The notes under the pieces: generated by a model | The model's database searches: none | What the model was told of the DNA's origin: nothing | What the model saw: the letters and a program-made list of their open reading frames with translations, nothing else | Shown: positions 1 to 64,000 of the stretch, piece after piece | How positions within the stretch are numbered: the stretch's first letter is position 1 | How the letters are laid out: each line of letters starts with the position of its first letter | Position numbers and translations under genes: made by a program | DNA from: a virus | Virus record (IMG/VR): IMGVR_UViG_3300028920_000032 | Coordinates: 32,001 to 96,000 of that record | Length of the DNA stretch: 64,000 nt | Direction: 5' to 3' (one strand)

Positions 1-1965
1 GATACCATTACTCATAGTTATATTTGAACCAGTGCCTGCTGCTGACCAGCCATTAAATGCCCCAAATTTAAAATCATGATCAGCATTTAATACTTCTCTG
101 TTCAACCCATCAAATGAAATTATTAATTCATCATTTATTGCGCCTTTTACATTGATACTAGCTGTACTATTACTATATGGAAATGTTCCAACATCAGCTG
201 CTTCATATAAAGTAAATTTGCTATCAATATAAGGATATACACTATTCCTTGTGATTGTGCCATTTAAATAGTCTATTATATAATCATTATTTGGATAATT
301 ATAATCATTTGTTGATAGTGTATTTTCTTCATATGTGGCTCTAGTATCTAATGACCAAGCATAAGTTCTTTCACCTGGATATACTGGAGCTTGAGGTATG
401 GATTGTTCATCTCCTGTCGCAAAATTGATTTGTACATATTCTTCTTGATTTGAATCTTCATAATATTGTACAAGAACAGTGTCAGTTGCCGCAATATTGC
501 CACCAGTTAATCTAACTATAGTTCTTGATTCTAGATCAATAACAAAATCATTTCCAGGTGAATATAGTGTACCATGCATTAAATCACTTACTCTTAAGTT
601 TGAATAATCATTATGATGTGCATTATCTTTTAATTTTGTTAATTCAATTTGTTGTTCACCAGACTGAAATGTAATAAACTCTTTGTCTCTTGGTCCATAA
701 GGTTGGTATGGTCTACCAATTCTCATTGAGATTGGATAACTATATGTTTCAAAAGATTCCCATCCTAATTTATTTATTACTGGATATATCCAAGATTCAA
801 ATGGAGGTATGTGATAACCAAAATCATCATATATTTCATCTGGCTCATTACTTTTCCCATATGTTATACTATTCATTATAGTTGAATTGTCTTGAAGTAA
901 CACTACAAAATCTGTTGGGTTAACTGTTTTTTCAACAGTAGTCAAACTTAGTGGACCATACCTTCTAGCATGTTCTGTAGTTTCTGATTCAGATCCACCA
1001 CTACCAGATGTTAAATTGACAAAACTTATCTGTAGAGTATTGCCCGCGGCAGTAATATTTGTAGTATAATTTATAGAATTCAATGTAATATTTCCAACTG
1101 ATCCACTAGTAACTCTATACCAAACCATTATTTCATCTAAACCATTTGGGTTAAATGTTGCTACTACTGCTGATTCCCCAAAAACTAAATAAGCACTGTT
1201 TTCTTCAGTATTTTGTATTTTACATGGTGGCAAATCAATATCACTAGCGTCTTGCGCTTCGGGACTTATAAAAGATGTTACTATAGTTAATTCTTTTTTA
1301 GAAATTATATTACCATCACCATCTCTTGAAACTTTCCATACTCTGATTGATCCTTCTTCAATGCCAACTTTAGAAAGTTTTATATATTCATTATCAATAC
1401 CTGACATAGTGAAGAATTCACGATAACTTCTTCCTTCATAAAAAACTAAATCGCTATGAAACAGTGTTGGTGAAACTTGATAACCTGTATCAAATTCATA
1501 GGAACTACTTGTTCCTTCATATATATATTTATTGTTATCGTCTTTATTTAATAATTCAAAATATACTCTACTCCCATCTAAATCAGTTGCCGGAACTGTA
1601 TATCTCGCTGGAATAGCAAATGGATCTACCCAGCTATTTATTGTTGCTTTTACAGTACATGCTGCTGTTGTGGGAAGAGTCAATCTATAATTTATTAATT
1701 TTAGTATATTCATTAAATTAGTTTTTTGAGTTGCTGTCGGTTCAAAATTTTCATTAGCAACCCAATCAATTCTATCTGCTAATATAGACATTACAAATGC
1801 AACTACTTCAATTGTTACTCTGCCAGCATTACTGCTTAAAAAGTCATCTACATTGGAAAAATAGTCTGGATGATTTGTAATTAAATCACTAACTAATGAA
1901 ATTATACTATCATAATCGAGGCTAGTATAATCAATACGAGCTAATTCTGGTAATCTTACGCTCAT
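1..1965 (-). CDS. Baseplate wedge subunit, T4 gp6-like (runs off the window's left edge)
   Basis: Manually translated from ATG at 1965: MSVRLPELARIDYTSLDYDSIISLVSDLIT...DFLSSNAGRVTIEVVAFVMSILADRIDWVANENFEPTATQKTNLMNILKLINY, a typical gp6/baseplate-J N-terminus; near the gp25-like gene. Confidence 0.85.
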   Translation of the reverse strand, partial: MSVRLPELARIDYTSLDYDSIISLVSDLITNHPDYFSNVDDFLSSNAGRVTIEVVAFVMSILADRIDWVANENFEPTATQKTNLMNILKLINYRLTLPTTAACTVKATINSWVDPFAIPARYTVPATDLDGSRVYFELLNKDDNNKYIYEGTSSSYEFDTGYQVSPTLFHSDLVFYEGRSYREFFTMSGIDNEYIKLSKVGIEEGSIRVWKVSRDGDGNIISKKELTIVTSFISPEAQDASDIDLPPCKIQNTEENSAYLVFGESAVVATFNPNGLDEIMVWYRVTSGSVGNITLNSINYTTNITAAGNTLQISFVNLTSGSGGSESETTEHARRYGPLSLTTVEKTVNPTDFVVLLQDNSTIMNSITYGKSNEPDEIYDDFGYHIPPFESWIYPVINKLGWESFETYSYPISMRIGRPYQPYGPRDKEFITFQSGEQQIELTKLKDNAHHNDYSNLRVSDLMHGTLYSPGNDFVIDLESRTIVRLTGGNIAATDTVLVQYYEDSNQEEYVQINFATGDEQSIPQAPVYPGERTYAWSLDTRATYEENTLSTNDYNYPNNDYIIDYLNGTITRNSVYPYIDSKFTLYEAADVGTFPYSNSTASINVKGAINDELIISFDGLNREVLNADHDFKFGAFNGWSAAGTGSNITMSNGI

Positions 1966-1994
1966 TTATTTGTTCCCTCACCATTAAAAAATAT

Positions 1995-2321
1995 TTATAA
2001 ATTCTTAAAGAATGTTATTATGAATTCATGTTTATTTTTAAATAAATTATTTAATTTATTTTTATTTAATTTAAATAATCCTGAAAATGGACTTTTTTGA
2101 TCACATTTTATAAAAGTTCCGTTCACTCCCATAGTATACCTATTGTTAAAATAATTATTTTCACTAAATATATATGTAAAATTATAATGTGGTATCAGAG
2201 GACCATACCCATCCTCCCTTGCGTCTATTATACCATTGTATCTCATAATTGTTATAGTGCCTCTACTGCGTCCGCCATCATAAAAATAATATAATTCACC
2301 TTTTTTAATATCTTTGATCAT
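1995..2321 (-). CDS. Hypothetical protein with C-terminal KHEFIITFF tag
   Basis: ORF with SD-like GAGAGGAAG upstream; no family recognised. Confidence 0.6.
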   Translation of the reverse strand: MIKDIKKGELYYFYDGGRSRGTITIMRYNGIIDAREDGYGPLIPHYNFTYIFSENNYFNNRYTMGVNGTFIKCDQKSPFSGLFKLNKNKLNNLFKNKHEFIITFFKNL

Positions 2322-2339
2322 ATTATTCTTCCTCTCATT

Positions 2340-2816
2340 TTATTCAAATATACTCTTTATCAATTTATAATAATCTTTATGTTCAATAGGCCAACCATTT
2401 GTATTTATATAAAATTCAAAATTATTTATTCTAGCTAAAGCTCTGCCTTCTTTGAAATTGCCAACATCATCATAAATTATAGGCGTTGTCACTTTGCCAT
2501 TTAGATCAATATGGCCATATTTACCATTTTTCTGCTGGACCCAAGCTCTGCCTTCAGAGAAATAGCCAACATCATCATAAATTATTGGCGTTGTTATATT
2601 GCCATTTAGATCAACATGACCACATTTGCCATTTTTCTTAACCCAAGCTCTGCCTTCTTGGAAATAGCCAACACTATCATAAACTATAGGCGTTGTCACT
2701 TTACCATTTAGATCAACATGACCCTCTTTACCATTTTTCTGGACCCAAGCTCTGCCTTCATTGAAATAACCAATGTTATCTAAATTTAATTTTTTCTTTA
2801 TTTGTTCTTTAGTCAT
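2340..2816 (-). CDS. WG (KWG-Leptospira-type) repeat protein, paralog A
   Basis: Tandem ~35-aa repeats FxEGRAWVxKNGKxGHVDLNGKVTTPIIYDDVG. Confidence 0.9.
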   Translation of the reverse strand: MTKEQIKKKLNLDNIGYFNEGRAWVQKNGKEGHVDLNGKVTTPIVYDSVGYFQEGRAWVKKNGKCGHVDLNGNITTPIIYDDVGYFSEGRAWVQQKNGKYGHIDLNGKVTTPIIYDDVGNFKEGRALARINNFEFYINTNGWPIEHKDYYKLIKSIFE

Positions 2817-3184
2817 TTAAACAAACCTTTTATCAATTTATAAAAATCTTTGTGTTCAATAGGCCAACCATTTGTATTTATATAAAATTCAAAATCATTT
2901 ATTCTAACCCAAGTTCTGCCTTTATAGAAATTGCCAACATCATCATAAATTATTGGCGTTGTCATTTTACCATTTAGATCAACATGACCCTCTTTACCAT
3001 TTTTTTCAACATAAGCTCTGCCTTCATAGAAATCGCCAACATCATCATAAACTATAGGTGTTGTCACTTTACCATTTAGATCAACATGACCATATTTGCC
3101 ATTTTTTACAACTATTGCTCTGCCTTCTTGGAAAGAGCCAACGCCATCTAAATTTAATTTTTTCTTTATTTGTTCTTTGGTCAA
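2813..3184 (-). CDS. WG repeat protein, paralog B (TTG start)
   Basis: Same repeats and same N-/C-caps as paralog A. Confidence 0.9.
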   Translation of the reverse strand: MTKEQIKKKLNLDGVGSFQEGRAIVVKNGKYGHVDLNGKVTTPIVYDDVGDFYEGRAYVEKNGKEGHVDLNGKMTTPIIYDDVGNFYKGRTWVRINDFEFYINTNGWPIEHKDFYKLIKGLFK

Positions 3185-3189
3185 ATCTC

Positions 3190-3555
3190 TTACATACCTT
3201 CTGGAATATCATAATTTAAAGTTATTTCTTCAGTTTCAGTGTTATCAATTCTTTGAGTATATAGATGTATTCTTAAAGCATGGTCTTCTTCTATATATTC
3301 AGTTTGAACTTCAATAATTTTTATTCTAGTTTCTATTTCAGCTAATTTACTATGTATTTCTACTGCTAAATCTTGTAAAGTATCTGCAGTTATTGGCATA
3401 AAGACTTTGTTTCTCATTCCTACACCAAATGTTGGCCTCATTACACGTTCACCTGGAGTAGTCATAAGTATTCTTATTATTGATTCATAAATTAAATCTT
3501 TGCCTTGTTTAATAGAAAACCAATTTTTGTTATAGAAGCCAATGCCCCTAGCCAT
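3190..3555 (-). CDS. Baseplate wedge protein, gp25-like
   Basis: ESIIRILMTTPGERVMRPTFGVG...ETRIKI motif. Confidence 0.92.
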   Translation of the reverse strand: MARGIGFYNKNWFSIKQGKDLIYESIIRILMTTPGERVMRPTFGVGMRNKVFMPITADTLQDLAVEIHSKLAEIETRIKIIEVQTEYIEEDHALRIHLYTQRIDNTETEEITLNYDIPEGM

Positions 3556-3594
3556 TTTATCTTCCTTGAGAGTACAATTGTACTCTACAATCAG

Positions 3595-3607
3595 TTTTAA
3601 TTATCTT
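3595..3607 (-). promoter_or_regulatory. Putative late promoter AAGATAATTAAAA upstream of gp25
   Basis: Exact 13-mer also at 25616-25628 (-) and 43153-43165 (+), always upstream of a gene in the matching orientation. Confidence 0.65.
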
Positions 3608-3633
3608 TGAAGTTATTATAAATAGGTTTGTTT

Positions 3634-6600
3634 TTATGTCGGTAAATCTACTGGTCTTATCCCTTCAACTATATTAGAATATTCGCTTTCTCTAACAATT
3701 CTTCCAGCTACAACTTCTACGGCTTTTACTTTATAATATTCTGGAACTCCAATAAGAGCTCCAGTGCCAGAAGCTGCTTTTGCTAAGCCATCAGTGAATA
3801 AATCTAGCCAATTTGTACCAAATGTACCTTTTGTAATACTTATTGTTGCCCTTTCACCCTTAGCATTGCTAGTAAATTTAATTCGATAAAATATACCATC
3901 ATGAGGATGTTCTAATTCAACTAGTTCACAAGTTAGATTATTTAAACCATTTCCAAAAGCTGTATTAAGACTATTTACCATGTTTTGACAAGTCCATGTC
4001 CCCGATGCTGGTGATGTAATATAATATTGATAAATAGTTGGCAAATATGTATCTTCTGCTGTAACCATAACAATTAAATAATATCTTATATTTGCTGTAT
4101 AATCAGTATCAGCAATTCCATCGCTTGTTGAAGAAAAAGAATCTAATAAATATTGTTCAGCAGGATATTGATCTATAAAAGTTATATTAGTTTCTATATA
4201 TTCATTTCCATCATCCTGTGAAACATAACTAAATGGGGAAGTTTCAGCAGGAGCTTTATATATTACATAACCATTTGCGCCAGATAAAGAATTCCAATTT
4301 AGTGTAACTTTTTCTTTATCTGTTGTTGTAGCTGTTAATGTAATAGTTTGCCACAATCTTTTACCATTTGAATTTTCAGTTATTTCTGACATTTCTGATT
4401 CATATTCTATAGTTAAATTATTTGAATCATCATAGTATTCATATTCACTTGAATCAGCAACGGCTGTAATTCTATACCAGTATGCTAATCCTGGGAGAGC
4501 ATTTGTATCTTCATAATAAGTATTTGTCGTATTATCAATTAAAATATATCCACTAGTTCTTAATGTTGATCTATAAATATAATATTTAGATGCATTAACA
4601 GCAGCATCCCATTCTATTCTAGCATGTAAACTACTTGGGGTTACGCCATTATCGTGTATTCCGCCAACTTTTATATTTTCTGGAGGATTCCAAAGTATAG
4701 CTCCAGTTTCACCATGAGTTGTTTTATCTCCACTATATTCTTCACTATGCCACTGTGACATACTATCCCAATCTTTGTCATTTATTGTACCACCACCAAG
4801 TGTAACATCACCACTGGCACTCCATCCATTATCAACTTGTATACGATAATAATAAATTTTACCTTCTTCTAAATTAGTGACACCAGCAACTGCACTGTCT
4901 GGCGTTGTACTTAATGCTGTAAATAGATCAATTCCTACTGTACCAGCTGTTAATGCGATGGATGAGGAGCTTCCATATGTGTTGGATGTAATTCTTATAT
5001 CAGTACTTTCAATAGTCGAACTAAATCCATATTCTTCTTCTTCAGCAAGTTCATTTATTATATTTGCTAATGCTTCCCAAGATTGACAATCAGCTCCAAT
5101 CAATACTATTTCAATTGCACTAGCTCCATCAACTGAAACTTTAAAACTATATTGCGTCATATTATTATTAAGCGGAGGAGTAGCATTAAGATCTGCAAAA
5201 TTTAACCCAAATTCTTGATAACCTTGATAAGCCGCTATGTCTTCTAATATATTTCTAGGATTTTGGAAGAAATCATAATTTGGTGGATCACCTGGATCAG
5301 TATAATCATATTGTGATGAATTACCATAAGGAGTTGTAAATGTATTCCATGATCCATTTTGACCTTCTTTTCTTTCAATTCTATAGCTAGAAGCAGAAAC
5401 TACAGAATCCCACTCTAAAATAATCCTGTCTGATTCCGTCGTAGATATTGTTATATTTAATGGAGATATGTCATAAGTTTTAGCATTGGTTATTACATTA
5501 TCCATTAAATCTTCTAAATCTTGAATTTCATTATCTGGAGTTGTTCGTATTGCAGATACATAAGCATCATAATAACCACGATATGCCATAGATAGTGATC
5601 CACTAGTTCTATTTAATCTTTGATTAACAAAATACCATTTCCAATAGTATAATTTACTACCATAAAGTGTGCCAGAATTATTTTCATTAGCTGCTGAATT
5701 TGTTGTTGGTTTCCAAGATTCACTTGAACCAAGTTGGTACCAAGTATCATTTGTAGCATGTTTTCCAAGTAGTTGATATATTTCTTCTCTTCTGTCTGGT
5801 ATGTCCCCAGATTGTGCACCACTATATGAGCTTCCAGAGAAAGCAATTAAAGCATTTAAATGAGTTGTTATTAATGCATCTAAATCATCATCATCCCATC
5901 TTGAATCATTTTCATCCCAGTCATTTGTGGCGGGATCACCTACTGCTGATTTCCAGTTACTTAACCAAGAAGACCAACTTGTATTCATTGTATTTGCTGC
6001 ACTTTTTCCAGGATCTGTTAAGTTTGTTTTCTCGTTTATAACTTCATAATTATATCCAATAATATCATTTAAATCTGATTGAATTGTTGATATAAGGGAG
6101 CTAATTGCATCTATTCTAGTTTCAAATTCTTCATGATATTGACTATATACTGAGCTCCAAATATTTTCACGACCGTCAGAAGCTGTTCCTTTTTTAACTG
6201 TGTCAATCATTGTTGGGTTTTTTATGAATTCTCTTTCAGCATCAAGATCTTCATCACTAAGATCTCCATCACCAGGAGTTGGCCAATAAGCATCAGTATA
6301 TGTATAATTCCACTGATATGGACTAATTCCACTATATGATGCACTATCAATATATATTATCCACCCTTCATCTGTAGCAGATGCGTCATATACTGCATAC
6401 CACCCTTCTCCAGCTAAAGGGTCTGGATCTCCCGCTCCACATGATATATGAAAAGATCCAGTAGTTGTACCTGAATGACCGGCAATTATCTCTGTATATT
6501 CTGAAGATGTTCCATTACCTGTTCCCCAATATGTATATCTCATTCTTTCAAATGGACTTGGGCTAGTTTCTGGCGCGCCAGCATCAATATCATCTATACC

Positions 6601-7296
6601 ATAATCTCCTAATGTTGAATCTAATCTAGTAAAGCCTGCATCTACATGAGTTGTATATGAATCTATTAAAATATTTGTTCTATAAACCCATCTACCATCA
6701 TATATAATTTTTCCCCAAAGTAAATTATTCTCGTCACCATAATGTTCTAATGGTTCTTTCATAGTAAAGTTCGAACCTGTTTCAAATGGGTTGGCTGCAT
6801 TTGTATATACTGTGCTTGGTTCAGCATTAATCCAAGCTACATCATCATCTGAGCCTAAGCTACTATATTTTTGATTTAGCAATACAAATGGATGTCTTTG
6901 GTATGGAACTTCTTTAGCATTAAATCTCATATATTCATAAGTGCTTAAAGTAGATATGTCAGTAAAAAAGAATTCTTCTTGTTGTCTTGATGCATCTGCA
7001 TTTTGCCACCATGTATTTGTTGGTGGTATATTAGGAGGATCATTAGTTTCACTTGGAGATAAATTAGCGGCTGAATCATAAACATAACCAATCATATGTT
7101 TAAGTTCATCATAGTGTTCAACTATTAAATCATTTATATGTTTATAGCAAGCTTCTAACAAATATGTTTCTGGTTGTCCAGTTGAAATAGTTCCATCTCC
7201 GTCTATGATATCTGTATAATATTCATAATTAGTGATTCCATTATAATATTTTTGTATTAAGTTTGCGCGTTGTTCTTTTTGACTTTCAGCTTCCAT
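3634..7296 (-). CDS. Large virion/baseplate-associated protein with fibronectin type III-like repeats
   Basis: Repeated LxW..V..A..YxIxR and Y(W/Y)YRI motifs; lies in the baseplate module. Confidence 0.65.
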   Translation of the reverse strand: MEAESQKEQRANLIQKYYNGITNYEYYTDIIDGDGTISTGQPETYLLEACYKHINDLIVEHYDELKHMIGYVYDSAANLSPSETNDPPNIPPTNTWWQNADASRQQEEFFFTDISTLSTYEYMRFNAKEVPYQRHPFVLLNQKYSSLGSDDDVAWINAEPSTVYTNAANPFETGSNFTMKEPLEHYGDENNLLWGKIIYDGRWVYRTNILIDSYTTHVDAGFTRLDSTLGDYGIDDIDAGAPETSPSPFERMRYTYWGTGNGTSSEYTEIIAGHSGTTTGSFHISCGAGDPDPLAGEGWYAVYDASATDEGWIIYIDSASYSGISPYQWNYTYTDAYWPTPGDGDLSDEDLDAEREFIKNPTMIDTVKKGTASDGRENIWSSVYSQYHEEFETRIDAISSLISTIQSDLNDIIGYNYEVINEKTNLTDPGKSAANTMNTSWSSWLSNWKSAVGDPATNDWDENDSRWDDDDLDALITTHLNALIAFSGSSYSGAQSGDIPDRREEIYQLLGKHATNDTWYQLGSSESWKPTTNSAANENNSGTLYGSKLYYWKWYFVNQRLNRTSGSLSMAYRGYYDAYVSAIRTTPDNEIQDLEDLMDNVITNAKTYDISPLNITISTTESDRIILEWDSVVSASSYRIERKEGQNGSWNTFTTPYGNSSQYDYTDPGDPPNYDFFQNPRNILEDIAAYQGYQEFGLNFADLNATPPLNNNMTQYSFKVSVDGASAIEIVLIGADCQSWEALANIINELAEEEEYGFSSTIESTDIRITSNTYGSSSSIALTAGTVGIDLFTALSTTPDSAVAGVTNLEEGKIYYYRIQVDNGWSASGDVTLGGGTINDKDWDSMSQWHSEEYSGDKTTHGETGAILWNPPENIKVGGIHDNGVTPSSLHARIEWDAAVNASKYYIYRSTLRTSGYILIDNTTNTYYEDTNALPGLAYWYRITAVADSSEYEYYDDSNNLTIEYESEMSEITENSNGKRLWQTITLTATTTDKEKVTLNWNSLSGANGYVIYKAPAETSPFSYVSQDDGNEYIETNITFIDQYPAEQYLLDSFSSTSDGIADTDYTANIRYYLIVMVTAEDTYLPTIYQYYITSPASGTWTCQNMVNSLNTAFGNGLNNLTCELVELEHPHDGIFYRIKFTSNAKGERATISITKGTFGTNWLDLFTDGLAKAASGTGALIGVPEYYKVKAVEVVAGRIVRESEYSNIVEGIRPVDLPT

Positions 7297-7307
7297 ATAT
7301 TATTTCC

Positions 7308-7772
7308 TTAAGAAGTTTTTACTTTATCTGAAGCAGTTGTAATTTTTCCTTTTACTTTTGTTGGAAGTAAAGGTTTAAGTGCACCGAATAATGCCGCAAC
7401 TACTGGGCTTGGTGCATTTGGCGGATGTGGAGTAGCTAAGTTTGTTTGAAGTGTACTAACTAAAGCTTCCATAAAAGACATGAATTGAGAATCTGTAGTC
7501 ATATCAATTGTTATCTCATCATCTTTTCTTGCAATGCCTTTTAATTGTCCGCCACAGTTTAATTTAATTTCGGGTGCTTTTATTTCTGCAGTCTTTGAAT
7601 TATCTTTAACTAATATATCATTAATGACAATTGCTATAGCTTCTAATAATTCTATGATAGTAGGCGCGTTTTTAGCCATCTCATTTCTTACTGGATTCAT
7701 GTTGAAACCTTTCTTCTCAGCTTCATCTTTTAATTTACTAAAAATGACATCTTTATCAAATATTTTAGCCAT
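7308..7772 (-). CDS. Putative baseplate spike C-terminal/tip-like protein
   Basis: IARKDD...GKITTASDKVK resembles spike-tip segments; downstream of the gp5-like gene. Confidence 0.45.
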   Translation of the reverse strand: MAKIFDKDVIFSKLKDEAEKKGFNMNPVRNEMAKNAPTIIELLEAIAIVINDILVKDNSKTAEIKAPEIKLNCGGQLKGIARKDDEITIDMTTDSQFMSFMEALVSTLQTNLATPHPPNAPSPVVAALFGALKPLLPTKVKGKITTASDKVKTS

Positions 7773-7784
7773 TATATTTTCTCC

Positions 7785-8705
7785 TTAATACTCACTCTCT
7801 ACTGAATCTAAAGCTTCCATTGCAGTTGATATACTATCAAGTGGAGTTGCCGCCACTGGGTAACCACCAAAGAAATCATAGACCGTACTACCAAATGCAG
7901 CCGGACCTAGTTTTTCTAACATGAATGATAAAAGTAACATTCCATATTTTACTGATGCTTCTTCAGGATTAGATACAAATTCTTGTAATATAGTTACTAT
8001 CAATGTTATCTGATCAACCTGTGGTTGAACACTAGCTAATTTTGTTGCTATGTCTGCTAACGCACTTTGTACTATAGGTGAATTAGGACCTAGAAATTTT
8101 GACAATATTGCTTTTGGTGTAGCAGCAATTGCTGATGGTAATTTAATAAGTGTCTCAATTAAATAACTAGCCATATCAATTAATGCAGTAGTAATAGCAC
8201 CAGTTTCTGTACCATTAAACCAGTATGCTAAAATGGTATCAGGTGTCATTGATTGTCTAGTCATTGAAAACGAATAAGCCCAAACATCATCCATATTTAT
8301 TGTTGTCACAGCAGTTGAACTTTTTCTACCCGATTCAGTAGTAGCTGACATTGTTACTTCTACTGGTGTTTCATCTTCAGTGTCATCTCTATCTGCCCAA
8401 CCATGTACTTGAGTAATTTCTGTTAGTGGAAACTTTTCATTATATATTTTATATGACATGCCATCAATTGTAGAGGTAGTCTTAAAATTATTCTCTTTAA
8501 TAAATCTAAATTCATAAACTCTTTCTGCAGGGTTATTAAGAGCGTTAGCAACTAGTTGTTGAACTCTTGGATCATTTCTTTCTAATGCTTCCATTTCTTC
8601 TGTTGGCGTATATCCTTTAATAACAAGTGTTAATCGGTCTGGAAATTGTTCTTCAGGAATTCGAATTATTAATTTTTTAAATTTATTTGTATTAACATTA
8701 GCCAT
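7785..8705 (-). CDS. Hypothetical protein in baseplate module
   Basis: 306-aa ORF in operon. Confidence 0.6.
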   Translation of the reverse strand: MANVNTNKFKKLIIRIPEEQFPDRLTLVIKGYTPTEEMEALERNDPRVQQLVANALNNPAERVYEFRFIKENNFKTTSTIDGMSYKIYNEKFPLTEITQVHGWADRDDTEDETPVEVTMSATTESGRKSSTAVTTINMDDVWAYSFSMTRQSMTPDTILAYWFNGTETGAITTALIDMASYLIETLIKLPSAIAATPKAILSKFLGPNSPIVQSALADIATKLASVQPQVDQITLIVTILQEFVSNPEEASVKYGMLLLSFMLEKLGPAAFGSTVYDFFGGYPVAATPLDSISTAMEALDSVESEY

Positions 8706-8711
8706 TAAACA

Positions 8712-9620
8712 TTAACCCCCAACAATAGTCTTTGTAGATCCTACATGTGTTTGCATGCATGTGAATGGACATATACAATTTGATGTTACTACACCGGCAG
8801 CTCCAAATTCACCAGGAGGCCCAACTACTAATGTTTCTCCATCGATTTTTACAACTAATCCATTTATATTAATTGATCCATTTTCTAAACTTTGAATATT
8901 TATTTGACACTTATCAGAACCTTTTATATTTATAAATCCTTCTTTAACTGATAACTCATCTCCCAATGCAGATTTCATTGTTATTCCACTGTCATCTATT
9001 GTGATCTCATGCACTCTTCCATCAGCTGTTCTAACTCCTAAAACAAGTGCACCATCTCTTAATGATACATATGAAGAAGATGATGTTGAAGTAGTAATTC
9101 CGAATGGTTCATACTCATAATCTAATTGATTTTTGTGGATGAGTTCCATCTTTGATTCATTTATAACAATTAAATTTTCTACCGAATTACTATCAGATTG
9201 AGTATCTGGATTGTCAATAGAAGGATACTGTGTTTTTAATATTATAGTTGTTGGATCGTTATTTGCTTCAGCAGGTATACTAGGTACTGTTTCAACAACA
9301 GGATATCCAACTGAATCACTTGCTTCTTCATTTATCTTTTTTAATGGTGCAAATGGATAAGCTCCAATCCATACTGGGAAATTAGAATTTCCATTTTCAA
9401 ATATAACATAACCATCAGCATGAATAGGTGGAAGCATGAAAAAACCCATACCAGACAAGCCACCATATGGTGTCAATACGGGACACCATGTATGTGATTC
9501 TTCGTTATAATTGAGTACACCATCTCTTTGATATATATGCACTAATATTTTATTCATTCCCGTTGGGTCATTGTTATCTAAACATTTTGCTCTATATATA
9601 CCAAACAATTTATTTTCCAT
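8712..9620 (-). CDS. Baseplate hub/spike protein, gp5/VgrG N-terminal OB-fold
   Basis: LFGIYRAKCLDNNDPTGMNKILVHI...GFFMLPP...VIFENGNSNFPVWIG. Confidence 0.85.
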   Translation of the reverse strand: MENKLFGIYRAKCLDNNDPTGMNKILVHIYQRDGVLNYNEESHTWCPVLTPYGGLSGMGFFMLPPIHADGYVIFENGNSNFPVWIGAYPFAPLKKINEEASDSVGYPVVETVPSIPAEANNDPTTIILKTQYPSIDNPDTQSDSNSVENLIVINESKMELIHKNQLDYEYEPFGITTSTSSSSYVSLRDGALVLGVRTADGRVHEITIDDSGITMKSALGDELSVKEGFINIKGSDKCQINIQSLENGSININGLVVKIDGETLVVGPPGEFGAAGVVTSNCICPFTCMQTHVGSTKTIVGG

Positions 9621-9631
9621 ATTAACTATCC

Positions 9632-9964
9632 TTATATTAATATTCCTATTAAAGTATTATAATCTGGTATTAAAATTGACCTATCAACATAGAAATCTTT
9701 AGGATGCCACAAATAATTATATCCCATTATTACCCAAAATAAATATGGTGTACCATAATGAAGATTTGAGATATTGTCAGGCCTATATTCATATTTTGCT
9801 TCTATTTTCCAAGCTTCAGAAGCGACATTCGATCTTATACGATTTAGTAGTGTAAAATTCTTTTTACCAAGTCGCATTACTTTTATGTCACTATCATAGA
9901 TAGTAAAATATTGTCTTAATCTAGAATATATATTATTAGTAGGTACTTCGCCTTCTTTAGCCAT
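9632..9964 (-). CDS. gp53-like LysM-type baseplate wedge protein
   Basis: YRPDNISNLHYGTPYLFWVIMGYN...SILIP. Confidence 0.8.
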   Translation of the reverse strand: MAKEGEVPTNNIYSRLRQYFTIYDSDIKVMRLGKKNFTLLNRIRSNVASEAWKIEAKYEYRPDNISNLHYGTPYLFWVIMGYNYLWHPKDFYVDRSILIPDYNTLIGILI

Positions 9965-9982
9965 CTTTTACTCCTTGTTATA

Positions 9983-12520
9983 TTATTGTGGTGCCCATAA
10001 TAATACTTCATTATCTGTAACCGCTGGACCGATTTCAATAAGAGAAACTGAAATTACAATATTAGAATAATGTCTTTCATTTGCACCTATTATCCCACCC
10101 TTGTATTCAAAGCTAACGTTTTCACATAGCCACAATGATCTCATAGAATGAAATTTATAACCACCACTACTTAGTGAAAACCAATTTGTTCTGAATGTTG
10201 GATGTGATTCATTCAATTGACTATTATTTGAATCTTCAATCATTCCCGTAGAAGATCCTGTAGTATTCTCTAATCCTCCATACCAAACTTGTACAATTGG
10301 CGTCCCAAGTTTATATTTTGGATCTGACATGTTTGGTAATACCAAATTGCGAAAATTTCTTATTAGATAATTATAAATATATTCTTCAGTCCAATTTTTC
10401 ATTCCCATTGAGCTTATTGAATTACCAGATTCACCTAAATGATTATTGCCTGTTACTAGATATTCTAATTCTAAACCAATCTTTCTTTCATTACTATATT
10501 TATATACTTGAGCGGGAGTACTTCTTGCTAATGTAGAAATAGCAGAATAAGAAGCACCTTTGCTTTCTCCACTTATTTTAGGCTCAAACTGAAACGGTAA
10601 ATAGCAAATCTCATTTTGAGATGTTTGAAATTTCATACTTCTTTTAGTATATATTTTTAAATATCCAACATTTTCTGGATGATTAGATATACTTAAGTAA
10701 CTTCTATTTGAGTGATAATCACTTCTTTGATTTTCTCTATTTTTTTCTAAATCTGTTGTTTCTATTTTATTAGAATCTCTTTTATAATAATCAGATCTTC
10801 TATTTGATTCTGCTGTATTTAAAGCATCAGCAAGTTGAGCATTGGGTCTATCTGCTTCAAACGAATTGAAATCTTCTTTATTATACTGAGAGAAGTCTTT
10901 GTATGTTTCAACCATAGATAATTTATTTTGTAATTGTGCTCCGATATATTTTGTGGCAAATTCTTTTGCATATCTAAATGATTTAGCCGCTGAAAATAAA
11001 ATATCAACTATGGCACTTACAAGTGGCACATTTGGAGTATCGCCAATTACTCGTGAAATTATATTTGATGGTTTTACCTGAGTGACTATATTTTTTTCTG
11101 TTTTATTTATTTCTATGCCAACATCAATTTGATCTTTATTTACTTTTTCAGAAGGATTGTCTGATATTTGTATGATAGAAGAAGCTTCTTCAGGATCAGC
11201 AGTATTTATTTCGCCAGGCTCTTTAAAAACAGTTGGATTTAAAACTCCTGTTGATTTTGAGCTTTTGTCAATATCTGTATTGATGCTTGATCTAGTCTTT
11301 TCAGTCTTTTCGTCTGGTGAATCTAATTCGTTTATAAATTTCTCAACTACATCTTCAGCTGATTCAATATTATTAATATTCTTTTCATTTTTGTTTGCTG
11401 TTTCTTCTAAATTATTTATTAATTTAGAAGACTCTTGATCAGTTATGTCTAATTCTATTTGTTGCTTTGTTTCTTCAATTGCTGCTGTAGTAATTTCGTT
11501 TGGTGTTTTTTCATCACCTTTATCAGCAAGACTTATATTATTAACTAATTTATCATCTGTGTCTACTGAATCAATATTATTTCGTTCTTTTTCAGATTTA
11601 TTCAATTGGTTTTCTAAGACTTTGTTTTCATCTACATTTTTTCTGTTAATTAGTGAAGTATCATAACTATCGATTTTTGAAGCTTCATCATCCTTTAATT
11701 TTTTATTTACAATTGAAGATTCAATGTGTTCATTAATACTATCACTAGATTTATTAATGAAATCAGGAAATTCCCCTATTCCATAAACTCTTTTATCTGT
11801 TTTATCTTCAGATTCAGGGACGCTGCTTATATTCTTCTCATCTTTCTCAACTAATGTATCAACTGCTTGTTCACTCTTTCTTGTAGTAATATTTAGTTCT
11901 GCGATAGTTTGTGATTCTTTTTCATCTATAATAGTAGACGGTATAGATTCTATGTTTTTCTTTTGACTTAATGGTGTAATATCAATTTCTTGAGTACCTT
12001 TTTCTACTCTATCAGGGAAAATAAAATAATAATATTCTTTTAGTTGTTTTGCTAATAAAGAGAAAATAATATCAGTCATTATTTTTCTTGATGCGTCATT
12101 TGGCATATCAATTTGGTCGGATATTTTTTCTGTCCCTTTAATAACACTAATTGAATCATTAAGTAATTTAATTGTTTTGTCTAAGTTTTGATTACTTATT
12201 TCATTTATTTTTTTTCTGCTTATGTCTCCATAGTCTTGTGTTCTACTTGGAGTCTGTATGTTTAAAGATTCACCAGCTGCACTTGCTATAATACTACTAG
12301 CTTTTTCAATTTTATTAGACACATCATTGAATAAATATACAGAAGTTGTTTTATCAGCTTTACGTAAAGTATATAAAAGATTGCGTATTTCTGTTAAAGT
12401 TTTTATATTTGCTTGTTGTGGTGTGATAACAGCATCTGCAATTTTTTCTAATAAATTGTTTACAGTTGAGTTTACATCAATTATTTCTTTTGATTTAGTT
12501 GGTTCTTTTTTAATATCCAT
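9983..12520 (-). CDS. Protein with long acidic low-complexity N-terminus and C-terminal tube-initiator-like (gp48/gp54/CIS tube) domain
   Basis: C-terminal LPFQFEPKISGESKGASYSAISTLARSTPAQVYKYSNERKIGLELEY; between tape measure and LysM genes. Confidence 0.55.
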   Translation of the reverse strand: MDIKKEPTKSKEIIDVNSTVNNLLEKIADAVITPQQANIKTLTEIRNLLYTLRKADKTTSVYLFNDVSNKIEKASSIIASAAGESLNIQTPSRTQDYGDISRKKINEISNQNLDKTIKLLNDSISVIKGTEKISDQIDMPNDASRKIMTDIIFSLLAKQLKEYYYFIFPDRVEKGTQEIDITPLSQKKNIESIPSTIIDEKESQTIAELNITTRKSEQAVDTLVEKDEKNISSVPESEDKTDKRVYGIGEFPDFINKSSDSINEHIESSIVNKKLKDDEASKIDSYDTSLINRKNVDENKVLENQLNKSEKERNNIDSVDTDDKLVNNISLADKGDEKTPNEITTAAIEETKQQIELDITDQESSKLINNLEETANKNEKNINNIESAEDVVEKFINELDSPDEKTEKTRSSINTDIDKSSKSTGVLNPTVFKEPGEINTADPEEASSIIQISDNPSEKVNKDQIDVGIEINKTEKNIVTQVKPSNIISRVIGDTPNVPLVSAIVDILFSAAKSFRYAKEFATKYIGAQLQNKLSMVETYKDFSQYNKEDFNSFEADRPNAQLADALNTAESNRRSDYYKRDSNKIETTDLEKNRENQRSDYHSNRSYLSISNHPENVGYLKIYTKRSMKFQTSQNEICYLPFQFEPKISGESKGASYSAISTLARSTPAQVYKYSNERKIGLELEYLVTGNNHLGESGNSISSMGMKNWTEEYIYNYLIRNFRNLVLPNMSDPKYKLGTPIVQVWYGGLENTTGSSTGMIEDSNNSQLNESHPTFRTNWFSLSSGGYKFHSMRSLWLCENVSFEYKGGIIGANERHYSNIVISVSLIEIGPAVTDNEVLLWAPQ

Positions 12521-12534
12521 TTAATATACCTCAA

Positions 12535-15500
12535 CTATTTTTGTTTAACAAGAATTCCATTTCCAAGTGCAAGGTTTTTAATATTCTTTATGTATGACTC
12601 AGTTCTTGAAGATGCAGATTCTATAACTTGTAAATGCCCTTCTAATGCACTTAATTTATTCATTAATCTGTCTACTTCTTTTGCAAATGATTCTTGAATT
12701 GCAACATTTAATGATCTAGCTATAGACAGCTCTTCTTTTTTTTCTCCAAGTTCAGCATTGAATTCACTTTTTTTGCTTATAAGTCTAATAGGTTTAGCAT
12801 CTTCCATTTGTTTCATGAGTTTTGAAAATTGTTTAGCTGCACTACTTGCTTCACCATTAAATCCAACTAATACGGAAGTAATTGCAGCCATATCAACTGC
12901 AAGTTCAGAAAGTCTTGGAATAGTACTTGGTAATCTAGATAGTGATGTAAATAGTTGTGATAATCCTTGTCCAGCTTTTTGTATTGCACTACCTTTATAC
13001 ATACTCTTCATTATGATTAACAATGGTTCTTTGATATCATTAAGATTTTTTGCAACTGTTATTAAATCTGTTTTCCCGAGAATATATAATCCTATTGCTA
13101 ATTCACTGAAGCCTTGGCCCAAAGCAACTAATATTTTAGGATCCATTGAATACATACCCTCTTGTGCTTTAAGCATTTCAGATAAGAATTTTCCAATACC
13201 CTCAGCTGATTTTGACATAGTTCCGCTTAAACTTTCTAGTTGGTCAGCAGATTGTTGCAATACATATATACCAATTGCTAAAGCTTGAAATCCTTCACCC
13301 GTTCTTTGAATATTTTCAAACCAGCCTGTATGTGCTTTTAATGCTTCTAATAGTCCACTTACAAAATTAACAATTGGAATAAATCTTGAACCAGAAAAAG
13401 ACTCAATCATTCTAGTAAGATCTTCACTTGCTAATGTTTTTATACCTTCTGCTAATGCTTTAAACCCTTCTCCTGCATTTTTCATATTACCAATAAATGG
13501 CCCAACACTTATTGCTTCAATAGCTTTTTTAAGACCATCAAAACTAGCAGAGATTGCAGATGTTCTTTGAACTTCACTAAGAGTTTTTACAGCTTCTGAC
13601 AATATATAAAAACCTATTGCTAGATCTGTTAAATTTTGAGAAAACAATTTGAATTTACTTTTGTCTTTTACTGCACTTAACATTTCATTAATTGCTTCTC
13701 CAAATTCTTGAAGTGGTTTAATTAGTCCCACAAATTTAGTTTTTATTGTATCAGCAATTTCAGCAAAGAAAGCTAATCCTTTCCCCATTTCCATTATGTT
13801 GTCTGCTATTAACATAAATCCTAAACCAATTGCCGCTATTGCAATTCCTAAAACCAATAAAACACCTGCCATTGCTGCCATTCCTGCTAGTGCAATTGCA
13901 CCTACTGGTGTCATAAAGAAATAGCCTAATGCAACTAATCCTGCAACAAATATTGCAAGTATTGCAGCTGCTATTAATATTTGTTGCCATGGTTGTGAAG
14001 CTAAAAATCCAATACCAGTTGCAATTAAAAATATAGCAGCTCCTACTGCTAACATTACTAAAGCAGCACCAGCCATTTGTAGAAACATTTTTAAACCTGC
14101 GCCTACAGATTGAGTAAATGTTCCCATACCAGCAGCTGCTCCTCCGGCTACATTTCCCACGTTTGCAATTTTACTTGCTAAATTTCCAAGAAATCCAAGA
14201 ATTGGAGGTCCCAATTTCCATACAACTAAGAAAGCAATTATATATGGCACTGCTTTTTGTAAGAAGCTTATAACATTGCCAATTCCTTCACCTACGCTTT
14301 TGAAAAAATTGATTATCTTTTCTGGAGTCAAATTTCTAAAAAATTCCTGAAAACCTCTTGTTGCATTATCAAAAAATGCATCTATTGAATCAGCATTCTT
14401 TAGCCACCATTCGTTTAGCATTTCTAATATATCTGTTATAAATCCAATTATACCAGCAAGACGTTTCCCAAAGAATGCTCCTATCGTATTCATTAGTCTT
14501 TCTAGAGATCCTGACATAGTGGCCATACCTTCAGCAGCCTGCTTTTCAAAAGCTGCTTCACCACTGTCAATCTTTGCAAGCTGTTCACGTCCTTTTTTTG
14601 CTAATCTTAATGCTTCTTGCGCATTATTAAATCCCATCTGTTGAGCTCTAACATTTGCTGCGACGATATTTCCACCTTGTTCAAGAATTCTATTTATTTC
14701 ATCAGCGGCAGTAATCAACCCCTCTGTTAATTTTCGTAGATCAACAGGACCTCCACGTAACATGTCAAGATATTCATGCATATTCATTCCCATCTTCGCG
14801 ACTAATAATGCATTTTCTCCGATTCGTGATGCATCAAATAATTTTTCCATTATTTCATTAGCTCTTCCAGCTGTAAGTCCTAATGCTCCAAACATACCTG
14901 TTAATTTTGCAGTAGCCTCTGTCATGGCTACTATGTCTTGTTCGGCTGCGCCGAATGCTGACATTAGAAGAGTTAATTTACTGACTGTACCAATCATTGC
15001 ACTCATTTCTTGTTCAGTTAATCCAACTGCATCTTGGACTTTAGAAAATGTTCTTAATATACCGCCTGCTCCAACAATTAGTTCTTTACTAACTCCTCCC
15101 ATAACTCTTAGTCTAGCTATCATATCTGTTAATTGTTCTTGGTTGGCACCTAATGCTTTAGCTCCTAAGATTGCATATTTACTCAATTGCTTTAAATCAT
15201 CAAATGGTACTCTCTGTTGAGCTAAAGAAATATATTGGTCTTTTACTGTTTTAATACTTGCAGTAGTTTCAAATGCGACTTCATTTATATCAGACAATGC
15301 TTTAGCCACACGAGTGCCCATACTTTCTGCTTTACCCTCAGCACTTGCAAAACTGCTACTCATCATAGAAAACATGCGCACTAAATCTTTCTGCACGTCA
15401 AACACCATTTCTTTTATGTTCTTCCAGATAGATGCAAATATACCTATTATAGGTATAGCAGCTGCACCAAAAGCATCTTTCATTCTTGCAGCAGTCGTTT

Positions 15501-15723
15501 CAACTATGTTTCGTATACTTTCTATAGGTCTAGTCCAGTCCATTTCTTTTATAGCTTGTTGTATACTTTTTATCTGGTTGATAGCAGCATCGGCACCAGC
15601 TATGGCACCTTTCTCAAATGATTCTCTAATGCCTTTATCAATGCCTTTGGAAGCTTGCTTTAAAGCAGTAGGAGCAAGTTTTTCGAATTGTAATTTTATA
15701 TTTAAAATATGTTCACTAGCCAT
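12535..15723 (-). CDS. Tail tape measure protein
   Basis: 1062 aa, Ala/Gly-rich helical repeats with central hydrophobic segments; tail module context. Confidence 0.8.
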   Translation of the reverse strand: MASEHILNIKLQFEKLAPTALKQASKGIDKGIRESFEKGAIAGADAAINQIKSIQQAIKEMDWTRPIESIRNIVETTAARMKDAFGAAAIPIIGIFASIWKNIKEMVFDVQKDLVRMFSMMSSSFASAEGKAESMGTRVAKALSDINEVAFETTASIKTVKDQYISLAQQRVPFDDLKQLSKYAILGAKALGANQEQLTDMIARLRVMGGVSKELIVGAGGILRTFSKVQDAVGLTEQEMSAMIGTVSKLTLLMSAFGAAEQDIVAMTEATAKLTGMFGALGLTAGRANEIMEKLFDASRIGENALLVAKMGMNMHEYLDMLRGGPVDLRKLTEGLITAADEINRILEQGGNIVAANVRAQQMGFNNAQEALRLAKKGREQLAKIDSGEAAFEKQAAEGMATMSGSLERLMNTIGAFFGKRLAGIIGFITDILEMLNEWWLKNADSIDAFFDNATRGFQEFFRNLTPEKIINFFKSVGEGIGNVISFLQKAVPYIIAFLVVWKLGPPILGFLGNLASKIANVGNVAGGAAAGMGTFTQSVGAGLKMFLQMAGAALVMLAVGAAIFLIATGIGFLASQPWQQILIAAAILAIFVAGLVALGYFFMTPVGAIALAGMAAMAGVLLVLGIAIAAIGLGFMLIADNIMEMGKGLAFFAEIADTIKTKFVGLIKPLQEFGEAINEMLSAVKDKSKFKLFSQNLTDLAIGFYILSEAVKTLSEVQRTSAISASFDGLKKAIEAISVGPFIGNMKNAGEGFKALAEGIKTLASEDLTRMIESFSGSRFIPIVNFVSGLLEALKAHTGWFENIQRTGEGFQALAIGIYVLQQSADQLESLSGTMSKSAEGIGKFLSEMLKAQEGMYSMDPKILVALGQGFSELAIGLYILGKTDLITVAKNLNDIKEPLLIIMKSMYKGSAIQKAGQGLSQLFTSLSRLPSTIPRLSELAVDMAAITSVLVGFNGEASSAAKQFSKLMKQMEDAKPIRLISKKSEFNAELGEKKEELSIARSLNVAIQESFAKEVDRLMNKLSALEGHLQVIESASSRTESYIKNIKNLALGNGILVKQK

Positions 15724-15726
15724 AGT

Positions 15727-17679
15727 TTACCAAGCTTTAATTAATTTTAACGATGTTGTATATTCACCATCTGATATATTGTGACTACAACCTTTTATAC
15801 ATAGATAGTTGCCAGTAATTATATTACTTATTGCATTCTGATTATTTGGCAAAGGTCGATGTATAGTTATCTTAAAATAAGAGTTATATAAATTCACTAA
15901 ATAATCTTGATTTCTGAAATTATTTTGTCCATGAACATTCCATATTGAATTATCTAACCATGGATCTCCTGAAATACTAATACTTACATCAAATATTTCT
16001 TTAGCAAATTTATTCCATACATTTATAACTAATCTTCTACCATCATTTTCTATATCAACTTCATTCCCACCTCTAGAATCATAATTAAATTCTACCTCAT
16101 ATCCTCCGCTAATTCCATCTACATTTTTAACATAATTACCAGCACTTTCTGTTGGTAATGCATCTAAAGCTGTGTTTAAATCAGAGTATTTGGCGGTTAG
16201 TTTATTAGTTTTTGTGTTTTCTCCTTTTACACTGGGATCTGGAGTAGTACCCATACTCCATTTGAGTAGCTCAGAGCTGCTCAAATTTTCTTGGGCCTTT
16301 TTAGCTTCACTTGCTGCATCACCTGTGGACATGTAATATATACTTTTCTTTTCATCATCTGTAGTTTTTTCAAATTCAGTAGCTGTCGATATTACTTTTA
16401 GTTTACCTTCATTAGTAATTGTTATGGCATAAATTTGTGGCAGCCCAAACATATAATATCCTTTTGAAGACCATTCATATGATAAACTATTTATCATAGT
16501 TTGACCTTTAGCTATTTCTTCTTTATTTCCAGGACGATATATAAATGTTCTAGCTAGCCTAAATTTATCTTGAGCTTCTTTATCATCTATAGGTTTTGTT
16601 GGTGGCACTGGCTGCCAACCAAATACCATCCCTGGTTCTTTTGGATATACTCCGTCTCTACCCTCTAATCTAACACCAGCAATCATTACTGCTCTATATC
16701 CTTCTAATTCTAACATGCTAAGAAGTTTTTCTACAACTGATCTAATACCTTCTTTTGCTCCTATAACATATTTATCTTTTGTTTCTTGGTTTATAGGTCC
16801 ACCAATTTTAGTTCCTTCAATTGTTTCATCCCATGTTACTTTTAAATCTTCATTATTATTGTTTTTTGCCCACCATTTTCTTAATACAGTTCTTAACATA
16901 TACCATGGTGTTCTATTATAGAATACATTTTCAATTTCAATATCTGGCTCTGTAGTTGTGCTTTCATTGCTTGAAGCATCTTCAACATAAAAGCCTTTTT
17001 CTCCTAATGTGGTACCGACTGCAGTACCAGCTTTTAAGTCATCATAAAATGGATCTCCAGGTTTTTGACCAAACAATTTTTTTAGTGTTTCATCTAACAC
17101 ATCTTGTTTGGTTATAGTTTTTAATCCGCCTGACGATTGGTTTGCAGGCGGTGTATCTCTTAAATTTAAATTTCCAATTGATGGATCTGGTTCATTATGA
17201 CGACCATTGAATAAGCCTTCTCCTAAATCAATTAGTTCAAATGTAACTTTCAATTCTACTTCATCTAAATCATATCTTAGATCTTTTAATAAATAAGCAT
17301 GTATTCCAGAGTGTTTACCTTGCCCCTTTCCTCCATCGTGAAAATCCACTTGACGTCCATAATATGTCCATCCCCAAAATACTCTACAAAACCAATAACC
17401 ATTTGTTTTTGAAGTTCTATTGGCAATTACTTGAGCTTTAGCAAAGAAAGCTTCTAAATTTACAAAATCTGGATCTACTAAAGTAATTGAAGCTGTTGAA
17501 GATCCGGCATCACTTAATACTTCAAAATTTGCATTTCCAACATAAATTCTATTAGTTGGATTTGGGAAAGTATGTATATATGTAGACCCTCTAAATTGTA
17601 TAGATATAAATGGAGTCATTGGAGAACCAATGTTCTGCCAATCTAGAGTTTTATAAGGCCCAGTTGGTTTATTTGGCAT
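15727..17679 (-). CDS. Baseplate hub, gp27/late-control-D-like
   Basis: C-terminal ISISGDPWL...ITGNYLCIKGCSHNISDGEYTTSLKLIK. Confidence 0.65.
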   Translation of the reverse strand: MPNKPTGPYKTLDWQNIGSPMTPFISIQFRGSTYIHTFPNPTNRIYVGNANFEVLSDAGSSTASITLVDPDFVNLEAFFAKAQVIANRTSKTNGYWFCRVFWGWTYYGRQVDFHDGGKGQGKHSGIHAYLLKDLRYDLDEVELKVTFELIDLGEGLFNGRHNEPDPSIGNLNLRDTPPANQSSGGLKTITKQDVLDETLKKLFGQKPGDPFYDDLKAGTAVGTTLGEKGFYVEDASSNESTTTEPDIEIENVFYNRTPWYMLRTVLRKWWAKNNNNEDLKVTWDETIEGTKIGGPINQETKDKYVIGAKEGIRSVVEKLLSMLELEGYRAVMIAGVRLEGRDGVYPKEPGMVFGWQPVPPTKPIDDKEAQDKFRLARTFIYRPGNKEEIAKGQTMINSLSYEWSSKGYYMFGLPQIYAITITNEGKLKVISTATEFEKTTDDEKKSIYYMSTGDAASEAKKAQENLSSSELLKWSMGTTPDPSVKGENTKTNKLTAKYSDLNTALDALPTESAGNYVKNVDGISGGYEVEFNYDSRGGNEVDIENDGRRLVINVWNKFAKEIFDVSISISGDPWLDNSIWNVHGQNNFRNQDYLVNLYNSYFKITIHRPLPNNQNAISNIITGNYLCIKGCSHNISDGEYTTSLKLIKAW

Positions 17680-18046
17680 TAAATATTTCCTTTATCAATT
17701 TATAAAAATCCTTATGCTCAATTGGTATACCATTTTTGTTTATATGAAATTCTACTTTGTTAATTCTAACACAAGCTCTTCCTACTTCGAAATCAAAAAC
17801 ATCATCATAAATTATAGGCGTTGTAACGTTGCCATTTAGATCAACATGACCCCACTTGTTGCCTTTTATAACCCAAGCTCTGCCTTCATTGAAAAATCCA
17901 ACACCATCATAAATTATAGGCGTTGTTACTTTACCATTTAGATCAACATGACCATATTTATTGTTTTTTAAAACTCGAGCCCTGTTTTCTGAGAAGTTGG
18001 CAATACCGTCTAAATCTAACTTTTTCTTTATTTGTTCACTAGTCAT
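17669..18046 (-). CDS. WG repeat protein, paralog C
   Basis: Same repeats and caps as paralogs A/B. Confidence 0.9.
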   Translation of the reverse strand: MTSEQIKKKLDLDGIANFSENRARVLKNNKYGHVDLNGKVTTPIIYDGVGFFNEGRAWVIKGNKWGHVDLNGNVTTPIIYDDVFDFEVGRACVRINKVEFHINKNGIPIEHKDFYKLIKEIFNAK

Positions 18047-18413
18047 TAAATATCTCTTTTATCAACTTATAATAATCTTTATGTTCAATGGGATAACCAT
18101 TTATATTTATATCAAATCCAAAATTTTTGATTTCAACCCAAGCCCTACCTTCATGGAAATTGCCAATATTATCATAAATTATAGGCGTTGTTACTTTACC
18201 ATTTAGGTCAACATGACCCTCTTTGCCATTTTTCTCAACATAAGCTCTGCCTTCATAGAAATTGCCGGCATCATCATAAATTATTGGTGTTGTTACTTTA
18301 CCATTTAGATCAACATGACCATACTTATTGTTTTTTAAAACTCGAGCCCTGTTTTCTGAGAAGTTTGCAATCCTGTCTAAATTTAACTTTTTCTTTATTT
18401 GTTCACTAGTCAT
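18039..18413 (-). CDS. WG repeat protein, paralog D (start revised to MTSEQ)
   Basis: Same repeats and caps; ATG at 18413 matches the paralog N-termini. Confidence 0.88.
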   Translation of the reverse strand: MTSEQIKKKLNLDRIANFSENRARVLKNNKYGHVDLNGKVTTPIIYDDAGNFYEGRAYVEKNGKEGHVDLNGKVTTPIIYDNIGNFHEGRAWVEIKNFGFDININGYPIEHKDYYKLIKEIFND

Positions 18414-18426
18414 ATGAATATACCAA

Positions 18427-19218
18427 TTATTTAGCAAGATCCCAATCATTACTAATTATATATTTAATAATACTATGATATCTTTGATGTTTGTTTCTTC
18501 CTTCAACAATATGTCCAGTAAGAGTATCAAATTTAATTTCTACATACAGATTATTAAATCTTTCATATCTCGAAAATTTTATTTTATCATCTCTTGTATA
18601 AACACATTCGTTAAAAAAATTAGTCTCAATAATCACTTTACCTTTTTTATCAATTAAGCCATAAAAACGTTGCCAATGTGCATATGCATGTCCTAATTCT
18701 TTAGTGATAACTGCAGTACCATTATAAAATTCTCCAATTTCGTCAAATTGTAAAGGTATTACTAATTTACCATTAAGATTGACACATCCTGTCTTACCAT
18801 CTTTTTTTACCTGTGCCAACCCTTCTTTAAATTCAGATGCAACTGAATCATAAATAAGAGGAGTAGTTACTTTACCATTTCTATCTACATGGCCTTCTTT
18901 TCCATCCTTCTCAACCCTTGCTCTGTCATACGAATAGAATTCACCAACATCATCATAAATTATAGGTGTAATTATTTCTTTAGTTTTTTTAATACAATGT
19001 CCATATTTCTTACCTTTTTGGACTATAGCTATACCATTTTTAGATCTGCCAATACTATCACCTTCACCTTCTATTTTCTTTATTAATTCTTTTTTACTAA
19101 TAGGATCAACTTGTTTCCATTTACGACTCTTACCGGGATTTCTGTTAGGACTCTTAGCTTCATTAATATATAAAATTTCACTTAAATTTAGTTTTTTCTT
19201 TATTTGTTCTCTATTCAT
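18427..19218 (-). CDS. Divergent WG repeat protein, paralog E
   Basis: MNREQIKKKLNL cap plus TPIIYDDVGEF, FKEGLAQVKKDGKTGCVNLNGKLVIP repeats. Confidence 0.85.
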   Translation of the reverse strand: MNREQIKKKLNLSEILYINEAKSPNRNPGKSRKWKQVDPISKKELIKKIEGEGDSIGRSKNGIAIVQKGKKYGHCIKKTKEIITPIIYDDVGEFYSYDRARVEKDGKEGHVDRNGKVTTPLIYDSVASEFKEGLAQVKKDGKTGCVNLNGKLVIPLQFDEIGEFYNGTAVITKELGHAYAHWQRFYGLIDKKGKVIIETNFFNECVYTRDDKIKFSRYERFNNLYVEIKFDTLTGHIVEGRNKHQRYHSIIKYIISNDWDLAK

Positions 19219-19587
19219 TTAAAATATACTCCTTATCAATTTATAAAAATTTTCATGTTTTAATGGATAGCCATCTTTATTTATATAAAATTCAAAATTA
19301 TTTATTTTAGCCCAAGCTCTACCCTTATAGAAATGTTCAACATCATCATAAATTATAGGTACTACTACTTTACCATTTAGATCAACATGACCCTCTTTTC
19401 CATTTTTCCTAACCCAAGCTCTGCCTTCCTGGAAAGAGCCAACAACACCATAAACTATTGGTGTTGTTACTTTGCCATTTTTATCAACATGACCCATTTT
19501 ATCATTTTTCTGGATCCAAGCTCTGCCTTCATAGAAATTGCCAATACCGTCTAAATTTAACTTTTTCTTTATTTGTTCTTTGGTCAT
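19219..19587 (-). CDS. WG repeat protein, paralog F
   Basis: Same repeats and caps. Confidence 0.9.
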   Translation of the reverse strand: MTKEQIKKKLNLDGIGNFYEGRAWIQKNDKMGHVDKNGKVTTPIVYGVVGSFQEGRAWVRKNGKEGHVDLNGKVVVPIIYDDVEHFYKGRAWAKINNFEFYINKDGYPLKHENFYKLIRSIF

Positions 19588-20208
19588 TTATTCACCCATT
19601 TTTCGTCTAATAGTAATTTGATCGGCTCTATTAGTTGCTTCATTCATTTCATTAGTTAATCTGTCTGATTCGGCTTGAGAAAGAGTAACTTTGTTAATTA
19701 CTCTTGGTCTTATTAATTTATTTAATGCATGTACAAATGGTTCACCAATAAATAATGCTTTACCAGGTAGAGGAATTTGGCTTACACCATCTGAAACTAA
19801 TTTCCCATTCAAAAATTTAGTAAAATATTTTCTATATGAAACTTTGGGTATACCTGGTGCTCTCATCTTTAAAAACTGATACATTATCATGCCTGTCAAT
19901 GGTTTATTTGATTTTCTCATATTAATAATCATTCTCATCATAGTATGTTGAAATGCGCCCAAGTAATGAATATTCAGTGCATGAGTATAAAATGCATCAC
20001 TTGACAAGATAAATACAAGAGGTTTTGGATCATGTTTCCAGTTTCTATATATAGTTTTGTAAATCCTGCCAGGAGCAAACGGAATAGAAAATTCTGGAGC
20101 AGGCTGCATTGCATTTGCTTTAGCTTGTTGATGTGTCATTTTTCTAACTATTGGTATACCAGGAATTTTGCGTATGCGATTAATTATGGCTTGATACAAA
20201 CTGTTCAT
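19588..20208 (-). CDS. DNA end protector protein, T4 gp2-like (start revised to MNSLY)
   Basis: PGRIYKTIY...DPKPLVFIL...HALNIHYL...YRKY motifs; AAGATAA motif just upstream of the ATG at 20208. Confidence 0.65.
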   Translation of the reverse strand: MNSLYQAIINRIRKIPGIPIVRKMTHQQAKANAMQPAPEFSIPFAPGRIYKTIYRNWKHDPKPLVFILSSDAFYTHALNIHYLGAFQHTMMRMIINMRKSNKPLTGMIMYQFLKMRAPGIPKVSYRKYFTKFLNGKLVSDGVSQIPLPGKALFIGEPFVHALNKLIRPRVINKVTLSQAESDRLTNEMNEATNRADQITIRRKMGE

Positions 20209-20249
20209 AGTATTATCTTTATTGCATATATAATTATTGGGAGGTTTTT

Positions 20250-20571
20250 GTGGTAATATCAATTATAACAAAGAAAAATAAAAAAGAGATATTAGTCAAA
20301 TCATATAAAATTATAAATAAAAAAATTATTATAAATGGTGATTATACAATCAAACGAATGGACTATATTAAATATGAATGCAAAAAGTGTAAAAATATAA
20401 CAAAAGAAAAATTTAAGTTAAAAGTGAACTTTCTTGATGAGTTGTATATTTGCTCAAGCTGTAAAAGGAAGCTGTAAAAGGAAGCTGACTTGTATATCTA
20501 AATATGGTACAGATAGTATTAACAAAGTAACTGCAATTATTCACTCTTATTCTCATTTAATTGTTTCCTAA
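20250..20571 (+). pseudogene. Frameshifted remnant of a zinc-finger / TC..KYG-repeat homing-endonuclease-like gene
   Basis: Has GCATA motif and GGGAGG SD; two CxxC pairs; a 13-bp tandem duplication creates the stop at 20477; without it the frame continues CKRKLTCISKYGTDSINKV. Confidence 0.5.
20456..20487 (+). repeat. 13-bp tandem duplication AAGCTGTAAAAGG x2.5
   Basis: Seen directly in sequence. Confidence 0.9.
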
Positions 20572-20920
20572 TTTGTGCTTTCTTTTCAATAAGAAACCTA
20601 TAAGTCATTCTTACAATATCTCTTCTATGCATTCCTTCTTTAAGCATCTTTAATGCCTTTTGTTCTAGTTTAATGTGGCACTCATCACATAAAGTAATAA
20701 GATTACGATCATTGTTTGTTTGACTTATTCTCAATAAAATAATATGATGCGCATTAAGCTTCTTAACTTGTGATTTATGTCTGCCACATGCTCTGCATCT
20801 ATAACCATCTCTTTTATAGACTAATTCACGTATATCATCCCAACGCGGACCATATCTTTTCTTTCTGTTTAAACGTTCCCAGCGCTTTTTTTGTTTGTTA
20901 GATACACGTTTCTTGTTCAT
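20537..20920 (-). CDS. HNH endonuclease
   Basis: RDGYRCRACG...AHHI...NLITLCDECH. Confidence 0.92.
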   Translation of the reverse strand: MNKKRVSNKQKKRWERLNRKKRYGPRWDDIRELVYKRDGYRCRACGRHKSQVKKLNAHHIILLRISQTNNDRNLITLCDECHIKLEQKALKMLKEGMHRRDIVRMTYRFLIEKKAQIRKQLNENKSE

Positions 20921-20959
20921 TATTATTATCTTTAAGGTAAGTTGTTTATTTTAGAAGTT

Positions 20960-21385
20960 TTAGTACCACCAACCTTTTGGGTTTGCTTTCCAAAAAACAT
21001 TTTGTATTATAAGTTGTGGGTTCTTAGTTCTAAAAAAATGTTTTAATACTTTCTCACGAATTTCATTAAAAACTACAATATTATCTAAATTAAAATTTAA
21101 GACAATTTGAACTTTATATTTGTTATAAAATATGAAATTCAAATCTTTAATATCTTTTTTGTTGACTTTAATTTTTGTGTCACAAAGCTTGATTGACATA
21201 TATTTATGTTCCCAGTTTGAAAATTTATTTTTCCCTAAAAATATTTCAAACTGGCCAGTAATATATTCATCATCTATACAATATATATTACTATTTGGAC
21301 TAAATACAACATCACCAATTTTTGGTCTTTTTTTATTGCGTTCTCTTATACTATTATGTAGCTTTATTATTTGATCTCTTGTCAT
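20960..21385 (-). CDS. Hypothetical protein
   Basis: ORF in operon. Confidence 0.55.
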   Translation of the reverse strand: MTRDQIIKLHNSIRERNKKRPKIGDVVFSPNSNIYCIDDEYITGQFEIFLGKNKFSNWEHKYMSIKLCDTKIKVNKKDIKDLNFIFYNKYKVQIVLNFNLDNIVVFNEIREKVLKHFFRTKNPQLIIQNVFWKANPKGWWY

Positions 21386-21386
21386 G

Positions 21387-21605
21387 TTATTTTTCTTGAT
21401 ATTTAAAAAATAATTTTATTATCTTTCTCCTGTCTCTTATGACGTGATTATCTGCAATTTTGATGCGCTCAACACTTGAAAACTTACTTTCATAATATTT
21501 TTTCTTTATTTTAAAAAACACACTACCAATTAAATTAGAATAACCAACATCTAATTGAAACTCTCCTATTATTAAACGACTAGAAACTTCAACTGCACCT
21601 ATCAT
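21387..21605 (-). CDS. Hypothetical protein with RRKIIKLFF tag
   Basis: ORF coupled to neighbours. Confidence 0.55.
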   Translation of the reverse strand: MIGAVEVSSRLIIGEFQLDVGYSNLIGSVFFKIKKKYYESKFSSVERIKIADNHVIRDRRKIIKLFFKYQEK

Positions 21606-22207
21606 TCTTCAACCTCATTAAATGCAACATAAATCATTGCATGTTTGATAAAATCTATAAAATCTTTTATTTCTTCTTCTATTTTATCTAAATTAGTTAA
21701 ATATTTATTAAATTTATATTTGAATTCATGCTCATCTCTCCACTCCCATTGTTTAGCATCTTTTACAGCATCAAATAATTCACTATAATATTCATCTTCC
21801 CATAACATATTCCAATGAAGTTGTGATTCATCTTCCCAGTTTGCATAGTATTGTTTTGAATCTCTGAATTCTTCCCAGTCTTTAAATTCTTTAAATTTAC
21901 CTTCAGCCTTTTCTTCTTCAAACCATTCTTTTACACTAGCTTCAATATAATCATCTATATTAGCAGCATGTTTTAACAAATCACTTATAACTTTTTTGCA
22001 TTTATTTATTCTAGCTTGATGTTCTTTTAACATTTTAGTAAAATTGGGAGGCACCGCTGGATTCTTTGGTAATCCAAATGTATTTAAAAATGATTGCGCG
22101 ACAGGATATTGCTCATACAGACAATCTGAATCCAAATAATTATACTCTTCTTCCATATAACTAAGAGGATCTTCATAATCTTCCCAGTCATTATAAGGTT
22201 CATACAT
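21602..22207 (-). CDS. Hypothetical acidic/aromatic-rich protein
   Basis: ORF with overlapping stop/start junctions. Confidence 0.6.
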   Translation of the reverse strand: MYEPYNDWEDYEDPLSYMEEEYNYLDSDCLYEQYPVAQSFLNTFGLPKNPAVPPNFTKMLKEHQARINKCKKVISDLLKHAANIDDYIEASVKEWFEEEKAEGKFKEFKDWEEFRDSKQYYANWEDESQLHWNMLWEDEYYSELFDAVKDAKQWEWRDEHEFKYKFNKYLTNLDKIEEEIKDFIDFIKHAMIYVAFNEVEE

Positions 22208-22551
22208 TATTTAACATCCATGTCATAATTAGTAATTACTCCGCCTTTGTCTAATTTGACAAATAACATAATATTATCACTAGTTTCTTTATCAGCACCT
22301 ATGAACTGAATGCTAATCACTTCATCTTTTTTTATAAAAATTTCAGCCCACTTAAACATATCAGTTGCACTTTTGATATTATCTAGAAATATATCTTGAC
22401 CGGTTTGATTCATATGGTCTTCTATCTTTACTTGAATAACTTTTTGCATTTCTGCTGACAATTGATCAGAAGCAATCATAACATTTTTGTTTTCTTTAGT
22501 CTCGCCTTTTTTATTAAATACAATGTCTATAATTTCATGTCTAAGATCCAT
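22207..22551 (-). CDS. Hypothetical protein
   Basis: ORF with AAGGA SD. Confidence 0.6.
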   Translation of the reverse strand: MDLRHEIIDIVFNKKGETKENKNVMIASDQLSAEMQKVIQVKIEDHMNQTGQDIFLDNIKSATDMFKWAEIFIKKDEVISIQFIGADKETSDNIMLFVKLDKGGVITNYDMDVK

Positions 22552-22561
22552 AAAATTTCCT

Positions 22562-22957
22562 TTAAAATATTTTATCTAATAATTCTTCTTTTACAGAATT
22601 AATCTTGTCTTCTAATTCTCCAAATTCTTCAAAAGTTATGTCACTCCACTTCTTGCCTTGGCAATACCAAACAAGGTATATTATTTTTATACTATTCAAG
22701 TAATTTCTAAATGGTTTAGAATTCTTTTTAATCCAGTTGCTAATTTCTTTAGTGTCTTGTAAAGACAATCCATGATTTAATAAATGTTCATGAATTTCAT
22801 GTATTTGAATTTCATTATCTATTTCAACACTATCTTCATGATGTATGAAAGCTTGAATATATTTTTTAAAGTATTCAAAAGTTTTTCTATCTTTTTCTAA
22901 TTCACAGAAAAGCATAGTTAACCTCCAGAAATATAATTTTCTATATTTCCTCCGCAA
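22562..22957 (-). CDS. Hypothetical protein
   Basis: ORF; true start probably the internal MLFCELE after GGAGG. Confidence 0.6.
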   Translation of the reverse strand: MRRKYRKLYFWRLTMLFCELEKDRKTFEYFKKYIQAFIHHEDSVEIDNEIQIHEIHEHLLNHGLSLQDTKEISNWIKKNSKPFRNYLNSIKIIYLVWYCQGKKWSDITFEEFGELEDKINSVKEELLDKIF

Positions 22958-22965
22958 AAAATATA

Positions 22966-23151
22966 TTATTCTGGTTTCTTTTTCTTAACTTTTTTCTTTT
23001 TATTCATCTTTCGTTTTTTATATTTAAAGTTTTTTCTGATTTCAGAATCTTCTTTACTTTTCAGCCAAAACTTTGAAACATGTCTTTTTGCAAAATGAGG
23101 GTCTAATTGTGTTAACATTTCAGTCAATTTAATTGCTTCATTTAACTTCAT
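22966..23151 (-). CDS. Small basic protein, putative head-internal (MKLNEA...)
   Basis: Lys-rich tail and MKxxE N-terminus. Confidence 0.55.
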   Translation of the reverse strand: MKLNEAIKLTEMLTQLDPHFAKRHVSKFWLKSKEDSEIRKNFKYKKRKMNKKKKVKKKKPE

Positions 23152-23302
23152 CTTTTTTCTTTTTCCTTTTTTTCTTTTTCGTGCTTTTAATAGCCGTATA
23201 TCCAGCTGGTACTTTTCTTCTAACTATTGGACTAACTCTTTTTTTGATACCTTCTACATCTGCTGCTTGTGTTGCTATTTCAAGCGCTTCCTGAAATTTC
23301 AT
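23138..23302 (-). CDS. Small basic protein not in the ORF track (MKFQEALEIATQAADVEG...KKKKRKKKKDEVK)
   Basis: Manual translation, 54 aa; AAGGAG SD; ATGA overlap with the upstream gene. Confidence 0.6.
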   Translation of the reverse strand: MKFQEALEIATQAADVEGIKKRVSPIVRRKVPAGYTAIKSTKKKKRKKKKDEVK

Positions 23303-24600
23303 TTTTTTACTCCTTTCAATTTTGTTTGTTGCGTACCAAACTTTCTCCTTATTGCACCGTACTTTCTTTGTAGAAAGAATTTACCAGGAACATCATGGAC
23401 TCTGAATGTCCATGTGTCTAATTTTCTATTCAGCTCTCCAACTCTAGCATCAAACCAAGCTTCACCAACCATCCTTAGTTTACCAGATATAAGAACTTCA
23501 TTATCTTTTGATGATGTTATGTCGACTATTTCGAAATTTGCTTTTCTTGTTGCAAAGAACTCTAATACCGTTCCTTCGAATATTCTATTTGCTGTACTAC
23601 AAGTTATACCTTTTTCTCTGAACAGAGCTTTCATTCCTGTTGAATTTATATCTTTAGTTAATTGAATTGCCAATTCATCTTCAGGTATTTCTAACTCTTC
23701 ACCTTTTTCACTTTTTGGATATTTGTGAGCTGCTTTTTCTTTTTTAATCTCAACTAATAAAGTTTTTAAATATTTTTGTAAGTTTAATTCTTCAAATTTT
23801 CCTTTTTCAAAATCTCGGAAATGTTTTAGAGTTAATCTAGCCAATTGTTCATCACTTGTAATTTTATAATTATCTAATAACCATTTAGCAAATTTTGTAG
23901 CAATTCCTTTTTTAGCTTCGAATTTGTCTTGAACTATTTGTACTATATCAGCCTGACGTTTAAAGTTTTCTTCAGCTCCAGCTTCTAAAGTTTTTATATC
24001 ACTTAATGCATCAACAACTTCTTCATCAGTGGCTACTTTAAAACTAGTTTTTTTGTTTTTAAGACGAGTGTCACTAGCTTTTAATGTTATTTCCCCAGCA
24101 TATGGAGTACTTACGTCAAATTTATCAACGTTAAATCTTATATCGTTGTTGCTTTCTTTCATCTTTATTCTGAATGTAGTATCTGCCGTCAGTGTTCCAT
24201 GCAATATAACTCTAAATTGAAATGGTCTATATCTAGCTGCACCATGATGTGCATCAGCTGTTAATTTAAATGATTTACCCATAGACTTAGCTAGGTCATT
24301 CATTATCCTTCCATCCATCAATGGAAGTAACCATACTTTCTTATCTTTTTCTTGCGGCCAGTCAGCACTGTCAACTGGAGGTTTCATATAATACATAACA
24401 TTAGTTGCAAGATATTGTATCTTTTTTGTAGTTTGAACATCATCAGCGGCAATATTTTGTGTTGGTACTTGTTGCTGCACTTGTTGTGGTTGCTGCGCTA
24501 CATTAGTAGGAGGCGTTGGTGTTTCTTCTGGAGGCTCTTGTTCAATTAATAAATCAAGCATCTTTTTGACTCTATTTTCAAACTTCTTTTTTCTAATCAT
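23299..24600 (-). CDS. Hypothetical, putative virion-internal protein
   Basis: N-terminal LLIEQE followed by a P/Q-rich linker. Confidence 0.55.
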   Translation of the reverse strand: MIRKKKFENRVKKMLDLLIEQEPPEETPTPPTNVAQQPQQVQQQVPTQNIAADDVQTTKKIQYLATNVMYYMKPPVDSADWPQEKDKKVWLLPLMDGRIMNDLAKSMGKSFKLTADAHHGAARYRPFQFRVILHGTLTADTTFRIKMKESNNDIRFNVDKFDVSTPYAGEITLKASDTRLKNKKTSFKVATDEEVVDALSDIKTLEAGAEENFKRQADIVQIVQDKFEAKKGIATKFAKWLLDNYKITSDEQLARLTLKHFRDFEKGKFEELNLQKYLKTLLVEIKKEKAAHKYPKSEKGEELEIPEDELAIQLTKDINSTGMKALFREKGITCSTANRIFEGTVLEFFATRKANFEIVDITSSKDNEVLISGKLRMVGEAWFDARVGELNRKLDTWTFRVHDVPGKFFLQRKYGAIRRKFGTQQTKLKGVKK

Positions 24601-24603
24601 TCT

Positions 24604-25227
24604 TTATTTCCTTTTTGTTATCGATTTATAGACTAAAGAACCAGCTCCAGCTAACGCTATCATAATGGAATATTTCATTTTAACAATGAATTTATTATAT
24701 TGCATATCAGCTTCATAGATAAACCAATTATAATTAACTTTTTTTAAAATTTTAAATTTATCTTTAAATAAAGTTTTTTGATTTTCTTTTAAGAATTTTT
24801 TAAATTTTTTTTCTATAAAACTTTTAAATGTTGCATGCGGAACTTTATTTGTTATAACAAGAGGCAATGATTTTTTCCATTTCCACTCTAATGTTCTTGG
24901 AAACTCATAGGAAACTTTTGGATTTTTTAGAAAATTATCTTTTAGCCATCGCATTGCTCTAAATGCCACTGTAATCCTACGACTTGTTATTTCTTTTACA
25001 AAAATATAGTCTTTCTTTATGTCATCACTGATAGTTTCTTCAATTTCTTTCTTTAACTCTTTTTCACTTATTTTGTCTTCACTCTTTGCAGTTACTGGCC
25101 AAATAGGGTTGACATAGAGAAGAAATTCATTTTTGTGTGATTCGTAATTATACCAATCAAAACTTTTAGGTTTGATTTTGTCTTTCTTCCCCATTTTTAA
25201 ATCTTTCTCTTGTAACAGTTTTTTCAT
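24604..25227 (-). CDS. Hypothetical basic protein (MKKLLQE...)
   Basis: ORF in operon. Confidence 0.55.
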   Translation of the reverse strand: MKKLLQEKDLKMGKKDKIKPKSFDWYNYESHKNEFLLYVNPIWPVTAKSEDKISEKELKKEIEETISDDIKKDYIFVKEITSRRITVAFRAMRWLKDNFLKNPKVSYEFPRTLEWKWKKSLPLVITNKVPHATFKSFIEKKFKKFLKENQKTLFKDKFKILKKVNYNWFIYEADMQYNKFIVKMKYSIMIALAGAGSLVYKSITKRK

Positions 25228-25591
25228 AACTTAAATCAAAAATTCTTCTATATTTGAAATCTGAAAAGAATCCTTCACCAGCAATATTGCGTGAAGTAAA
25301 TATTATTGTCGGTTCTCGACCGCGTATGGCTGAAATTTCGTTAATAATAAATACACATGCAATAGGAAGTCCAGGTAGATTTACCACAAACGGCTGATCG
25401 CTTAATATATACTTCTTTTGCTTTACTACTATATCATGACATTGTAAATATGGATTCTTTGACAAGTCTAGATTTACTTTAACCATGATCTGTTCACATG
25501 TCTTTGCGTCGACTTCTTCTTCGATGCTTTTTAACACTTCGTCTCTTAATTTCGCTCCGAAATTAAGTAAATATACTTTTTCATGAGACAC
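25166..25591 (-). CDS. Csx15-like protein (CRISPR type III-associated cOA-binding/ring-nuclease candidate family)
   Basis: By-eye colinear match to Csx15: LLNF..L..E.L..IE, V.VNLD..NP..Q...IV, VVNLPGL...IINEI....G..PTII, IFDL.....TRER; 141 aa. Confidence 0.65.
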   Translation of the reverse strand: MSHEKVYLLNFGAKLRDEVLKSIEEEVDAKTCEQIMVKVNLDLSKNPYLQCHDIVVKQKKYILSDQPFVVNLPGLPIACVFIINEISAIRGREPTIIFTSRNIAGEGFFSDFKYRRIFDLSYEKTVTRERFKNGEERQNQT

Positions 25592-25615
25592 AACTTACCA
25601 CCTTCATAAATAATA

Positions 25616-25628
25616 TTTTAATTATCTT
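25616..25628 (-). promoter_or_regulatory. Putative late promoter AAGATAATTAAAA
   Basis: Exact copy of the motif, upstream of the 25591-onward operon. Confidence 0.65.
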
Positions 25629-25643
25629 GATAAATTGCGTTAA

Positions 25644-26321
25644 TTACTCATAATATGCCCAATGATATTTCCCTGCTCTTTTATATTGTCCTCTACAACA
25701 TAAACAAATACTCGTATAATTAGTTTTTGTAATAATTGATGCTTCTTTCATGCTTTCAAAAATTTGGCCAGTGTCTAAATTTATAACTGATTTTGATAAG
25801 TTCTTTTTATGCTTTTCAGAAAGATGTTTACCATAATTAGGATGATTCTTACCCTTATTAGATTTAGATATCTTTCTCTTTGTTTTTTCAGAGCGACATT
25901 TTCCTTTAAGTGAATTGGATATTTTTTCTCTTGTTTCTGCAGAAGGATTTTTATTTGCATCTGATATTTTTTTCTTATGTTCATCAGAAAGTTTTACTCC
26001 CTTCTTAGCTTTGGACATCTTTTCTCTTGATTCTTTAGAATAATATTTATTTTTATTACCACCAGAATCTAGATTATAACCTTTAGGATGCATTGCATCT
26101 AATCTTTTTATCATTTCTTTTTCAAAATAATCAAGTAATTCTTCTGGTACTACAAAAACAAATATGCTAAAATTTTTAATACCATATTTTCTTAGCGCTC
26201 TATTAATTATTTGTTTTTTATTTCTTAAGTGGCTTTTTAAACGAATTGTAAAAGTTCGAGTCGTTTGACCTACATAACATTTATTGTTTATTTTATTTTC
26301 TAAAATATATATTTGAGGCAT
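25644..26321 (-). CDS. Free-standing GIY-YIG homing endonuclease with NUMOD3/NUMOD1 repeats
   Basis: QIYILENKINNKCYVGQT...GYNL; SKESREKMSKAKKG repeats; C-terminal SICLCCRGQYKRAGKYHW. Confidence 0.92.
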   Translation of the reverse strand: MPQIYILENKINNKCYVGQTTRTFTIRLKSHLRNKKQIINRALRKYGIKNFSIFVFVVPEELLDYFEKEMIKRLDAMHPKGYNLDSGGNKNKYYSKESREKMSKAKKGVKLSDEHKKKISDANKNPSAETREKISNSLKGKCRSEKTKRKISKSNKGKNHPNYGKHLSEKHKKNLSKSVINLDTGQIFESMKEASIITKTNYTSICLCCRGQYKRAGKYHWAYYE

Positions 26322-26340
26322 ATATACTTAGCTTTATAAT

Positions 26341-27339
26341 CTAGCTGAAAATTGCAGAAATTGTTGCAAACTCTTCTAATAAAGATAATAATTTATGTTT
26401 GAAATAGAATTTTTGGATTTCTTTCAGGTTGATTTTATCAACATCTACAAACAAAGATTTGTTAATAGTTAAATTTTTTAAGATTGGATTGTTGCTAATT
26501 TTGATAAGTGTCAAATTTCTTTTAATTATTTCTAAATTTTCTTTAACAATATTTAATTTATTTGATACATCTTTCTTTGTTTTCTTTGGAATAGCATTCT
26601 CTATTACATTAAGAATTTCTATGCCACTGGCTATCTCACGAGCTGCTTTAAGTGCTTTCTTTTCGCCAAAACCTGGAACACCTCCTATATCATCTGTTTT
26701 GTCACCCTTAAATGCTTTGTATATGACTACGTCATAATCTTTTGGTATGTTTACATAAATGTCTTTGATTGGGTGATATACTTTTACATTCTTAAATTCT
26801 TGAGCGATTTGTACAAGATCACTGTCAGATGAAACAATAATTACTGTATTATGTTTGCTTAAAAATTTAGAATATAAATATATAATGTCATCAGCTTCTA
26901 AGCCTTCGACACCAATTTGTGACATAGGATAATAATTTAAAACATTCTTAATTTCATTAATATTGTTAAAGAGAATTTCCCATATGGGATCATGTTCATA
27001 ATCGCGACGACATTTATAATCGGGATAAACTTGTTTTCTCCACTCATGTGAGTTTGGATTGTCCCAAGTCATTATAAATGTTCCTGTAAATTTTTTAAAA
27101 TGTTTGTGTAGCTTTCTAAAAAAAACTAGAAGCATCATCCCGCTAATTGCTTTATAATCTTCTTTTTCAATTTGAACATTTTGTTTTGCTTCTTTTTCTG
27201 CAACCCATACTGTCTTGCCTTTCTTTGTAAGAGACTCTACATATTGTTTAATTTTGTTTTTTAAGATTATTGATTTAGCTCTGTGAAATGCAATATGTGC
27301 AAGATTATTTCCATCTAATAATATATACTTTTCATCCAT
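26341..27339 (-). CDS. RNase H / 5'-3' exonuclease (FEN, T4 Rnh-like)
   Basis: LLDGNN, YPDYKCRR, EADDII, SSDSDL, GDKTDDIGGVPGFGEKKA. Confidence 0.93.
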   Translation of the reverse strand: MDEKYILLDGNNLAHIAFHRAKSIILKNKIKQYVESLTKKGKTVWVAEKEAKQNVQIEKEDYKAISGMMLLVFFRKLHKHFKKFTGTFIMTWDNPNSHEWRKQVYPDYKCRRDYEHDPIWEILFNNINEIKNVLNYYPMSQIGVEGLEADDIIYLYSKFLSKHNTVIIVSSDSDLVQIAQEFKNVKVYHPIKDIYVNIPKDYDVVIYKAFKGDKTDDIGGVPGFGEKKALKAAREIASGIEILNVIENAIPKKTKKDVSNKLNIVKENLEIIKRNLTLIKISNNPILKNLTINKSLFVDVDKINLKEIQKFYFKHKLLSLLEEFATISAIFS

Positions 27340-27370
27340 AATATTATATATGCTAGAAAAATTTTAATAA

Positions 27371-27529
27371 TTAGTCGTTTAATACTTGCAATTCATTGTT
27401 TAAATATTTCTTTGAGACTTCTTCTTCGCTACCATAAGCCTCTAATAAATATTCAACAGTAGTTCCTAATTGTTTGGCAACATACTCTATATTTAATGTT
27501 ACTTCTTTTTGGTTATTGCTACTTGTCAT
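27371..27529 (-). CDS. Small hypothetical protein (MTSSNNQKEVTLNIEYVAKQLGTTVEYLL...), possible HTH
   Basis: Manual translation, 52 aa, GGAGG SD. Confidence 0.55.
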   Translation of the reverse strand: MTSSNNQKEVTLNIEYVAKQLGTTVEYLLEAYGSEEEVSKKYLNNELQVLND

Positions 27530-28341
27530 TATTTTCCTCCACTAACTATTTCATAAGTTTCTTTATTCGTAGTCTCAATTGTTTCAATTAAATAGCATTG
27601 ATCATCAATTTTTGGACTTACAAATAAACTTGCATCTATATAAAGCTCATTTTCTTTTTTAGAAATAAACATAGGTGCTACTACAACTGGTGCATTAAAT
27701 AAACATGCTTTTGTGTCCCAAGTTAATAAATATCTTGTTTTTTCTTTAGTTGTTTGTCTAACTACTATATTAGAGCCAAATGCACAACCTTTCATTTTTA
27801 CAAAAATATCATTTGCTCCATCTATCATTATTCTTTTTAATATGTCGCGTAAAAGACCTTTAGTTGTGTCTTTTCTTCCAAGTGTTTTTGATGGTTTTAT
27901 TTTGGAAAATATTAGTCTGTTGTGAATCAACCACATATCACCTAATTTATAATGTTGATTTTTAGTTATAGTTATAGTTGCGGCCTTAATTGAAACCATC
28001 ATTTCTGGTATACCATTACTTGTCATATTTTTTGATAAGTCATAATCTAAATAAAACACTTGGCCCGCAGAAGTTTTTGGAATTGGTTGCAATGAAAAAT
28101 ATATTGGACGAGCTGAATGCATTGCAATTAATTGATTTAAGTCATATTCATTTAATTCAAAAGTAGCACAATTTATAAGCAACAATAAATCTTCTTCGAT
28201 TTCTGTTGCTTTTTTATATTTTTGTTTTAGTATTGGTTGATTTTCACAAACCTCATCAAAATATTTTTCTTTATTAAATTTTCCCACTATCATCTCTAGC
28301 TCTTCCTCTGGCAAATGCTTCTTCAATTTTTTTGTTATCAT
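27529..28341 (-). CDS. Degenerate major-capsid-like (gp23/gp24) protein
   Basis: LIA...FSLQPIPKTSAGQVFYLDY resembles the gp23 VQPM..P.G..F.L motif. Confidence 0.4.
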   Translation of the reverse strand: MITKKLKKHLPEEELEMIVGKFNKEKYFDEVCENQPILKQKYKKATEIEEDLLLLINCATFELNEYDLNQLIAMHSARPIYFSLQPIPKTSAGQVFYLDYDLSKNMTSNGIPEMMVSIKAATITITKNQHYKLGDMWLIHNRLIFSKIKPSKTLGRKDTTKGLLRDILKRIMIDGANDIFVKMKGCAFGSNIVVRQTTKEKTRYLLTWDTKACLFNAPVVVAPMFISKKENELYIDASLFVSPKIDDQCYLIETIETTNKETYEIVSGGK

Positions 28342-28804
28342 ATTGATCCATCAAAGGAAGCACTTTGCCATAATAGGTAATTAATAAATCGTCTAAATAC
28401 TCTCGATCAATATGTAGTCTATACATATTCTCAAGTTGAGTAGTAAAGAAATCTGGAACAGGACTTTTATCTTCAATGTTTTTTATATCATTGCCAACAA
28501 TAATTTTCTCTGCAGCTTGTGTGATTTCATTATTTTCTAATTCTAATTTCTTAATTTTTTCTTGAGTTTCTGGTTTAAGTAAGTTATATGTTTGTTTTGC
28601 TCTTTCTTTGTCACCATTTAGAAAAAAATCAGCACCTCTTACATGTATATATAATAACATCTGAGAATCTTCCATACTATAACCAAGATCATCGCATATT
28701 GCTCTTATTTTTAAACCAGCTTGTAAATATTGTTCAAATAATCTTTGTTGATCTAGCAAAATATCTTCATTCATATTATATTCCTTTTTGTTTAAAGTCA
28801 TCAC
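28274..28804 (-). CDS. Hypothetical protein
   Basis: ORF in operon. Confidence 0.6.
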   Translation of the reverse strand: MMTLNKKEYNMNEDILLDQQRLFEQYLQAGLKIRAICDDLGYSMEDSQMLLYIHVRGADFFLNGDKERAKQTYNLLKPETQEKIKKLELENNEITQAAEKIIVGNDIKNIEDKSPVPDFFTTQLENMYRLHIDREYLDDLLITYYGKVLPLMDQYDNKKIEEAFARGRARDDSGKI

Positions 28805-29264
28805 AATTCTTTTTTATTTTAATCCCAATTTCTCTAGAATACATACATATTCTATTTTTCTTTCTAAAATATTCACAACTGATGCAACCATTATTCATAG
28901 GTATATCAGTTGTTATATCAAAATTCTTTTCAGAATTGTCATATTCTATAGGATTTAATCTTTCATACATTATAACAACAAGATTGTTGAATATTGTCTT
29001 TTTTCGGAAAACAATATTTTCACCATCACCTATATAATACTTTTCCAGCTCTGAGTTTAAAGCATGATAACCAACATACTTGTCGTCTGTAAAATATTTT
29101 AGTAGAGTGCTATTACTTGTTACTAAACGGAAATTCTGGTAGATATTATTATAATCTTCTTGAGTTTCCAAGTATACTCTTATTTTGGCCTTTATAATTC
29201 CCTGAGTTCCGTTGTTCTCTTTCGAATTCTTCTGTTTCAAATGCTTCAGTATCATATTTCTCAA
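28776..29264 (-). CDS. Hypothetical protein with C-terminal Cys cluster
   Basis: CISCEYF...C...NCDDF. Confidence 0.55.
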   Translation of the reverse strand: MRNMILKHLKQKNSKENNGTQGIIKAKIRVYLETQEDYNNIYQNFRLVTSNSTLLKYFTDDKYVGYHALNSELEKYYIGDGENIVFRKKTIFNNLVVIMYERLNPIEYDNSEKNFDITTDIPMNNGCISCEYFRKKNRICMYSREIGIKIKKNCDDFKQKGI

Positions 29265-29364
29265 ATAACCTTACTTGTTTTTCAATTAAAAATATGCTTT
29301 TTTCTAACAACTTTTTGATATCACACAATAAATTTATTAATTGTTCTTCTCTTTTTTCATCCAT
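29149..29364 (-). CDS. Hypothetical protein
   Basis: ORF overlapping the downstream gene. Confidence 0.45.
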   Translation of the reverse strand: MDEKREEQLINLLCDIKKLLEKSIFLIEKQVRLFEKYDTEAFETEEFEREQRNSGNYKGQNKSILGNSRRL

Positions 29365-29366
29365 TT

Positions 29367-29741
29367 TTAAATCCTGTCAATAATATTTTTTAATGCTTTA
29401 ACTTGCTCTTTTAACAAATTAATAATCGAAGCCTCGACATCTGCATATTCAAAATAATTATCGTCTCCTATTTGAGTACTATTTTGTGACATAGGTGCTG
29501 GACTCGGACAATTGTCTATACCATGTCTAGACATATTTATAGTGTTTCTAATATCATCACAAATACGATTGATTTTTGGTGCCACGTCTTCTAAATAAAG
29601 ATCAGATTCAATATCATCTCCTTGTACTGTTTGTTGAACGGCTTGATCTAATTCTTTATGTAAACTAGACATAGCGTCGTCTACATCAGATGTTTTGATA
29701 ATTTCAATTTCATCTTCTTTTACCATTTTTTTATTTAACAT
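29367..29741 (-). CDS. Hypothetical protein
   Basis: ORF in operon. Confidence 0.55.
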   Translation of the reverse strand: MLNKKMVKEDEIEIIKTSDVDDAMSSLHKELDQAVQQTVQGDDIESDLYLEDVAPKINRICDDIRNTINMSRHGIDNCPSPAPMSQNSTQIGDDNYFEYADVEASIINLLKEQVKALKNIIDRI

Positions 29742-30015
29742 CTTCTACTCCATACTTTATTCTAGTTAGTATTGCATTCACTCTGTGAGCAATATATATG
29801 TATAATATATCTTCTTCTTTTTCATCTAAATCTTCAACTTTTTTATCACGCCAATTTACTGTTAATTGTTGGTCATTAAAGAAAACATAATATAAATCAC
29901 TTATTTTTTTAATTTCAAATTTGTTACCAGGAAATTCTTTATTCAGTCTGTCTAATAACATCATCCATACTCTCTTGAATTGACTGGATTGCATCAGCAT
30001 CTTCACGAAGTTCAT
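29731..30015 (-). CDS. Hypothetical protein
   Basis: ORF; loosely similar to 37218-37448 and 40379-40645 (L.K.FP.Y.F/I pattern). Confidence 0.55.
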   Translation of the reverse strand: MNFVKMLMQSSQFKRVWMMLLDRLNKEFPGNKFEIKKISDLYYVFFNDQQLTVNWRDKKVEDLDEKEEDILYIYIAHRVNAILTRIKYGVEDVK

Positions 30016-30244
30016 CAGGAGTTATTTTCTTTTTAAAGTATACAAAAAGTTTTCTTATATCTTTTTTAGATATATCTGGAATTTTTCCTGCGACAACTTT
30101 AATTTGTTCTCTCTGAGCTATTCTTGTTTCTTTGATTTCTTTTTCATAACCAAGATATGTTTTTAAGCCATCTAAGAAATCTCTTTGCTCATCAGAATTA
30201 AATAATTCAAATTTTTTTGTTATATCAGACATTGCCACCTCCAA
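29939..30244 (-). CDS. Putative T4 DsbA/GapR-like dsDNA-binding protein
   Basis: Size and helical pattern EIKETRIAQREQIK...ISKKDIRKLF. Confidence 0.4.
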   Translation of the reverse strand: MEVAMSDITKKFELFNSDEQRDFLDGLKTYLGYEKEIKETRIAQREQIKVVAGKIPDISKKDIRKLFVYFKKKITPDELREDADAIQSIQESMDDVIRQTE

Positions 30245-30959
30245 TTATATTAGCCCATGTTTTTAATTTTAACTTAAACATAGGATCATAAATATTATAC
30301 TTATTAATAAAGTATGCCATTTCATCTTCAAAAATAATATTAGCTTTTTTATGCTCAATAGCGATATTATTACTATCAACAATATAATATTCATAAGGAC
30401 CAGCTTCTATATCAACAAAGCATACTTTCGTTGTTTTTACACCTTCTTCTGTAGAAGAGAGTTTGATTTTTCGTCGTCTCTTTGGTGTAACAGCAATCTT
30501 ATGCATACGTTTCCAGTAACTCCATTTTTTACATTCTTTCATAATTTTTACATAAGTATTTAAATATCTGAATGGTTTAAATATTAAATCATTTTTTTCT
30601 TTTGAATATGAACACAAAAATAATCCTTGCTGATCTCTTCTATGTACACTATTAAAAACACTAAAAAAGCGTACATCTATTTGACCTTCTGGGTGTCTTG
30701 AAGAAGTTTGTCGACTTTCTTGTGGCACTAAACAAAAATGTAATTTTTTAATTTGCATTCTAGTTTTTTTATATGGTTCTGGAACATTGATGAATACTGT
30801 ATATGTAGCTTCTGACCACTTAAGATCTAAATGAGAAATATTAGAAACTAATGGATCGTTGTATAAATAAAGTGCTTTATTGTCTTTTAAAAATTTTTCT
30901 AATCTTTCTCTAGCTTCTGTCAATATACCACTATTTGTCATTTTAGTCACTGAATCCAA
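30225..30959 (-). CDS. Hypothetical protein
   Basis: 244-aa ORF. Confidence 0.6.
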   Translation of the reverse strand: MDSVTKMTNSGILTEARERLEKFLKDNKALYLYNDPLVSNISHLDLKWSEATYTVFINVPEPYKKTRMQIKKLHFCLVPQESRQTSSRHPEGQIDVRFFSVFNSVHRRDQQGLFLCSYSKEKNDLIFKPFRYLNTYVKIMKECKKWSYWKRMHKIAVTPKRRRKIKLSSTEEGVKTTKVCFVDIEAGPYEYYIVDSNNIAIEHKKANIIFEDEMAYFINKYNIYDPMFKLKLKTWANIIGGGNV

Positions 30960-31191
30960 ATATAGCTTTAATTGTTTTGTTTATAACTTTTGATAATTGA
31001 CAAAAGTCATCTTCTGGCATTTGTATTGTAACATTGTTATACATTAAGAATATAACATCATCTTCTCTCCATGTATATATTTTTAAATTCTTATCTTCAA
31101 TACCTGCAAGAATTGCCGTTGTGTTTGCTTCATCGTTGGGGACGTTATCAAAATTTTCATCCATCATTTCTATTTCAGCATCTTTGCTCAT
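30943..31191 (-). CDS. Hypothetical protein (MSKDAEIEMMDENF...)
   Basis: ORF; its 5' end is duplicated at 31701-31743. Confidence 0.6.
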   Translation of the reverse strand: MSKDAEIEMMDENFDNVPNDEANTTAILAGIEDKNLKIYTWREDDVIFLMYNNVTIQMPEDDFCQLSKVINKTIKAIFGFSD

Positions 31192-31221
31192 ATTATTCTA
31201 CCCTTCTATTGTGATTTTTTG

Positions 31222-31587
31222 TTAGTCATTTTTCTCCAGTTCGTTAGGATGATTTTCATCCATCCATTTATTAAATTCATCAGATCCGGTAGTTTCTGTA
31301 AGAGATGTTCCGGTGAAAACAAATGTTCTCTTTTCTTTCCAATATTGTTTTAATATAGGGATAAAAGATTCTTTTATATTACAATAAGGATATTTATTTT
31401 CTTTTTCCTGTTCCGGTGATCCCCATTTTAGTTGGTATGCAGTGCCACAAATAAGACATACTCCTTCTCCTGAATAATCTGTCCATCTGCATCTTAACGG
31501 ATTTCCACAGATGATACATACTTCAGTTCCCTTCAACTCTCTATTTGCTTCTAAATCATAATCAAATTTTATTCCTGCTTTTATCAT
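31222..31587 (-). CDS. Zinc-ribbon hypothetical protein
   Basis: CIICG...CLICG; GGAGG SD. Confidence 0.65.
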   Translation of the reverse strand: MIKAGIKFDYDLEANRELKGTEVCIICGNPLRCRWTDYSGEGVCLICGTAYQLKWGSPEQEKENKYPYCNIKESFIPILKQYWKEKRTFVFTGTSLTETTGSDEFNKWMDENHPNELEKND

Positions 31588-31626
31588 TTGTTTACCTCCA
31601 AATAATTTAGGCTGTATATATTGTTT

Positions 31627-31743
31627 TTACAAACAATACCTATCTTTATCTCCTCCTGATATAGCTAAACATGAATTCTCCTTATCTATTATGGCGTTGG
31701 CAAAATTTTCATCCATCATTTCTATTTCAGCATCTTTGCTCAT
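31627..31743 (-). pseudogene. Truncated duplicate of the 5' end of 30943-31191
   Basis: Identical first 14 codons, then an unrelated 24-aa tail. Confidence 0.55.
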
Positions 31744-31884
31744 GCTATTTCTCCTTTCTATTATGTTGTTCTTTAAGAAAATGTTTATAATATCCATCGT
31801 TACCAGCAATAACATGGCCTAAATATGTAAAACATGAGTTCCCATTACCTGGTAATTTTCTGCCACATATGCAGCAGTTATAAC

Positions 31885-32565
31885 TCATAATATTTCCCCT
31901 TCAAATATTTCTTTTGCAAAATTATATGCATATTCATTTATTCTCAATTGAACTCTAAAATTTTCAAGTTCTTTAGGGGTAATAATCTCACATTTAATAT
32001 CACTGTCTAATTTATTATATTCTCTATTAAAGTGTATTGATACTGCTATAAAATACTTGCTTAACATATTCTGCATGCATAGTATCATCCCTTCACTCAT
32101 TATTTCATTTGGATCTTTTTTAAATAGAGATGAATAATCTCCTTCTAATAAATTATTTTTCTTCCACCATTTTTTTAGAAATGTAAGAGTATTTGCTAAA
32201 TTAGTCATTATTTTTTCTGTGTCTGTTATAACATTTTCTTCTATAATTTTTAGAGCTTCTTTGTGTTCGTTATATCTAATAACAGCTGCTTTAGTTTTTA
32301 ATTGAGCTGGGAATATTATTTTATCTTTTGGCAAATCTCTAAATTGAGCTTCTATAAAAATATGTGGATCAAACATGGAATCTTTTTTAAAAAATTCATA
32401 TACTGCCGCAAAATACGGCCAGTTTTTACTTTCTCGGGGATCTTTCTTGTGTGGGAGAAATTTTATAAAGTACCCTCTTTGATTACAAAATCTTTGGTAA
32501 GCTTTATATATATCCCAAATCCTATAATCTCTACCGGTAAAATCATATTCTTCAAATATTTCCAT
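31885..32565 (-). CDS. Hypothetical protein next to SSB, possibly a replication accessory
   Basis: 226-aa ORF with GCATA-N9-ATG start. Confidence 0.6.
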   Translation of the reverse strand: MEIFEEYDFTGRDYRIWDIYKAYQRFCNQRGYFIKFLPHKKDPRESKNWPYFAAVYEFFKKDSMFDPHIFIEAQFRDLPKDKIIFPAQLKTKAAVIRYNEHKEALKIIEENVITDTEKIMTNLANTLTFLKKWWKKNNLLEGDYSSLFKKDPNEIMSEGMILCMQNMLSKYFIAVSIHFNREYNKLDSDIKCEIITPKELENFRVQLRINEYAYNFAKEIFEGEIL

Positions 32566-32579
32566 ATTACTAATTATGC

Positions 32580-32607
32580 AAAAAAGGCCATCCGAAGATG
32601 GCCTTTT
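32580..32607 (-). terminator. Intrinsic terminator with cUUCGg loop after the SSB gene
   Basis: GGCCATC-TTCG-GATGGCC followed by a T-tract on the minus strand. Confidence 0.9.
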
Positions 32608-32621
32608 GAATAAAAATTTAT

Positions 32622-33479
32622 TTATTCATCTTTTAATTTTTTTCTTAATTTGTCTTTAAAAGCATCTAGTTTGGCTTTTTCTGTTTTTTTGCTTGTAGGT
32701 TTTTTATCTTCTGTTGTTTGCTCTTTTTCTGGCCTCTCATCTTCATAAAATTCTTCTTCGGTTGTTGCGTCTGTAAGTGCCTTAACATATGCATCAATAG
32801 CTGCTTGCATTTCTTCTTCAGTCCCAAATTTTGTTATTTCATCTAGAGCAACTCTGTTGTCAAGTATTTCATTAATTTCTTTTGCTTCATCAGCAAGTGG
32901 TGTTGATTTTCTTTTAATCTCAGAAGTATCATAACTTGGGAATGTTCCTTTTTCAGTCTTTGGACCTTCTTCTTTGCAAACATTAAAATCATAACCATCA
33001 ACAACATCTGTAATGTCTAGATCGTTATCAAGCATGCTTTTTACCATTCTCTTCCAAATCTTTACACCTGCTCCCCAGACTCTAACTGCTTTAGGATCAT
33101 CTCCTTTTCTCTCAACGATATTCATAAGATATTGAAGTTTACCTTTTAAGTCTTTTGCAACTTGAACTAAAGTTTTGTCATTAGTTCTAAAAAATCTTTT
33201 TCTTGATTCACATGCTGGACAATTGCATGGTTTACCAGTTTCTTCATCAATTTTATAACGAAGACATGGATACCATACTCCATCAATTCGATGTCTTGCT
33301 GACTCTAAATAGAATAATTCGCCATTTTCTATAGCCGGTAGGATTCTTATGAGGTTGTCGCCCCAATTTGGCTTCCACCATCTAATGCTGCCGCCACCAC
33401 TGTTGTTAAAAGCCTCTCGTAATCTTTCTAGATCAGAATTTGTGTTTGTTTTACTCTTTATTCCTTTTTTTGTTGCCAT
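32622..33479 (-). CDS. Single-stranded DNA-binding protein, T4 gp32-like
   Basis: IRILPA, CNCPACE, YLMNIV, DITDVVDGYDF, FPSYDTS, acidic tail. Confidence 0.9.
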   Translation of the reverse strand: MATKKGIKSKTNTNSDLERLREAFNNSGGGSIRWWKPNWGDNLIRILPAIENGELFYLESARHRIDGVWYPCLRYKIDEETGKPCNCPACESRKRFFRTNDKTLVQVAKDLKGKLQYLMNIVERKGDDPKAVRVWGAGVKIWKRMVKSMLDNDLDITDVVDGYDFNVCKEEGPKTEKGTFPSYDTSEIKRKSTPLADEAKEINEILDNRVALDEITKFGTEEEMQAAIDAYVKALTDATTEEEFYEDERPEKEQTTEDKKPTSKKTEKAKLDAFKDKLRKKLKDE

Positions 33480-33540
33480 TTCTTTATTTCTCCTTATTTT
33501 GTTATGTCACTTTTTTAAGAGTTGTGAGAACTCTAATTTG

Positions 33541-33717
33541 TTATATAATTATGCTATTATTTGTTTTATGTAATTCTTCTTCAATCATACCTTGAGAGCC
33601 GCAGGCCATGCATGTGGCTAACCACATTTTTTTGTTTTCTAATTCTCTCATTAAAGTTGCTTTATTTCTTGTACTTTTACATTTAGGACAAATGAATCCT
33701 TGTAGCTCTATTTCCAT
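33541..33717 (-). CDS. Small Zn-ribbon protein not in the ORF track (FICPKC...TCMACG)
   Basis: Manual translation, 58 aa. Confidence 0.6.
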   Translation of the reverse strand: MEIELQGFICPKCKSTRNKATLMRELENKKMWLATCMACGSQGMIEEELHKTNNSIII

Positions 33718-34026
33718 CTATTCTTCATCATCCATTTTATAGTTTATTGCAGCAAACATCAAGTTGACAACTTCTTCAAAAACTTTATTGTCTTGGAGTA
33801 ATTGTTTAGCTAATTGTTTTCTGTTTTTAACTGCTTCTTTTATATCTATTTTTTCAGTGTTAACATCATATATCATATCACTACCAGTATCACTGTAAGC
33901 TAAGTCTCCAATAACATCTAATGTTTCTAGCACTACTTTTTTAATGTCTTGTGAATTGTTAACTTCATTAAGTTCTTTTTCTAAACTATTTAACATTTCA
34001 TTCATATTAGTTTTATTCATTTCCAT
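33718..34026 (-). CDS. Hypothetical protein
   Basis: ORF in operon. Confidence 0.55.
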   Translation of the reverse strand: MEMNKTNMNEMLNSLEKELNEVNNSQDIKKVVLETLDVIGDLAYSDTGSDMIYDVNTEKIDIKEAVKNRKQLAKQLLQDNKVFEEVVNLMFAAINYKMDDEE

Positions 34027-34343
34027 AATCCTTTAATATATAAATATCCAATTAAACCAAAAACACCAATATCCATAAAATCTTTTATTATTTTTTCTTC
34101 AGTCAATTGTAATTCAACTCTTTCATCTTCATCAACTTCTAGATATTTCCTTATCTCAAAAAATGCATCACCAATTCTTGTTAATATTCCAACTTCACCT
34201 GTACTAGATATATTGTCTGTTTCATATACATCTTGTTTGTGATCAAATCTTTTTGTGGCTTCTAATAATGCTTTTAGAAATTCTTTTGATATATTGTGTT
34301 TACACTTTAATTCTTCAAATATTCTATTTATTAAATCTTCCAT
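34017..34343 (-). CDS. DUF1599 / nucleotide-modification-associated (Nmad1-like) all-alpha protein
   Basis: FDHKQDVY..DNI...GEVGILTRIGD...DFMDIGVFGLIG. Confidence 0.6.
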   Translation of the reverse strand: MEDLINRIFEELKCKHNISKEFLKALLEATKRFDHKQDVYETDNISSTGEVGILTRIGDAFFEIRKYLEVDEDERVELQLTEEKIIKDFMDIGVFGLIGYLYIKGLWK

Positions 34344-34358
34344 AGAATAAATTATGCT

Positions 34359-34709
34359 TTAAATATTTTTAAAATCAATATTTCGTAAAACTTTTATTAC
34401 AAAAGTTCTTACTTTACGCGCCAACTGATATTCGAAATATTCATGCAAAATCTCATATGCTACATCATCATTAGAAAGTTTTAATTTTCTCTGAATACTA
34501 TCTATTGCATCGCAAGCATCATCCATGACATCATCCCAAATTTCTGACTCAGTATTTATTAGATATTTAATCATAGATTTAACAAATGCTTTAGCATACA
34601 ATTCTTTATATGCTGCAGCATTTGCAATAATTTGAGATTTTGTTATTTTACCGGCATCTTCATTTAGCTGTTCATCTAAATTTTTTAAAAAATCATCCAG
34701 CTTTTTCAT
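34359..34709 (-). CDS. Putative head-internal protein (MKKLDDFLKNLDEQLNE)
   Basis: LxE motif near the N-terminus. Confidence 0.5.
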   Translation of the reverse strand: MKKLDDFLKNLDEQLNEDAGKITKSQIIANAAAYKELYAKAFVKSMIKYLINTESEIWDDVMDDACDAIDSIQRKLKLSNDDVAYEILHEYFEYQLARKVRTFVIKVLRNIDFKNI

Positions 34710-34753
34710 TAGTTTGCCTCTCCACCTTTATAATTTAAGTGTCTTTACGTATT

Positions 34754-35461
34754 TTATAGTTTTATATTTGTTATAGCAGAAATAACAGCTTTTTTAAATT
34801 TAGGCCACAATTTTTGGAGTCTTTCTTCTACTGCATAAAATTCATCATCTTTTTCAGTATAACCCATTGAAGAAGTAATTTCTAATACCGCTTTTTCTAC
34901 AAAGCCATCTTCATCTTCCCAAACATTTTCATATGTTCTTAAATTTGTTATTAACATTTTTTTGTTTGCTTCTATATACGCTTGTATATGCTGCGGTTTA
35001 AGATGTTTCCCTAAATCTTCATGTATATCTCTTCCCAAGGCTTTGCCTCTAATTGGTCCAGGTTTCTGTCCCATAGTGCCTTTGTCTTTCTTATTAGGTT
35101 TGTAAGCCATATTCATCATATCGCCTTTCATAGTTCCTTCTTTGTATTCGGGGTTACCAAGTCTAATTTTCTTAAATTGTTCCATGCCTTTCCCGACCAT
35201 ATTTAAGTAACTTTGAAAATCACCTTTCCAAGACTTTGGAGCTTTTCCTGATTTAACATAACGAGCCATGTCTCTTAACATTGCTTGTATTTCTTGTGGT
35301 CTATAATCATTCGGTGATTTTTCTTTTTTAGTGCCAGGTCCACTTGCTGAATTTGGGTCTTTTACCATTTCAAGCATTGCCTCTTCAGACATATCAATGC
35401 TTTCAACAGCATTCATTAATTCCACCATTTCCTGACCATTTTTTGAATGTTTCATTTTCAC
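34754..35461 (-). CDS. Putative head-internal protein
   Basis: Acidic N-terminus with xxE sites; C-terminal helices similar to neighbours. Confidence 0.5.
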   Translation of the reverse strand: MKMKHSKNGQEMVELMNAVESIDMSEEAMLEMVKDPNSASGPGTKKEKSPNDYRPQEIQAMLRDMARYVKSGKAPKSWKGDFQSYLNMVGKGMEQFKKIRLGNPEYKEGTMKGDMMNMAYKPNKKDKGTMGQKPGPIRGKALGRDIHEDLGKHLKPQHIQAYIEANKKMLITNLRTYENVWEDEDGFVEKAVLEITSSMGYTEKDDEFYAVEERLQKLWPKFKKAVISAITNIKL

Positions 35462-35522
35462 ACCTCATTTAAAGTTCAAATTTGTTATAATTAGCTTTCG
35501 GTATTGTTTTCTCTATTTCATA

Positions 35523-36215
35523 TTAGAAGGCAATAGTTTTTACGAAAGAAATAATGTCTTTTAGCTTTTTATTAATTGCTGCTTTGACATTTCTGTTGTT
35601 TACTTCAAAATTTTCAAAACTATCGTCAATTCTTTCTCTATCTTTTAAATGCGCAATAAATAATTTCTTTGCAATTTCAAGTGCTTTACTTTGTTGATTG
35701 TTGTTTAACTTTATTCTCTTAAGCTTTCCAATTTTATTATTAGTTTTATTTGTTTTAACAAATTTTAAAACGTTTTGTATTATCTTATCGCCAACGTCTG
35801 AAGCGAAACCGGCAAAGTCTTCATCAAAATCAACAGCGACATCATCAAAATTGTCGTTAAATTCATCTTGTGAACTCTCTAAATAATCAACTAAGAATTC
35901 TTTAGCATATTTCTCAGGTGTCATTTCCCCTGAACCACGTCTATTTAATCTTTTTTCTTCTTCCTCTTTCATACGTCTGAAATCTGCCATTCTTAATAAA
36001 GTATTAGTTTCTGCTCTAGTCAATTTATATTTTTTTCTAATTGTAGTTGTCATATTAGAGTATATTTCATCATATGAATTATCATTTAATATCTTTTTTA
36101 ATTTTGGCGATTCTGGAGCATATTCGTTGAATTTATTTGCTTCATCTAGAATACATTCTTTTGATAATTTAATTAGATCAGCAACTTCGTTTATAATTTC
36201 ATCATTCAAGTTCAT
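35523..36215 (-). CDS. Putative head-internal protein
   Basis: IINE/ILDE motifs; AAGATAATTTAAAA upstream. Confidence 0.5.
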   Translation of the reverse strand: MNLNDEIINEVADLIKLSKECILDEANKFNEYAPESPKLKKILNDNSYDEIYSNMTTTIRKKYKLTRAETNTLLRMADFRRMKEEEEKRLNRRGSGEMTPEKYAKEFLVDYLESSQDEFNDNFDDVAVDFDEDFAGFASDVGDKIIQNVLKFVKTNKTNNKIGKLKRIKLNNNQQSKALEIAKKLFIAHLKDRERIDDSFENFEVNNRNVKAAINKKLKDIISFVKTIAF

Positions 36216-36255
36216 ATCTCTTTCCTCCTATATTTTAAATTATCTTGTTAGTAAA

Positions 36256-37215
36256 TTAGATATTTTTAGAGATAGCTTGAATAATATTGTTCATTTCAGT
36301 TGTTGCTTCGTTGATATTTTTAAATGTAAAATTTAAAATGTTTTCATGTCCTCTTGGCGTCTCAATTTGTTCTTTTATAATGTCATATAAACTGATGTTG
36401 TTATCATTAATGCAAAATGGATTCTTTTGTAGCTGCACATGAATCTTATTGTTCATTTCAAAAACTAACATAGTGTATAAATTTTCACTATAGTAATAAT
36501 TAAATATATTTTTGTCATAACCTTTCCAATCAATTTGTGAAAAATATCTAGTAAATAATACTGGTACATTAGAAAAATGCTTAACATATTTATTTACATT
36601 TTTTTCAAATTTTTCAAAAAATGATACTTTGTGCTGCATGTATTTTTTAAAATTTAACATATTGTGATTTTTTTCAATAAAATATAATAAAGTGCTAACA
36701 TCAAATGTCTCTTCCATTAATAACAATATAGACAAATTAGTTTTTCTATTTTTTCTTAGCAAATCATTTAACGCCAAATATCTGCCAAGTTCTGTATTAA
36801 TGTCTGGAAATATAACATCTACTGGCGTAAAACTATCATTAAACTTATTTCTAAAATCTGCAGAATCAACAGTATTAATATGTTTACATACTTCTTTTGT
36901 TATAAGTGTTTTGTCTACTAAATTTTCTTTTATCAATATATCTACACAAGATGGTGCTTTCTTTATTATTTCGTTTTTAGCACCACTAGCTCTCTCACTT
37001 CTAAGATGATGATCGACAAATAATTCAGTTTTTTCGCCAGCAATATTTTCTGCAAAATCAACTGAGATAAAACTATCACACTGAGTAAGTATGTGTGAAT
37101 AATCTTTCCCATAATCAACTGCATATGCATCACTGATATTATATTCAGAGTTAACTATTAATTTAGCTGAATATAAGCCATCAAGATCGTTATGAAAAAT
37201 CAGTCCTGTTTCCAT
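36256..37215 (-). CDS. DHH-family phosphoesterase
   Basis: FHNDLDG, SVDF, FVDHH, RGH. Confidence 0.8.
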   Translation of the reverse strand: METGLIFHNDLDGLYSAKLIVNSEYNISDAYAVDYGKDYSHILTQCDSFISVDFAENIAGEKTELFVDHHLRSERASGAKNEIIKKAPSCVDILIKENLVDKTLITKEVCKHINTVDSADFRNKFNDSFTPVDVIFPDINTELGRYLALNDLLRKNRKTNLSILLLMEETFDVSTLLYFIEKNHNMLNFKKYMQHKVSFFEKFEKNVNKYVKHFSNVPVLFTRYFSQIDWKGYDKNIFNYYYSENLYTMLVFEMNNKIHVQLQKNPFCINDNNISLYDIIKEQIETPRGHENILNFTFKNINEATTEMNNIIQAISKNI

Positions 37216-37217
37216 AT

Positions 37218-37448
37218 TTATTCCTTTTCTACTATTTTTAAAAAATTTTCTACACATTCATATATTGATTGATAAATTGCGTCATTGACGTTTTTGCTTG
37301 ATCTTTTTTGAATTAATGCGTCGTCTATTTTACGCCATTCTATAAATGTTTCTTTGTCATCAATTAAAAGTTTTTTATTTCCATCGACTTCTTTAATATC
37401 AATTTTATAACCTGAGAAATCTCTTCGTAGTTTTTCTAAAAGCGTCAT
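37218..37448 (-). CDS. Hypothetical protein
   Basis: ORF with AAGGAG SD. Confidence 0.55.
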   Translation of the reverse strand: MTLLEKLRRDFSGYKIDIKEVDGNKKLLIDDKETFIEWRKIDDALIQKRSSKNVNDAIYQSIYECVENFLKIVEKE

Positions 37449-37450
37449 CG

Positions 37451-37957
37451 TTACTCCTTTTTAGCTATTAATGCAAAATAATTTCTTATTCCTTGTTCTT
37501 GCTGATGTATAAATTTAAAATCACCTTTATATAAATATCTATAATCACTTATAGGAGATTTTCCAACTTGTTTATATGAATCTTGATCTAAGAAAATTAG
37601 GGTCCCTCGATTAATTACTCTTGTATGTCCAGGATCTCCCCATGCCCACTCTGAATCATGTTTTGGTACTGAAAAACAAAATATACCATTGGGTTTTAAT
37701 ATTCTCCAATACTCTTCAAATTCTTCAAAGAAGTTAATATAATCACCTTGTTTACCTAAATGTTCTAAAACTTCATAGCAATGTAATTCGTCAAAATAAT
37801 TATCATCAAACGGTAATGGTCTAACATTAAGATCCCAAACAATATCTGGACTATGATCTTTATTAATATCTAGTGTTATCAATTTATTCCATTTATGATT
37901 ATCATCTATTGCTAATTGTTTTATGCGACTACTGCCACACCCCATCAATAATTCCAT
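37451..37957 (-). CDS. SAM-dependent methyltransferase (type 11-like)
   Basis: LMGCG, LPFDDNYFDE, EVLEHL, WRILKPNG, WGDPGH. Confidence 0.85.
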   Translation of the reverse strand: MELLMGCGSSRIKQLAIDDNHKWNKLITLDINKDHSPDIVWDLNVRPLPFDDNYFDELHCYEVLEHLGKQGDYINFFEEFEEYWRILKPNGIFCFSVPKHDSEWAWGDPGHTRVINRGTLIFLDQDSYKQVGKSPISDYRYLYKGDFKFIHQQEQGIRNYFALIAKKE

Positions 37958-38649
37958 TAACTTACCACCAATTTCTCATGGCCTACGACACAACGAGGGT
38001 CGGCGTATATTTTAAATCCGGCCATTCTAATTCTAGAACAAAATGCAACATCTTCCCCAGCTGCATATTCTTTTCCATTTATGTTGGCAGCAGCGTTTAC
38101 AAACCATGGCTTTTCTAATTTTTCTACAACACCTTTCTTTATTAACATAAATCCCATACCTGCATGGAAGCATTCTATTAAATCTTTACCACGATTTAAT
38201 GTTTGGGGTATGTTAGCCCAAGTTAGTTTTGCTGGTGTTGCATCATCACTATTTTCTTCTTTTTCAATAAAGCAAAATGTTGATCCATCTTTTCTATAAC
38301 ATCCAGTGACAACGTCACAACTTCTTTGTTCACAATCTTCTAAAAGTAATTCGAATGCTTTTGGCCAAAATATGATGTCTGAATCAATCCACATTATATA
38401 ATCATAATCAACTTTGCCATCAAACGGTTTGTCTGTAGTTTTTATCATATTTTCAACTGATGCTGCACCTAAACATTTTTCTCGGACTATGAAAACATTT
38501 GAGCCACCATGACGAGAAACAGTCATATTAATATTATTTTCTCTGCAGTATCCAGTAAGTCTAACCCAACTGTCAAAAAATTTTCCTGAAAATCCTCCAG
38601 TAGGGCCAGGTAAGCAAAATACTATATTAAGCTCTTTCTTCTTTTTCAT
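37957..38649 (-). CDS. GT-A fold glycosyltransferase
   Basis: YDYIMWIDSD (DxD), GMGFMLIKKGV, GEDVAFC, GHEK. Confidence 0.85.
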   Translation of the reverse strand: MKKKKELNIVFCLPGPTGGFSGKFFDSWVRLTGYCRENNINMTVSRHGGSNVFIVREKCLGAASVENMIKTTDKPFDGKVDYDYIMWIDSDIIFWPKAFELLLEDCEQRSCDVVTGCYRKDGSTFCFIEKEENSDDATPAKLTWANIPQTLNRGKDLIECFHAGMGFMLIKKGVVEKLEKPWFVNAAANINGKEYAAGEDVAFCSRIRMAGFKIYADPRCVVGHEKLVVS

Positions 38650-38661
38650 ATTAACCTCTTT

Positions 38662-39117
38662 TTATATTGTAAGTTTATTTACCAATGTTTTAAGTTTTAA
38701 TAATTCTATCTCAGCAGTTTTAGATTTTAGAATATTCAAAAATTGTTTGTCTATATCTTTTTGACCATCAGAAACTTCATCTAATTCTTTCCATATCTTT
38801 TCCCAAATGATTTCATCTTTGTTCATTTAAATGTAACCACCTCATTGTTTAAGTCTTTTATCAAATCAGCTTTTGTATGATAATAACTTACAGTCCTTCT
38901 GTTGTCTATCCATCTTTCTGCAAACCAGCCATTCATTGATTTAATTAGATCATAAGTATAACTTCTTATAACAATGCCAATTTCATTATCTTCGGTCATA
39001 AAATTTTACCTCTATTACAATTGTTGGCAAAGGACAAAAATATAATATTTTATTGTCTCTATCCCAATAGAATCCTATCCATAAGTCATACCATTTCCAT
39101 TTCAAAGATATTTTCAT
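38662..39117 (-). CDS. Three small coupled ORFs not in the ORF track (38662-38826, 38823-38999, 38986-39117; the last contains WYDLWIGFYWD...CPLP)
   Basis: Manual translation; overlapping start/stop junctions. Confidence 0.5.
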
Positions 39118-40163
39118 TATTTTTTCTTATCCTCCTTCCAGCTTTCTTTATGTATTTTCTTAAACATATGATTACATGTCAATACCCAAAAATCATCAGT
39201 GTATTTATCATCTACCTCAGAATAAAAGTTTAATGGTATTTTAGCTCCACCTTTATATGAAGTACCGCCGCCGAATGAACCAAAATAATCTTTGCACATT
39301 TGATTAACATCTAGTGAAACATTTGATGATCTTACTGATACTTCTAAATGTTTCTTATCAATAATTGCAAATATAACAGCTGTATTAACTGATTCCATTC
39401 TTGCATACTCATCTGCTAAAATAGCTATTACATCTCTTTGAGAAGTTGGAAGAAATCCAACTCCACCCACAAAAACGCCATTAACTTCATGTGAATTTCC
39501 TTTCTCATGTAGCGTTGTTCTTCTTTCATATAAATAACGAGGATATGGATAATTCATTATCTTTTGTAAAGATTCTTTATCTGATAATTCTAATAATTCT
39601 TGGTAAGCAGAAAAATCTTCTTTAGTCATTTTTTCAGATGTTAAATCAAATGTATCTGTTCTTATTCCCAAAAGTAATGCAGTAAATACTATAATATTCT
39701 CTGGGCTTTTCTTTTCTGAATCATCTAAGAAACTAAGTTCTTTCATTAAATTCCAAACTATAGTTGCACATGAACCATATGAAGGCTCAACTATTTCGAA
39801 CTTGCTTCCAGATTTAATTTTGTGGTGATCTATAGTGAATGTTGCATATTCAGCACAACTATTATTTATTGTGCAATCAACACATATATTTTCTGCTTTA
39901 TTATCAATATCTTCAGTCACTTTTTCAGCCAGAATATTTAACACATTAATCATAGTTTTATTTTGTGGATGAGAGACTTCACCCCTATAAAGTATTTTTG
40001 AACTAATTCCAAAATGTTTAAGTATGAGACTGAGCCCAAAAGCACTGCCGAAAGCGTCAGGATCTGGTGCATCATGCACACAAATGTTAACCTCAGTGAT
40101 ATTTTTTTCTTTCAAGTATTCTATATAATTTTTAAGTTTGTCAACCTTAGTTGTTTTTTTCAT
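39117..40163 (-). CDS. DHH/DHHA1 phosphoesterase (NrnA/Pde2-like); start revised to MKKTTK
   Basis: HDAPDPDAFGS, IDHH, GIRTDT, SVRS, GGG; GCATA-N9-ATG at 40163. Confidence 0.9.
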   Translation of the reverse strand: MKKTTKVDKLKNYIEYLKEKNITEVNICVHDAPDPDAFGSAFGLSLILKHFGISSKILYRGEVSHPQNKTMINVLNILAEKVTEDIDNKAENICVDCTINNSCAEYATFTIDHHKIKSGSKFEIVEPSYGSCATIVWNLMKELSFLDDSEKKSPENIIVFTALLLGIRTDTFDLTSEKMTKEDFSAYQELLELSDKESLQKIMNYPYPRYLYERRTTLHEKGNSHEVNGVFVGGVGFLPTSQRDVIAILADEYARMESVNTAVIFAIIDKKHLEVSVRSSNVSLDVNQMCKDYFGSFGGGTSYKGGAKIPLNFYSEVDDKYTDDFWVLTCNHMFKKIHKESWKEDKKK

Positions 40164-40167
40164 ATTT

Positions 40168-40386
40168 TTAATTATGCATTGGTTTAAATGGTTTTTTCCA
40201 ATGGCTACAAACACCCATCTTTGGTTTTATACCTTTGCGAAAGTAATAACAATTTTTTGTTTTGCTATCATGAAAATTTTTATAAAAGTCACTACTATAT
40301 TCACAATTATCACAACTTTGCCCTTTTAATAATCTTATTGTCAATTTCTTCAATTCTGCATCTGACATTTTTTTGTGTCTAACCAT
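40168..40386 (-). CDS. Small Cys-rich protein
   Basis: IRLLKGQSCDNC...C...CSHW. Confidence 0.6.
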   Translation of the reverse strand: MVRHKKMSDAELKKLTIRLLKGQSCDNCEYSSDFYKNFHDSKTKNCYYFRKGIKPKMGVCSHWKKPFKPMHN

Positions 40387-40645
40387 TGTTCGTTACTACT
40401 GAATGTTGGTTAATAAAATCTTCAACTACACCTTTTAATCTTTTATAAAGTATTTCATTATATGTTGGACCAAATTTAATAACCATTTCTAATTGTTTTT
40501 CTATATCATATCCACAATGAGTCCAATGATGATTAATAGCAATTTGTTTGAATGCTGTATTTGTTTCTGGGTGAATTACAGTTCTTGCTTGAAATGTATA
40601 TTTAGGAAAATCTTTTTGTAATTTAGAGATGAAGCTCATCATCAT
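40379..40645 (-). CDS. Hypothetical protein
   Basis: ORF in operon. Confidence 0.55.
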   Translation of the reverse strand: MMMSFISKLQKDFPKYTFQARTVIHPETNTAFKQIAINHHWTHCGYDIEKQLEMVIKFGPTYNEILYKRLKGVVEDFINQHSVVTNNG

Positions 40646-41004
40646 TACTCTCCTCTGTCAGCTGCTTTTAGTTCTTCATTGTTTTCTGTTAGATATTTAA
40701 TGATATGCATATTGTCATTTAGCCACATAAACAATATGTGAGATAATGCAGCTGTCTGTCTTTCAGTCAGATCTATTCCAGAAAAATCATCTAATGCATG
40801 TGTAAGTTCATGTACGAGTGTTACTTTCATTCTATATGCATGATTTGCTGTTGACACAAATATTTCAAGATTATCTGAATCACATGTACCATTCACAGAC
40901 GTGCCATTGTCATCATAAACTGTTTTATCCCAAATAATGTCATACTCTCTGTCTCCAACTTTTGTCTTTTTTGGTCTTTTAGTTTTAGACATATTATTCT
41001 CCAA
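40645..41004 (-). CDS. Small HEXXH zinc-metallopeptidase-like protein
   Basis: TLVHELTHAL. Confidence 0.7.
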   Translation of the reverse strand: MENNMSKTKRPKKTKVGDREYDIIWDKTVYDDNGTSVNGTCDSDNLEIFVSTANHAYRMKVTLVHELTHALDDFSGIDLTERQTAALSHILFMWLNDNMHIIKYLTENNEELKAADRGE

Positions 41005-41710
41005 TCTTTATGATATTTTCATAAATTAATATATGTTTTTTATCAACTTCTTCATCTAAATGAAGATGACCTATAAACCACTTCTTATATTTAGCATGTC
41101 GCTTAACATATTCTAAATATTTTGTTAAACTATATGCTTCAGTTGGAGAGAATTCTGGTAAATATCTTTTGTCGACTTGTTCTATAATACTTTGTGGTGC
41201 CGTATGTGTTATTATATAATCAACTTCCCAGTTGTTTTCTTCTAAAGATTGAATGCCTAATTTTTCTTCTTGAATATTTGGTATTTCTTGAGACCACCAA
41301 GAAATATGTTCTCGCCTTCTGTATTTGTCAATAGATTTAGCTCCTCCAAATACCCAATACTTTTTCCCATCGATTATGTAAACTAACCCTCTTTTTAGAT
41401 GGTATATGGAATCTATAACTTCTCCAACTACATTTTCGCAAATATAATTTTGGTTTTTTGTGTCTATTTCATAAAGTCTATCAAAATTTTCATGATTGCC
41501 ATCAATAAACAATGTAGTGAATTTTTTACCTGACAGCCACTCTAGCCAATGTTGTTCATGTCTACAACTTTCATTAACATCCCATACTAAACCAAAATCA
41601 CCCGTTATTATAACATAGTCTTGTTTAGTGAGATATCTTCCTTGTTTAAATCGTTTGTGGCTTAATCTGCTAACATTAGCGTGTGTGTCTCCCGTAACAA
41701 ACACACTCAT
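40994..41710 (-). CDS. Calcineurin-like metallophosphoesterase
   Basis: GDTH, GDFG, DGNHE, THTAP, GHLH. Confidence 0.93.
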   Translation of the reverse strand: MSVFVTGDTHANVSRLSHKRFKQGRYLTKQDYVIITGDFGLVWDVNESCRHEQHWLEWLSGKKFTTLFIDGNHENFDRLYEIDTKNQNYICENVVGEVIDSIYHLKRGLVYIIDGKKYWVFGGAKSIDKYRRREHISWWSQEIPNIQEEKLGIQSLEENNWEVDYIITHTAPQSIIEQVDKRYLPEFSPTEAYSLTKYLEYVKRHAKYKKWFIGHLHLDEEVDKKHILIYENIIKIGE

Positions 41711-41970
41711 TACAATCCTCTTTTATAGCTGTCGATAATATCTAAATAATTTTGAGCTGATTGTCTATTACGACCTAACAAAATTGTAAGTATTTTATCA
41801 TATTCTTTAGTAGAACCAGCAACTTCATATATGCTGCCGCCTTTTAAATGAACAACCCACTCTCCACTACCATCATTGCAAAGCTTATATCCGCTTACAC
41901 CAATTATTTCATCATTTAGAAAATCAATAGGTTGCTTTGTTTTCTTTAGTTTGAGTGTCATATTTTTCAA
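41710..41970 (-). CDS. Hypothetical protein
   Basis: ORF in operon. Confidence 0.5.
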   Translation of the reverse strand: MKNMTLKLKKTKQPIDFLNDEIIGVSGYKLCNDGSGEWVVHLKGGSIYEVAGSTKEYDKILTILLGRNRQSAQNYLDIIDSYKRGL

Positions 41971-42112
41971 CTGCCTTTCTGATTAGTTTTGTTTCTTCAT
42001 GAATATTCTTTAATATTTTAATAGTATCGTCTACGCGAAAGATTGCTCTTAAAGCTAAAGTTAATATACATATTATTATAACAATTGCTCCTAAAGCTGT
42101 TCCTGTATCCAT
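41924..42112 (-). CDS. Small membrane protein
   Basis: N-terminal TM helix; GCATA-N9-ATG start. Confidence 0.6.
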   Translation of the reverse strand: MDTGTALGAIVIIICILTLALRAIFRVDDTIKILKNIHEETKLIRKAVEKYDTQTKENKATY

Positions 42113-42120
42113 ATTGATAT

Positions 42121-43059
42121 CTATGCTTTAATACTGTCTTTTATAAGATTAAATTCAGTGAACCATTTACTTTTTTTTACTGCGTTGAAAGCTTTTTTAT
42201 TTTTATCTATTTTAAATATTTTAAGCATTGCGATTTTAAACCATTCTCTACCATAATCAGTTTTTAATTGCTCTAAGCACTGGTGAGCAATAGTATATCT
42301 TGCACCACTTTCTTTAGCTAACAACATACTGCGCTCATAGTTTTCTTTTATTTCTAAATCTTTTGTTACGTCAATGTTCCATTTAGTTGATATTATATTT
42401 TGGTAAGTATCAGCCCACTGCTCTATGAGCCTTTCGGCAAATTTTAATTTATCTCTTTTCTTTTGATAGTATGCAACAGCAGAGATCCAATACAAATTTT
42501 TATACTCAATATCATATTTAACGCACCAATATTTGAAATAAGTAGTATGTATAAATATATCACTAGGAAATATATTAATCATATCATTATTTCTCATATA
42601 GACAACTAGCGACATTTTATTGTCGTGTTCTACTATTGGTTGCATTATAATAGTACAAGGTTGTCTACCTTTTAAACTATAATCGCTTTTCTTCCATACT
42701 TGAATTATTTTGTCTCTACTATGTATCTTTTTCGACAAAGCTTCTTTCATTTGCCCATTTAAACGATTAGCATAATGGTAAGAATATAAACCAGAATCTT
42801 CAATTCTGTTTTCCCAATTTTTACTAAAATAATATGATAAACCTGGATTAGTCACACTAAATATTCTATCAGAACACTCACGTAATATCCATGGCCAATT
42901 ACGCTGTGCAAATGGGAAAAATAGAATATTTTTGTTCATATCTGTTAATGTAAATGTTAAGAAAGGAAGCTCTCTTCTTTTTGCTTTTATTTGACCTGTA
43001 TCTTTTATATCATGCAAAATATCTAGATATGCATCATTAATGTCTTTATATTCATCCAT
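42121..43059 (-). CDS. Divergent thymidylate-synthase-fold enzyme 2 (dCMP-type Asp, C-terminal extension)
   Basis: RQPCT catalytic Cys, YMRNNDMINIFPSD; lacks the SLHxY motif. Confidence 0.75.
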   Translation of the reverse strand: MDEYKDINDAYLDILHDIKDTGQIKAKRRELPFLTFTLTDMNKNILFFPFAQRNWPWILRECSDRIFSVTNPGLSYYFSKNWENRIEDSGLYSYHYANRLNGQMKEALSKKIHSRDKIIQVWKKSDYSLKGRQPCTIIMQPIVEHDNKMSLVVYMRNNDMINIFPSDIFIHTTYFKYWCVKYDIEYKNLYWISAVAYYQKKRDKLKFAERLIEQWADTYQNIISTKWNIDVTKDLEIKENYERSMLLAKESGARYTIAHQCLEQLKTDYGREWFKIAMLKIFKIDKNKKAFNAVKKSKWFTEFNLIKDSIKA

Positions 43060-43152
43060 ATTAAAAATTATGCGGAAAACTAAGAAAACTCCGGGGGAAA
43101 TATAGTTTTAACTGTTTTATGTGTTAAATTCATAATATTGTCTTATTTTCTA

Positions 43153-43165
43153 AAGATAATTAAAA
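43153..43165 (+). promoter_or_regulatory. Putative late promoter AAGATAATTAAAA
   Basis: Exact motif upstream of the SD and ATG of 43185. Confidence 0.65.
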
Positions 43166-43184
43166 TAGAAACTAGAGGATTGTT

Positions 43185-43565
43185 ATGAAACTATTTGAAG
43201 CAATGAATTTACATGAAAGAAATGTTCATGATATAGCTAAAGAATACAATGGTTTGCGAAAGAGAGTTGAATTACAGCTTAAAGGCAAAAAAGATGGTGA
43301 AAAACTTAAAGCTGCTATTAGTGGTTGGGTTGGTGGAATGGAAGGCCTAAAAAGTGTTCGCCAGCTAATCGGAATGTTACAAAAAAATCCTGCGTTTAAA
43401 AATGATGCTGTCGACAAAGCTATAATTAAAATTATAAACGAACTCATTAGGGAAAGTAGTGATGAGAGATCAGAAGTAGCTAAAAAACAACAAGCGTCTA
43501 CTAAAAGACAAGAAAAAATGCAAACTGTTATCCCACCAGGAACAACTTTGTCAACAGGTGTTTAA
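43185..43565 (+). CDS. Putative head-internal protein (MKLFEAMNLHE) in reverse orientation
   Basis: GAGGA SD, late motif, MKxxE N-terminus. Confidence 0.65.
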   Translation: MKLFEAMNLHERNVHDIAKEYNGLRKRVELQLKGKKDGEKLKAAISGWVGGMEGLKSVRQLIGMLQKNPAFKNDAVDKAIIKIINELIRESSDERSEVAKKQQASTKRQEKMQTVIPPGTTLSTGV

Positions 43566-43908
43566 ACCAGCTAATTATAAACAATTTATATAATTGTGTG
43601 AGATAACAAAAGTAATATTCTACAGTTAATTTAAAATCACAAGAATTTAATTCACCAACTTTTACATAAGCATAAGCAGCAGATTTTAGAAAGCAATCTA
43701 AGCCGGCTTTATGAAATCTCTTTCTTACTGCTTTATCAAAGTTTTCAAACATTAATTCTTCAAATTTTTTTTCTGATCTTTTTTCTAAACGCCATAAAAA
43801 ACCTGCAATAACTCTCTTGAAGTAAAAAATAAAACTACATTCATCATTCATAAGTATTTTGAATGTTGCTCTTATCCCTAATATTTTATTACCTTCAATA
43901 TCTGTCAT
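43528..43908 (-). CDS. Hypothetical protein
   Basis: ORF with AAGGT SD; convergent overlap with 43185-43565. Confidence 0.5.
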   Translation of the reverse strand: MTDIEGNKILGIRATFKILMNDECSFIFYFKRVIAGFLWRLEKRSEKKFEELMFENFDKAVRKRFHKAGLDCFLKSAAYAYVKVGELNSCDFKLTVEYYFCYLTQLYKLFIISWFKHLLTKLFLVG

Positions 43909-43925
43909 AACATACCTTTCTATAT

Positions 43926-44660
43926 TTAGAATACAAAATCAGGAAAGTCTTTTGCATATGCATGTAATGAACCGCCAAAATAAGTAAAACTACCAATTTT
44001 ATAATTTAATTCATTGGCTATATATTCTTGAATTTTACATGCTAGCCAAATATCAACAACAAAATGAATAAGTAAATCATTGGATCTCATTACATATATA
44101 CCATGTACTTTATTGTTTCTTACTAAGAATTGATAATGCATTGAACATGGAATTCTTCTCTTTCCACCAATGTTTTGGTGATCTTTTGAATAATTAAAAA
44201 TTTGCACAATACCTTGTCTTGAATCTGGTGACTCTTTAAGCTCTTCAATTACTTTTGTAATTTGATCTTTTATTAGAGCAGGATCACTAATTCTTTCTGA
44301 ATAAGTATATGAAAATTTTTGTTCATCTTCTAAAAATTGCTCCCACAATGAATATCTAGATTTGTGAGCATCACCAGGGTTTTTAGATTGACCACACAAA
44401 CGATCTTGTAACTCAAGTTTACAATATTCGATAATAGCTTGGCACTCTTCAGGATAAAAGATTTTTACCATTTCATCTAATTTAGCATCTGCTTGTGAAA
44501 CTTTATATGAATAACCAATTAGTTCTTTTGTATAAAAATCTTTATTCCCTTTTACCCATTTGTCTTGCATGTGTGAAATTGGGACAGTAATACCAAGTTC
44601 TTTTAATTCCCGCCTTAATTCATTAGCAGCTTGTTCATGATCTGAAAATATTCTACTCAT
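43926..44660 (-). CDS. Thymidylate-synthase-fold enzyme 1, probable dCMP hydroxymethylase/methylase/hydroxylase
   Basis: DSRQ, RIPCSMHYQF, MRSNDLLIHFVVD (Asp at the N177-equivalent position), GSLHAY. Confidence 0.8.
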   Translation of the reverse strand: MSRIFSDHEQAANELRRELKELGITVPISHMQDKWVKGNKDFYTKELIGYSYKVSQADAKLDEMVKIFYPEECQAIIEYCKLELQDRLCGQSKNPGDAHKSRYSLWEQFLEDEQKFSYTYSERISDPALIKDQITKVIEELKESPDSRQGIVQIFNYSKDHQNIGGKRRIPCSMHYQFLVRNNKVHGIYVMRSNDLLIHFVVDIWLACKIQEYIANELNYKIGSFTYFGGSLHAYAKDFPDFVF

Positions 44661-44883
44661 ATTCAATCTCCTCATTTTTATTTATGCTATTAATTACTAT
44701 ATCCATACCTTTTTGCCAAGCTTTGTCAATTATTTCTTGTTTTTCTTTTTCAGCTTTGCTTAAGTTGTCAATTGGCATATATTTTTGGTTTGCTAAACAA
44801 TTAAGCAGATGCTCTAAAAAATCTGCTTCAATTATTAAATGTTTACCACTAAGAAGTCCTTTAGTTATTTCTTTATTGCCCAT
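44653..44883 (-). CDS. Hypothetical protein
   Basis: ORF in operon. Confidence 0.55.
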   Translation of the reverse strand: MGNKEITKGLLSGKHLIIEADFLEHLLNCLANQKYMPIDNLSKAEKEKQEIIDKAWQKGMDIVINSINKNEEIEYE

Positions 44884-45389
44884 AACTTCTTAAACAATTT
44901 TAAAAATTCTTGTTCAGCTTCTTGTGGATTATAACAATCTAAATGTTTAGTTTGATAGTCTGTTGGTGCAAAGTGTTGATCAAAAAGATTATAATATTCT
45001 ATATTTAGCCATCTAACATCTGCTTCTTTAATTTGTTTGTGTATTGCGTCATTTAATTCCAGATTAAATTTTTCTAAAATAACACATTCAATTTTATTTT
45101 CGAATGGTTTAATTTTTTCAAAAACATGATGTTTTAATGGAGAAGGAATGTCTGTCATATATGTTTCTGTAGCATCATGTAACAATGCTAATAATTGTAT
45201 GTTTGAATCTACAAATTCTTTAGAAACATTTATAGAATGCTCAGCGACACTATAAAATCTTTTTGTGTGGCCACACCACCTACACTGAAATGCTAATGAA
45301 TGAGCAATGTCTTCTATACAAACATCTTCAGAATTCATGTTATCATAATGGAATATTTTTCCTGTATAAGTTTGTATCCAATTTAACAT
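44865..45389 (-). CDS. HD-domain 5'-deoxynucleotidase (YfdR/YfbR-like)
   Basis: IEDIAHSLA.QCRW.GH...YSVAEHS...ALLHDATE.YMTDIPSPLK. Confidence 0.92.
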   Translation of the reverse strand: MLNWIQTYTGKIFHYDNMNSEDVCIEDIAHSLAFQCRWCGHTKRFYSVAEHSINVSKEFVDSNIQLLALLHDATETYMTDIPSPLKHHVFEKIKPFENKIECVILEKFNLELNDAIHKQIKEADVRWLNIEYYNLFDQHFAPTDYQTKHLDCYNPQEAEQEFLKLFKKLWAIKK

Positions 45390-45399
45390 TTTTACTCCT

Positions 45400-45975
45400 T
45401 TAATATTGTAATCTTAAAGCTTCTGAAACTTTATTCATTATATATTTGTCATCACGAAAAGCTACTAATCTAACTACTGGGAATACAGTATGTTTTAAGA
45501 AAGACTCATAAAGATTATATTGTTTGCGATATCCGTCTTCACCACTATTGTCTTCTAACCAATCTTTCTTTCTGTCCATCTCTGCCATCTTTTTAAATCC
45601 GCTATCAAGTATAGTCATAAACAAAATAACTATCTTTTGATTTGTTCTGTAATATAATTCTTCTATTTTCTTTAAGTGCTCAAGCCAATATTTATGATCA
45701 TAATTATTACGATAATAAAGACCATATACACATGAGCTTATATATTGTCTATCAACAACAAGTGAGTTAGTTATATGCTTTGGTAAAGTTGGGAAATATT
45801 GTGCATAAGCTAAATCACGACCGACTGAATAGTCGTCGACATTAATATCAGGATATGAGCGATGTGTTATTCTCATACCTAAATCTTTATAGATTTGAAT
45901 ATCAGGAAAAAATTCTTTTATTTTATCACAAGTGTAGCTTTTACCGCACCTTCTGACTCCATCTATATGTATCAT
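45400..45975 (-). CDS. dNMP (thymidylate-like) kinase
   Basis: IDGVRRCGKS P-loop, VVDRQYISSCVY. Confidence 0.82.
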   Translation of the reverse strand: MIHIDGVRRCGKSYTCDKIKEFFPDIQIYKDLGMRITHRSYPDINVDDYSVGRDLAYAQYFPTLPKHITNSLVVDRQYISSCVYGLYYRNNYDHKYWLEHLKKIEELYYRTNQKIVILFMTILDSGFKKMAEMDRKKDWLEDNSGEDGYRKQYNLYESFLKHTVFPVVRLVAFRDDKYIMNKVSEALRLQY

Positions 45976-46277
45976 AAATCTTCTTCTCCTAATTTAATAG
46001 ACCCAGGTGGATTACCTTTAAAACGTTTAGCTGTTTCAAAAATAATAATATTTAAATCTTTTTTAGTTTTATAATCACAATTAGTTAAAGCAACTGTTTC
46101 ATTTTTTGAAGTAGTCTTATCTGGGTTTTCAAAAGTAATTATGTAGTAATATCCTTTAAGAAAAGTAAGATCATTTTTGCTAAATTCTTCATTGATTACT
46201 TGAGCTATGCGATCATTTAAGTGTTTGGCAAATCTTTGCATGTCTTTTGCAATATAATCATGCTTATCCATCTTCAT
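45972..46277 (-). CDS. Hypothetical protein
   Basis: ORF in operon. Confidence 0.55.
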   Translation of the reverse strand: MKMDKHDYIAKDMQRFAKHLNDRIAQVINEEFSKNDLTFLKGYYYIITFENPDKTTSKNETVALTNCDYKTKKDLNIIIFETAKRFKGNPPGSIKLGEEDL

Positions 46278-46521
46278 CTCTTAAATCCTTTTTCACTGTT
46301 TCACGAATTAAAATGTCTACTGCTTCTTTTGGTAAAGAAATTGTTACAATTGGATTGTTAGCCAAACAATCAGTTACTGAAAATTTCCATCCATCATTAA
46401 TTTTCCAAAATCTATATATTCTCTTGGCTATTAAATAGCCAGTTTTATCATGATCTTTCTCAATAACTTCCCACATCTTATTTTCAGAAACAGTAAATTC
46501 TGTATTATCTATTTTTGACAT
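46264..46521 (-). CDS. Hypothetical protein
   Basis: ORF in operon. Confidence 0.55.
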   Translation of the reverse strand: MSKIDNTEFTVSENKMWEVIEKDHDKTGYLIAKRIYRFWKINDGWKFSVTDCLANNPIVTISLPKEAVDILIRETVKKDLRDEDG

Positions 46522-46540
46522 AATTTTATTACCTACTATT

Positions 46541-46978
46541 TTATTTTTTCTTTAATGTCCTTGCTATTAGACTCATTACTAATTTTGCTTTATCTGCTGG
46601 TAAATCTTCGATTTCTGTCCATTCTCCATCTTTTAATCTAATCTCTTCCCCAATAGTACCAGATCCTACTTTAATTTCAAATATGTCTCCATATTCTTTT
46701 CTCAATCTTCTTCTCATTTCCCAAACTGATTCACTATCACTTTTAATTTTTAATAACTCATCAAATACAATATCAAAACTTATATCATTGCTATATCCTG
46801 CTCTCTTTTTTGCGCTTCTTAACCAATCTTGCCTTTTGTATTCAGACTCTCTTAATTTTTTCAATTCTTTTTTCATTTCCGCTATTTCTTTATGAAAAGG
46901 ACAAACTATTGATTGTTTCTTTTTAGAGATTACTTCACTATCTGAACTTAAAGCAAAATCTACTTTGTTATCGTTCAT
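46541..46978 (-). CDS. Hypothetical protein
   Basis: ORF in operon. Confidence 0.55.
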   Translation of the reverse strand: MNDNKVDFALSSDSEVISKKKQSIVCPFHKEIAEMKKELKKLRESEYKRQDWLRSAKKRAGYSNDISFDIVFDELLKIKSDSESVWEMRRRLRKEYGDIFEIKVGSGTIGEEIRLKDGEWTEIEDLPADKAKLVMSLIARTLKKK

Positions 46979-46987
46979 TGTTATATT

Positions 46988-47623
46988 TTAATACCCCGTG
47001 TCTATCCTAAATTTATTACATTGATTTTTTCTACTAAAGACACTCCATAAATCATCTGGAGATAAACCAATACCCCTAAATATAAGATTAAAAAATTTGT
47101 AATATACTTGCTCAAATCTTTCTTCAAAGATGAGCATGTCAGTAAGATATTGACTTTTCTTCCATGGTCTTATTTTTAATTTATTGCATGTTATTCCTAT
47201 TTGATATATAATGTCTATTATATATGGATCTAATATTTTCAAATTTGTTACTATAGTTTTGGGGATTGGAGTGTAAACCCAAAGCTCATGTAAAGATTTA
47301 AATTTGTGGAAATCCCATCCATATAAAATATAAGAACTAATTAAAAAATTGAGCGAATCACTAATTTCTTCATATATATGTTCAATTCTCTCACCTTCTA
47401 TTATAGCTTCTCTCATTTCCATAAGCTCTTCAACAACACGAATTTCTAAAAAATCTTTCATAGCTTGTTGACCTTCAAATGTGTCAATATCAACTGGTAA
47501 ATCTAAATCTTTTATTGAGACTTCAAACTTTTTATAATAGCTGACTAAAGCTTTCATTTTTTCAAATATTGCAGCCGTTACATCTCCATGATATTTTTCA
47601 GCTTGGTAATCTAATATGTTCAT
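46988..47623 (-). CDS. All-alpha (dimeric dUTPase/MazG-like) dNTP pyrophosphatase, possible dCTPase
   Basis: EELME...EEISD, RPWKK, KNQCNKFRIDTGY. Confidence 0.8.
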   Translation of the reverse strand: MNILDYQAEKYHGDVTAAIFEKMKALVSYYKKFEVSIKDLDLPVDIDTFEGQQAMKDFLEIRVVEELMEMREAIIEGERIEHIYEEISDSLNFLISSYILYGWDFHKFKSLHELWVYTPIPKTIVTNLKILDPYIIDIIYQIGITCNKLKIRPWKKSQYLTDMLIFEERFEQVYYKFFNLIFRGIGLSPDDLWSVFSRKNQCNKFRIDTGY

Positions 47624-47652
47624 TATTCCTCCTAAGATTAATTATGCTATTA

Positions 47653-47940
47653 TTATCTATATTGATCAATCCATTCCCACCATTTGCATGTTCTATTTTT
47701 AGGTATTTCGTTTGTGCTTAAAAGTTTATTTCGTCTTAGATTGTCGCAACTTTCTTCGCCAACATCACTGCTATATGTAGACCATTCAACTTTACGAAAC
47801 CAATAACAATCTTCACAAGTATTATCATTTAGTAGGTTTTTAATTTCTTCACGCTTAGATCTCTTCTCAATATTCTTTTGTGATTTTTTGCGGTTGTATA
47901 AAATCCGTTTTAGTTTCTTGTCTTTTTGTCGTGCACTCAA
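47653..47940 (-). CDS. Small Cys-rich protein
   Basis: REEIKNLLNDNTCEDC...C...CKWW. Confidence 0.6.
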   Translation of the reverse strand: MSARQKDKKLKRILYNRKKSQKNIEKRSKREEIKNLLNDNTCEDCYWFRKVEWSTYSSDVGEESCDNLRRNKLLSTNEIPKNRTCKWWEWIDQYR

Positions 47941-47943
47941 TTA

Positions 47944-48267
47944 TTATCCTTGCCCTGGAATTAAAATGTTAGACCTTTTCTTTACAACTGTTTTATAAAT
48001 GACATTGTCTTTATCTATTTTTAGATAGTTAATGATATTAATCTTATAGATTTGCATAGCTATAGAATGCAAAATATTATCAGAAACTTTCTGAATTATA
48101 TATTCAATTTTATTTGGGCCTACTGGCTGAATACTTATATCATATGTTTTAGCAGAATCTAAAGTTAAATATTCATTTGTGTCTTCAAGGATTGAATCTT
48201 TATCGACAAATAATACTCTACCATTAGATAGACATATTAGTTTGAAACTTTCTTTTGATATGTCCAA
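47944..48267 (-). CDS. Hypothetical protein
   Basis: ORF with GGAGG SD. Confidence 0.55.
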   Translation of the reverse strand: MDISKESFKLICLSNGRVLFVDKDSILEDTNEYLTLDSAKTYDISIQPVGPNKIEYIIQKVSDNILHSIAMQIYKINIINYLKIDKDNVIYKTVVKKRSNILIPGQG

Positions 48268-49540
48268 TTGCTTCCTCCTTATTATTTATTTTGTTTTCAA
48301 GTTGTAAATCTACAACTTCATTTAATATTTCTTTAAATAGTGGTCCGGGTTTAAAACCTAACTCAATAAGATCATGTCCAGTTACTAATGGACTCGGCTT
48401 AATTTCTTCTGGAGTCCACTCATTTAATTTCTTTTCTAAGAAATCAGCATGAGAAGTGTCACCATGTGAACTTGCTTTATCAGCTCGCATTACTTTAATC
48501 AAATCTTCTATATAAGGATGTGCCAATAGTTTCTTTAGTTTAGAAGTTTTCAATTTAATCGGATTAACCATATGATTATAAACTAACCAGCAAATATGTT
48601 CAATCTCTTCATTTGAAAATCTAAGTTCTTCAAGAGCTTTTCTAGTAATATCAGCACCAACCTTATGATGTCCTCTTGTAGTAATTCGACCATCGACAAC
48701 TTTATGAGTAGCTGGTTTACCGACATCATGAAATAGTGTGGCTAATTTAATAATATAAGATTCATCTCTTACAAGTTCTAATGCTCGAAATGTATGTATT
48801 AGAGCGTTACCTTCTGGATGCCATTTTGGGTCTTGCTCTTCGTTTTCTAACATGGCAATATCGGGAAATATATACCACAATATATGAGTATCAATTAGAA
48901 GATGTAGAAAAGAATGTGGATGTCTATATTCTAGACATTTAACTATTTCTTCTCGTATTCTTTCAGGAGCAATTTGTTTAATATTTATTCCATTACCACG
49001 AACTGCAGTATAAGATAAAAAATCTACTGTCGGAAATTCTAACTTGATTGCAAATCTTATAAATCTTAATATTCTCAATTTGTCTTCATCAATTCTGTCG
49101 TCTGGATTTCCAACAAAGCGTAAAATTTTATTTTTAATATCATCTTGCCCACCAACAAAGTCATATATCTTATCTGCAATCGGATCATAGAATAAGGCGT
49201 TGCAAGTAAAATCTCTTCTTTTAGCATCTTCTTCCATAGTTGAAAATGTAACCGAATTGGGCCTGCGACCATCAGTATAGTCGCCGTCGCTACGAAATGT
49301 GGCCACTTCAAAATCTACTCCATTTACTCTGATGAGAATAACTCCAAATGCTTTACCGACTGATTTTGTATATTTAAATAAAGCTTCTACTTGATCTGGT
49401 GTTGCTGATGTGGCAATATCATAGTCATGTGGTGTTTTGCCTAGTAGCATGTCTCTGATTGCTCCACCTGCAAATACAGCTTGATAGCCGTTTTTTTGGA
49501 GTCTTTTAATTATTTTTATTGCACTTTTCTTAATGTTCAT
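48224..49540 (-). CDS. cca: CCA tRNA nucleotidyltransferase with HD domain
   Basis: GGAIRD, DYDIAT, EVATFR, RRDFTCNA, EDKLRILR, ERIREE, HPEG..LIH, LFHDVGKP. Confidence 0.92.
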   Translation of the reverse strand: MNIKKSAIKIIKRLQKNGYQAVFAGGAIRDMLLGKTPHDYDIATSATPDQVEALFKYTKSVGKAFGVILIRVNGVDFEVATFRSDGDYTDGRRPNSVTFSTMEEDAKRRDFTCNALFYDPIADKIYDFVGGQDDIKNKILRFVGNPDDRIDEDKLRILRFIRFAIKLEFPTVDFLSYTAVRGNGINIKQIAPERIREEIVKCLEYRHPHSFLHLLIDTHILWYIFPDIAMLENEEQDPKWHPEGNALIHTFRALELVRDESYIIKLATLFHDVGKPATHKVVDGRITTRGHHKVGADITRKALEELRFSNEEIEHICWLVYNHMVNPIKLKTSKLKKLLAHPYIEDLIKVMRADKASSHGDTSHADFLEKKLNEWTPEEIKPSPLVTGHDLIELGFKPGPLFKEILNEVVDLQLENKINNKEEAIGHIKRKFQTNMSI

Positions 49541-49563
49541 AGTTTAATTATAGTTTCTTATCG

Positions 49564-49667
49564 AAACTTGCGTCTTGTACTTCTAACCACTTAAGTGACT
49601 CATGTGACCACCGGCTATTATGTACATTTGGCTTCCACTTTTTGTATGTTCGATCTAGCGCAAGTTT
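49564..49667 (-). ncRNA. Candidate structured non-coding RNA (about 104 nt)
   Basis: ORF-free, GC-enriched gap closed by a perfect 9-bp stem AAACTTGCG/CGCAAGTTT with a nested hairpin on the minus strand. Confidence 0.4.
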
Positions 49668-49671
49668 TGTT

Positions 49672-49950
49672 TTATCTTTTTTTGTGAATCTCATCTTTAA
49701 ATTCCTGATAATGTTTTAATAGTTCTGGATCGTAATCTTTTGGTAAAAAATACTTGTAATCACAAAAATTATATTCGTCAATTACCATTCCTGAATGTTC
49801 TGGGTGCGTACAAACAATCCAATCTGATTTTACATGACAGTTAGAATAAAAGCAACCTTCGCATTTTATATTTCTAAGCATTGCTTTGGTTTTAGTATTC
49901 CGTTTTTTATCACTCAAATGAAATCCTCGGCTTAATAGCAACTTTACCAC
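49672..49950 (-). CDS. Small Cys-rich protein (TKAMLR-CxxC)
   Basis: KTKAMLRNIKCEGC; start possibly TTG at 49917. Confidence 0.6.
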   Translation of the reverse strand: MVKLLLSRGFHLSDKKRNTKTKAMLRNIKCEGCFYSNCHVKSDWIVCTHPEHSGMVIDEYNFCDYKYFLPKDYDPELLKHYQEFKDEIHKKR

Positions 49951-50368
49951 CAGCAGAAGTCAATTCGAAAGGAGCATCTGTAAATCTTTCTGCCCATAAC
50001 AATATATGTTTTTTTTCATTTATGATTATATATCCATAATATTTTCTTGCGTCTTTAATGTTAAAAATAACTTCTTGATGCTCAGCACAATATTTATTTT
50101 TTATTTGATCTGAACCACAAGTCCATTCTTTTAATTCAAAGCTTTCAGCAGTAGTAATATAGTCATTTATTTGATCATGTTTAGTTGGATACCAGTCATT
50201 AGAATATAAATATATTCTAGTATCTTTTGTGATATGCTCTAAAACTTCTTTTAAAAGTTGATAATTTACTACTAATCCAAATAGCGCACGCGGTTTATTT
50301 TTAAGTGCTTTCCCAGCCAACTTGCGTAGTTTCATTTTAGTTTCTTCTTTTTTGCTTAATCTTAGCAT
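49910..50368 (-). CDS. Hypothetical protein with KKEETKMKLR tag
   Basis: ORF in operon. Confidence 0.55.
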   Translation of the reverse strand: MLRLSKKEETKMKLRKLAGKALKNKPRALFGLVVNYQLLKEVLEHITKDTRIYLYSNDWYPTKHDQINDYITTAESFELKEWTCGSDQIKNKYCAEHQEVIFNIKDARKYYGYIIINEKKHILLWAERFTDAPFELTSAGGKVAIKPRISFE

Positions 50369-50377
50369 GTAAAATTC

Positions 50378-50557
50378 CTATTGAACAAATAGTTCTTTGA
50401 AATATTCATAATTACACCTCATCTCAAACGCTCTAACATTAATATCAAACTTAGTACAACTTCCAGCATCAATAATACAAGACAAATTGCTTAAAAAATG
50501 TGCACATTGGAAACATTTTCTTTCTCTAAGCATTGCTTTGGTGTTTTCTTTTGTCAT
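50378..50557 (-). CDS. Small Cys-rich protein (MTKENTKAMLRERKCFQC)
   Basis: Motif family member. Confidence 0.6.
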   Translation of the reverse strand: MTKENTKAMLRERKCFQCAHFLSNLSCIIDAGSCTKFDINVRAFEMRCNYEYFKELFVQ

Positions 50558-50729
50558 AAATTGGATCCCTATGATAACGTTCATAATTACACAAGCAATT
50601 ATTTTTTATAGCTTCTTTATAAACTTTACAATACAATACAGAATCTCTGTTAGTTATAATTGCCGTACTATATATACAAGTTGTACAGTGCGCATTTCTT
50701 AATGCAGCTTTAAGTTGTTCTTTTGTCAA
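50526..50729 (-). CDS. Small Cys-rich protein (MTKEQLKAALRNAHCTTC)
   Basis: Motif family member. Confidence 0.6.
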   Translation of the reverse strand: MTKEQLKAALRNAHCTTCIYSTAIITNRDSVLYCKVYKEAIKNNCLCNYERYHRDPIYDKRKHQSNA

Positions 50730-51979
50730 AAGAATTTTAACCTTGTTTTTCTGGCTGGATTTAAAAATCTCTCAAAGATGAATTTATTTTTTATAGGATC
50801 TAACTTAGTTATACCCATAAGATATGTTACAAGTGAAGCCGAAACCGACCCTCTTCCCGGTCCAATGGCAATATTTTCTTTTCGACAAAAATTTACTATG
50901 TCATTAATTAAAAGAAAATAATCTATTAGCTCCATATTTTTGATTGTTTGCAATTCATGTTCTACTCTGTCCATATAAAATTCAACTTCATCTTTTGGTA
51001 TATAACCTTGCTTTAGCTTTTCTTCAAATCCATTAATAACTATTTCTTGTAATTTTTCCATGCCTTTTGTATAATGTGGTAATCTTGGTGGATGTTCTAG
51101 ATAAACCTCTTCGATAGTATTAGTTATTAAGTCTGTGTTTTTAACAGATTGAATAAAAACTTCTTCAGTAAAAATTGGATCATTTTTATATAACTCATTC
51201 CAGTTTGCATATAATTCTTGTTCAGTTTTTAACCACAAATCTTGAGCAGTAAAACTCCAGCCTTTGCCTTCTTCTAAATCTTTTACAGTTTTCTTGCTTT
51301 GAAGCAATAAAGAAAGTTGATGTTCATGACTGTCTTCAGGTGTTAAGTAATGTGCATCATTTGTTATTATAGTAGGAACATTATGTTTCTTGGCTATCTG
51401 TATTAACTGAATATTCATTTTAGTCTGCTCTTCCCAATCCATTATTTGTAGTTCAATAAAAAATCTATTTGGAAAATGTTTTTTCATAAGTTTTATGAAG
51501 TTATCAGCTTCTGCAATATTCTTTGTCACAAGAAACTGAGATAATGTGCCTCTCATGCAAGCTGTGGCTGCTATAACACCTTCACTATGTTCAAATAAAT
51601 ATTCATAATCCATAATTGGTTTTCTGTAGAAATGTTTCCAAGAATCATTATGTATTTTTATAATATTTCTATAACCAATTTCATTCTGAGCTATTAATAC
51701 AATATGATCAGGCTTACCATCTTTTTCAACTAAAAAATTTTCTCTGTCTAAACGAATATATCCTTCAATACCAAATATTGGAATAAGTTTGTTTTTTCTA
51801 CACTGATTATAAAGCTCGATCCAACCCCCGATTGAACCGTGATCGGTGATGGGTACATATTTCTTGTTATTGTCAAGAGCGTGTTTCACTAAATCACTAG
51901 TTTTCATAATACCATCACGAAGTGAATCTATGCTGTGTACGTGCAAATTGATATAATTTGAGTTTATTTTTATTTTCAT
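50726..51979 (-). CDS. dnaE: DNA polymerase III alpha, N-terminal half (PHP domain plus first part of palm)
   Basis: LHVHS...DG, TDHG, GIEGY, TNDAHY, GPGRGS, FERFLNPAR then stop 7 residues later. Confidence 0.92.
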   Translation of the reverse strand: MKIKINSNYINLHVHSIDSLRDGIMKTSDLVKHALDNNKKYVPITDHGSIGGWIELYNQCRKNKLIPIFGIEGYIRLDRENFLVEKDGKPDHIVLIAQNEIGYRNIIKIHNDSWKHFYRKPIMDYEYLFEHSEGVIAATACMRGTLSQFLVTKNIAEADNFIKLMKKHFPNRFFIELQIMDWEEQTKMNIQLIQIAKKHNVPTIITNDAHYLTPEDSHEHQLSLLLQSKKTVKDLEEGKGWSFTAQDLWLKTEQELYANWNELYKNDPIFTEEVFIQSVKNTDLITNTIEEVYLEHPPRLPHYTKGMEKLQEIVINGFEEKLKQGYIPKDEVEFYMDRVEHELQTIKNMELIDYFLLINDIVNFCRKENIAIGPGRGSVSASLVTYLMGITKLDPIKNKFIFERFLNPARKTRLKFF

Positions 51980-52008
51980 GTAAATATATATGTCACATAT
52001 TTTTATAT
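51980..52008. promoter_or_regulatory. Back-to-back ACATA-N9-ATG elements for dnaE-N (-) and the endonuclease (+)
   Basis: TATGT-C-ACATA quasi-palindrome; each ACATA is exactly 9 nt from an ATG. Confidence 0.6.
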
Positions 52009-52788
52009 ATGATTAAGCATATATGTAAAATTTGTAAAAAAGTTTTTTACACAAAAAAGAAAAAAAGTAAATATTGTTCACGAAAGTGTTATTACGTTTG
52101 GAATAAAGGAAATAACCCTATGAAGGGTAGAAAACATTCAAAAGAAGCAAAGCGAAAAATTAGTAAAAGTAGCAAAGGTAATCAGTATGCTAAAGGATAT
52201 AAACACACAAAAGAAGCTATTGAAAAAATTAGAAATTCTGCTACTGGAAGGAAACATGCAAAAGAATATATTAATAAAATGAAAAAACGTAAAGGCAAAA
52301 ACAACCCATTTTTTGGTAAAAAGCATTCAAAAGAAACTAAAGAAAAATGGTCGAGGAGTGGTAAAAATAATAGTATGTATGGGAAAAAACATACAGAAAA
52401 ATTTAAAAAAGAACAATCATTAAGAGCAAGAAAAAATTTTTATAAAATGTTGAAGAAAATAAATAAAAATTATCATCCTTCTTATAACATTAATGCATGC
52501 AAATGGTTTGAACAATTTGATAGAATAAAAAACACTATCGGTAAATATGCAACAAATGGTGGTGAATTTTATATAAAAGAATTAGGCTACTGGCTTGATT
52601 ATATAAACCACGAATTAAAAATTATAATCGAGTGGGATGAGGAAAGACATTATAGATATAATAAATTAAAAAAGAAAGACATAAAAAGACAAAAAGAAAT
52701 AGAAAAACATTTTCCAAAATATAGATTTTTCAGAATTCGTGAGTCAGAAGCTATTTTAGTTGAAGATTTTACGAAAATTTTAAAATAA
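52009..52788 (+). CDS. Free-standing homing endonuclease: Zn finger, NUMOD3 repeats, Vsr/PD-(D/E)xK-like domain
   Basis: CKIC..YCSRKC; GRKHSKEAKRKIS repeats; GYWLDY...IIIEWDEERH. Confidence 0.82.
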   Translation: MIKHICKICKKVFYTKKKKSKYCSRKCYYVWNKGNNPMKGRKHSKEAKRKISKSSKGNQYAKGYKHTKEAIEKIRNSATGRKHAKEYINKMKKRKGKNNPFFGKKHSKETKEKWSRSGKNNSMYGKKHTEKFKKEQSLRARKNFYKMLKKINKNYHPSYNINACKWFEQFDRIKNTIGKYATNGGEFYIKELGYWLDYINHELKIIIEWDEERHYRYNKLKKKDIKRQKEIEKHFPKYRFFRIRESEAILVEDFTKILK

Positions 52789-53237
52789 TAGCAGACAGAT
52801 AAGATTATTGTTTAATAAACGTCTACAGTTTTTCCATTGTTATTTAGTAAATAAATTTTATATTTAGAATCTACCCATATTTCTTCTTGATTTCCAGAAA
52901 CATAAGTAACAAGAATTCTTGTTATATATCTTATATTCTCTTCTATTTTGGATCTAAACTCAAAAATGATTTTATAGCCAACCCAACCCATTTCGCCTTC
53001 ACCAGTTATAAAATATCCGACATCATCATCGTGTTGATATATAATTGGCGGATGAGCTGCTTCTTGGTTATTTTTATCCAGTAAATTGCATGAGGCTACG
53101 CTAAACTTTTGTTTTTCTGATACCTCTACACTTTTAATATCGTCAAAATAAAAAGTGTTATTGTTGCTTTTGTAATTTTCTACAATCTTTAAAATCATGT
53201 CTTCCTCCTTAATTTCTGTCTATCTATCTGTCTGCTA
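52789..53237. repeat. Perfect 13-bp inverted repeat TAGCAGACAGATA / TATCTGTCTGCTA flanking one gene
   Basis: Arms at 52789-52801 and 53225-53237. Confidence 0.88.
52812..53198 (-). CDS. Hypothetical protein (MILKI...YLLNNNGKTVD)
   Basis: AAGGAGG SD and GCATA motif at 53246-53250. Confidence 0.7.
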   Translation of the reverse strand: MILKIVENYKSNNNTFYFDDIKSVEVSEKQKFSVASCNLLDKNNQEAAHPPIIYQHDDDVGYFITGEGEMGWVGYKIIFEFRSKIEENIRYITRILVTYVSGNQEEIWVDSKYKIYLLNNNGKTVDVY

Positions 53238-53252
53238 GAATTAAATATGCAT

Positions 53253-53600
53253 TTAAAGTCTAAACTTAATTATTATAATGTCATCTTCTTTTGGATCTCT
53301 TTTATAAGTAAAAGCTATTGCAAAAATTGGCTCTCCAATGGAGTCTAAATCCGGAGCGCACATAATAATTTTTGAGCTTCTTATAGAATTTGGCCATTTA
53401 GATGTTTCAATTTCTTTTAATGATTTCTCGATCATATCAACCACTGTTCTAAAAAACATATTTTCACTTTTAATACTAAAAATATCTTTATGATAAAATG
53501 TAGAGATTTTCAGTATCTGCTCGAATACTTCATCTAAGTCTGGATATTTTAGAGTCATCTTAGTATACCATTTTTTATTTACAGTTTGTGTTTTCGTCAT
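53253..53600 (-). CDS. Hypothetical protein
   Basis: ORF in operon. Confidence 0.55.
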   Translation of the reverse strand: MTKTQTVNKKWYTKMTLKYPDLDEVFEQILKISTFYHKDIFSIKSENMFFRTVVDMIEKSLKEIETSKWPNSIRSSKIIMCAPDLDSIGEPIFAIAFTYKRDPKEDDIIIIKFRL

Positions 53601-53603
53601 ATT

Positions 53604-53957
53604 CTATATTTTCAATACAATTGTTTTAAGTGTGGTATTTGGTGCTATCCTATAACGCACTGTATATCTAATAGTATTACTGTCAATAAAAGCTGGCAGT
53701 GTAAACCCAACAATCTCATACTCAATATTTTTATTATAGTATTTTAAATTTTCCATTACATCTTGTAGTTGACCTTTTATTTCACATAACAACATATTAG
53801 TAAGTGATTTATATAAATTCTCTCTTTTTATAATATTCATATAAGCAATTATTTCTACTGCTACATAGTCGCTATTACTATGGCGCAAACTTGCTTTTGT
53901 ACGTTCTTTTTTCATTAAATCATTGTGTTGATAATAATTATTAGGTATTAAACTCAT
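53604..53957 (-). CDS. Hypothetical protein with KKERTKASLR tag
   Basis: ORF in operon. Confidence 0.55.
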   Translation of the reverse strand: MSLIPNNYYQHNDLMKKERTKASLRHSNSDYVAVEIIAYMNIIKRENLYKSLTNMLLCEIKGQLQDVMENLKYYNKNIEYEIVGFTLPAFIDSNTIRYTVRYRIAPNTTLKTIVLKI

Positions 53958-54262
53958 TTTAGTCCTTGTTCATCTTCAACATCTTTTATGAATTGTCTCA
54001 TATATCCTTTTAGTTCTTCAAACTGTTCTTCACTGTATGATTTAATGTCATGACTAAACATATCACCACGTTTTTCGCTTTCTATCATTGCTTCTTTTGT
54101 TAGCTCAATGCACTTATCAATATCTTCTTTTAATTCTTTATAAGTAAATGCACGAACTGTACAAATCTCAAATATTTGTTTATTGCGTTCTATTGGATCA
54201 ATTTTTGAGTATGAAGCCCAGAATGTATACCAAACTGAACCACCCCATCTGCTATAACTCAT
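53954..54262 (-). CDS. Hypothetical phage protein (MSYSRW...WYTFW)
   Basis: ORF with GAGAGG SD. Confidence 0.6.
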   Translation of the reverse strand: MSYSRWGGSVWYTFWASYSKIDPIERNKQIFEICTVRAFTYKELKEDIDKCIELTKEAMIESEKRGDMFSHDIKSYSEEQFEELKGYMRQFIKDVEDEQGLK

Positions 54263-54276
54263 TTCTTTTTCCTCTC

Positions 54277-54531
54277 TTAATGATATAGTGCATCACAATT
54301 TATGCGATACTCTCCATTTTCCCATAAAGATTTATGGTCTATTAAATCAGTAAGCTTTACTTTTTTACCATTTCTTTTTATTTGAGGTCGGAAATTTCCA
54401 TCGCCATCTGAGTAAAAGCAAACCCAGCGACTACCACCGACATTTCCCAAATGTTGCATTTGAGCAAATAAAGATTCTAATGCTAAAGCTTGAGCTTCAT
54501 CAATGTTGTCAAATTCAAATTTTACTTTCAT
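54277..54531 (-). CDS. Hypothetical phage protein (GGSRWVCFYSDGDGNFRP)
   Basis: ORF with AGGAG SD. Confidence 0.6.
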   Translation of the reverse strand: MKVKFEFDNIDEAQALALESLFAQMQHLGNVGGSRWVCFYSDGDGNFRPQIKRNGKKVKLTDLIDHKSLWENGEYRINCDALYH

Positions 54532-54764
54532 ATTAATCTCCTACACTTACTTCTTTTTCTTCATAATTATATATGTCATCATTATCAATCAGTTTGTCTA
54601 AAGCACCTTCAATTGCATTATCTATACGGTTGTTAACTTCGCGATCTATAAGAGGTGTGTCGATTTTTAATGTGATAGTAACTTTCCTCCAATTATTACA
54701 AATTTTCATGTTATTCTCCTATACACAAATATGTCATTATAAATTGAGATATAAGTTTTATAGA

Positions 54765-55211
54765 TTATTTATTTTCGTTTAACTTCTTTGCTTTTATTAA
54801 TAGAGGTTTCATATAACTATAGCAAATTTCTATAGCTTCTTCAAATGATATGAAAGCTGCATAGTCAATTTCATCTTTTTGTATATTAATTGCTTTCTTG
54901 TCAGACAGTTTGCCACCAGTATATTTTGCTAAAAATCCATGTACCGATTTGTCTTTTCTTGTGACTCTACCGACGTATTCAATTATTCGGCACTTGATTC
55001 CAGTTTCTTCTTGTGTTTCACGCAAAGCTGCTTCTTCAACTTTTTCACCAAAATTAACATGGCCTTTAGGGAAACCCATCTTTTTATTTTTCCAAGAAGA
55101 GCCAGTTGCATGCACCATAAGAACATGAGGTATACCATCAAAATCTTTAACGATAATACAGCCAGCTGAGACTTTTTTATTTATTCTGGCAAATACTTCA
55201 TCTAACTTCAT
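54765..55211 (-). CDS. Nudix hydrolase (Ap4A-hydrolase-like)
   Basis: SAGCII, FPKGHVNFGEKVEEAALRETQEETG Nudix box. Confidence 0.92.
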   Translation of the reverse strand: MKLDEVFARINKKVSAGCIIVKDFDGIPHVLMVHATGSSWKNKKMGFPKGHVNFGEKVEEAALRETQEETGIKCRIIEYVGRVTRKDKSVHGFLAKYTGGKLSDKKAINIQKDEIDYAAFISFEEAIEICYSYMKPLLIKAKKLNENK

Positions 55212-55546
55212 TTTACTACCTTAAATATTTGGTTGAGCATATTAAAAATCAACTTGTGCCTATTTTCATGTTTGCAAAATGTTATATTATTTTTGTTCTC
55301 ATATGCTTTTTTTACTATATCTGACCAAGTAAACCAACCATGCGTTCTTGGTAAAGAGCCTTTATATATTCGATAGTTAGGATCAATTTTAATTTCATTA
55401 AAAGTTTTTGACAACCTTACTTTTATACAATAGATATATTCTTTGTCTTTTCGTTGAATAAAATAATATTCAAAATCTACATCAGTTATATTATATCTAA
55501 AAGAATCACCAATTTTTAAATCTTTAAGAAACTTTGGAATAGTCAT
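55208..55546 (-). CDS. Hypothetical protein with HKLIFNMLNQIF tag
   Basis: ORF preceded by two AAGATAA motifs. Confidence 0.55.
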   Translation of the reverse strand: MTIPKFLKDLKIGDSFRYNITDVDFEYYFIQRKDKEYIYCIKVRLSKTFNEIKIDPNYRIYKGSLPRTHGWFTWSDIVKKAYENKNNITFCKHENRHKLIFNMLNQIFKVVK

Positions 55547-55594
55547 GTATTTATCTTACAACTTTATCTTAAAAAAAAGAATATAACAAGAATT

Positions 55595-57871
55595 TTAAGC
55601 CCGAATTATTTGTATTGCAGGTTTGTTGCCTACTTCGCTAGGCCAGCATAATTTCAGCCAATTAGAGTCATTCTTTATTGCAATCTTTACTAATTGACCT
55701 TTAGTAAATTTACCAATAATATCTTTTCTGTTTTGTTCTCCAAATGCAAATACACTGATAGCTTCTCTGAAGTCTGTTATAGTAATGAGAACATACTCAT
55801 TACCACTCTTTTTAGATTTTTTTATTTTTACATCATCTATATAAGCAGCTAATACCCAAAGCTTTTTATCTTGATCTCGATCAGATATTGTTTTAAGTCC
55901 ACAATATTTTGTACCTTCTAATATATCTTTAAAACCATGAAATGAATATTTGCAATATTCATATTCTATTTGTATTAACTGGTAAATTTCAGGCATATTC
56001 TTTTGAAATTCATCTAATTCTTTTTTTATTTTTTTATCCCAAGATGTACCGCCACTTTTTAATACCTTCTTACCTTTCTCGGCTAAGTACAACAACCACT
56101 TATAAGGCCTTTCTTCAATAGTATCATCAAAATCAGCAGCACCAGAAAATATACAACCTTTTACTACCGATTTGTTTATTTTATTTTTGACTGCTTTTTT
56201 TAAGAAATCTTCCCAATTTTTATATGGTCTATACTTTATAATTGATTCAGCTCCTTTGCCAGTGTCTTTAATATAAGAAAGTGCGAAGTATATTCCATCT
56301 TTATCAGACTCAAATAGTATACCAGATTTATTAATGTTTGGCCGATGAACTTTAATTCCAGCTTTATTAATAGAATTGATGTATTTTCCTAATGAAGATT
56401 GTCCATGTTTTTCCTGGCCTCTATCAATAGTATTTAAAGAAGCAGTCCAGAATTCAAGAGGATAATAACATTTTAAATAAGCTTGGACATAACCCATTAG
56501 AGAATAAGCATATGAGTGTGGCATATTAAATGCATATTTTGCTTGAAGCATTATTTGTTTCCACTGATCATCAGCATATTTAGTAGCTTCTTTAATATCC
56601 CATCCATCTTCTCTCATTATTTTAGGAACAGCAGCATCCATGTACATTGATTGATATTTTTCACATTCTTTCAACATAGCTTGTCTGTTAGTATCAGAAG
56701 TTTTTGCTTTACCTATCTTTCTAACTAATCTTCTTAATCGATCAGCTTCAAAAATTGAGAAGTCAGCTAATTCCATAGGCACTTGCATTAATTGTTCTTG
56801 ATATATCATTAAGCCTCTAGTGTGGTTATATACACTATGTAAACATTTAGGCTCTCGTCTTTCAAGTGGTGCCGTCACATAATCATCTACTTCAGCCGCT
56901 CCAGGGCGAATTAATGTACTTATATTACTGATATCTTGTAGAGACTGTGGCTTGATTCTCCTAACCGCCTCTACAAACACTTTAGATTCCATTTGAAATA
57001 TATTATCAAGTTGTAATGTGTTAATAAACTTATACACTTTAGGATCATCTTGTGGTAGTAAATAAATGTCTTTAGGTAAATTATTCTTGGGATATTTATG
57101 ATTAATTTCTTCAACACATAAACGAATTTGTTCTACACATGCAAGACCCAAGATATCAACTTTGATTACTCCAAGAGCTTCCAATTCTTTTATTGCGCCT
57201 GACTCTTGCCAACCAGTAACATAACCTTTGTTTGCACGAATTATAGGAATGATATCAGTAAGATCGTCAGACGAAACGACGAAACCTCCTGCATGTTGTC
57301 CTACATTTTTCTTCATGCCAGTTAATTTCGTAAGAGATCTAGCAACTTCAGGATGCTTCTTCAAGAAATTATCAACTTCTGGATATTTTTCTCTAATTTC
57401 TTCTTCAGATAAATCTTTGTCATCATCAGAAACTAATTTGCTAATTTTTAAATAAGCAAACGGTGAAATCCCATAAACACGAGAAATTTCTTGGACAGAG
57501 CCTTTAACACCTAATGTTCCATATGTTCCTATTGAAACACAATTATCTTCACCGAATTTTTCTTTTAGCCAGGCTTTAATAGAATCACGACCACTCGGGG
57601 AGAAATCACAATCGACATCTGCCATGTCTGCTAACTGCCAATGATGTTGTAGTTTATCAGGATATGGAGCTATAGATAATAAATAAAATGTTAAAATGTT
57701 TTCATAATTTTTTTCTATTGTTTTTTTGTTGTTAAAAATAGAACAAATTTTTGATAAATCATCAGACTGCATTTTTAAAGCTTTAAGCTCTTCATCTAAA
57801 TAAGATTTCTCTTCATCAGATAATTTTTCTCTCTTCTTGGCTAAAAATTGAATCAATTCTCTTTTCGTCAT
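55595..57871 (-). CDS. dnaE: DNA polymerase III alpha, C-terminal half (catalytic palm, thumb, fingers, HhH, OB)
   Basis: ADVDCDF, GQHAGG, KVDILGL, IFQMES, IRPG, IYQEQLM, YAFNMPHSYAY, PNINKS. Confidence 0.93.
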   Translation of the reverse strand: MTKRELIQFLAKKREKLSDEEKSYLDEELKALKMQSDDLSKICSIFNNKKTIEKNYENILTFYLLSIAPYPDKLQHHWQLADMADVDCDFSPSGRDSIKAWLKEKFGEDNCVSIGTYGTLGVKGSVQEISRVYGISPFAYLKISKLVSDDDKDLSEEEIREKYPEVDNFLKKHPEVARSLTKLTGMKKNVGQHAGGFVVSSDDLTDIIPIIRANKGYVTGWQESGAIKELEALGVIKVDILGLACVEQIRLCVEEINHKYPKNNLPKDIYLLPQDDPKVYKFINTLQLDNIFQMESKVFVEAVRRIKPQSLQDISNISTLIRPGAAEVDDYVTAPLERREPKCLHSVYNHTRGLMIYQEQLMQVPMELADFSIFEADRLRRLVRKIGKAKTSDTNRQAMLKECEKYQSMYMDAAVPKIMREDGWDIKEATKYADDQWKQIMLQAKYAFNMPHSYAYSLMGYVQAYLKCYYPLEFWTASLNTIDRGQEKHGQSSLGKYINSINKAGIKVHRPNINKSGILFESDKDGIYFALSYIKDTGKGAESIIKYRPYKNWEDFLKKAVKNKINKSVVKGCIFSGAADFDDTIEERPYKWLLYLAEKGKKVLKSGGTSWDKKIKKELDEFQKNMPEIYQLIQIEYEYCKYSFHGFKDILEGTKYCGLKTISDRDQDKKLWVLAAYIDDVKIKKSKKSGNEYVLITITDFREAISVFAFGEQNRKDIIGKFTKGQLVKIAIKNDSNWLKLCWPSEVGNKPAIQIIRA

Positions 57872-57887
57872 AACCTTTTGTCCTTAG

Positions 57888-58091
57888 TTATAAACATGTG
57901 CTAACACATTCTTTTATAAAAGCTTGTCTATTTTCTTTGACAAGAAAAAGATTGCACCAATCAACATATAACTTAGCTTTCTCTTCATTCCAGAAACAAG
58001 CTATTGGTTTTATTGTTCCTCTCTCATAAACTAAATATCTACAACCAATTCTTGTTTTATATTCTTTAGTTTCATAATAATACTTATCCAT
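57888..58091 (-). CDS. Hypothetical protein
   Basis: ORF with GGGGGA SD-like site. Confidence 0.5.
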   Translation of the reverse strand: MDKYYYETKEYKTRIGCRYLVYERGTIKPIACFWNEEKAKLYVDWCNLFLVKENRQAFIKECVSTCL

Positions 58092-58102
58092 CTAATTCCC
58101 CC

Positions 58103-58762
58103 TTATAATATTCCCCTTCCATGTTTTTGTAACCATTTAGGTATGTCTTTCCATGGTACCAAATTTGGTACTATTTCTTCAGTAGGTTGTTCTACTGTTA
58201 TATAACATAATGTAGAAACTTTTGCTAATTCATAAGCTTCAAAAAATTTCATGTTTGGATTGCTTTTCATTATCGCACTCAAACAAGAATTAGTATTTTT
58301 CTTTTCTTCTTTGTCATTGTTTTCGAACTTCATCATTGTTATATAATAACCATATTTATAAACTACTTCTAAAAATTTTTCTTTAACTTTTTGTATACCA
58401 TAGTTTTTATATATGCACTCAAGTTTATCAAGAATTCTATTTCTAGTATTTGAATGTTCTTTTACAAACAATCCATATGGCTGTTTTTTGTTTTTGTATA
58501 TATATTCAAAATAATTTTTTGTTACTAATAAAGATCTATTGCTTTCACATAAGCCCGATAAAGCGCCGGCACTTATTAATTGATGTCTTAATGCTGTAAG
58601 ACTAGTTTGATGCATCTCATGCTTATTGTCAATTCTAAATTTAAACAAAGTAAACCATCCTTCTATCGCACCTTTCCATTGAGAGTTTGCATATTCAACT
58701 AACTCATCATAGCTATATGAAGTTACTAACTTTTTTACAGTTTTTGAATTTATTTTTTTCAT
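58103..58762 (-). CDS. Hypothetical protein
   Basis: 219-aa ORF. Confidence 0.6.
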   Translation of the reverse strand: MKKINSKTVKKLVTSYSYDELVEYANSQWKGAIEGWFTLFKFRIDNKHEMHQTSLTALRHQLISAGALSGLCESNRSLLVTKNYFEYIYKNKKQPYGLFVKEHSNTRNRILDKLECIYKNYGIQKVKEKFLEVVYKYGYYITMMKFENNDKEEKKNTNSCLSAIMKSNPNMKFFEAYELAKVSTLCYITVEQPTEEIVPNLVPWKDIPKWLQKHGRGIL

Positions 58763-58788
58763 AATTGTTTTTTGTTTTATACTTTAAT

Positions 58789-58811
58789 AAAAAGGGTGGC
58801 ATTAGCCACCC
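58789..58811 (-). terminator. Intrinsic terminator
   Basis: GGGTGGC-TAAT-GCCACCC plus T-tract on the minus strand. Confidence 0.85.
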
Positions 58812-58841
58812 ATAGAGGAGGTATATTATGGATGCATTAAC

Positions 58842-59090
58842 TCATACATCACCATTTTCATCAATTTTTTTGTCTTCATAAGGACCAAGTATCCTTCGTT
58901 CGATTTCTGTGGCACATTGTCTTAATTCTCCACAAAAGTTCTTTAGACTATTATAATTATGCTCTATAAAATATTTGGCATAATAGTAAAGTAAAAAATT
59001 TAAATCACCATTTGCTTTAATTTTAACTACTGCCATTTGCGTAGCAATTGAAACTAATTTATCTCTATCATTTTGTTTTATATAAGGCAT
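58842..59090 (-). CDS. Conserved phage protein (MPYIK...GDLNF...ERRILGPYEDKKIDENGDV; DUF6899-like)
   Basis: Recognised motif; AAGGAG SD before MPYIK. Confidence 0.7.
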   Translation of the reverse strand: MPYIKQNDRDKLVSIATQMAVVKIKANGDLNFLLYYYAKYFIEHNYNSLKNFCGELRQCATEIERRILGPYEDKKIDENGDV

Positions 59091-59247
59091 GTTTGTTCTC
59101 CTTAAAATACTTACAGTTTGTTGGACAATCACAATAGATCCATGATGTTATTGCACAATACCCTCGTGTTGTAAAATAATTAACACAATTATTACATGGA
59201 GGTTCGTCTCTCAACAGTCTTTTTGTTTCTTCTTTTACTAAATCCAT
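59068..59247 (-). CDS. Small Cys-rich protein not in the ORF track (MDLVKEETKRLLRDEPPCNNC...)
   Basis: Manual translation, 59 aa. Confidence 0.65.
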   Translation of the reverse strand: MDLVKEETKRLLRDEPPCNNCVNYFTTRGYCAITSWIYCDCPTNCKYFKENKHALYKTK

Positions 59248-59405
59248 TTCTCTTCAAAGTAACGACAATTTTCTGTATGATCTGGAAAACTATAAGATGC
59301 GATTTTACAATAACTATACAAATAATAAAATTTACAATTTTTACATTTAAAAATCTGATTATCTCTAAGTAGCTCTTTAGTTTCTTCTTTAGTTGTTTTC
59401 TTCAT
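59238..59405 (-). CDS. Small Cys-rich protein not in the ORF track (MKKTTKEETKELLRDNQIFKCKNC...)
   Basis: Manual translation, 55 aa. Confidence 0.65.
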   Translation of the reverse strand: MKKTTKEETKELLRDNQIFKCKNCKFYYLYSYCKIASYSFPDHTENCRYFEEKWI

Positions 59406-59677
59406 ATGCAACTATTTCCCATCTTTGTTTTTTATGCTTAGCAACCGATAAACAAATTTGTGTTAATGCGGCGCTAACAATTACTCCACTTATTATGAAT
59501 AATATTGTTATCATTTTTTCTTCCAAACTTTCTTGGCGCGGGCCACATAGTTAAGATCATAAGGATTAAAATTATTAGCCTTCTTCTTATTTTTTTTATC
59601 AGCTGTAAAAATTGCCGTTAATATGCAACTAACAATTATACTAGCTACTATACCAATTACTATTTTGACTGCAATCA

Positions 59678-59890
59678 TCAATCATCTCCTTTCTTTAAAC
59701 TAAATGCATTTTTTATTGCAATTCTTGGGTGCCAACTTTTCTTACATGAAATAGTATCTTTGGCACAAAATTGACATAAATCAAAACTGAAGAATTTATC
59801 GCCACGTAATAAAGCTTTAGATTCTTCTCTTTTTCTTATTTTTTTGATTCTTGTTAGTACTACCAAAACCACCTTCATTTCTATAGTCAT
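59678..59890 (-). CDS. Small Cys-rich protein (KREESKALLR...CQFC); start uncertain
   Basis: Motif family member overlapping the dUTPase 3' end. Confidence 0.45.
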   Translation of the reverse strand: MTIEMKVVLVVLTRIKKIRKREESKALLRGDKFFSFDLCQFCAKDTISCKKSWHPRIAIKNAFSLKKGDD

Positions 59891-60377
59891 CTTGTTTCAT
59901 CCAATCATATAACTGTTCTTCATCAACTAATATTGGTTCACAACTTAATACTGGAATTAAAACTAATTGTACAATCTTCATTCCAGGCTTAATTAAAAAT
60001 TCTTCATCACTAACATTATGCATATCGATATGAATTTCACCACTATAAAATGTGTCAATTACTTGTGCACCTACTAGCAATTCGTTTTTAGATGCAACTC
60101 CTGATTTATTTAAGAATAAAGCCATGTAACCATATGGAACTTCAATTTTAATACCAGAAGGTATACATATATTTGAATTCGGATAAAGCACTATATACGA
60201 TTCATCACTATATGGATCATTACTCCAACTTAATGTATGGCGATCATCGTTTTTCTTTTTTAAGTCTTCAATAAATTTTTCAGTAAAGCCGGGAACAAAG
60301 AAATCTAATCCAGCATCAGTCGCATGTCCTCTTGATGGTTTTTTCACATTTCTTACTAATGAATATTTTAATAACAT
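59817..60377 (-). CDS. dut: Trimeric dUTPase
   Basis: DAGLDF, PSGIKIEVP.GY, KSGVA, VIDTFYSGEI, RNEGGFGST. Confidence 0.93.
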   Translation of the reverse strand: MLLKYSLVRNVKKPSRGHATDAGLDFFVPGFTEKFIEDLKKKNDDRHTLSWSNDPYSDESYIVLYPNSNICIPSGIKIEVPYGYMALFLNKSGVASKNELLVGAQVIDTFYSGEIHIDMHNVSDEEFLIKPGMKIVQLVLIPVLSCEPILVDEEQLYDWMKQDDYRNEGGFGSTNKNQKNKKKRRI

Positions 60378-60393
60378 TTATTTCTCCTTATTT

Positions 60394-60729
60394 TTAAATT
60401 AATTCACCTATTTCTTTACTAATCTCTTCTAAGTTGTTTTCTAATTTTTTTAGCTTTTCTTGCAGAACTCTAATTTCTTCTTCTTTTTTATCATACTTAA
60501 ATTGTAAATCTGTTATTTTCTTAGCTTTGCTTATTAACTCTTTTGGTAGAACAAGATCTGTTAAAATATAATCTGGATCCCAGCTAGCTTCAGTTTCAAA
60601 ATCATCACTTTTGTCACTGTAAATTTTTACAATTGTAAGGCATAACTCACCTCCATCAATAACAGCTCCAACATACTCACCTGTTTTTAATTTTTTTGCT
60701 AACTTTTCGTCAAATTTTAACCATTCCAT
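60394..60729 (-). CDS. Hypothetical protein with coiled-coil tail
   Basis: ORF with AGAGG SD. Confidence 0.55.
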   Translation of the reverse strand: MEWLKFDEKLAKKLKTGEYVGAVIDGGELCLTIVKIYSDKSDDFETEASWDPDYILTDLVLPKELISKAKKITDLQFKYDKKEEEIRVLQEKLKKLENNLEEISKEIGELI

Positions 60730-60740
60730 ATTTTCCTCTT

Positions 60741-60983
60741 TTATTTTCTTTCAGTAAGATCAATTTGGTAACTTTTTCTTTTAGTTTTTTTATTCTTGTC
60801 ATTCTCAATATATGTTATGCTAGAAATTAAAATGGGTACATTTAAATCATTATTATTTAAAGTATTTGAATAACTAACAACTTTTACACTATTCTCTTTT
60901 ATCCAACTGTTTATTATTTCATCAGATTTTTTAATAGAAGATTTACTCTCAAAAACAAAATTTTTTACTAATATCATTTTCAC
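60741..60983 (-). CDS. Hypothetical protein
   Basis: ORF with GGGAGG SD. Confidence 0.55.
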   Translation of the reverse strand: MKMILVKNFVFESKSSIKKSDEIINSWIKENSVKVVSYSNTLNNNDLNVPILISSITYIENDKNKKTKRKSYQIDLTERK

Positions 60984-61537
60984 CTCCCAGCAATATTTAA
61001 GCTTGCTAAAAACTTGTTGTTTACATCAATTTGCTTCACTGTTATATTATTATCTTTTAATATCTCTATTGCTTTATATCCCTCTTCTCGATCATATAAT
61101 GTATGATAATATACATGTTTTATTCCAGCGTGTATGACAGACTTTACGCAAAATAAACATGGAGAATATGTTGTATATATGCTTCCACCTTCTACTGAAA
61201 TTCCTTTTCTAGCACAATAAATTATTGCATTCATCTCAGCATGTAATTCATGTTCAATTGCCCAAGTGTGATGAACTTCTTTAAACGACCAATGATCTAA
61301 ATATTTTTTAAATGTTGGAAACAAACTATTTCTGGTTTCTTGTGGAATTTCTTTATATTGTTTAAGAAAGTGGTCATAACAATGTTCTTTGCCAGGAGCA
61401 TTTCCATTATAGCCAGTAGATACTGCTCGATTATCAACGGAGATTACAGCACCAGCTTTTACACGAGCACATGTAGATCTCTGCGCAAACAATAAAGCTG
61501 TTTGCATCAAAATTTCATGTATGCTTAGACGTTTCAT
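60980..61537 (-). CDS. dCMP deaminase
   Basis: RSTC.R.K.GAVI, TGYNG, HAEMNAI, SPCLFC. Confidence 0.95.
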   Translation of the reverse strand: MKRLSIHEILMQTALLFAQRSTCARVKAGAVISVDNRAVSTGYNGNAPGKEHCYDHFLKQYKEIPQETRNSLFPTFKKYLDHWSFKEVHHTWAIEHELHAEMNAIIYCARKGISVEGGSIYTTYSPCLFCVKSVIHAGIKHVYYHTLYDREEGYKAIEILKDNNITVKQIDVNNKFLASLNIAGR

Positions 61538-61565
61538 ATATCCTCCTTTATATATAAATATGCAT

Positions 61566-61590
61566 AAAAAAAGGGTTACCGAAGTAACCC
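61566..61590 (-). terminator. Intrinsic terminator with cUUCGg loop
   Basis: GGGTTAC-TTCG-GTAACCC plus T-tract on the minus strand. Confidence 0.9.
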
Positions 61591-61610
61591 TAAATTTATG
61601 ATTATAACTT

Positions 61611-61937
61611 TTAATGTCTTAAAACTCTTGGTATTTTAAGTGTGGTTAAAAAAGATGCTGGAATTGTGAGGTAAGCTGATCTTTCAATTTTTATGATTGT
61701 TTTATCGGCCATCTCTCTTTTCACTTTTTCTGTATCTTTAACATCTTTTCCAGTGGCATTAACAAACTTCATGTTTTCGACTAATTCTTTTTTAAGATCT
61801 GAGATATACATTTCCCATTTTCTGTTAAACATCTCTTCATTTTTAGTGTTCTTAAAAGACATTTTACACATTAGCCAAAATCTAGTTGTTGGAATTTCAT
61901 CTTTAATTATAAATGGTTCCTTCCAAACTATTGCCAT
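61611..61937 (-). CDS. Hypothetical protein
   Basis: Strong AGGAGGT SD and its own terminator. Confidence 0.65.
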   Translation of the reverse strand: MAIVWKEPFIIKDEIPTTRFWLMCKMSFKNTKNEEMFNRKWEMYISDLKKELVENMKFVNATGKDVKDTEKVKREMADKTIIKIERSAYLTIPASFLTTLKIPRVLRH

Positions 61938-61966
61938 AATTAATACCTCCTATATATATAGTAAGT

Positions 61967-62548
61967 CTATGTCGAAGCTTTTGCTGTTTTTAACCAATTT
62001 TTTAAGATCATTTTTAAAGTTGTAAAATTATTTAAAAAATTGGGTGATTTTCTCAGTACCCATTTTAGTACTCTAACAGTATTCTTTTTGTTAGGTTTTA
62101 GTTTCTTTCGTCTATGAGATGCATTATAATCATCATAAGCTTTTTTTAATAAACTTAACTCTTCTGGTTCTACTATCTCATTTAGCGGAGTACCTTCTCT
62201 TTTAAGTTGTATGTTTTCTGCCCAGTCTAATATTTTTTCTTGTTCAACAAATATTGTTGTCGCTTTATTTTGTCTTCTACGAATTTTTCTAAGTTTATAT
62301 GCGATTGCCAAAGATATCTGTTTCCAGAAAAATGAATAAGCTCTACCTTTTGTTGTAGTATATGAATCTTGATGCATGAAGCATTTATATAAAGCAAATT
62401 GAATATAATCATCTCGTTCTTTAAAATTTATACCTTTACGAGAAACTTGATGCTTGGCAATAGAGTATAGAAAATTATAAAATTTGTCACTTCTTTTACG
62501 ATCAATCCATGATTGATCCATTTCATCTTTATTTATGTTTAATGACAT
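61967..62548 (-). CDS. Late sigma factor, T4 gp55-like
   Basis: DDYIQFALYKC...SYTTTKGRAYSFFWKQISLAIAYKLRK resembles sigma region 2 of gp55. Confidence 0.65.
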   Translation of the reverse strand: MSLNINKDEMDQSWIDRKRSDKFYNFLYSIAKHQVSRKGINFKERDDYIQFALYKCFMHQDSYTTTKGRAYSFFWKQISLAIAYKLRKIRRRQNKATTIFVEQEKILDWAENIQLKREGTPLNEIVEPEELSLLKKAYDDYNASHRRKKLKPNKKNTVRVLKWVLRKSPNFLNNFTTLKMILKNWLKTAKAST

Positions 62549-62574
62549 ATTGCCTCCTCAATTATATTATAAAT

Positions 62575-63870
62575 TTATTTCGATTTTTCATCTTCAATTA
62601 ATATTATTTGACCAAAGCCTGGCTTAAAATTGTTATTATTGACTACTGCCCATACAGTTGGAATATTATAGTGATTGATTCCTAGATCAAAATATCCATC
62701 AGTAAAATTTACTAGAATAACAGCATATTTTCTAAGATTGTTATAAACATAATCATATAAGTCTTGGCAGTCTGTACCACCACGACCTTGAACTTCTATC
62801 TTTTTCCAATCGCCTTTATTATAAGTGTAATGTCGTTGAACTTTAGTATCCCACTCAATAACAATTAGATTAGTAAAATCTTTTACTATTTTTTCAATCT
62901 GCCCAAAAAATTTTTGTAAATCATCATCATCAATACTTCCTGAAGTGTCTACTGAAACTAGTACTTTATTTGAAAGTTTCTTTATACCTGGGAGTGGTAG
63001 ATTTCTTCTATTTCTTTTTGCCCAACTATTCCTTTGTATGTTACCAGGTGAATTTACATATCTTGACAAACACATTCTAAGTTTTTGCTTCCATGGGATT
63101 CTTTTAGTTTTAATAAGATCTTCACATTTAGATTTTAAGTTTCCAGACATACTGCCCCATGATCTAGACTTAGCATGATTAACAGTTTCTTCAATAACCT
63201 GTTTGTCCATTTCGCTTAGCCGCTTATTCATCTGACCATGGTTATCTGTTGTATTAAGTTGTTTCTTCTTTTTATCTTTGCTTCCAGTACCACCACAACT
63301 TGGACATGTTTTGTTGTCTTTCATTCCAGTTCCACCACAATCTGGACAAGTGCTGTCGTTTTCTTCTTTTCCATTTCCACCTGCACCAGCTCCTTTTGAA
63401 TTAATAGATATCTGTTCAGCTTTAGACATGATAAAATCATATACAGGTTCAGAAATAGATTCTCCTTTATAACCCATCTCTTTCATCTGCTCCATAGTAA
63501 CAACACCTTTAAATAATTCTAATTGGCGACCGCCTATAGTAGAAGTGACTACAGTTTCGTTTATACATGCATCTTGTGCAACATTAAAAGCAAATATATG
63601 TCTGTCACCAACTCTTTCATGGAACTTATTAAGTATATGCATTATTTCATGTACTAATGTACCTTCTAATTGAAGAGAGCTTAGTTTTTCTATAAAATCA
63701 GGAGCATATGCTAAATGTATACGACCATTATGTATAGATACACCAGCAGTCCCTATTTCTGGCATTGGCTTATACTTAAACCTCAATAAGAATTCTGCAA
63801 AGAATGGACAATCTGACTGCCATCGTATACATATGTCGCTGATTTTTTCATGCATATTCCTAACTATCAT
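62575..63870 (-). CDS. HEXXH metallopeptidase-VWA protein (DUF2201-like) with an inserted DnaJ-type CxxCxGxG pair
   Basis: LVHEIMH...FNVAQD..IN; CPDCGGTG/CPSCGGTG; VDTSGSI, GRGGTD, FTDG. Confidence 0.88.
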   Translation of the reverse strand: MIVRNMHEKISDICIRWQSDCPFFAEFLLRFKYKPMPEIGTAGVSIHNGRIHLAYAPDFIEKLSSLQLEGTLVHEIMHILNKFHERVGDRHIFAFNVAQDACINETVVTSTIGGRQLELFKGVVTMEQMKEMGYKGESISEPVYDFIMSKAEQISINSKGAGAGGNGKEENDSTCPDCGGTGMKDNKTCPSCGGTGSKDKKKKQLNTTDNHGQMNKRLSEMDKQVIEETVNHAKSRSWGSMSGNLKSKCEDLIKTKRIPWKQKLRMCLSRYVNSPGNIQRNSWAKRNRRNLPLPGIKKLSNKVLVSVDTSGSIDDDDLQKFFGQIEKIVKDFTNLIVIEWDTKVQRHYTYNKGDWKKIEVQGRGGTDCQDLYDYVYNNLRKYAVILVNFTDGYFDLGINHYNIPTVWAVVNNNNFKPGFGQIILIEDEKSK

Positions 63871-63998
63871 TATTTTGAATCCTTTGCTTTTCTAAGTATA
63901 TTAGAAATAGTAGAGTTCATTTCATCATATAGATCCAGATATGGATCCATAAATTCACATTCTTTACCATTGTATTGTTTAAGAGATCCACTATATTT
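63870..63998 (-). CDS. 3' end of the upstream gene (possibly the partner AAA+ ATPase)
   Basis: Open frame ...DPYLDLYDEMNSTISNILRKAKDSK* with TAATG overlap; identity inferred from context only. Confidence 0.4.
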   Translation of the reverse strand, partial: KYSGSLKQYNGKECEFMDPYLDLYDEMNSTISNILRKAKDSK

Positions 63999-64000
63999 AA

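Follow-up and report, generated by a model that had tools for sequence, protein, structure and literature searches.

The six WG-repeat genes found in a 64,000-nt stretch of viral DNA (the window) probably belong to a lineage-specific, expanded protein family that evolves like a recognition repertoire, its members being accessory insertions whose variable face would bind ligands. All six (A–F, Table 1) were present on the minus strand at the positions originally predicted. Each was matched by PF14903 (WG_beta_rep) above the gathering score of 25.6 bits with tandem repeats (E 1e-22 to 1e-36); scores ranged from 77 to 125 bits, with 3–4 matching stretches per protein. The 158-kb record from which the window derives gave 19 WG repeat matches, all within genes A–F. 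To our knowledge the WG repeat, although widespread in bacteria and phages, has neither a known function nor a solved structure.

Table 1. WG-repeat genes of the window and the genes flanking their two clusters (positions in nt of the window).
Feature	Position	Strand	Description
gp6-like baseplate wedge gene, N-terminal part	1..1965	(-)	phrog_219; downstream flank of cluster 1
108-aa ORF	1995..2321	(-)	no family match
WG gene A	2340..2816	(-)	158 aa; PF14903 E 1.3e-36
WG gene B	2813..3184	(-)	123 aa, TTG start, 2 full units; PF14903 E 2.6e-22
gp25-like baseplate wedge gene	3190..3555	(-)	PF04965 E 2.7e-15, phrog_43; upstream flank of cluster 1
650-aa gene	15727..17679	(-)	directly downstream of cluster 2; 11-nt overlap with gene C
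WG gene C	17669..18046	(-)	125 aa, 2 full units; PF14903 E 9.4e-22
WG gene D	18039..18413	(-)	124 aa from internal ATG; mosaic gene
WG gene E	18427..19218	(-)	263 aa; PF14903 E 6.8e-33
WG gene F	19219..19587	(-)	122 aa, 2 full units; PF14903 E 6.4e-24
224-aa gene	19588..20262	(-)	directly upstream of cluster 2; no match
HNH endonuclease gene	20537..20920	(-)	phrog_589 E 2e-18; ~950 bp upstream of cluster 2

Five of the genes follow a common plan: a conserved N-terminal helix (MTxEQIKKKLNLD), two to three full 34-aa units, a modified last unit and a conserved C-terminal helix (YKLIKxIF). Gene A has three full units. The shared caps that had been proposed were thus recovered in five genes, whereas gene E retains the N-terminal motif and departs from the plan thereafter, with an insert of ~45 aa, 3–4 divergent WG units and a differing C-terminal region of ~90 aa. 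Gene F adjoins both gene E and the upstream 224-aa gene with zero gap. The gene D reading frame stays open up to 18449; its start is most likely the internal ATG at 18413, judged by alignment with the shared N-terminus, and the same 124-aa form was also called on an ENA contig (P0002).

The repeat unit measures 102 bp or 34 aa (TRF period 102) rather than the 105 bp first reported, and 35 codons occur only in unit A3. Its recurring core was confirmed: the 20-mer GGTCATGTTGATCTAAATGG was found eight times exactly and 11 times at ≤2 mismatches, one per full unit, with none expected. The residue sets given earlier for the sites before F, after F, after GRA and before GH were correct throughout, and unit positions 1 and 13 proved to be highly variable as well. 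Across 26 units, entropy reached ≥1.5 bits only at positions 1, 4, 6, 11, 13 and 18. These six of the 34 codons hold ~59% of the inferred replacement changes (107 of 182), in agreement with the predicted concentration of variation at few codons, and 25 distinct five-residue signatures were seen among the 26 units. Position 18 is occupied by E in nine units, Y in seven, W in five, C in three, and M and F in one each. The conserved W/Y before G from which the WG repeat takes its name is therefore not kept here, whereas distant WG repeats mostly carry Y or W at this site; variability at position 18 is a peculiarity of the subfamily that leaves the HMM match unaffected. Distant bacterial WG repeats likewise have positions 1, 4, 11, 13 and 18 among their more variable sites (for the first 22 positions, Spearman 0.45), so part of the variation pattern comes with the fold.

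AlphaFold2 models were obtained at pLDDT 96.6 (gene B) and 94.0. All fold matches were to propeller blades, chiefly those of the 8-bladed BamB and of designed propeller fragments. The three-blade and five-blade models, computed as monomers only, matched segments of these at TM 0.45–0.51 and Z 5–6.9, suggesting open arcs of beta-propeller-like blades with one unit per blade. Five of the six variable positions (4, 6, 11, 13 and 18) are predicted on the same side of the sheet, a sidedness read from the strand register of the pLDDT-96.6 model. Searching PDB sequences with gene A returned a chance match only, and no solved WG structure was found by this route.

Comparison of further contigs indicated that the family extends well beyond the window. 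The window's contig and a second contig (G001) share an exact 127-bp end overlap; further signs that they come from the same genome are equal GC, capsid and terminase genes on the second contig only, and an ORF that is continuous across the join. A third contig, bridged to both others by ENA contigs, holds seven more WG copies. We infer an uncultured T4-like phage with a genome of ~270 kb and ~18 WG genes, where the one-genome assembly (158.3 kb + 89.6 kb + 22.8 kb) derives from overlaps and bridging contigs and not from a closed sequence. Horizontal transfer, with G001 an unrelated phage sharing only its WG genes, was considered and dropped on the 127-bp overlap and the complementary gene content. 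The paralogs number 11 on the two joined contigs and ~18 (~45 units) with the linked third, distributed over nine loci and with one to four full units per gene.

Relationships among the units cut across gene boundaries. The best DNA match of every unit (26/26) lies in another gene, often at another rank (A1–H3 94%, B2–G3 93%), and mean unit identity is 0.80 within genes versus 0.79 between them. Gene D is a mosaic: its N-cap is 97% and its first unit 94% identical to gene C (C1 against D1 at the DNA level), while its second unit is 91% identical to B2 and 76% to C2. These matches indicate that repeat units are exchanged within and between loci. Copies are also lost, as a 14-codon relic of a deleted copy remains upstream of gene K. 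On co-occurring strain contigs the flanks are 93–100% identical, the WG genes 68–85%, and gene number differs; WG loci behave as hot spots between strains.

Codon evolution within the units is strongly uneven. Parsimony counts gave omega of 1.6–2.1 at the six variable codons versus 0.26 in the scaffold, estimates that come from a 102-nt alignment and a poorly resolved tree of a recombining family, with recombination ignored. On both trees the counts at positions 1 and 4 were higher than neutrality predicts (P 1.5e-4 and 4e-3 or lower), positions 6 and 18 were significant on one tree, and positions 11 and 13 were compatible with neutrality. Pairs of units with scaffold pS <0.1 had already reached pN ~0.40 in the variable codons. 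Rare codons are frozen in the units, with TTC in 25/26, ACG in 19/26, GGC in 22/26 and CTA in 16/21, against genome usage of 17%, 3%, 10% and 11%, respectively; the variable codons beside them differ at 2–3 bases. Diversifying selection on one binding face had been predicted. The fast codons, and the placing of five of them on one predicted sheet side, are compatible with this; binding itself is a putative property of that face.

The clusters had been placed inside the baseplate module, cluster 1 between gp25- and gp6-like genes and cluster 2 between 'gp2-like' and 'hub-like' genes. The former flanks were confirmed (PF04965 and phrog_219), and the latter names drew no supporting match: the 650-aa and 224-aa neighbours of cluster 2 were without a hit in Pfam, PHROGs, PDB and GenBank phages, and the 650-aa gene had no relative in IMG/VR either. 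The gp6-like gene is a 1585-aa frame in the full record and found no match among GenBank phages; its product is 39% identical over 424 aa to that of a 748-aa gene directly after gp25 in the relative L007. A search of phage records returned no DNA match. In L007 and two further relatives (L008, L009), gp25 (43–54% identical) is followed directly by the gp6-like gene, and no WG repeats occur anywhere in these records (82–131 kb). The 108-aa ORF and genes B and A thus fill a gp25–gp6 space that the relatives do not have, and the same-place presence in relatives that marks a conserved T4-type baseplate component was not seen. Twelve of the ~18 copies lie outside structural genes, near genes for cytidyltransferase, cupin-like protein, thymidylate kinase, UDG and RlaP. 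Because gp25 and gp6 are adjacent in the relatives without WG genes, and because most copies sit elsewhere, we regard the WG genes as accessory insertions and not as baseplate parts. A conserved partner gene or cassette was sought and rejected, the 108-aa, 224-aa and 433-aa neighbours having no counterparts beside other WG loci. The T4 late-promoter octamer TATAAATA was not enriched in the window (21 found vs 19 expected), a scan for sigma-70-type promoters and terminators over 1900–3700 (cluster 1 only) stayed at background, and Rfam and tRNA scans of 1–22000 returned nothing.

Two alternatives concern how the variation arose. The codon before F, described as NNT throughout, had suggested a diversity-generating retroelement (DGR), whose reverse transcriptase would write into the WG genes copies of a template repeat that carry errors specifically at adenines. 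Nine of the 11 window units do carry NNT there, the other two having AAC, yet NNT is the genome default for NNY codons (77–96% T), and this look of the codon results from genome-wide codon bias. Nothing else in the sequence favours the mechanism, for which ~10–15% of the genome, still unsampled, leaves some room. RVT_1 had no match up to E 1 in either the 158,329-bp or the 89,628-bp record (248 kb together), a search of the 158-kb record for Avd was negative, and blastn of the units against both records returned only the copies inside the WG genes, with no additional or non-coding one elsewhere. The adenine pattern is also missing: 19 adenine columns are invariant, among them an AAA AAT GGT AAA run adjoining variable codons, A is entirely lacking in 13 of 53 variable columns, and third-base differences at other variable codons involve G, A and T. 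Variation moreover spans 18 complete genes instead of one VR facing one TR. The DGR proposal is refuted for the sequence at hand, and we consider it extremely unlikely overall. Neutral evolution is a better contender, though still an unlikely one. Here the exposed positions of a recently duplicated, robust scaffold would simply drift (omega ~1), with no selection for diversity or for a binding repertoire. Positions 11 and 13, which do not rise above neutrality, fit such drift, as does the variability of several of the same positions in all WG repeats, and synonymous rates may be underestimated at 30% GC. Against it, both trees place positions 1 and 4 above neutral expectation, and almost every unit keeps the same rare synonymous codons right beside codons that have changed at 2–3 bases. 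Unit exchange would homogenise unselected sites, yet 25 of 26 signatures are distinct, and open frames are kept in all copies except one relic.

The remaining alternatives concern what the proteins are for. Their conserved helices could attach them to baseplate or fibres as exchangeable receptor-binding or adhesion modules. Cluster 1 is tightly packed between gp25 and gp6 (gene B begins 5 nt past the gp25 stop, and the gene A start and gene B stop overlap by 4 nt), three large unannotated genes, of which the first overlaps cluster 2, lie upstream of gp53/gp5, a head-tail adaptor gene follows 1.3 kb downstream of gene K, and 2/9 loci are in or beside baseplate genes. We nevertheless give such virion-borne binders only a small chance, since the 12 copies noted above sit among small non-structural genes, relatives with homologous gp25 and gp6 make baseplates without them, no conserved partner gene travels with them and the proteins lack any fibre-like or trimerisation region. 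It is very unlikely that the genes are selfish cargo spread with an HNH homing-endonuclease cassette at no benefit to the phage. An HNH gene does occur near cluster 2 and might be linked to the WG genes there, but this is the one locus with such a gene within 1 kb; among the ORFs examined at cluster 1 and at the G/H, I/J and K loci no endonuclease was seen, and HNH linkage was dropped as a general feature. That the scaffold is under strong purifying selection (omega 0.26) and the frames are intact favours a function of the protein itself. A bolder version of our reading adds a role for the C-terminal helix. At least 15 unrelated small proteins of the same phage also end in a YKLIKxIF-like helix, as do tandem 100-aa paralogs adjoining gp25 in a distant relative. 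The ~18 genes might form a binder repertoire, similar to a recognition system encoded in the germline, that renews itself by unit shuffling against fast-changing host proteins, with the helix as a common address tag to one destination. We hold this combination to be doubtful; if the tag were real, a whole accessory class would be sent to one place, such as a docking site in the virion, from which it would be co-injected, or a shared hub of the host or the phage.

The reading we prefer, an expanded family of accessory binders, would work as follows. The products would be small cytoplasmic WG proteins in which an N-terminal and a C-terminal helix enclose one to four full units and a modified last one. 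Through tandem duplication, and through units being gained, lost and exchanged in register within and between loci, the scaffold would stay near-identical, including its rare synonymous codons. Replacement at four to six codons of each unit, with five on one predicted sheet side, appears to outpace synonymous change, so that each unit would present a different surface. This face would bind ligands. Its targets may be host molecules that themselves vary. Proteins inside the host cell, for instance targets in defence or takeover, are the likeliest candidates, given that most copies are surrounded by accessory genes without a structural role. Each WG gene would be co-transcribed with the operon into which it inserted, here the gp25–gp6 baseplate operon. 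No parts of a DGR were found in the records searched, and the repertoire would be made by ordinary recombination and selection and not by a reverse transcriptase-based mutator.

Literature searches on WG repeats in phages and on phage repeat multigene families found nothing relevant. Bacterial WG_beta_rep proteins, many from Bacteroidota, have the same 34–35-residue repeat at 35–52% identity; the taxa of these nearest WG proteins are the sole pointer to Bacteroidota as candidate hosts. Most consist of long arrays, and fusions to kinases, TonB_C, BlaR1-type peptidases or SLH are frequent, a pattern typical of what looks like a generic binding module. The phage proteins, in contrast, are minimal (88–190 aa) and helix-capped, occur as ~18 paralogs in one phage, and vary at the W before G. 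A fixed scaffold with few hypervariable positions is also seen in Mtd of Bordetella phage BPP-1, a DGR-diversified protein; such proteins have a C-type lectin or Ig fold. The WG family, also phage-encoded, differs in fold and in storing its diversity in many germline copies instead of generating it in a single gene. DARPins and lamprey VLRs are built from capped, near-identical ankyrin or LRR solenoid modules with diversity at few surface positions. WG genes likewise combine an N-cap, a variable number of modules and a C-cap and are mosaics of units; unlike these systems they encode propeller-like blades, show no evident somatic assembly, and bind only putatively.

The closest analogue, which seems to work alike without being homologous, is the fungal HNWD WD-repeat family. 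Two reports on this family (het-d/het-e) in Podospora anserina describe ~10 paralogs whose propeller-type WD repeats are exchanged within and between loci, in concerted evolution, and vary in number, with four codons per repeat, on one surface, under positive diversifying selection (PMC1805685, PMC2873952). The phage family resembles it in its ~18 paralogs of 1–4 units, in the best match of 26/26 units lying in another gene, and in its 4–6 fast codons. HNWD proteins are large NLR-type proteins with effector and NACHT domains, a closed 7-bladed ring and a role in allorecognition, whereas the phage proteins have WG instead of WD40 repeats, form stand-alone open arcs as modelled, and evolve with no RIP-like mutator.

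These results caution that small genes within structural operons need not be structural parts. The WG family amounts to a natural mutational scan, marking scaffold residues against the five or six of the probable binding face. It suggests that protein families of a phage can diversify much as the WD repeats of fungal NLRs do, by unit exchange among many copies and selection, with no dedicated mutator. If the targets prove to be host defence or surface molecules, these proteins would be phage counter-measures of a new class, and engineered binders could be built on their compact scaffold, which comes naturally capped.

All six small ORFs of the two window clusters (genes A and B in cluster 1, C to F in cluster 2) matched Pfam WG_beta_rep (PF14903) far over the gathering score. 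They belong to this family with one peculiarity, that the name-giving tryptophan is a variable position. Tandem Repeats Finder gave a repeat period of 102 bp, so that the unit has 34 residues and not 35; the 105-bp repeat of the original prediction was one codon too long, an extra codon being found in the third unit of A (A3) only. The recurrent 20-mer of that prediction held up, with 8 exact occurrences and 11 within two mismatches, one per full unit and none expected. Proteins A, B, C, D and F share the N-terminus MT(K/S)EQIKKKL(N/D)LD, followed by two or three full units, a modified last unit (..GRAxxxINxFEFYINxNGxPIEH..) and the C-terminus (F/Y)YKLI(K/R)x(I/L)F. Protein E has the same N-terminal motif, with divergent units and a different C-terminal part. 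The F-Y-I-N codons in the last unit of four WG genes spell the T4 late-promoter octamer TATAAATA, and the next gene starts 58-81 nt downstream; the octamer is not enriched in the window (21 found vs 19 expected).

Coordinates of WG-repeat genes and other features in the window, the full record (G000) and related contigs
Feature	Sequence	Position	Strand	Description
Gene A	window	2340-2816	minus	158 aa
Gene B	window	2813-3184	minus	123 aa, TTG start
Gene C	window	17669-18046	minus	125 aa
Gene D	window	18039-18449	minus	probable start ATG at 18413, giving 124 aa
Gene E	window	18427-19218	minus	263 aa
Gene F	window	19219-19587	minus	122 aa
Octamer	window	2402-2409	minus	TATAAATA
Octamer	window	2875-2882	minus	TATAAATA
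Octamer	window	18104-18111	minus	TATAAATA
Octamer	window	19278-19285	minus	TATAAATA
Tandem repeat	window	20456-20487		perfect, 13 bp, 2.5 copies of AAGCTGTAAAAGG
Giant gene	G000	1466-15049	minus	stop-free frame, 4528 codons
C-terminal-motif ORF	G000	132023-132226		example
C-terminal-motif ORF	G000	87208-87546		example
C-terminal-motif ORF	G001	12057-12362		example
C-terminal-motif ORF	G001	13138-13437		example
C-terminal-motif ORF	G001	22825-23040		example
C-terminal-motif ORF	G001	32044-32292		example
C-terminal-motif ORF	G001	35240-35521		example
C-terminal-motif ORF	G001	58304-58714		example
WG gene relic	G001	55440-55488 (L002 about 9955-10003)		14 codons, MKYYYKLIKVIFND*
Contig overlap	G000	158203-158329		right end, 127 bp
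Tandem ORFs	L008 (IMGVR_UViG_3300008516_000190)	3364-6001		nine paralogs, ~100 aa each
Uncapped WG protein	L024 (Ga0272442_10000999)	5683-6537		284 aa

The window covers bases 32001-96000 of the 158,329-bp IMG/VR record G000. A search for relatives of this record returned only one other viral contig, IMGVR_UViG_3300028920_000056 (G001, 89,628 bp), with five WG genes (G to K) at three loci. Aside from the contig-end overlap, tblastn found no clear resemblance to G000 among other G001 ORFs, giving three matches that are short (53-126 aa) and weak (35-39% identity). At its right end, G000 is the exact reverse complement of the last 127 bp of G001, as is typical for adjacent contigs from an assembly graph with k=127. 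This overlap, the equal GC (30.0% vs 29.8%), the complementary gene content (gp23-type capsid gene and terminase on G001, absent from G000) and an ORF continuous across the join indicate that the two are very probably parts of one T4-like phage genome of ~250-270 kb. L016, a 22,807-bp contig from the same metagenome, holds seven further WG genes within 6.6 kb and is bridged by two ENA contigs: one of 96,958 bp, with the gene order of the window plus the WG protein P0001, and one of 139,411 bp, with P0007, P0010 and gene J. Together the linked contigs would total ~270 kb and carry ~18 WG genes at nine loci. L016 appears to come after the giant gene at the left end of G000, outside the window.

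Variation was compared across 26 units, 11 from the window and 15 from the five G001 genes. Shannon entropy reached at least 1.5 bits at unit positions 1, 4, 6, 11, 13 and 18 only, which include all four variable positions named from the sequence at the outset; eight positions are invariant and most others nearly so. The residue combination at positions 4, 6, 11, 13 and 18, rich in W, Y, Q, E, N and S, is unique in 25 of 26 units. In a parsimony count over the unit tree, the six variable codons hold 107 of 182 replacement changes. Their replacement/synonymous rate per site was 1.6 on the all-codon tree and 2.1 on the scaffold-codon tree, against 0.26 for the 28 scaffold codons, as estimated from a short alignment and weak tree of a recombining family. 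Among unit pairs with a synonymous difference below 0.1 in the scaffold, 40% of replacement sites differ in the variable codons. Synonymous sites are not saturated, since units have rare codons in common: F5 is TTC in 25/26 units (17% of Phe codons genome-wide), G8 is GGC in 22/26 (10%), L23 is CTA in 16/21 (11%) and T29 is ACG in 19/26 (3%). The fold accounts for part of this pattern: in 23 distant bacterial WG units, positions 1, 4, 11, 13 and 18 likewise count among the more variable (correlation of variability ranks 0.45 across the first 22 positions).

B and K were modelled with AlphaFold2 (pLDDT 96.6 and 94.0, respectively) as proteins with a helix at each terminus and four strands in every unit. 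All fold matches were to beta-propeller blades (8-bladed BamB, designed propeller fragments, 7- to 9-bladed domains), with modest scores (TM 0.45-0.51, Z 5-6.9). Because these models, of 3 and 5 blades, match sections of larger rings, the proteins may be read as open arcs of propeller-like blades. With strand register set by two-residue turns at E-G and N-G in the modelled secondary structure, positions 4, 6, 11, 13 and 18 would share one side of the sheet with conserved R9, H20 and D22, and F5, A10, V12 and V21 would face the opposite side.

For each of the 26 units, the closest DNA match lies in a different gene, and the matching unit often has another rank there. Examples are A1-H3 (94% identity), C1-D1 (94%), B2-G3 (93%) and F1-G1 (89%), and D joins a C-like start to a B2-like second unit. 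Proteins with 1, 2, 3 and 4 full units have 88, ~123, ~157 and ~190 aa, respectively, and three tandem gene pairs have an identical 4-nt stop/start overlap after ..KLIKGLFK. In small contigs from co-occurring strains, identity to G001 is 93-100% across the flanks and only 68-85% within the WG genes. These contigs carry three genes at the G/H locus, vs two in G001, and 88 + 122 aa at the K locus, vs a relic and 190 aa. This relic of a deleted WG gene lies immediately upstream of K, where strain-variant contig L021 keeps an intact 88-aa WG gene. These loci are thus population hot spots of change, which comes mostly from exchange among copies.

Cluster 1 is flanked by gp25 (PF04965) and a gp6-like wedge gene, and cluster 2 occupies the upstream margin of the tail-baseplate block. 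The immediate neighbours of cluster 2 (224 and 650 aa) match nothing in Pfam, PHROGs, PDB or GenBank phages, leaving their 'gp2-like' and 'hub-like' labels unsupported. A perfect tandem repeat of AAGCTGTAAAAGG sits upstream of cluster 2, in the 275-bp intergenic region between an HNH gene and the 224-aa gene. In three relatives (L007, L008, L009; gp25 43-54% and gp6-like protein 39% identical), gp6 directly follows gp25 and the 82-131-kb records contain no WG repeat; B, A and a 108-aa ORF are therefore an insertion. L008 has its tandem ORFs directly upstream of gp25, several starting MADYYKWY and ending ..NLIEEMF or ..NLIDDIF. These form a family other than WG, which makes the gp25 flank a general landing place for accessory genes. 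Other WG loci adjoin genes for a cytidyltransferase, cupin-like protein, thymidylate kinase, UDG, RlaP or head-tail adaptor. The predicted placement inside the baseplate module is thus only partly right: 12 of the ~18 copies lie elsewhere, and the WG genes are accessory insertions rather than baseplate parts.

Twenty-five small ORFs in G000 and G001, 15 of them non-WG, finish with a motif that resembles the WG-protein C-terminus (hydrophobic-I/L-K/R-x-I/L-F, located in the final 14 residues); judged by how often the motif occurs within these ORFs, about 1 per contig is expected. The motif may be a C-terminal tag common to accessory proteins. On L024 (43.7 kb, 39% GC), an uncapped protein of eight near-identical WG units (..KWGHV(D/N)(L/V)NGKVTTPLEYDDVGYF..), 58% identical to the phage family, adjoins a DNA methylase and an AAA ATPase. 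It is the nearest relative that lacks caps, and may hint at where the family came from. Three small WG proteins (131, 198 and 130 aa) on L005, a 5,461-bp contig (JGI 3300076123), are clustered among small unknown genes and have a different common C-terminus (..LPKLRKHRLPNII(D/N)SIS), making them a second capped mini-WG family.

The genes are best read as an expanded accessory family whose products are small, capped WG-repeat proteins. The protein scaffold would be under purifying selection and one face under diversifying selection, with the repertoire renewed via unit exchange among many loci. Neutral drift of the variable positions is less likely. Positions 11 and 13 exceed the neutral expectation on neither tree, as drift would have it; 1 and 4 exceed it on both and 6 and 18 on one. 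The predicted diversifying selection on one binding face is partly supported. Less likely still is a selfish cassette: an HNH gene occurs near cluster 2 only, among the WG loci examined, and comparison of neighbours across loci found no travelling partner gene. Least likely is a DGR, with which the AAT-to-NNT pattern was deemed compatible at the outset. For G000 and G001 it is ruled out by a search of both for RT (RVT_1, E up to 1) and for unit copies outside WG genes, and of G000 for Avd, all without a hit, together with a non-adenine pattern. The codon before F owes its NNT appearance to codon bias, since genome-wide 77-96% of NNY codons end in T, and other variable codons have G, A or T as third base. 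Nineteen nucleotide columns always show A (e.g., fixed K-N-G-K codons adjoining variable ones), and A is absent from 13 of the 53 variable columns.

That the variable faces bind something is suggested by the variation pattern and by bacterial relatives, in which WG arrays are joined to kinases, TonB_C, BlaR1-type peptidases and SLH domains in the manner of an all-purpose binding module. Variable host proteins inside the cell are the favoured targets, since the majority of copies are found amid non-structural accessory genes and the baseplates of relatives have no WG genes. The latter also argues against carriage on the virion, a possible role given the setting of cluster 1. Literature searches turned up no paper that deals with phage WG proteins. 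Mechanistically, the closest analogue, not homologous, is the HNWD (het-d/het-e) WD-repeat family of Podospora. There, concerted evolution acts on the repeats of ten genes, both inside a locus and across loci, the number of repeats differs, and positive selection acts on four codons of each repeat that lie on the propeller's interaction surface (PMC1805685). The evolutionary regime of the phage WG family is clear, and unusual for a phage.

What the first reader, a model, noticed from the sequence alone, without database searches (positions are those of the whole stretch)
25166..25628. Phage-encoded Csx15-like protein with no CRISPR locus in the window: candidate anti-type-III cOA sponge or ring nuclease
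Seen: the 141-aa protein follows the Csx15 pattern along its whole length (LLNF...; VVNLPGL; E...G..P.I; I.DL...R.R). As I recall the family consensus, its histidines (NFSH, ELHG) are replaced here (NFGA, EISA). Known: Csx15 is a type III CRISPR ancillary protein in the group of proposed cyclic-oligoadenylate regulators. No cas genes or array occur in the window. The gene heads a late-motif operon of putative head-internal proteins. Inference: a captured host regulator reused as an anti-CRISPR, possibly non-catalytic and possibly packaged for injection, or re-targeted to another cyclic nucleotide.
Basis: partly seen in the sequence, partly recalled or inferred. Interest (0 to 1): 0.8.

Follow-up and report, generated by a model that had tools for sequence, protein, structure and literature searches.

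The report
Catalytically disarmed Csx15 in large phage
A large uncultured phage carries a small, very strongly conserved relative of Csx15 (a bacterial protein that binds or cuts the cyclic-nucleotide alarm of type III CRISPR) that has lost the cutting residues but kept part of the binding site, so it most likely traps an alarm molecule; this is untested, and the general idea of viral Csx15 is already in print.

Summary
Window 25166-25591 (minus strand) is a real 141-aa gene and a true Csx15 homologue: NCBIfam NF040560 gives E 1.7e-6 over the full length (28.2 bits, below the 35-bit cut-off), and profile-profile comparison with canonical Csx15 gives 99.7%. A profile built only from His-less relatives hits just three PDB sequences, all Csx15 domains. 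The AF2 model (pLDDT 91.5) has the Csx15 topology.

The catalytic His8, the 'ELHG' His and the catalytic tail Arg125 are replaced by A13, S87 and F131. The adenine-stacking aromatic (F112) and two tail basic residues (K124, R128) are kept. The 158-kb phage record, about 70% complete, has no Cas10, CRISPR array, AcrIII-1 or SAVED.

The gene belongs to a well-separated His-less clade. All the members whose contigs I read lie on phage-like contigs, often in replication or recombination modules. It is more conserved (68-72%) than the neighbouring flap endonuclease (42-45%). It has its own conserved promoter-like motif, shared with a baseplate gene and an M23 peptidase gene.

Best reading (0.45): a non-cleaving cyclic-oligonucleotide binder or sponge against type III CRISPR or CBASS signalling. 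The 'head-internal protein operon' and 'packaged' claims are unsupported.

Viral Csx15 ('AcrIII-3') and sponge-type Csx15 were published in 2026. This scan has noted similar phage Csx15-like genes in at least 19 other genomes, several of them also read as disarmed. I rate it a new variant of a known kind.

The parts
25166..25591 (-). Csx15-like gene (141 aa, GTG start), His-less phage clade
   Evidence: ORF. NF040560 E 1.7e-6 over the full length. hhalign 99.7% against canonical Csx15. AF2 pLDDT 91.5 with b1-a1-b2-a2-b3-a3-b4-loop-b5-a5 topology. dN 0.22-0.28 with saturated dS against relatives.
25598..25604 (-). Shine-Dalgarno AAGGTGG, 6 nt before the GTG
   Evidence: Read from the sequence. 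The same AAGGTGG is present upstream of the homologues in L002, L005 and L007.
25619..25628 (-). Promoter-like motif AAGATAATTA, starting 37 nt upstream of the start codon
   Evidence: [AG]AGATAATTA occurs 9 times in the 158-kb record; 8 copies are intergenic and all point at the downstream gene. It is conserved upstream of the homologous gene in L002, L007 and L019, with a variant in L005. It also precedes the gp25-like baseplate gene and an M23 peptidase gene.
24604..25227 (-). Conserved downstream partner, 207 aa, hydrophobic C-terminal segment; its start overlaps the Csx15-like stop by 62 nt (29 nt if the second ATG is used)
   Evidence: ORF. Homologues follow the Csx15-like gene in L002 and L007 (35% identity), and in L005 after an inserted gene (37%). 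No Pfam or PHROG match.
23299..24600 (-). Conserved third gene of the block, 433 aa, function unknown
   Evidence: 28-33% identical homologues at the same relative position in L002, L005 and L007. No family or Atlas match.
25644..26321 (-). GIY-YIG/NUMOD3 homing endonuclease inserted between the flap endonuclease gene and the Csx15-like gene
   Evidence: Pfam GIY-YIG plus NUMOD3, PHROG homing endonuclease. Absent at this place in L005, and replaced by a different 160-aa ORF in L002 and L007.
26341..27339 (-). 5'-3' exonuclease / flap endonuclease, the conserved upstream neighbour
   Evidence: PF02739 and PF01367, PHROG 107. Same neighbour in L002, L003, L004, L005 and L007.

Best explanation
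The gene encodes a stand-alone Csx15-fold protein, a small Rossmann-like domain related to CARF and SAVED sensors. By homology it should form a dimer.

In characterised Csx15, a cyclic oligoadenylate is sandwiched between the 'head' face of one dimer and the arginine-rich 'tail' helix of the next, which drives head-to-tail stacking. His8 on the head and Arg125 on the tail then cut the ring.

In this phage clade the two cutting residues and the second histidine are replaced (A13, F131, S87). The adenine-stacking aromatic (F112), the pocket leucine (L75) and two phosphate- or base-contacting basic residues (K124, R128) are retained and invariant.

I therefore propose that the protein binds a cyclic-oligonucleotide immune signal (cA4-like, or a CBASS-type tri- or dinucleotide given the remodelled pockets) without cutting it by the known Csx15 chemistry. 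It would withdraw the signal from host CARF/SAVED effectors, acting as a sponge that may work by ligand-induced stacking.

Shown: homology, fold, residue pattern, phage context, strong purifying selection and an own promoter-like element. Inferred: dimerisation, ligand binding, absence of cleavage and the anti-defence role.
For: Homology:
- NF040560 gives E 1.7e-6 over the full length, and all 35 family members hit it.
- The A1 profile retrieves bona fide Csx15 (P0088 and P0089, 115-117 bits on NF040560; P0089 is named Csx15 by NCBI).
- hhalign gives 99.7%.
- The His-less-only profile A6 hits only CbCash 9ylu, CliCsx15 9teu and PfCsx15 9tet in the whole PDB sequence set.

Fold:
- AF2 pLDDT 91.5, five strands and a C-terminal helix.

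Residue pattern:
- H8 to A13: 32 of 32 in the close family; no His in any of 70 His-less rows.
- ELHG-His to S87, variable.
- R125 to F131.
- F106/Y113 kept as F112.
- R118 kept as K/R124.
- R122 kept as R128, invariant.
The roles of these residues come from Klimavicius et al. and Chi et al..

Precedents:
- PfCsx15 acts as a cA4 sponge.
- The CbCash Csx15 domain has Gln at both His positions (alignment) and binds cA4 in a cryo-EM structure.
- HaCsx15 H8A still multimerises on cA4.

Constraint: 68-72% identity between relatives, against 42-45% for the flap endonuclease. dS is saturated.

No type III locus for it to regulate was found in the record.
Against: - PfCsx15 H11A and CliCsx15 H90A lose cA4-induced oligomerisation. 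Both positions are non-His here, so canonical cA4 binding may be impaired.
- The Arg37/Arg204 base-pocket residue is Asn40 here (my mapping).
- The clade has gained its own invariant residues: H52, D53, R116 (canonical Glu) and E123 (canonical hydrophobic). These could form a new catalytic or ligand site.
- Chi et al. note that type III systems make so much cOA that sponging may be fruitless.
- Conservation higher than a replication enzyme, and recurrent placement in replication or recombination modules, are unusual for anti-defence genes.
- The host is unknown, so there is no evidence that it has type III CRISPR or CBASS.
- The score is below the NCBIfam curated cut-off (28.2 against 35 bits).
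Confidence: 0.45

Rival explanations
1. It is still a ring nuclease or phosphodiesterase, using a relocated active site (for example the clade-specific H52/D53 near the head loops, or E123 on the tail helix) in place of His8/Arg125. It would then be a true enzymatic anti-CRISPR or anti-CBASS of the proposed AcrIII-3 type.
For: H52 is invariant in the close family (32/32) and nearly so in the sister clade (23/24). D53, R116 and E123 are likewise conserved, and all are absent from canonical Csx15. The sister clade retains the second His in 15 of 24 members. Csx15 enzymes have broad specificity, including CBASS signals. Authors argue that viruses should prefer enzymes to sponges.
Against: H8A and R125A each abolish activity in HaCsx15, and H13A does so in CliCsx15. 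Both positions are lost here. H52 is not conserved in the wider His-less clade (mostly Val). I had no coordinates to check whether H52 faces the ligand site.
Confidence: 0.18
2. It is a phage-own nucleotide receptor or regulator, not a decoy. It would sense a host alarm nucleotide, or another nucleotide or nucleic-acid end, and by oligomerising would control a phage process such as recombination nucleases, the overlapping membrane-anchored 207-aa protein, or late timing.
For: It is more conserved than the adjacent flap endonuclease. His-less members recur next to nucleases: FEN here and in L002, L005 and L007; SbcCD, PD-(D/E)XK and a DNA methylase in L021; PD-(D/E)XK in L019 and L023; SbcCD nearby in L008. 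Its reading frame overlaps a conserved protein with a hydrophobic C-terminus. Csx15 domains serve as sensors in Cash and in TM, HTH and Csx1 fusions. Ago MID domains are among the top structural neighbours.
Against: Replication modules make up much of a large phage genome, so adjacency may be chance. The neighbour differs between clades. No fusion or strict pairing was shown. The 207-aa partner is separated by an inserted gene in L005.
Confidence: 0.2
3. It is a degenerate Csx15-fold protein that no longer binds nucleotides and acts as a structural or scaffolding protein of the late module, possibly virion-associated.
For: The late-type motif is shared with the baseplate gp25 and M23 peptidase genes. 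The gene sits at the head of a same-strand block running towards the tail and baseplate genes.
Against: The invariant residues cluster on the loops that follow b1-b4 and on the tail helix, which are the ligand faces of Csx15. No virion-protein homology was found for it or its neighbours.
Confidence: 0.07

Closest known systems
Canonical CRISPR-associated Csx15 ring nucleases (HaCsx15, CsCsx15, CliCsx15 = PDB 9TEU; NCBIfam NF040560)
   Same: Same fold and length. Homologous over the whole length. Shares the N-F-G motif after b1, the N-L-P-G-L loop after b3, E85, G91/P94, the aromatic at 112, L120 and R128.
   Different: Lacks His8 (A13), the ELHG His (S87) and Arg125 (F131). Arg37 is Asn40. Has gained H52, D53, R116 and E123. 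Encoded by a phage with no type III locus. Scores below the curated family cut-off.
PfCsx15 (Pseudomonas fluorescens orphan Csx15, PDB 9TET; Chi et al. 2026)
   Same: Stand-alone, not linked to a CRISPR locus. Acts as a cA4 sponge that stacks head-to-tail rather than as an enzyme, which is the mechanism proposed here.
   Different: PfCsx15 keeps H11, H82 and the R116/R120/R123 triad, and needs H11 for binding. It is cellular. The match is only E 0.012 to the His-less profile, over residues 12-102.
Csx15 sensor domain of CbCash (Schlafen-Csx15, PDB 9YLU/9YLV; PMC13462974)
   Same: A Csx15 domain with non-His residues at both histidine positions (Gln in the alignment) that binds cA4 through aromatic stacking (F241 aligns with L75, F275 with F112). 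It is the best PDB hit of the His-less profile (E 6e-4).
   Different: Fused to an effector nuclease and used by the host as a sensor. cA4 does not bridge stacked dimers there. It keeps the Arg204 cation-pi residue (Asn40 here).
Viral Csx15 homologues 'vCsx15 / AcrIII-3' (Lokiarchaeota virus Skoll URC17498 and about 20 metagenomic sequences; Klimavicius et al. 2026)
   Same: Virus-encoded stand-alone Csx15 homologues proposed as anti-CRISPRs and not tested experimentally.
   Different: Those were found by BLAST with canonical queries, are described as rare and mostly in prophage regions, and are proposed to be ring nucleases. The clade here is about 25% identical to canonical Csx15, His-less, and found on large phage-like contigs. 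I could not check whether any of their ~20 sequences belongs to it, because the supplement is not held.
Phage cyclic-nucleotide sponges (Acb2, Tad1, Tad2) and viral ring nucleases AcrIII-1 (DUF1874) and AcrIII-2 (vSAVED, PDB 9R8S)
   Different: No sequence relationship to Acb2, Tad or AcrIII-1. AcrIII-1 and SAVED are absent from this record. vSAVED is a fused pseudo-dimer with a catalytic His.

Membership tests
Csx15 (NCBIfam NF040560) | Score at or above the curated model cut-off (35 bits) | tested here: not met
   28.2 bits, E 1.7e-6, full-length alignment. Relatives from the His-less clade do pass: P0070 37.5, P0073 57.4.
Csx15 (NCBIfam NF040560) | Homology to canonical Csx15 over the whole domain | tested here: met
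   hhalign 99.7%, E 8e-27, 123 columns. The His-less profile hits only Csx15 chains in the PDB. The profile search retrieves named Csx15.
Csx15 (NCBIfam NF040560) | Rossmann-like fold: five-stranded sheet, flanking helices, b4-b5 hairpin loop, C-terminal basic helix | tested here: met
Csx15 ring nuclease | Catalytic head histidine (HaCsx15/CsCsx15 H8, PfCsx15 H11, CliCsx15 H13) | tested here: not met
   The aligned position is A13: Ala in 32/32 close relatives, Ala or Ser in the sister clade, His in 11/11 canonical rows.
Csx15 ring nuclease | Second conserved histidine (ELHG; PfCsx15 H82, CliCsx15 H90) | tested here: not met
   The aligned position is S87, variable (A/T/S/E/C) in the close family.
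Csx15 ring nuclease | Tail arginine triad R118/R122/R125 (HaCsx15 numbering) | tested here: not met
   K/R124 and R128 are present, but the catalytic R125 position is F131 (F in 28/32). Basic residues at 130 and 132 flank it.
Csx15 (ligand binding) | Adenine-stacking aromatic (HaCsx15 F106, CliCsx15 Y113, CbCash F275) and pocket residue after b3 (HaCsx15 L71, CbCash F241) | tested here: met
   F112 and L75 are invariant in the close family, and position 112 is aromatic in all groups.
Csx15 (CRISPR-associated) | Genomic association with Cas10 / a type III locus | tested here: not met
   No Csm1 or Cmr2 match and no CRISPR-like array in the 158-kb phage record. The record is about 70% complete.
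Csx15 (function) | cA4-induced head-to-tail oligomerisation, cOA binding or cleavage | not testable with these tools
   Requires DLS, SEC or HPLC with purified protein, or multimer-plus-ligand modelling, which is not available here.
AcrIII-3 (proposed viral Csx15) | Virus-encoded Csx15 homologue | tested here: met
   IMG/VR virus record. Phage genes on all sides.
AcrIII-3 (proposed viral Csx15) | Inhibits type III CRISPR signalling as a ring nuclease | not testable with these tools
The catalytic residues of the cellular enzymes are missing.

The most novel reading that the evidence does not exclude
The His-less clade is not an anti-CRISPR decoy. It is a core phage cyclic-nucleotide (or other nucleotide) receptor. 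It would detect the host's alarm molecule, or a different and so far unknown ligand fitted to its remodelled head and tail faces (A13, N40, H52/D53, R116, E123, F131). By polymerising it would switch a phage process, such as the neighbouring recombination nucleases, the overlapping membrane protein, or late timing. In effect the phage would be eavesdropping on immune signalling.
Probability: 0.15. Interest if true: 0.85.

Novelty: new variant of a known kind. Interest (0 to 1): 0.55.

Why it matters
In early 2026 Csx15 was reported as absent from phage genomes, and that absence was used to argue it has no anti-CRISPR value. Later in 2026 it was reported as rare in viruses.

This locus belongs to a deep clade whose examined members lie on phage-like contigs: at least 68 clusters at 90% identity in the close family, at least 30 in a sister clade, and more distant groups. 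BLAST with canonical queries would probably miss it.

The clade has consistently lost the cutting residues, yet it is held under stronger constraint than a replication enzyme. If it is a sponge, it would be the first non-enzymatic viral countermeasure built on the CARF/SAVED-type sensor fold, and a test of whether sponging can work against type III CRISPR. If it is not a sponge, it points to a new use of this sensor fold by phages.

It also gives natural 'disarmed' variants for dissecting binding from catalysis in Csx15.

Tried and rejected
- Pfam gave no hit at E up to 10. PHROGs gave only a chance-level hit. PADLOC Csx15 was weak at 0.017.
- phmmer and the close-family profile A1 found no meaningful PDB hit. 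Only the broader His-less profile A6 and the canonical profile A3 reached 9teu, 9tet and 9ylu.
- The first AF2 model, from a shallow alignment, left residues 101-141 unmodelled. I replaced it with the 81-sequence model.
- Foldseek against PDB gave only weak SAVED, CARF and generic Rossmann rows, best E 3.6e-3. BFVD gave nothing clear.
- blastn and tblastn against 50,697 GenBank phages gave no relative of the gene.
- The IMG/VR pattern scan returned only one extra locus.
- The genome-contig scan with alignment A3 failed for lack of a conserved stretch. The single-protein scan found only Chloroflexota-type canonical Csx15, so HaCsx15 and CsCsx15 themselves were not retrieved. Residue numbering was instead transferred through P0089 (which has His at residue 8) and 9teu.
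- Sigma-70 promoter and terminator scans around the gene were at chance level.
- Host assignment failed. The DnaE fragment is closest to Cellulophaga and Moorella phages at about 30%, while strong AGGAGG use upstream of genes argues against a Bacteroidota host.
- I rejected 'not a gene' and 'recent capture from the host'.
- I rejected 'regulator of a phage-borne type III system', as far as the 70% of the genome in hand allows.
Full report
**1. Is the feature there?**

The minus strand of window 25166..25591 holds a 141-aa ORF with a GTG start. An AAGGTGG ribosome-binding site lies 6 nt upstream (sequence).

Sixty-eight clusters of close homologues (61-99% identity, 130-142 aa) exist in metagenome collections. 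They start at the same position with M or V. Against relatives, dN is 0.22-0.28 while dS is saturated. This is an expressed-type gene under strong purifying selection.

The window is bases 32001-96000 of a 158,329-bp IMG/VR virus record. The record has 30% G+C, is estimated at about 70% complete, and is transcribed almost entirely from one strand.

**2. Is it Csx15-like?**

Yes, well beyond chance.
- NCBIfam NF040560 (CAS_Csx15) aligns residues 7-129 to profile positions 1-123 of 125, at E 1.7e-6. The score of 28.2 bits is below the curated 35-bit cut-off.
- All 35 aligned family members hit the same model and no other.
- A profile of the phage family, searched against 1.8 billion representatives, returned 26 proteins. 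They form a continuum up to bona fide Csx15: P0088 and P0089 score 115-117 bits on NF040560, and NCBI names P0089 'CRISPR-associated protein Csx15'.
- Profile-profile comparison of the phage family with seven His-bearing Csx15 proteins gives 99.7% probability, E 8e-27, over 123 columns.
- A profile built only from His-less sequences hits exactly three sequences in the whole PDB sequence set, all of them Csx15 domains: CbCash 9ylu (6e-4), CliCsx15 9teu (2.7e-3, full length) and PfCsx15 9tet (0.012).

With an 81-sequence alignment AlphaFold2 gives pLDDT 91.5 and pTM 0.84. The topology is b1-a1-b2-a2-b3-a3-b4-loop-b5-a5, which matches the published description of HaCsx15.

**3. Residue anatomy**

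The functional roles come from two 2026 studies.
- In HaCsx15 and CsCsx15, H8 (head) and R125 (tail) are catalytic. R118 and R122 bind phosphates and bases. H8 and F106 stack adenines. R37 and L71 form the other base pocket.
- In PfCsx15 and CliCsx15 the same His (H11 and H13), a second His (H82 and H90) and the Arg triad matter for binding, stacking or cleavage.

Mapping through hhalign, the 81-row alignment and the HMMER alignment to 9teu and 9ylu:

| Canonical residue | This protein | Conservation |
|---|---|---|
| H8 | A13 | Ala 32/32 in the close family; Ala or Ser in the sister clade; no His in 70 His-less rows; His in 11/11 canonical rows |
| ELHG His | S87 | variable |
| R125 | F131 | Phe 28/32; Tyr or Phe in the sister clade |
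| R37 / CbCash R204 | N40 | Asn 32/32 in the close family (mapping approximate) |
| F106 / Y113 / F275 | F112 | aromatic in all groups |
| L71 / F241 | L75 | invariant |
| R118 | K/R124 | kept |
| R122 | R128 | invariant |

The clade has also gained its own invariant residues: H52, D53, R116 (Glu in canonical Csx15) and E123 (hydrophobic in canonical Csx15). The family's invariant positions cluster on the loops after b1-b4 and on helix a5. By homology these are the head and tail ligand faces.

**4. Phylogeny and distribution**

A maximum-likelihood tree of 55 sequences separates the His8-bearing group from a 43-row His-less group, with 95/87 support. Branches inside the His-less group are long. 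The loss of His8 is therefore old and maintained, not recent decay. Sampling is biased towards the phage side because the sequences came from a phage-centred profile.

Every His-less member whose contig I read lies among phage-like genes:
- This family sits directly downstream of a 5'-3' exonuclease (flap endonuclease), with gp32 further upstream.
- L021 lies between SbcCD-like genes and a DNA methylase, a PD-(D/E)XK nuclease, DnaB and DnaE.
- L019 and L023 lie near PD-(D/E)XK nucleases, with giant ORFs in L019.
- L008 lies near SbcCD-like genes.
- L022 lies among sugar-nucleotide genes and is ambiguous.

No homologue exists in 50,697 GenBank phage records at tblastn sensitivity.

**5. Local context in the window**

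In transcription order the genes are:
1. flap endonuclease (26341-27339)
2. a GIY-YIG/NUMOD3 homing endonuclease (25644-26321), absent at this position in relatives
3. the Csx15-like gene
4. a 207-aa protein whose start overlaps the Csx15-like stop and which has a hydrophobic C-terminus
5. a 433-aa protein

Genes 4 and 5 are conserved in this order in relatives but match nothing known.

Between relatives the Csx15-like protein is 68-72% identical. The flap endonuclease is 42-45% identical and the two downstream proteins 28-37%.

**6. The promoter-like motif**

The motif AAGATAATTA begins 37 nt upstream of the GTG. [AG]AGATAATTA occurs nine times in the record; eight copies are intergenic and all face the downstream gene. 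It is conserved upstream of the homologous gene in diverged relatives, including a sister-clade member.

It also precedes a gp25-like baseplate wedge gene and an M23 peptidase gene. A different motif, GCATAATTA, precedes nucleotide-metabolism and other genes. Timing itself was not measured.

Nothing supports 'head-internal proteins' or packaging.

**7. No system for it to regulate**

The 158-kb record has no Csm1 or Cmr2 (Cas10) match, no CRISPR-like repeat array, no AcrIII-1 (DUF1874) and no SAVED. The SAVED control search rang nowhere, so that particular negative is weak. About 30% of the genome is missing.

**8. Most likely mechanism**

By homology the protein should be a dimer that binds a cyclic oligonucleotide between its head face and the tail helix of another dimer. 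Both residues that perform cleavage in HaCsx15 are missing, so cleavage by the known chemistry is unlikely.

Three precedents make non-cleaving binding plausible:
- PfCsx15 is a cA4 sponge.
- HaCsx15 H8A still multimerises with cA4.
- The Csx15 sensor domain of CbCash, which has Gln at both His positions in the alignment, binds cA4 in a cryo-EM structure through aromatic stacking at the positions equivalent to L75 and F112.

I therefore favour a sponge-like binder that removes a host immune signal (confidence 0.45).

Several points weigh against this. PfCsx15 H11A and CliCsx15 H90A lose oligomerisation. The base pockets are remodelled. Chi et al. argue that sponging is poorly suited to the high cOA output of type III systems. 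These points make a CBASS-type or other low-abundance ligand at least as plausible as cA4.

A late, strong promoter would suit a stoichiometric binder. From my own knowledge of type III-A work in staphylococci, cOA-dependent effectors matter most when the target is late-expressed. Both statements are inference.

Rivals:
- an enzyme with a relocated active site using H52, D53 or E123 (0.18)
- a phage-own receptor or regulator, suggested by core-gene-like conservation and recurrent nuclease neighbours (0.20)
- a non-nucleotide structural role (0.07)

**9. Novelty**

Csx15 sponging and ring-nuclease activity, and the existence of rare viral Csx15 homologues with the proposed name AcrIII-3, were published in 2026. 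Earlier work had found no Csx15 in 28,114 phage genomes.

What this locus adds is membership of a deep, His-less Csx15 clade that so far appears phage-specific, with a consistent disarmed signature and unusually strong conservation. I could not check whether any of the roughly 20 published viral sequences belongs to this clade, because the supplement is not held.

This scan's own notes show similar phage Csx15-like findings in at least 19 other genomes, several read as disarmed. I saw those notes only after reaching the same reading. They gave me the lead to look for 9TET and 9TEU, which I then verified.

Verdict: new variant of a known kind; function untested.

Noticed in passing
window 25644-26321 (-): A GIY-YIG + NUMOD3 homing endonuclease is inserted exactly between the flap endonuclease gene and the Csx15-like gene. 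Relatives have nothing there (L005) or an unrelated 160-aa ORF (L002, L007). In L005 a DUF7487 gene is instead inserted just after the Csx15-like gene. The junctions flanking this gene look like a hotspot for mobile insertions.
   Followed up: partly
whole record G000; window 3607, 25628, 43153 and others: There are at least two distinct promoter-like motif classes. AAGATAATTA(A/T)A has 9 copies, 8 intergenic, and precedes gp25 baseplate, M23 peptidase, Lipase_3 and Csx15-like genes. GCATAATTA has 10 copies, all on the coding strand, several of them before nucleotide-metabolism-region genes. A third form, GTTTCGA-N-TATAATTA, lies near the right end of the record.
   Followed up: partly
window 22966-23151 (-) and 23138-23302 (-): Two small overlapping-end ORFs (61 and 54 aa) with similar N-termini and lysine-run C-terminal tails lie just downstream of the 433-aa gene. 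They may be DNA-binding or internal proteins. No family search was run on them.
   Followed up: no
P0078 (locus L025:4496-5347) and P0091: These are tandem duplications of the Csx15 domain in one polypeptide. P0078 has two His-less copies (VLNFGGAL, VLNFGDKL) related to the P0081/P0087 subclade. That makes it a pseudo-dimer of the kind proposed as the route from Csx15 to SAVED, here arising within the His-less branch.
   Followed up: partly
window 20537-20920 (-): An HNH homing-type endonuclease sits in the block between the Csx15-like gene and the structural genes.
   Followed up: no
record-wide and window 55595-57871: AGGAGG-type Shine-Dalgarno sequences are strongly enriched upstream of genes (13 observed against 1.8 expected), which argues against a Bacteroidota host. 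Yet the closest cultured relatives of the DnaE fragment include Cellulophaga phages, at about 31% identity. The host remains unresolved.
   Followed up: partly
window 3190-3555 (-), 2340-2816 (-), 3634-7296 (-): A gp25-like baseplate wedge protein, a WG-repeat protein and a 1220-aa protein with a weak tail-protein match mark the structural module at the left end of the window. Most large ORFs between 7 kb and 20 kb match no known family.
   Followed up: partly

Follow-up and report, generated by a model that had tools for sequence, protein, structure and literature searches.

In phage T4, cytosine is replaced before replication through gp56, gp42 and gp1 (dCTPase, dCMP hydroxymethylase and dNMP kinase, respectively). 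Other described enzymes of the thymidylate synthase (ThyA) fold include MilA, the CMP 5-hydroxymethylase of mildiomycin biosynthesis (PDB 5jnh, 5b6d), the 5-hydroxy-dCMP synthases RB69 gp48, DLP3 gp80 and phage HY126 AfhB (PDB 9iqc, 9iqu), the dCMP methyltransferase of Xanthomonas phage Xp12, and the dUMP hydroxymethylase SPO1 gp29. The residue three positions before the catalytic Cys (Cys-3, position 143) differs among them, being Asp in hydroxymethylases, Glu (with Asn169) in the hydroxylase, and Leu or Asn in methyl-forming enzymes. In our alignment T4 gp42 and SPO1 gp29 carry this Asp, as MilA does (PMC13326640), and the T4 dCMP hydroxymethylase variant D145N yields no 5hm-dCMP (PMC6400193). 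The flavin-dependent hydroxylase RB69 gp48 has furthermore lost Glu58 and Asp169 (F58, N169) (PMC13326640).

The stretch analyzed here, a 64,000-nucleotide window, belongs to an uncultured phage record of ~158 kb whose ThyA-fold genes are just two, TS1 (43926..44660, 244 aa) and TS2 (42121..43059, 312 aa), both on the minus strand as the earlier note described. TS1 is flanked by genes for an all-alpha (dimeric-dUTPase/MazG-like) NTP pyrophosphatase (46988..47623), a P-loop, thymidylate-kinase-like protein (45400..45975) and an HD-domain 5'-deoxynucleotidase, or dNMP phosphatase (44865..45389), again all on the minus strand. A minus-strand ORF of 126 aa (43528..43908) between TS1 and TS2 had no match in Pfam and PHROG searches, and no homologue of it is present at the relatives' loci. 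RNA-metabolism genes, such as that for a CCA-adding enzyme, are abundant in this phage.

Alignments that took in E. coli ThyA, T4 gp42, RB69 gp48, Xp12 TS and SPO1 gp29 confirm the observation, made in the earlier note, of paired ThyA-fold genes of the cytosine type. The second Asp of each protein (MRSND-LLIHFVV-D in TS1, MRNND-MINIFPS-D in TS2) aligns with ThyA Asn177 and T4 Asp179, and the Cys of RIPC and RQPC, each retaining the Pro-Cys pair, aligns with Cys146. Both proteins also keep Glu58, Tyr94, Arg166 and Asp169; these four residues, together with Asp177 and Cys146, are invariant in 25 TS2 and 42 TS1 homologues, which is not a matter of chance. Judged by these residues, TS1 and TS2 look like active, cytosine-specific C5 enzymes. 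At Cys-3, however, an Arg is invariant in both families. This is unlike all known signatures, so that the installed group cannot be predicted from them, and neither TS1 nor TS2 fits the active-site signature of any characterized family member.

TS1 matches Pfam Thymidylat_synt (E 2.8e-18), and family consensus places its start at the Met of the 43926-44660 ORF and not at the ATG upstream at 44675. Its predicted model (pLDDT 95) has the MilA core, AfhB and T4 dCH as top fold matches, and its key residues are E58, Y94, R126, Q127, R143, C146, S147, R166, S167, D169, D177, H207 and Y209, with the motif GGSLHAY toward the C terminus. IMG/VR holds 360 relatives. The earlier note had proposed a phylogeny; in the resulting tree the TS1 family is a clade of its own (SH-aLRT 99), apart from gp42, and both TS1 and TS2 lie apart from ThyA and Xp12. 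The TS1-type gene of one relative (G014) is interrupted by an intein precisely at its catalytic Cys, marking the site as conserved and important. Fold and residues are those of a ThyA-type enzyme, and we infer that TS1, a member of a widespread phage family, is the primary dCMP C5-modifying enzyme.

TS2 was expected to be distinct from TS1 and does belong to a different family. It matches Pfam Thymidylat_synt at E 1.9e-6 (27.7 bits, cut-off 24.3), has AYYQKKRD in place of SLHxY, and carries ~100 additional C-terminal residues, all as anticipated; the novelty implied for this extension did not hold, since it corresponds to the helical domain of MilA. The predicted model (pLDDT 89) aligns with MilA 5jnh_A over 295 of its 312 residues (VIA-align Z 31.0, rmsd 2.5 A) and with ThyA at a Z of only about 20.8, which indicates that TS2 has, in the model, the whole MilA architecture including the C-terminal helical domain. 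Sequence searches with TS2 did not retrieve MilA, to which it is only ~15% identical. Key residues are E58, Y94, R126, D127, R143, C146, T147, R166, N167, D169, D177, Y207 and Y209, and the best-conserved columns of the family are the catalytic ones. There are 51 close homologues, with a wider 'YYQKKR' family beyond them and none among 50,697 GenBank phage records. TS2 is probably an accessory second C5-modifying enzyme specific for cytosine.

The functional link between the two enzymes suggested in the earlier note is strengthened by their distribution. A TS1-type gene is present in 13 of 14 TS2-bearing IMG/VR records, including all 5 that are at least 90% complete, and TS2 is present in 0 of 20 TS1-bearing records (Fisher p = 1.5e-8). 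Both types are found together repeatedly in unrelated phages, and TS1-type genes occur alone in modules with the pyrophosphatase and kinase, including those of cultured Clostridium perfringens phages; phage CPD4 and L016 have this arrangement. We read TS2 as a dependent add-on to TS1-type systems and not as a stand-alone enzyme.

Both neighboring activities needed for a pathway have candidates. The pyrophosphatase matches Pfam PF08761 dUTPase_2 (25.5 bits, cut-off 22.9) and phrog_12184 (E 3e-11), and its homologues adjoin TS1- or TS2-type genes in many relatives (L012-L016, L022, G001, G012, G014 and CPD4). Because a canonical trimeric dUTPase is also present, it probably has another substrate, and we predict a dCTPase that would clear dCTP and feed dCMP. 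The kinase has a Walker A motif (GVRRCGKS) and matches phrog_761 (E 4.6e-4) and Pfam TMPK (E 0.17). Homologues 34-42% identical to it occur in the same modules of relatives, the kinases beside TS2-type genes in L012 and L014 match PF02223 at about 5e-6, and identity to the RB69 ORF045 'thymidylate kinase' is 25% over 87 aa. It is a candidate dNMP kinase for modified dCMP, although this assignment is weak. The HD phosphatase matches phrog_318 (E 1.4e-52), Pfam YfbR-like (E 6e-5, slightly below its cut-off) and, in the PDB, 2gz4 and YfbR; it was not found in the relatives' modules and is therefore not a conserved part. Of the three neighbors named in the earlier note, the phosphatase and pyrophosphatase were thus matched and the kinase weakly so.

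Thymidylate is covered by other genes, as shown by a trimeric dUTPase outside the cluster (59817..60377, minus strand; PF00692, E 2.2e-15), a dCMP deaminase (60980..61537, minus strand; PF00383, E 3.7e-21; phrog_174, E 1.5e-47) and a ThyX beyond the window (genome 143765-144307; PF02511, E 4.2e-48). This independent supply supports the view that TS1 and TS2 are not needed for dTMP and agrees with the expectation that they are not simply dTMP makers.

Our results lead us to propose, with a probability of roughly one half, that the cluster encodes a T4-type pre-replicative cytosine-replacement pathway built of non-T4 parts, with TS2 making a second product in parallel. The pyrophosphatase would strip dCTP to dCMP, TS1 would use methylene-tetrahydrofolate to add a one-carbon unit to dCMP at C5, and the kinase would phosphorylate this product into a form usable by the phage polymerase, while dTMP is made separately by ThyX, dCMP deaminase and the trimeric dUTPase. 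TS2, as a folate-dependent and cytosine-specific enzyme, would most likely make a different C5-substituted dCMP, so that the DNA would contain both modified cytosines, or one or the other depending on conditions. The cytosine replacement put forward in the earlier note is partly supported in this way. Counting against it are the Arg at Cys-3, which conflicts with the hydroxymethylase signature, the weak kinase and dCTPase assignments, and the failure to recognize a DNA glycosyltransferase or other decorating enzyme in the ~70% complete record. C5 DNA methyltransferase genes, which adjoin TS1- or TS2-type genes in several distant phages, would be pointless if every cytosine were already C5-substituted and speak against full replacement; at L020, one of three loci in the window's own clade with TS2 but no TS1 nearby, the syntenic TS1 slot is empty and the pyrophosphatase is missing too, so TS2 may need neither TS1 nor the removal of dCTP.

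It is unlikely that dCMP methylation of the Xp12 kind is carried out by one of the enzymes or by both, the second being a redundant or alternative isozyme, with 5-methylcytosine in phage DNA or deamination of the 5-methyl nucleotide to thymidylate as the outcome. The proven Xp12 methylase is likewise non-acidic at Cys-3, and dCMP-deaminase genes often adjoin TS1-type genes (L017, G007, G008, G012, G014; in L017 with a dNK-like kinase and a weak, partial pyrophosphatase match), a pattern that matches 5mdCMP-forming TS homologues (bioRxiv 10.1101/2024.12.05.627091). Yet the phage already has ThyX, the tree separates both proteins from Xp12 and ThyA, the alignment shows the ThyA/Xp12-type C-terminal tail in neither, and DHFR, which Xp12 encodes beside its TS, is absent from this genome and 28 related records (0/29). 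The missing tail and DHFR are weak evidence against methyl formation, and we favor a hydroxymethyl-type product, with water or another nucleophile captured. The earlier note also allowed a two-step route. In such a route TS1 would make 5-hydroxymethyl-dCMP, and TS2 would reactivate this product, its Cys attacking C6 and water being lost to leave an exocyclic methylene, before adding another nucleophile to give hypermodified dCMP at the nucleotide level. The one-way dependence of TS2-type on TS1-type genes would fit, as would the remodeled, more basic TS2 pocket (Arg143, Arg/Lys 83, KKR after Tyr209, Asp/Glu 127). Butler, Graves and Hardy (1994) reportedly found that T4 dCMP hydroxymethylase replaces the hydroxyl oxygen of hm-dCMP by one from water, showing that dehydration is reversible in this fold. 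We nevertheless hold this route to be distinctly improbable: Arg143 is shared with TS1 and so does not mark a second step, TS2 stands without TS1 inside 10 kb in L005, L020 and L021 of the window's own clade, and TS2 keeps the Glu58 and Asp169 that activate methylene-tetrahydrofolate and that the folate-independent hydroxylase has lost (PMC13326640), which points to folate chemistry on unsubstituted C5. Two products in parallel are more likely than two steps.

Thymidylate synthases work only as dimers, each active site taking Arg126 and Arg127 from the other chain. A TS1-TS2 heterodimer with TS2 as specificity or regulatory subunit might account for the asymmetric co-occurrence and for the loss of Arg127 in both (Gln in TS1, Asp/Glu in TS2), and a common fold with a sheet-to-sheet dimer interface is the rule in this family (PMC5175136). 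We think there is little chance of this, as the strong conservation of TS2 catalytic residues is unlike that of a pseudo-enzyme, 8-20 kb separate the two genes in G004, G005, G007 and G008, and the three loci just named have TS2 without a nearby TS1. Least credible, and to be regarded as very improbable, is that the substrate of TS2 is a ribonucleotide (CMP, as for MilA) or other cytosine compound, modified for a non-DNA purpose such as RNA or a small molecule, leaving TS1 alone to serve DNA. The full MilA architecture, the phage's wealth of RNA-metabolism genes, an RtcB RNA ligase gene directly after TS2 in L005, L020 and L022, and MilB-like PF15891 and NUDIX genes near TS2 in L020 and L022 would suit it, but this phage genome has no MilB-like gene, and in L012 and L014 the TS2-type gene lies between the pyrophosphatase and the TMPK-like kinase. 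Moreover, ribose-preferring MilA has Ala176 and Lys133 (PMC5175136), where TS2 has Asn167 (Thr in the wider family) and Arg126, residues that favor a deoxy substrate.

Two cytosine-specific enzymes acting in parallel on dCMP, our preferred reading, share features with each described system. With T4 the locus has in common an NTP pyrophosphatase, an Asp177/Cys ThyA-fold enzyme, a kinase and a separate dTMP supply, and TS1 resembles gp42 in being short and in having Ser167, His207 and Tyr209; the claim that the cluster mirrors T4 holds for this pathway logic and fails for gp42 family membership, as neither enzyme has Asp or Glu at Cys-3. TS1 has Arg for the essential Asp145 and Gln for Arg124 and is placed apart in the tree; the kinase and gp1 have only the P-loop in common, the similarity of the pyrophosphatase to gp56 is confined to a C-terminal ...R.D.GY end motif, T4 uses Td instead of ThyX, and the phage has a second TS-fold enzyme and no recognized glucosyltransferase or other DNA-decorating enzyme in a record that is itself only ~70% complete. 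Among PDB sequences TS1 matches the 5-hydroxy-dCMP synthases best (E 2.4e-11), and these are similar in short length, Asp177, a ...H.[YF].[KR]DF C terminus and a phage dNMP-level pathway with a TMPK-like kinase nearby; they differ in Glu at Cys-3 and in the diagnostic Asp169-to-Asn change and Glu58 loss, seen in neither TS1 nor TS2 (PMC13326640). Xp12 TS agrees in Asp177, Asp169, Glu58, the non-acidic Cys-3 (Asn) and an adjacent dCMP deaminase, and departs in its ThyA-like tail, its grouping with ThyA and its neighboring DHFR. SPO1 gp29 has the ThyA fold, a long C-terminal extension (383 aa), Gln127 and phage dNMP-level base replacement, with uracil-specific Asn177, Asp at Cys-3 and no similarity to the TS2 extension detectable by BLAST. 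MilA superposes on TS2 over its full length and also has Asp at the cytosine-specifying position and the conserved Cys and Glu, in contrast to its Asp at Cys-3, its His216 (Tyr in TS2) and its setting in an antibiotic gene cluster instead of a phage nucleotide module. Set beside these systems, the paired TS1 and TS2 genes point to an uncharacterized route of cytosine modification in phage DNA.

The earlier note claimed that this region encodes two enzymes of the thymidylate synthase fold, and our searches bear this out. Both genes, TS1 (43926-44660, minus strand, 244 aa; E 2.8e-18) and TS2 (42121-43059, minus strand, 312 aa; E 1.9e-6), score above the curated cutoff of the Pfam family Thymidylat_synt (PF00303) and match phage "thymidylate synthase" PHROGs, and they are the only ThyA-fold genes found in a search of the whole record. 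That record is a single IMG/VR phage sequence of 158,329 bp (completeness about 70%, G+C about 30%), and the window covers its bases 32001-96000. Nearly every gene in the window lies on the minus strand, and in transcription order the cluster starts with an all-alpha NTP pyrophosphatase of the PF08761 dUTPase_2 family (46988-47623, minus strand), followed by three small open reading frames (ORFs), a P-loop kinase-like protein with a Walker A motif (45400-45975, minus strand), an HD phosphatase (44865-45389, minus strand; dNMP-phosphatase PHROG, E 1.4e-52), a 76-aa ORF, TS1, a 126-aa ORF, and TS2. The 470-bp gap between this minus-strand 126-aa ORF and TS2 holds a plus-strand ORF, also of 126 aa (43185-43565), whose product is charged, helical-looking, and without a family match. 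In the 42-44 kb interval, the GC and AT skews are both close to zero, compared with about -0.2 elsewhere.

We aligned both proteins with E. coli ThyA, T4 gp42, RB69 gp48, Xp12 TS, and SPO1 gp29, taken from annotated records. The catalytic Pro-Cys and the dCMP-specifying Asp, both recognized in the earlier note, fall on Cys146 and on ThyA Asn177/T4 Asp179 (E. coli ThyA numbering is used for positions 58 to 209), and in each protein this Asp lies eight residues past the R-x-x-D aspartate. Read at positions 58, 94, 126, 127, 143, 146, 147, 166, 167, 169, 177, 207, and 209, the residues are E Y R R L C H R S D N H Y in ThyA, E Y R R D C T R S D D H Y in T4 gp42, E Y R Q D C N R S D N H Y in SPO1 gp29, F Y R R E C T R S N D H F in RB69 gp48, E Y R R N C P R S D D H Y in Xp12, E Y R Q R C S R S D D H Y in TS1, and E Y R D R C T R N D D Y Y in TS2. 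The equivalents of Cys146, Glu58, Tyr94, Arg166, Asp169, and Asp177 are invariant or nearly so in 25 homologues of TS2 (52-82% identity) and 42 homologues of TS1 (38-81%), which argues that these two conserved cytosine-type sites are under selection and are not chance motifs. The S-L-H-x-Y motif, kept by TS1 and all reference enzymes, is indeed replaced by AYYQKKRD in TS2, whose C terminus is about 100 residues longer, as had also been noticed.

Published rules for this superfamily state that Asn177-to-Asp converts dUMP to dCMP specificity, that position 143 (Cys-3, three residues before the catalytic Cys) is a hydrophobic Leu with methyl products and Asp or Glu with hydroxymethyl products, and that Asp169-to-Asn is the hallmark of flavin-dependent 5-hydroxy-dCMP synthases (PMC13326640). 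The Cys-3 residue of T4 gp42, Asp145, activates the substrate water, and D145N yields no product (PMC6400193). In MilA, which prefers ribose, Ser167 and Arg126 are replaced by Ala176 and Lys133 (PMC5175136). Judged by their residues, TS1 and TS2 are cytosine-type enzymes by D177 and folate-type enzymes by the retained E58 and D169, and they look deoxy-type, Arg126 being kept in both, with Ser167 in TS1 and a bulkier Asn167 in TS2; they are clearly predicted to work like cytosine C5 one-carbon transferases. Position 143 is an invariant Arg in both families (R169 in TS1, R132 in TS2), different from the hydroxymethylases (acidic in the three proven cases), the hydroxylase (Glu together with Asn169), and the methyl-forming enzymes (Leu or Asn). 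The C-terminal tail of ThyA and Xp12 is missing from both, with TS1 ending just past His207/Tyr209 and TS2 continuing into a helical domain; in ThyA this tail closes the site for hydride transfer. Since every characterized subgroup has a defining residue that TS1 and TS2 lack, they belong to none of them.

AlphaFold models built from family alignments (TS2, pLDDT 89.2 and pTM 0.89; TS1, pLDDT 95.4 and pTM 0.92) place TS2 closest to MilA, the CMP 5-hydroxymethylase of mildiomycin biosynthesis, with a match over the whole length (Foldseek TM 0.76-0.77; VIA-align against 5jnh_A, Z 31.0, rmsd 2.5 A, 295 of 312 residues aligned) compared with Z 23.5 for the phage dCMP hydroxylase AfhB and about 20.8 for ThyA enzymes. 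MilA consists of a TS core and an extra five-helix C-terminal domain distant from the active site (PMC5175136), and by the model the C-terminal "extension" of TS2 is a domain of this type. MilA went undetected by sequence, as TS2 and its profile retrieve only weak ThyA matches in the PDB. The TS1 model is about as close to the MilA core as to AfhB and to T4 dCMP hydroxymethylase. Maximum-likelihood phylogeny recovers three monophyletic groups, namely the TS1 family (SH-aLRT 99), the TS2 clade (100), and a wider TS2-like family (98), and none of them groups with any reference enzyme, although the tree does not resolve the deeper branches.

The genome has its own thymidylate supply, as expected of a T4-like module, with ThyX (genome positions 143765-144307), a dCMP deaminase (window 60980-61537), and a canonical trimeric dUTPase (59817-60377), so that dTMP synthesis requires neither TS1 nor TS2. 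Given the trimeric dUTPase, the all-alpha enzyme is a second NTP pyrophosphatase and probably free for another substrate; its sole pairwise similarity to the T4 dCTPase gp56 is the C-terminal ...R.D.GY end. The kinase-like protein is weakly assigned (phrog_761, E 4.6e-4), has only the P-loop in common with T4 gp1, and is 25% identical over 87 residues to the TMPK-like RB69 ORF045; sequence searches of the PDB with the kinase and the pyrophosphatase gave no useful match. The HD protein can be assigned with confidence to the phage dNMP-phosphatase PHROG and is not conserved in the modules of relatives. We infer a pathway in which the all-alpha pyrophosphatase would clear dCTP, TS1 would turn dCMP into a C5-substituted dCMP with methylene-tetrahydrofolate, and the kinase would move the TS1 product toward the triphosphate, while TS2 would run a related but different reaction in parallel.

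Gene neighborhoods of relatives link the TS genes repeatedly to an all-alpha pyrophosphatase and a TMPK-like kinase. In two distant phages (L012 and L014), the homologue of TS2 (TS2-type gene) is flanked by a dUTPase_2-family pyrophosphatase and a TMPK-like kinase, in surroundings that include ThyX, dCMP deaminase, and C5 DNA methyltransferase genes. Within the clade of the window, TS1 and TS2 occur together in the window, L007/L011, and L022, TS2 stands without TS1 within ±10 kb in L005, L020, and L021, and TS1 stands without TS2 within ±10 kb in L016. Across seven loci the pyrophosphatase tracks TS1 exactly, both being present in the window, L022, L016, and the record G001 and both missing within ±10 kb in L005, L020, and L021, and TS2 is independent of both; L020 and L022 are syntenic, and in L020 the slots for TS1 and the pyrophosphatase are both empty.

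Because these loci are limited by their flanks, we searched whole IMG/VR records for the pairing and scored co-occurrence on them. A full-length homologue of TS1 (TS1-type gene) was found in 13 of 14 records with a TS2-type gene, including all five that are at least 90% complete, and the lone TS2-only record is 63% complete and a twin of a record having both genes. Conversely, among 20 records picked because they have a TS1-type gene, of which 11 are at least 90% complete, none had a TS2-type gene (Fisher's exact test, p = 1.5e-8, and about equal after near-identical records were collapsed). The two genes lie 1-20 kb apart in the same record, the TS1 partners of TS2-bearing phages are dispersed over the TS1 tree, and the paired phages (31-158 kb) have little else in common. 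This asymmetry indicates that TS1-type enzymes are self-sufficient and that, apart from a few possible exceptions, TS2-type enzymes are accessories of TS1-type systems.

The two families differ in breadth. When 1.8 billion representatives were searched with a profile of the TS2 alignment, 884 proteins came back at E <= 1e-3 but only 15 at E <= 1e-30; these close TS2-type proteins are about 290-325 aa long and have in common the motifs R-x-P-C-T, M-R-[TSN]-N-D, P-[YS]-D, and Y-Y-Q-K-K-R, while more remote extended proteins retain S-L-H-x-Y and an Asp at Cys-3 (MilA/SPO1 type). No TS2-type gene occurs in 50,697 deposited phage genomes, and this family of MilA-type build is found only in uncultured phages. 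TS1-type genes are common, with about 360 relatives in IMG/VR, and extend to cultured Clostridium perfringens phages (39% identity), among them CPD4, whose protein has Arg at Cys-3 and Asp177 and whose gene order runs from a P-loop protein and a dUTPase_2-family pyrophosphatase to the TS1-type gene and then DNA polymerase I. Clo-PEP-1 and P21, two more cultured C. perfringens phages, have this module of TS1-type gene, pyrophosphatase, and kinase as well. A literature search on DNA modification in the C. perfringens phages that carry TS1-type genes found no report. The TS1-type gene of the 105-kb phage G014 (IMGVR_UViG_3300033141_003544; L121:6421-8367, minus strand) is a 648-aa frame with an insert of about 400 aa that starts with a Cys straight after ...KKRIP and contains LVGYFLADG, a LAGLIDADG-like motif; its last residues, ...VHN, directly precede the catalytic Cys (CSTGYMF). 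By these features the insert is an intein placed exactly at the active-site cysteine. A viral ESM Atlas cluster of 444-aa proteins fuses a ThyA-fold domain, TS2-like in structure over residues 1-309, to a dCMP deaminase domain.

Several other genes near the relatives' TS genes deserve mention. C5 cytosine DNA methyltransferase genes adjoin TS1-type or TS2-type/kinase genes (L119:4681-5658, minus strand; L012:12003-13025 and 14375-15397; L014:11917-12891 and 13184-14185), which is odd if C5 is already substituted; their targets could be the remaining unmodified C, or their activity could have changed, and they may warn of partial replacement in those distant phages. In G008, a complete 69-kb phage, a CTP_transf_3 cytidylyltransferase of the CMP-sugar synthetase type (L119:14588-15310, minus strand; E 4.5e-43) lies immediately upstream of the TS2-type gene. 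An RtcB RNA ligase gene is directly downstream of TS2 in L005 (11179-13470), L020 (10984-12258), and L022 (10952-12226) and is not at the equivalent place in the window; the L005 protein (763 aa, Intein_splicing plus RtcB) carries an intein. In L016 (1444-5328), DnaE is split over two neighboring genes, and the one for the C-terminal half (736 aa) comes upstream of the one for the PHP/N-terminal half (557 aa).

Partner and decorating enzymes were also sought. A MilB-like N-glycosidase as partner of the MilA-like TS2 was discarded, as PF15891 and PF05014 are absent from the 158 kb of this genome; among relatives, PF15891 (nucleoside 2-deoxyribosyltransferase-like, MilB superfamily) occurs only in L020 and L022, where it and a NUDIX gene sit just upstream of a CCA-adding enzyme (L020:2347-2763 and 3183-3599; L022:244-663 and 1134-1553), and both genes are missing in the window genome. 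No GT1-type DNA glycosyltransferase, carbamoyltransferase, or C5 DNA methylase was found in the 158 kb, absences that are not firm at about 70% completeness. A GT2-like gene 3.5 kb downstream (37957-38649, minus strand) and the small SAM methyltransferase gene that it overlaps by one base (37451-37957) were dropped as evidence of DNA decoration because the GT2-like family (phrog_1574) extends to cyanophages, with proteins 35-38% identical in 105 cyanophage records (S-TIM5, P-SSM2, S-SCSM1, and others). Those cyanophages are not known to carry hmC.

The earlier note read the cluster as a two-step or two-product cytosine replacement pathway. Its cytosine-type sites and T4 pathway logic stand, while TS1 and TS2 depart from the gp42 family in the Arg at Cys-3, and the two-step version is less favored. 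TS2 retains the folate-activating Glu58 and Asp169, both lost in the one known folate-independent member of the fold, and TS1 has the same odd Arg143, so we prefer a parallel second product over a second step. Capture of the hydroxymethyl type is weakly preferred over methyl formation because the C-terminal tail is missing from both enzymes and no DHFR was found in this genome or 28 related records, whereas Xp12 has a DHFR gene next to its TS; Arg143 of both proteins argues against water activation like that of gp42. A bolder reading is that the enzymes with Arg at Cys-3 (the TS1 family and the TS2 "YYQKKR" family) constitute a product class new to the TS superfamily, in which neither water nor hydride but some other nucleophile, such as an Arg-held anion, would capture the exocyclic methylene, so that TS1 and TS2 would install two undescribed C5 groups on dCMP and the phage DNA would contain two noncanonical cytosines made before replication; we consider this unlikely, at roughly 15%.

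The superfamily product rules (positions 177, 143, and 169) serve to predict phage DNA modifications from metagenomes, and two large phage families with Arg143, of which the TS2 type nearly always accompanies the TS1 type, lie outside them. If their products differ from 5mC, 5hmC, and 5hoC, they would be new natural DNA bases made by new modified-nucleotide enzymes, and if the products are 5hmC or 5mC, the signature rules would require revision; in either case the pairing raises the question of why one phage has two TS-fold enzymes that are both cytosine-specific. Whether a phage is sensitive to restriction, CRISPR, and type IV systems depends on its modified cytosines, and the predicted cytosine modification by a TS pair would thus bear on the prediction of phage-host range.

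Compared with known systems, TS1 and TS2 are like ThyA in fold (Z about 20), Cys146, Glu58, Tyr94, and Arg166, but Asp, invariant in both families, replaces Asn177, Arg replaces the hydrophobic Leu143, and the tail is missing. They have the counterparts of Asp179, Cys148, and Glu60 of T4 gp42, whereas the Cys-3 Asp of T4 gp42, SPO1 gp29, and MilA (the last in our own alignment; PMC13326640) is Arg. Unlike AfhB/RB69 gp48, they keep Asp169, which is Asn in RB69 gp48 in the same alignment. TS2 alone joins a ThyA core to a C-terminal five-helix domain like MilA, TS1 having no such domain, yet TS2 has Asn for Ala176 and Arg for Lys133, the ribose determinants (PMC5175136). They have Asp177 in common with the Xp12 dCMP methyltransferase but fall in separate clades, have no ThyA-like tail, and, unlike the Xp12 TS, adjoin no DHFR. 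The pathway logic is that of T4 and already of a known kind, with a candidate dCTP pyrophosphatase of the all-alpha family (PF08761) that is like gp56 only in its C-terminal motif and a candidate dNMP kinase with weak TMPK-like matches that is conserved beside TS genes in relatives; what is new is the near-obligate, one-way pairing of TS2 with TS1 and two uncharacterized families with an active-site residue that lies outside the present specificity code.
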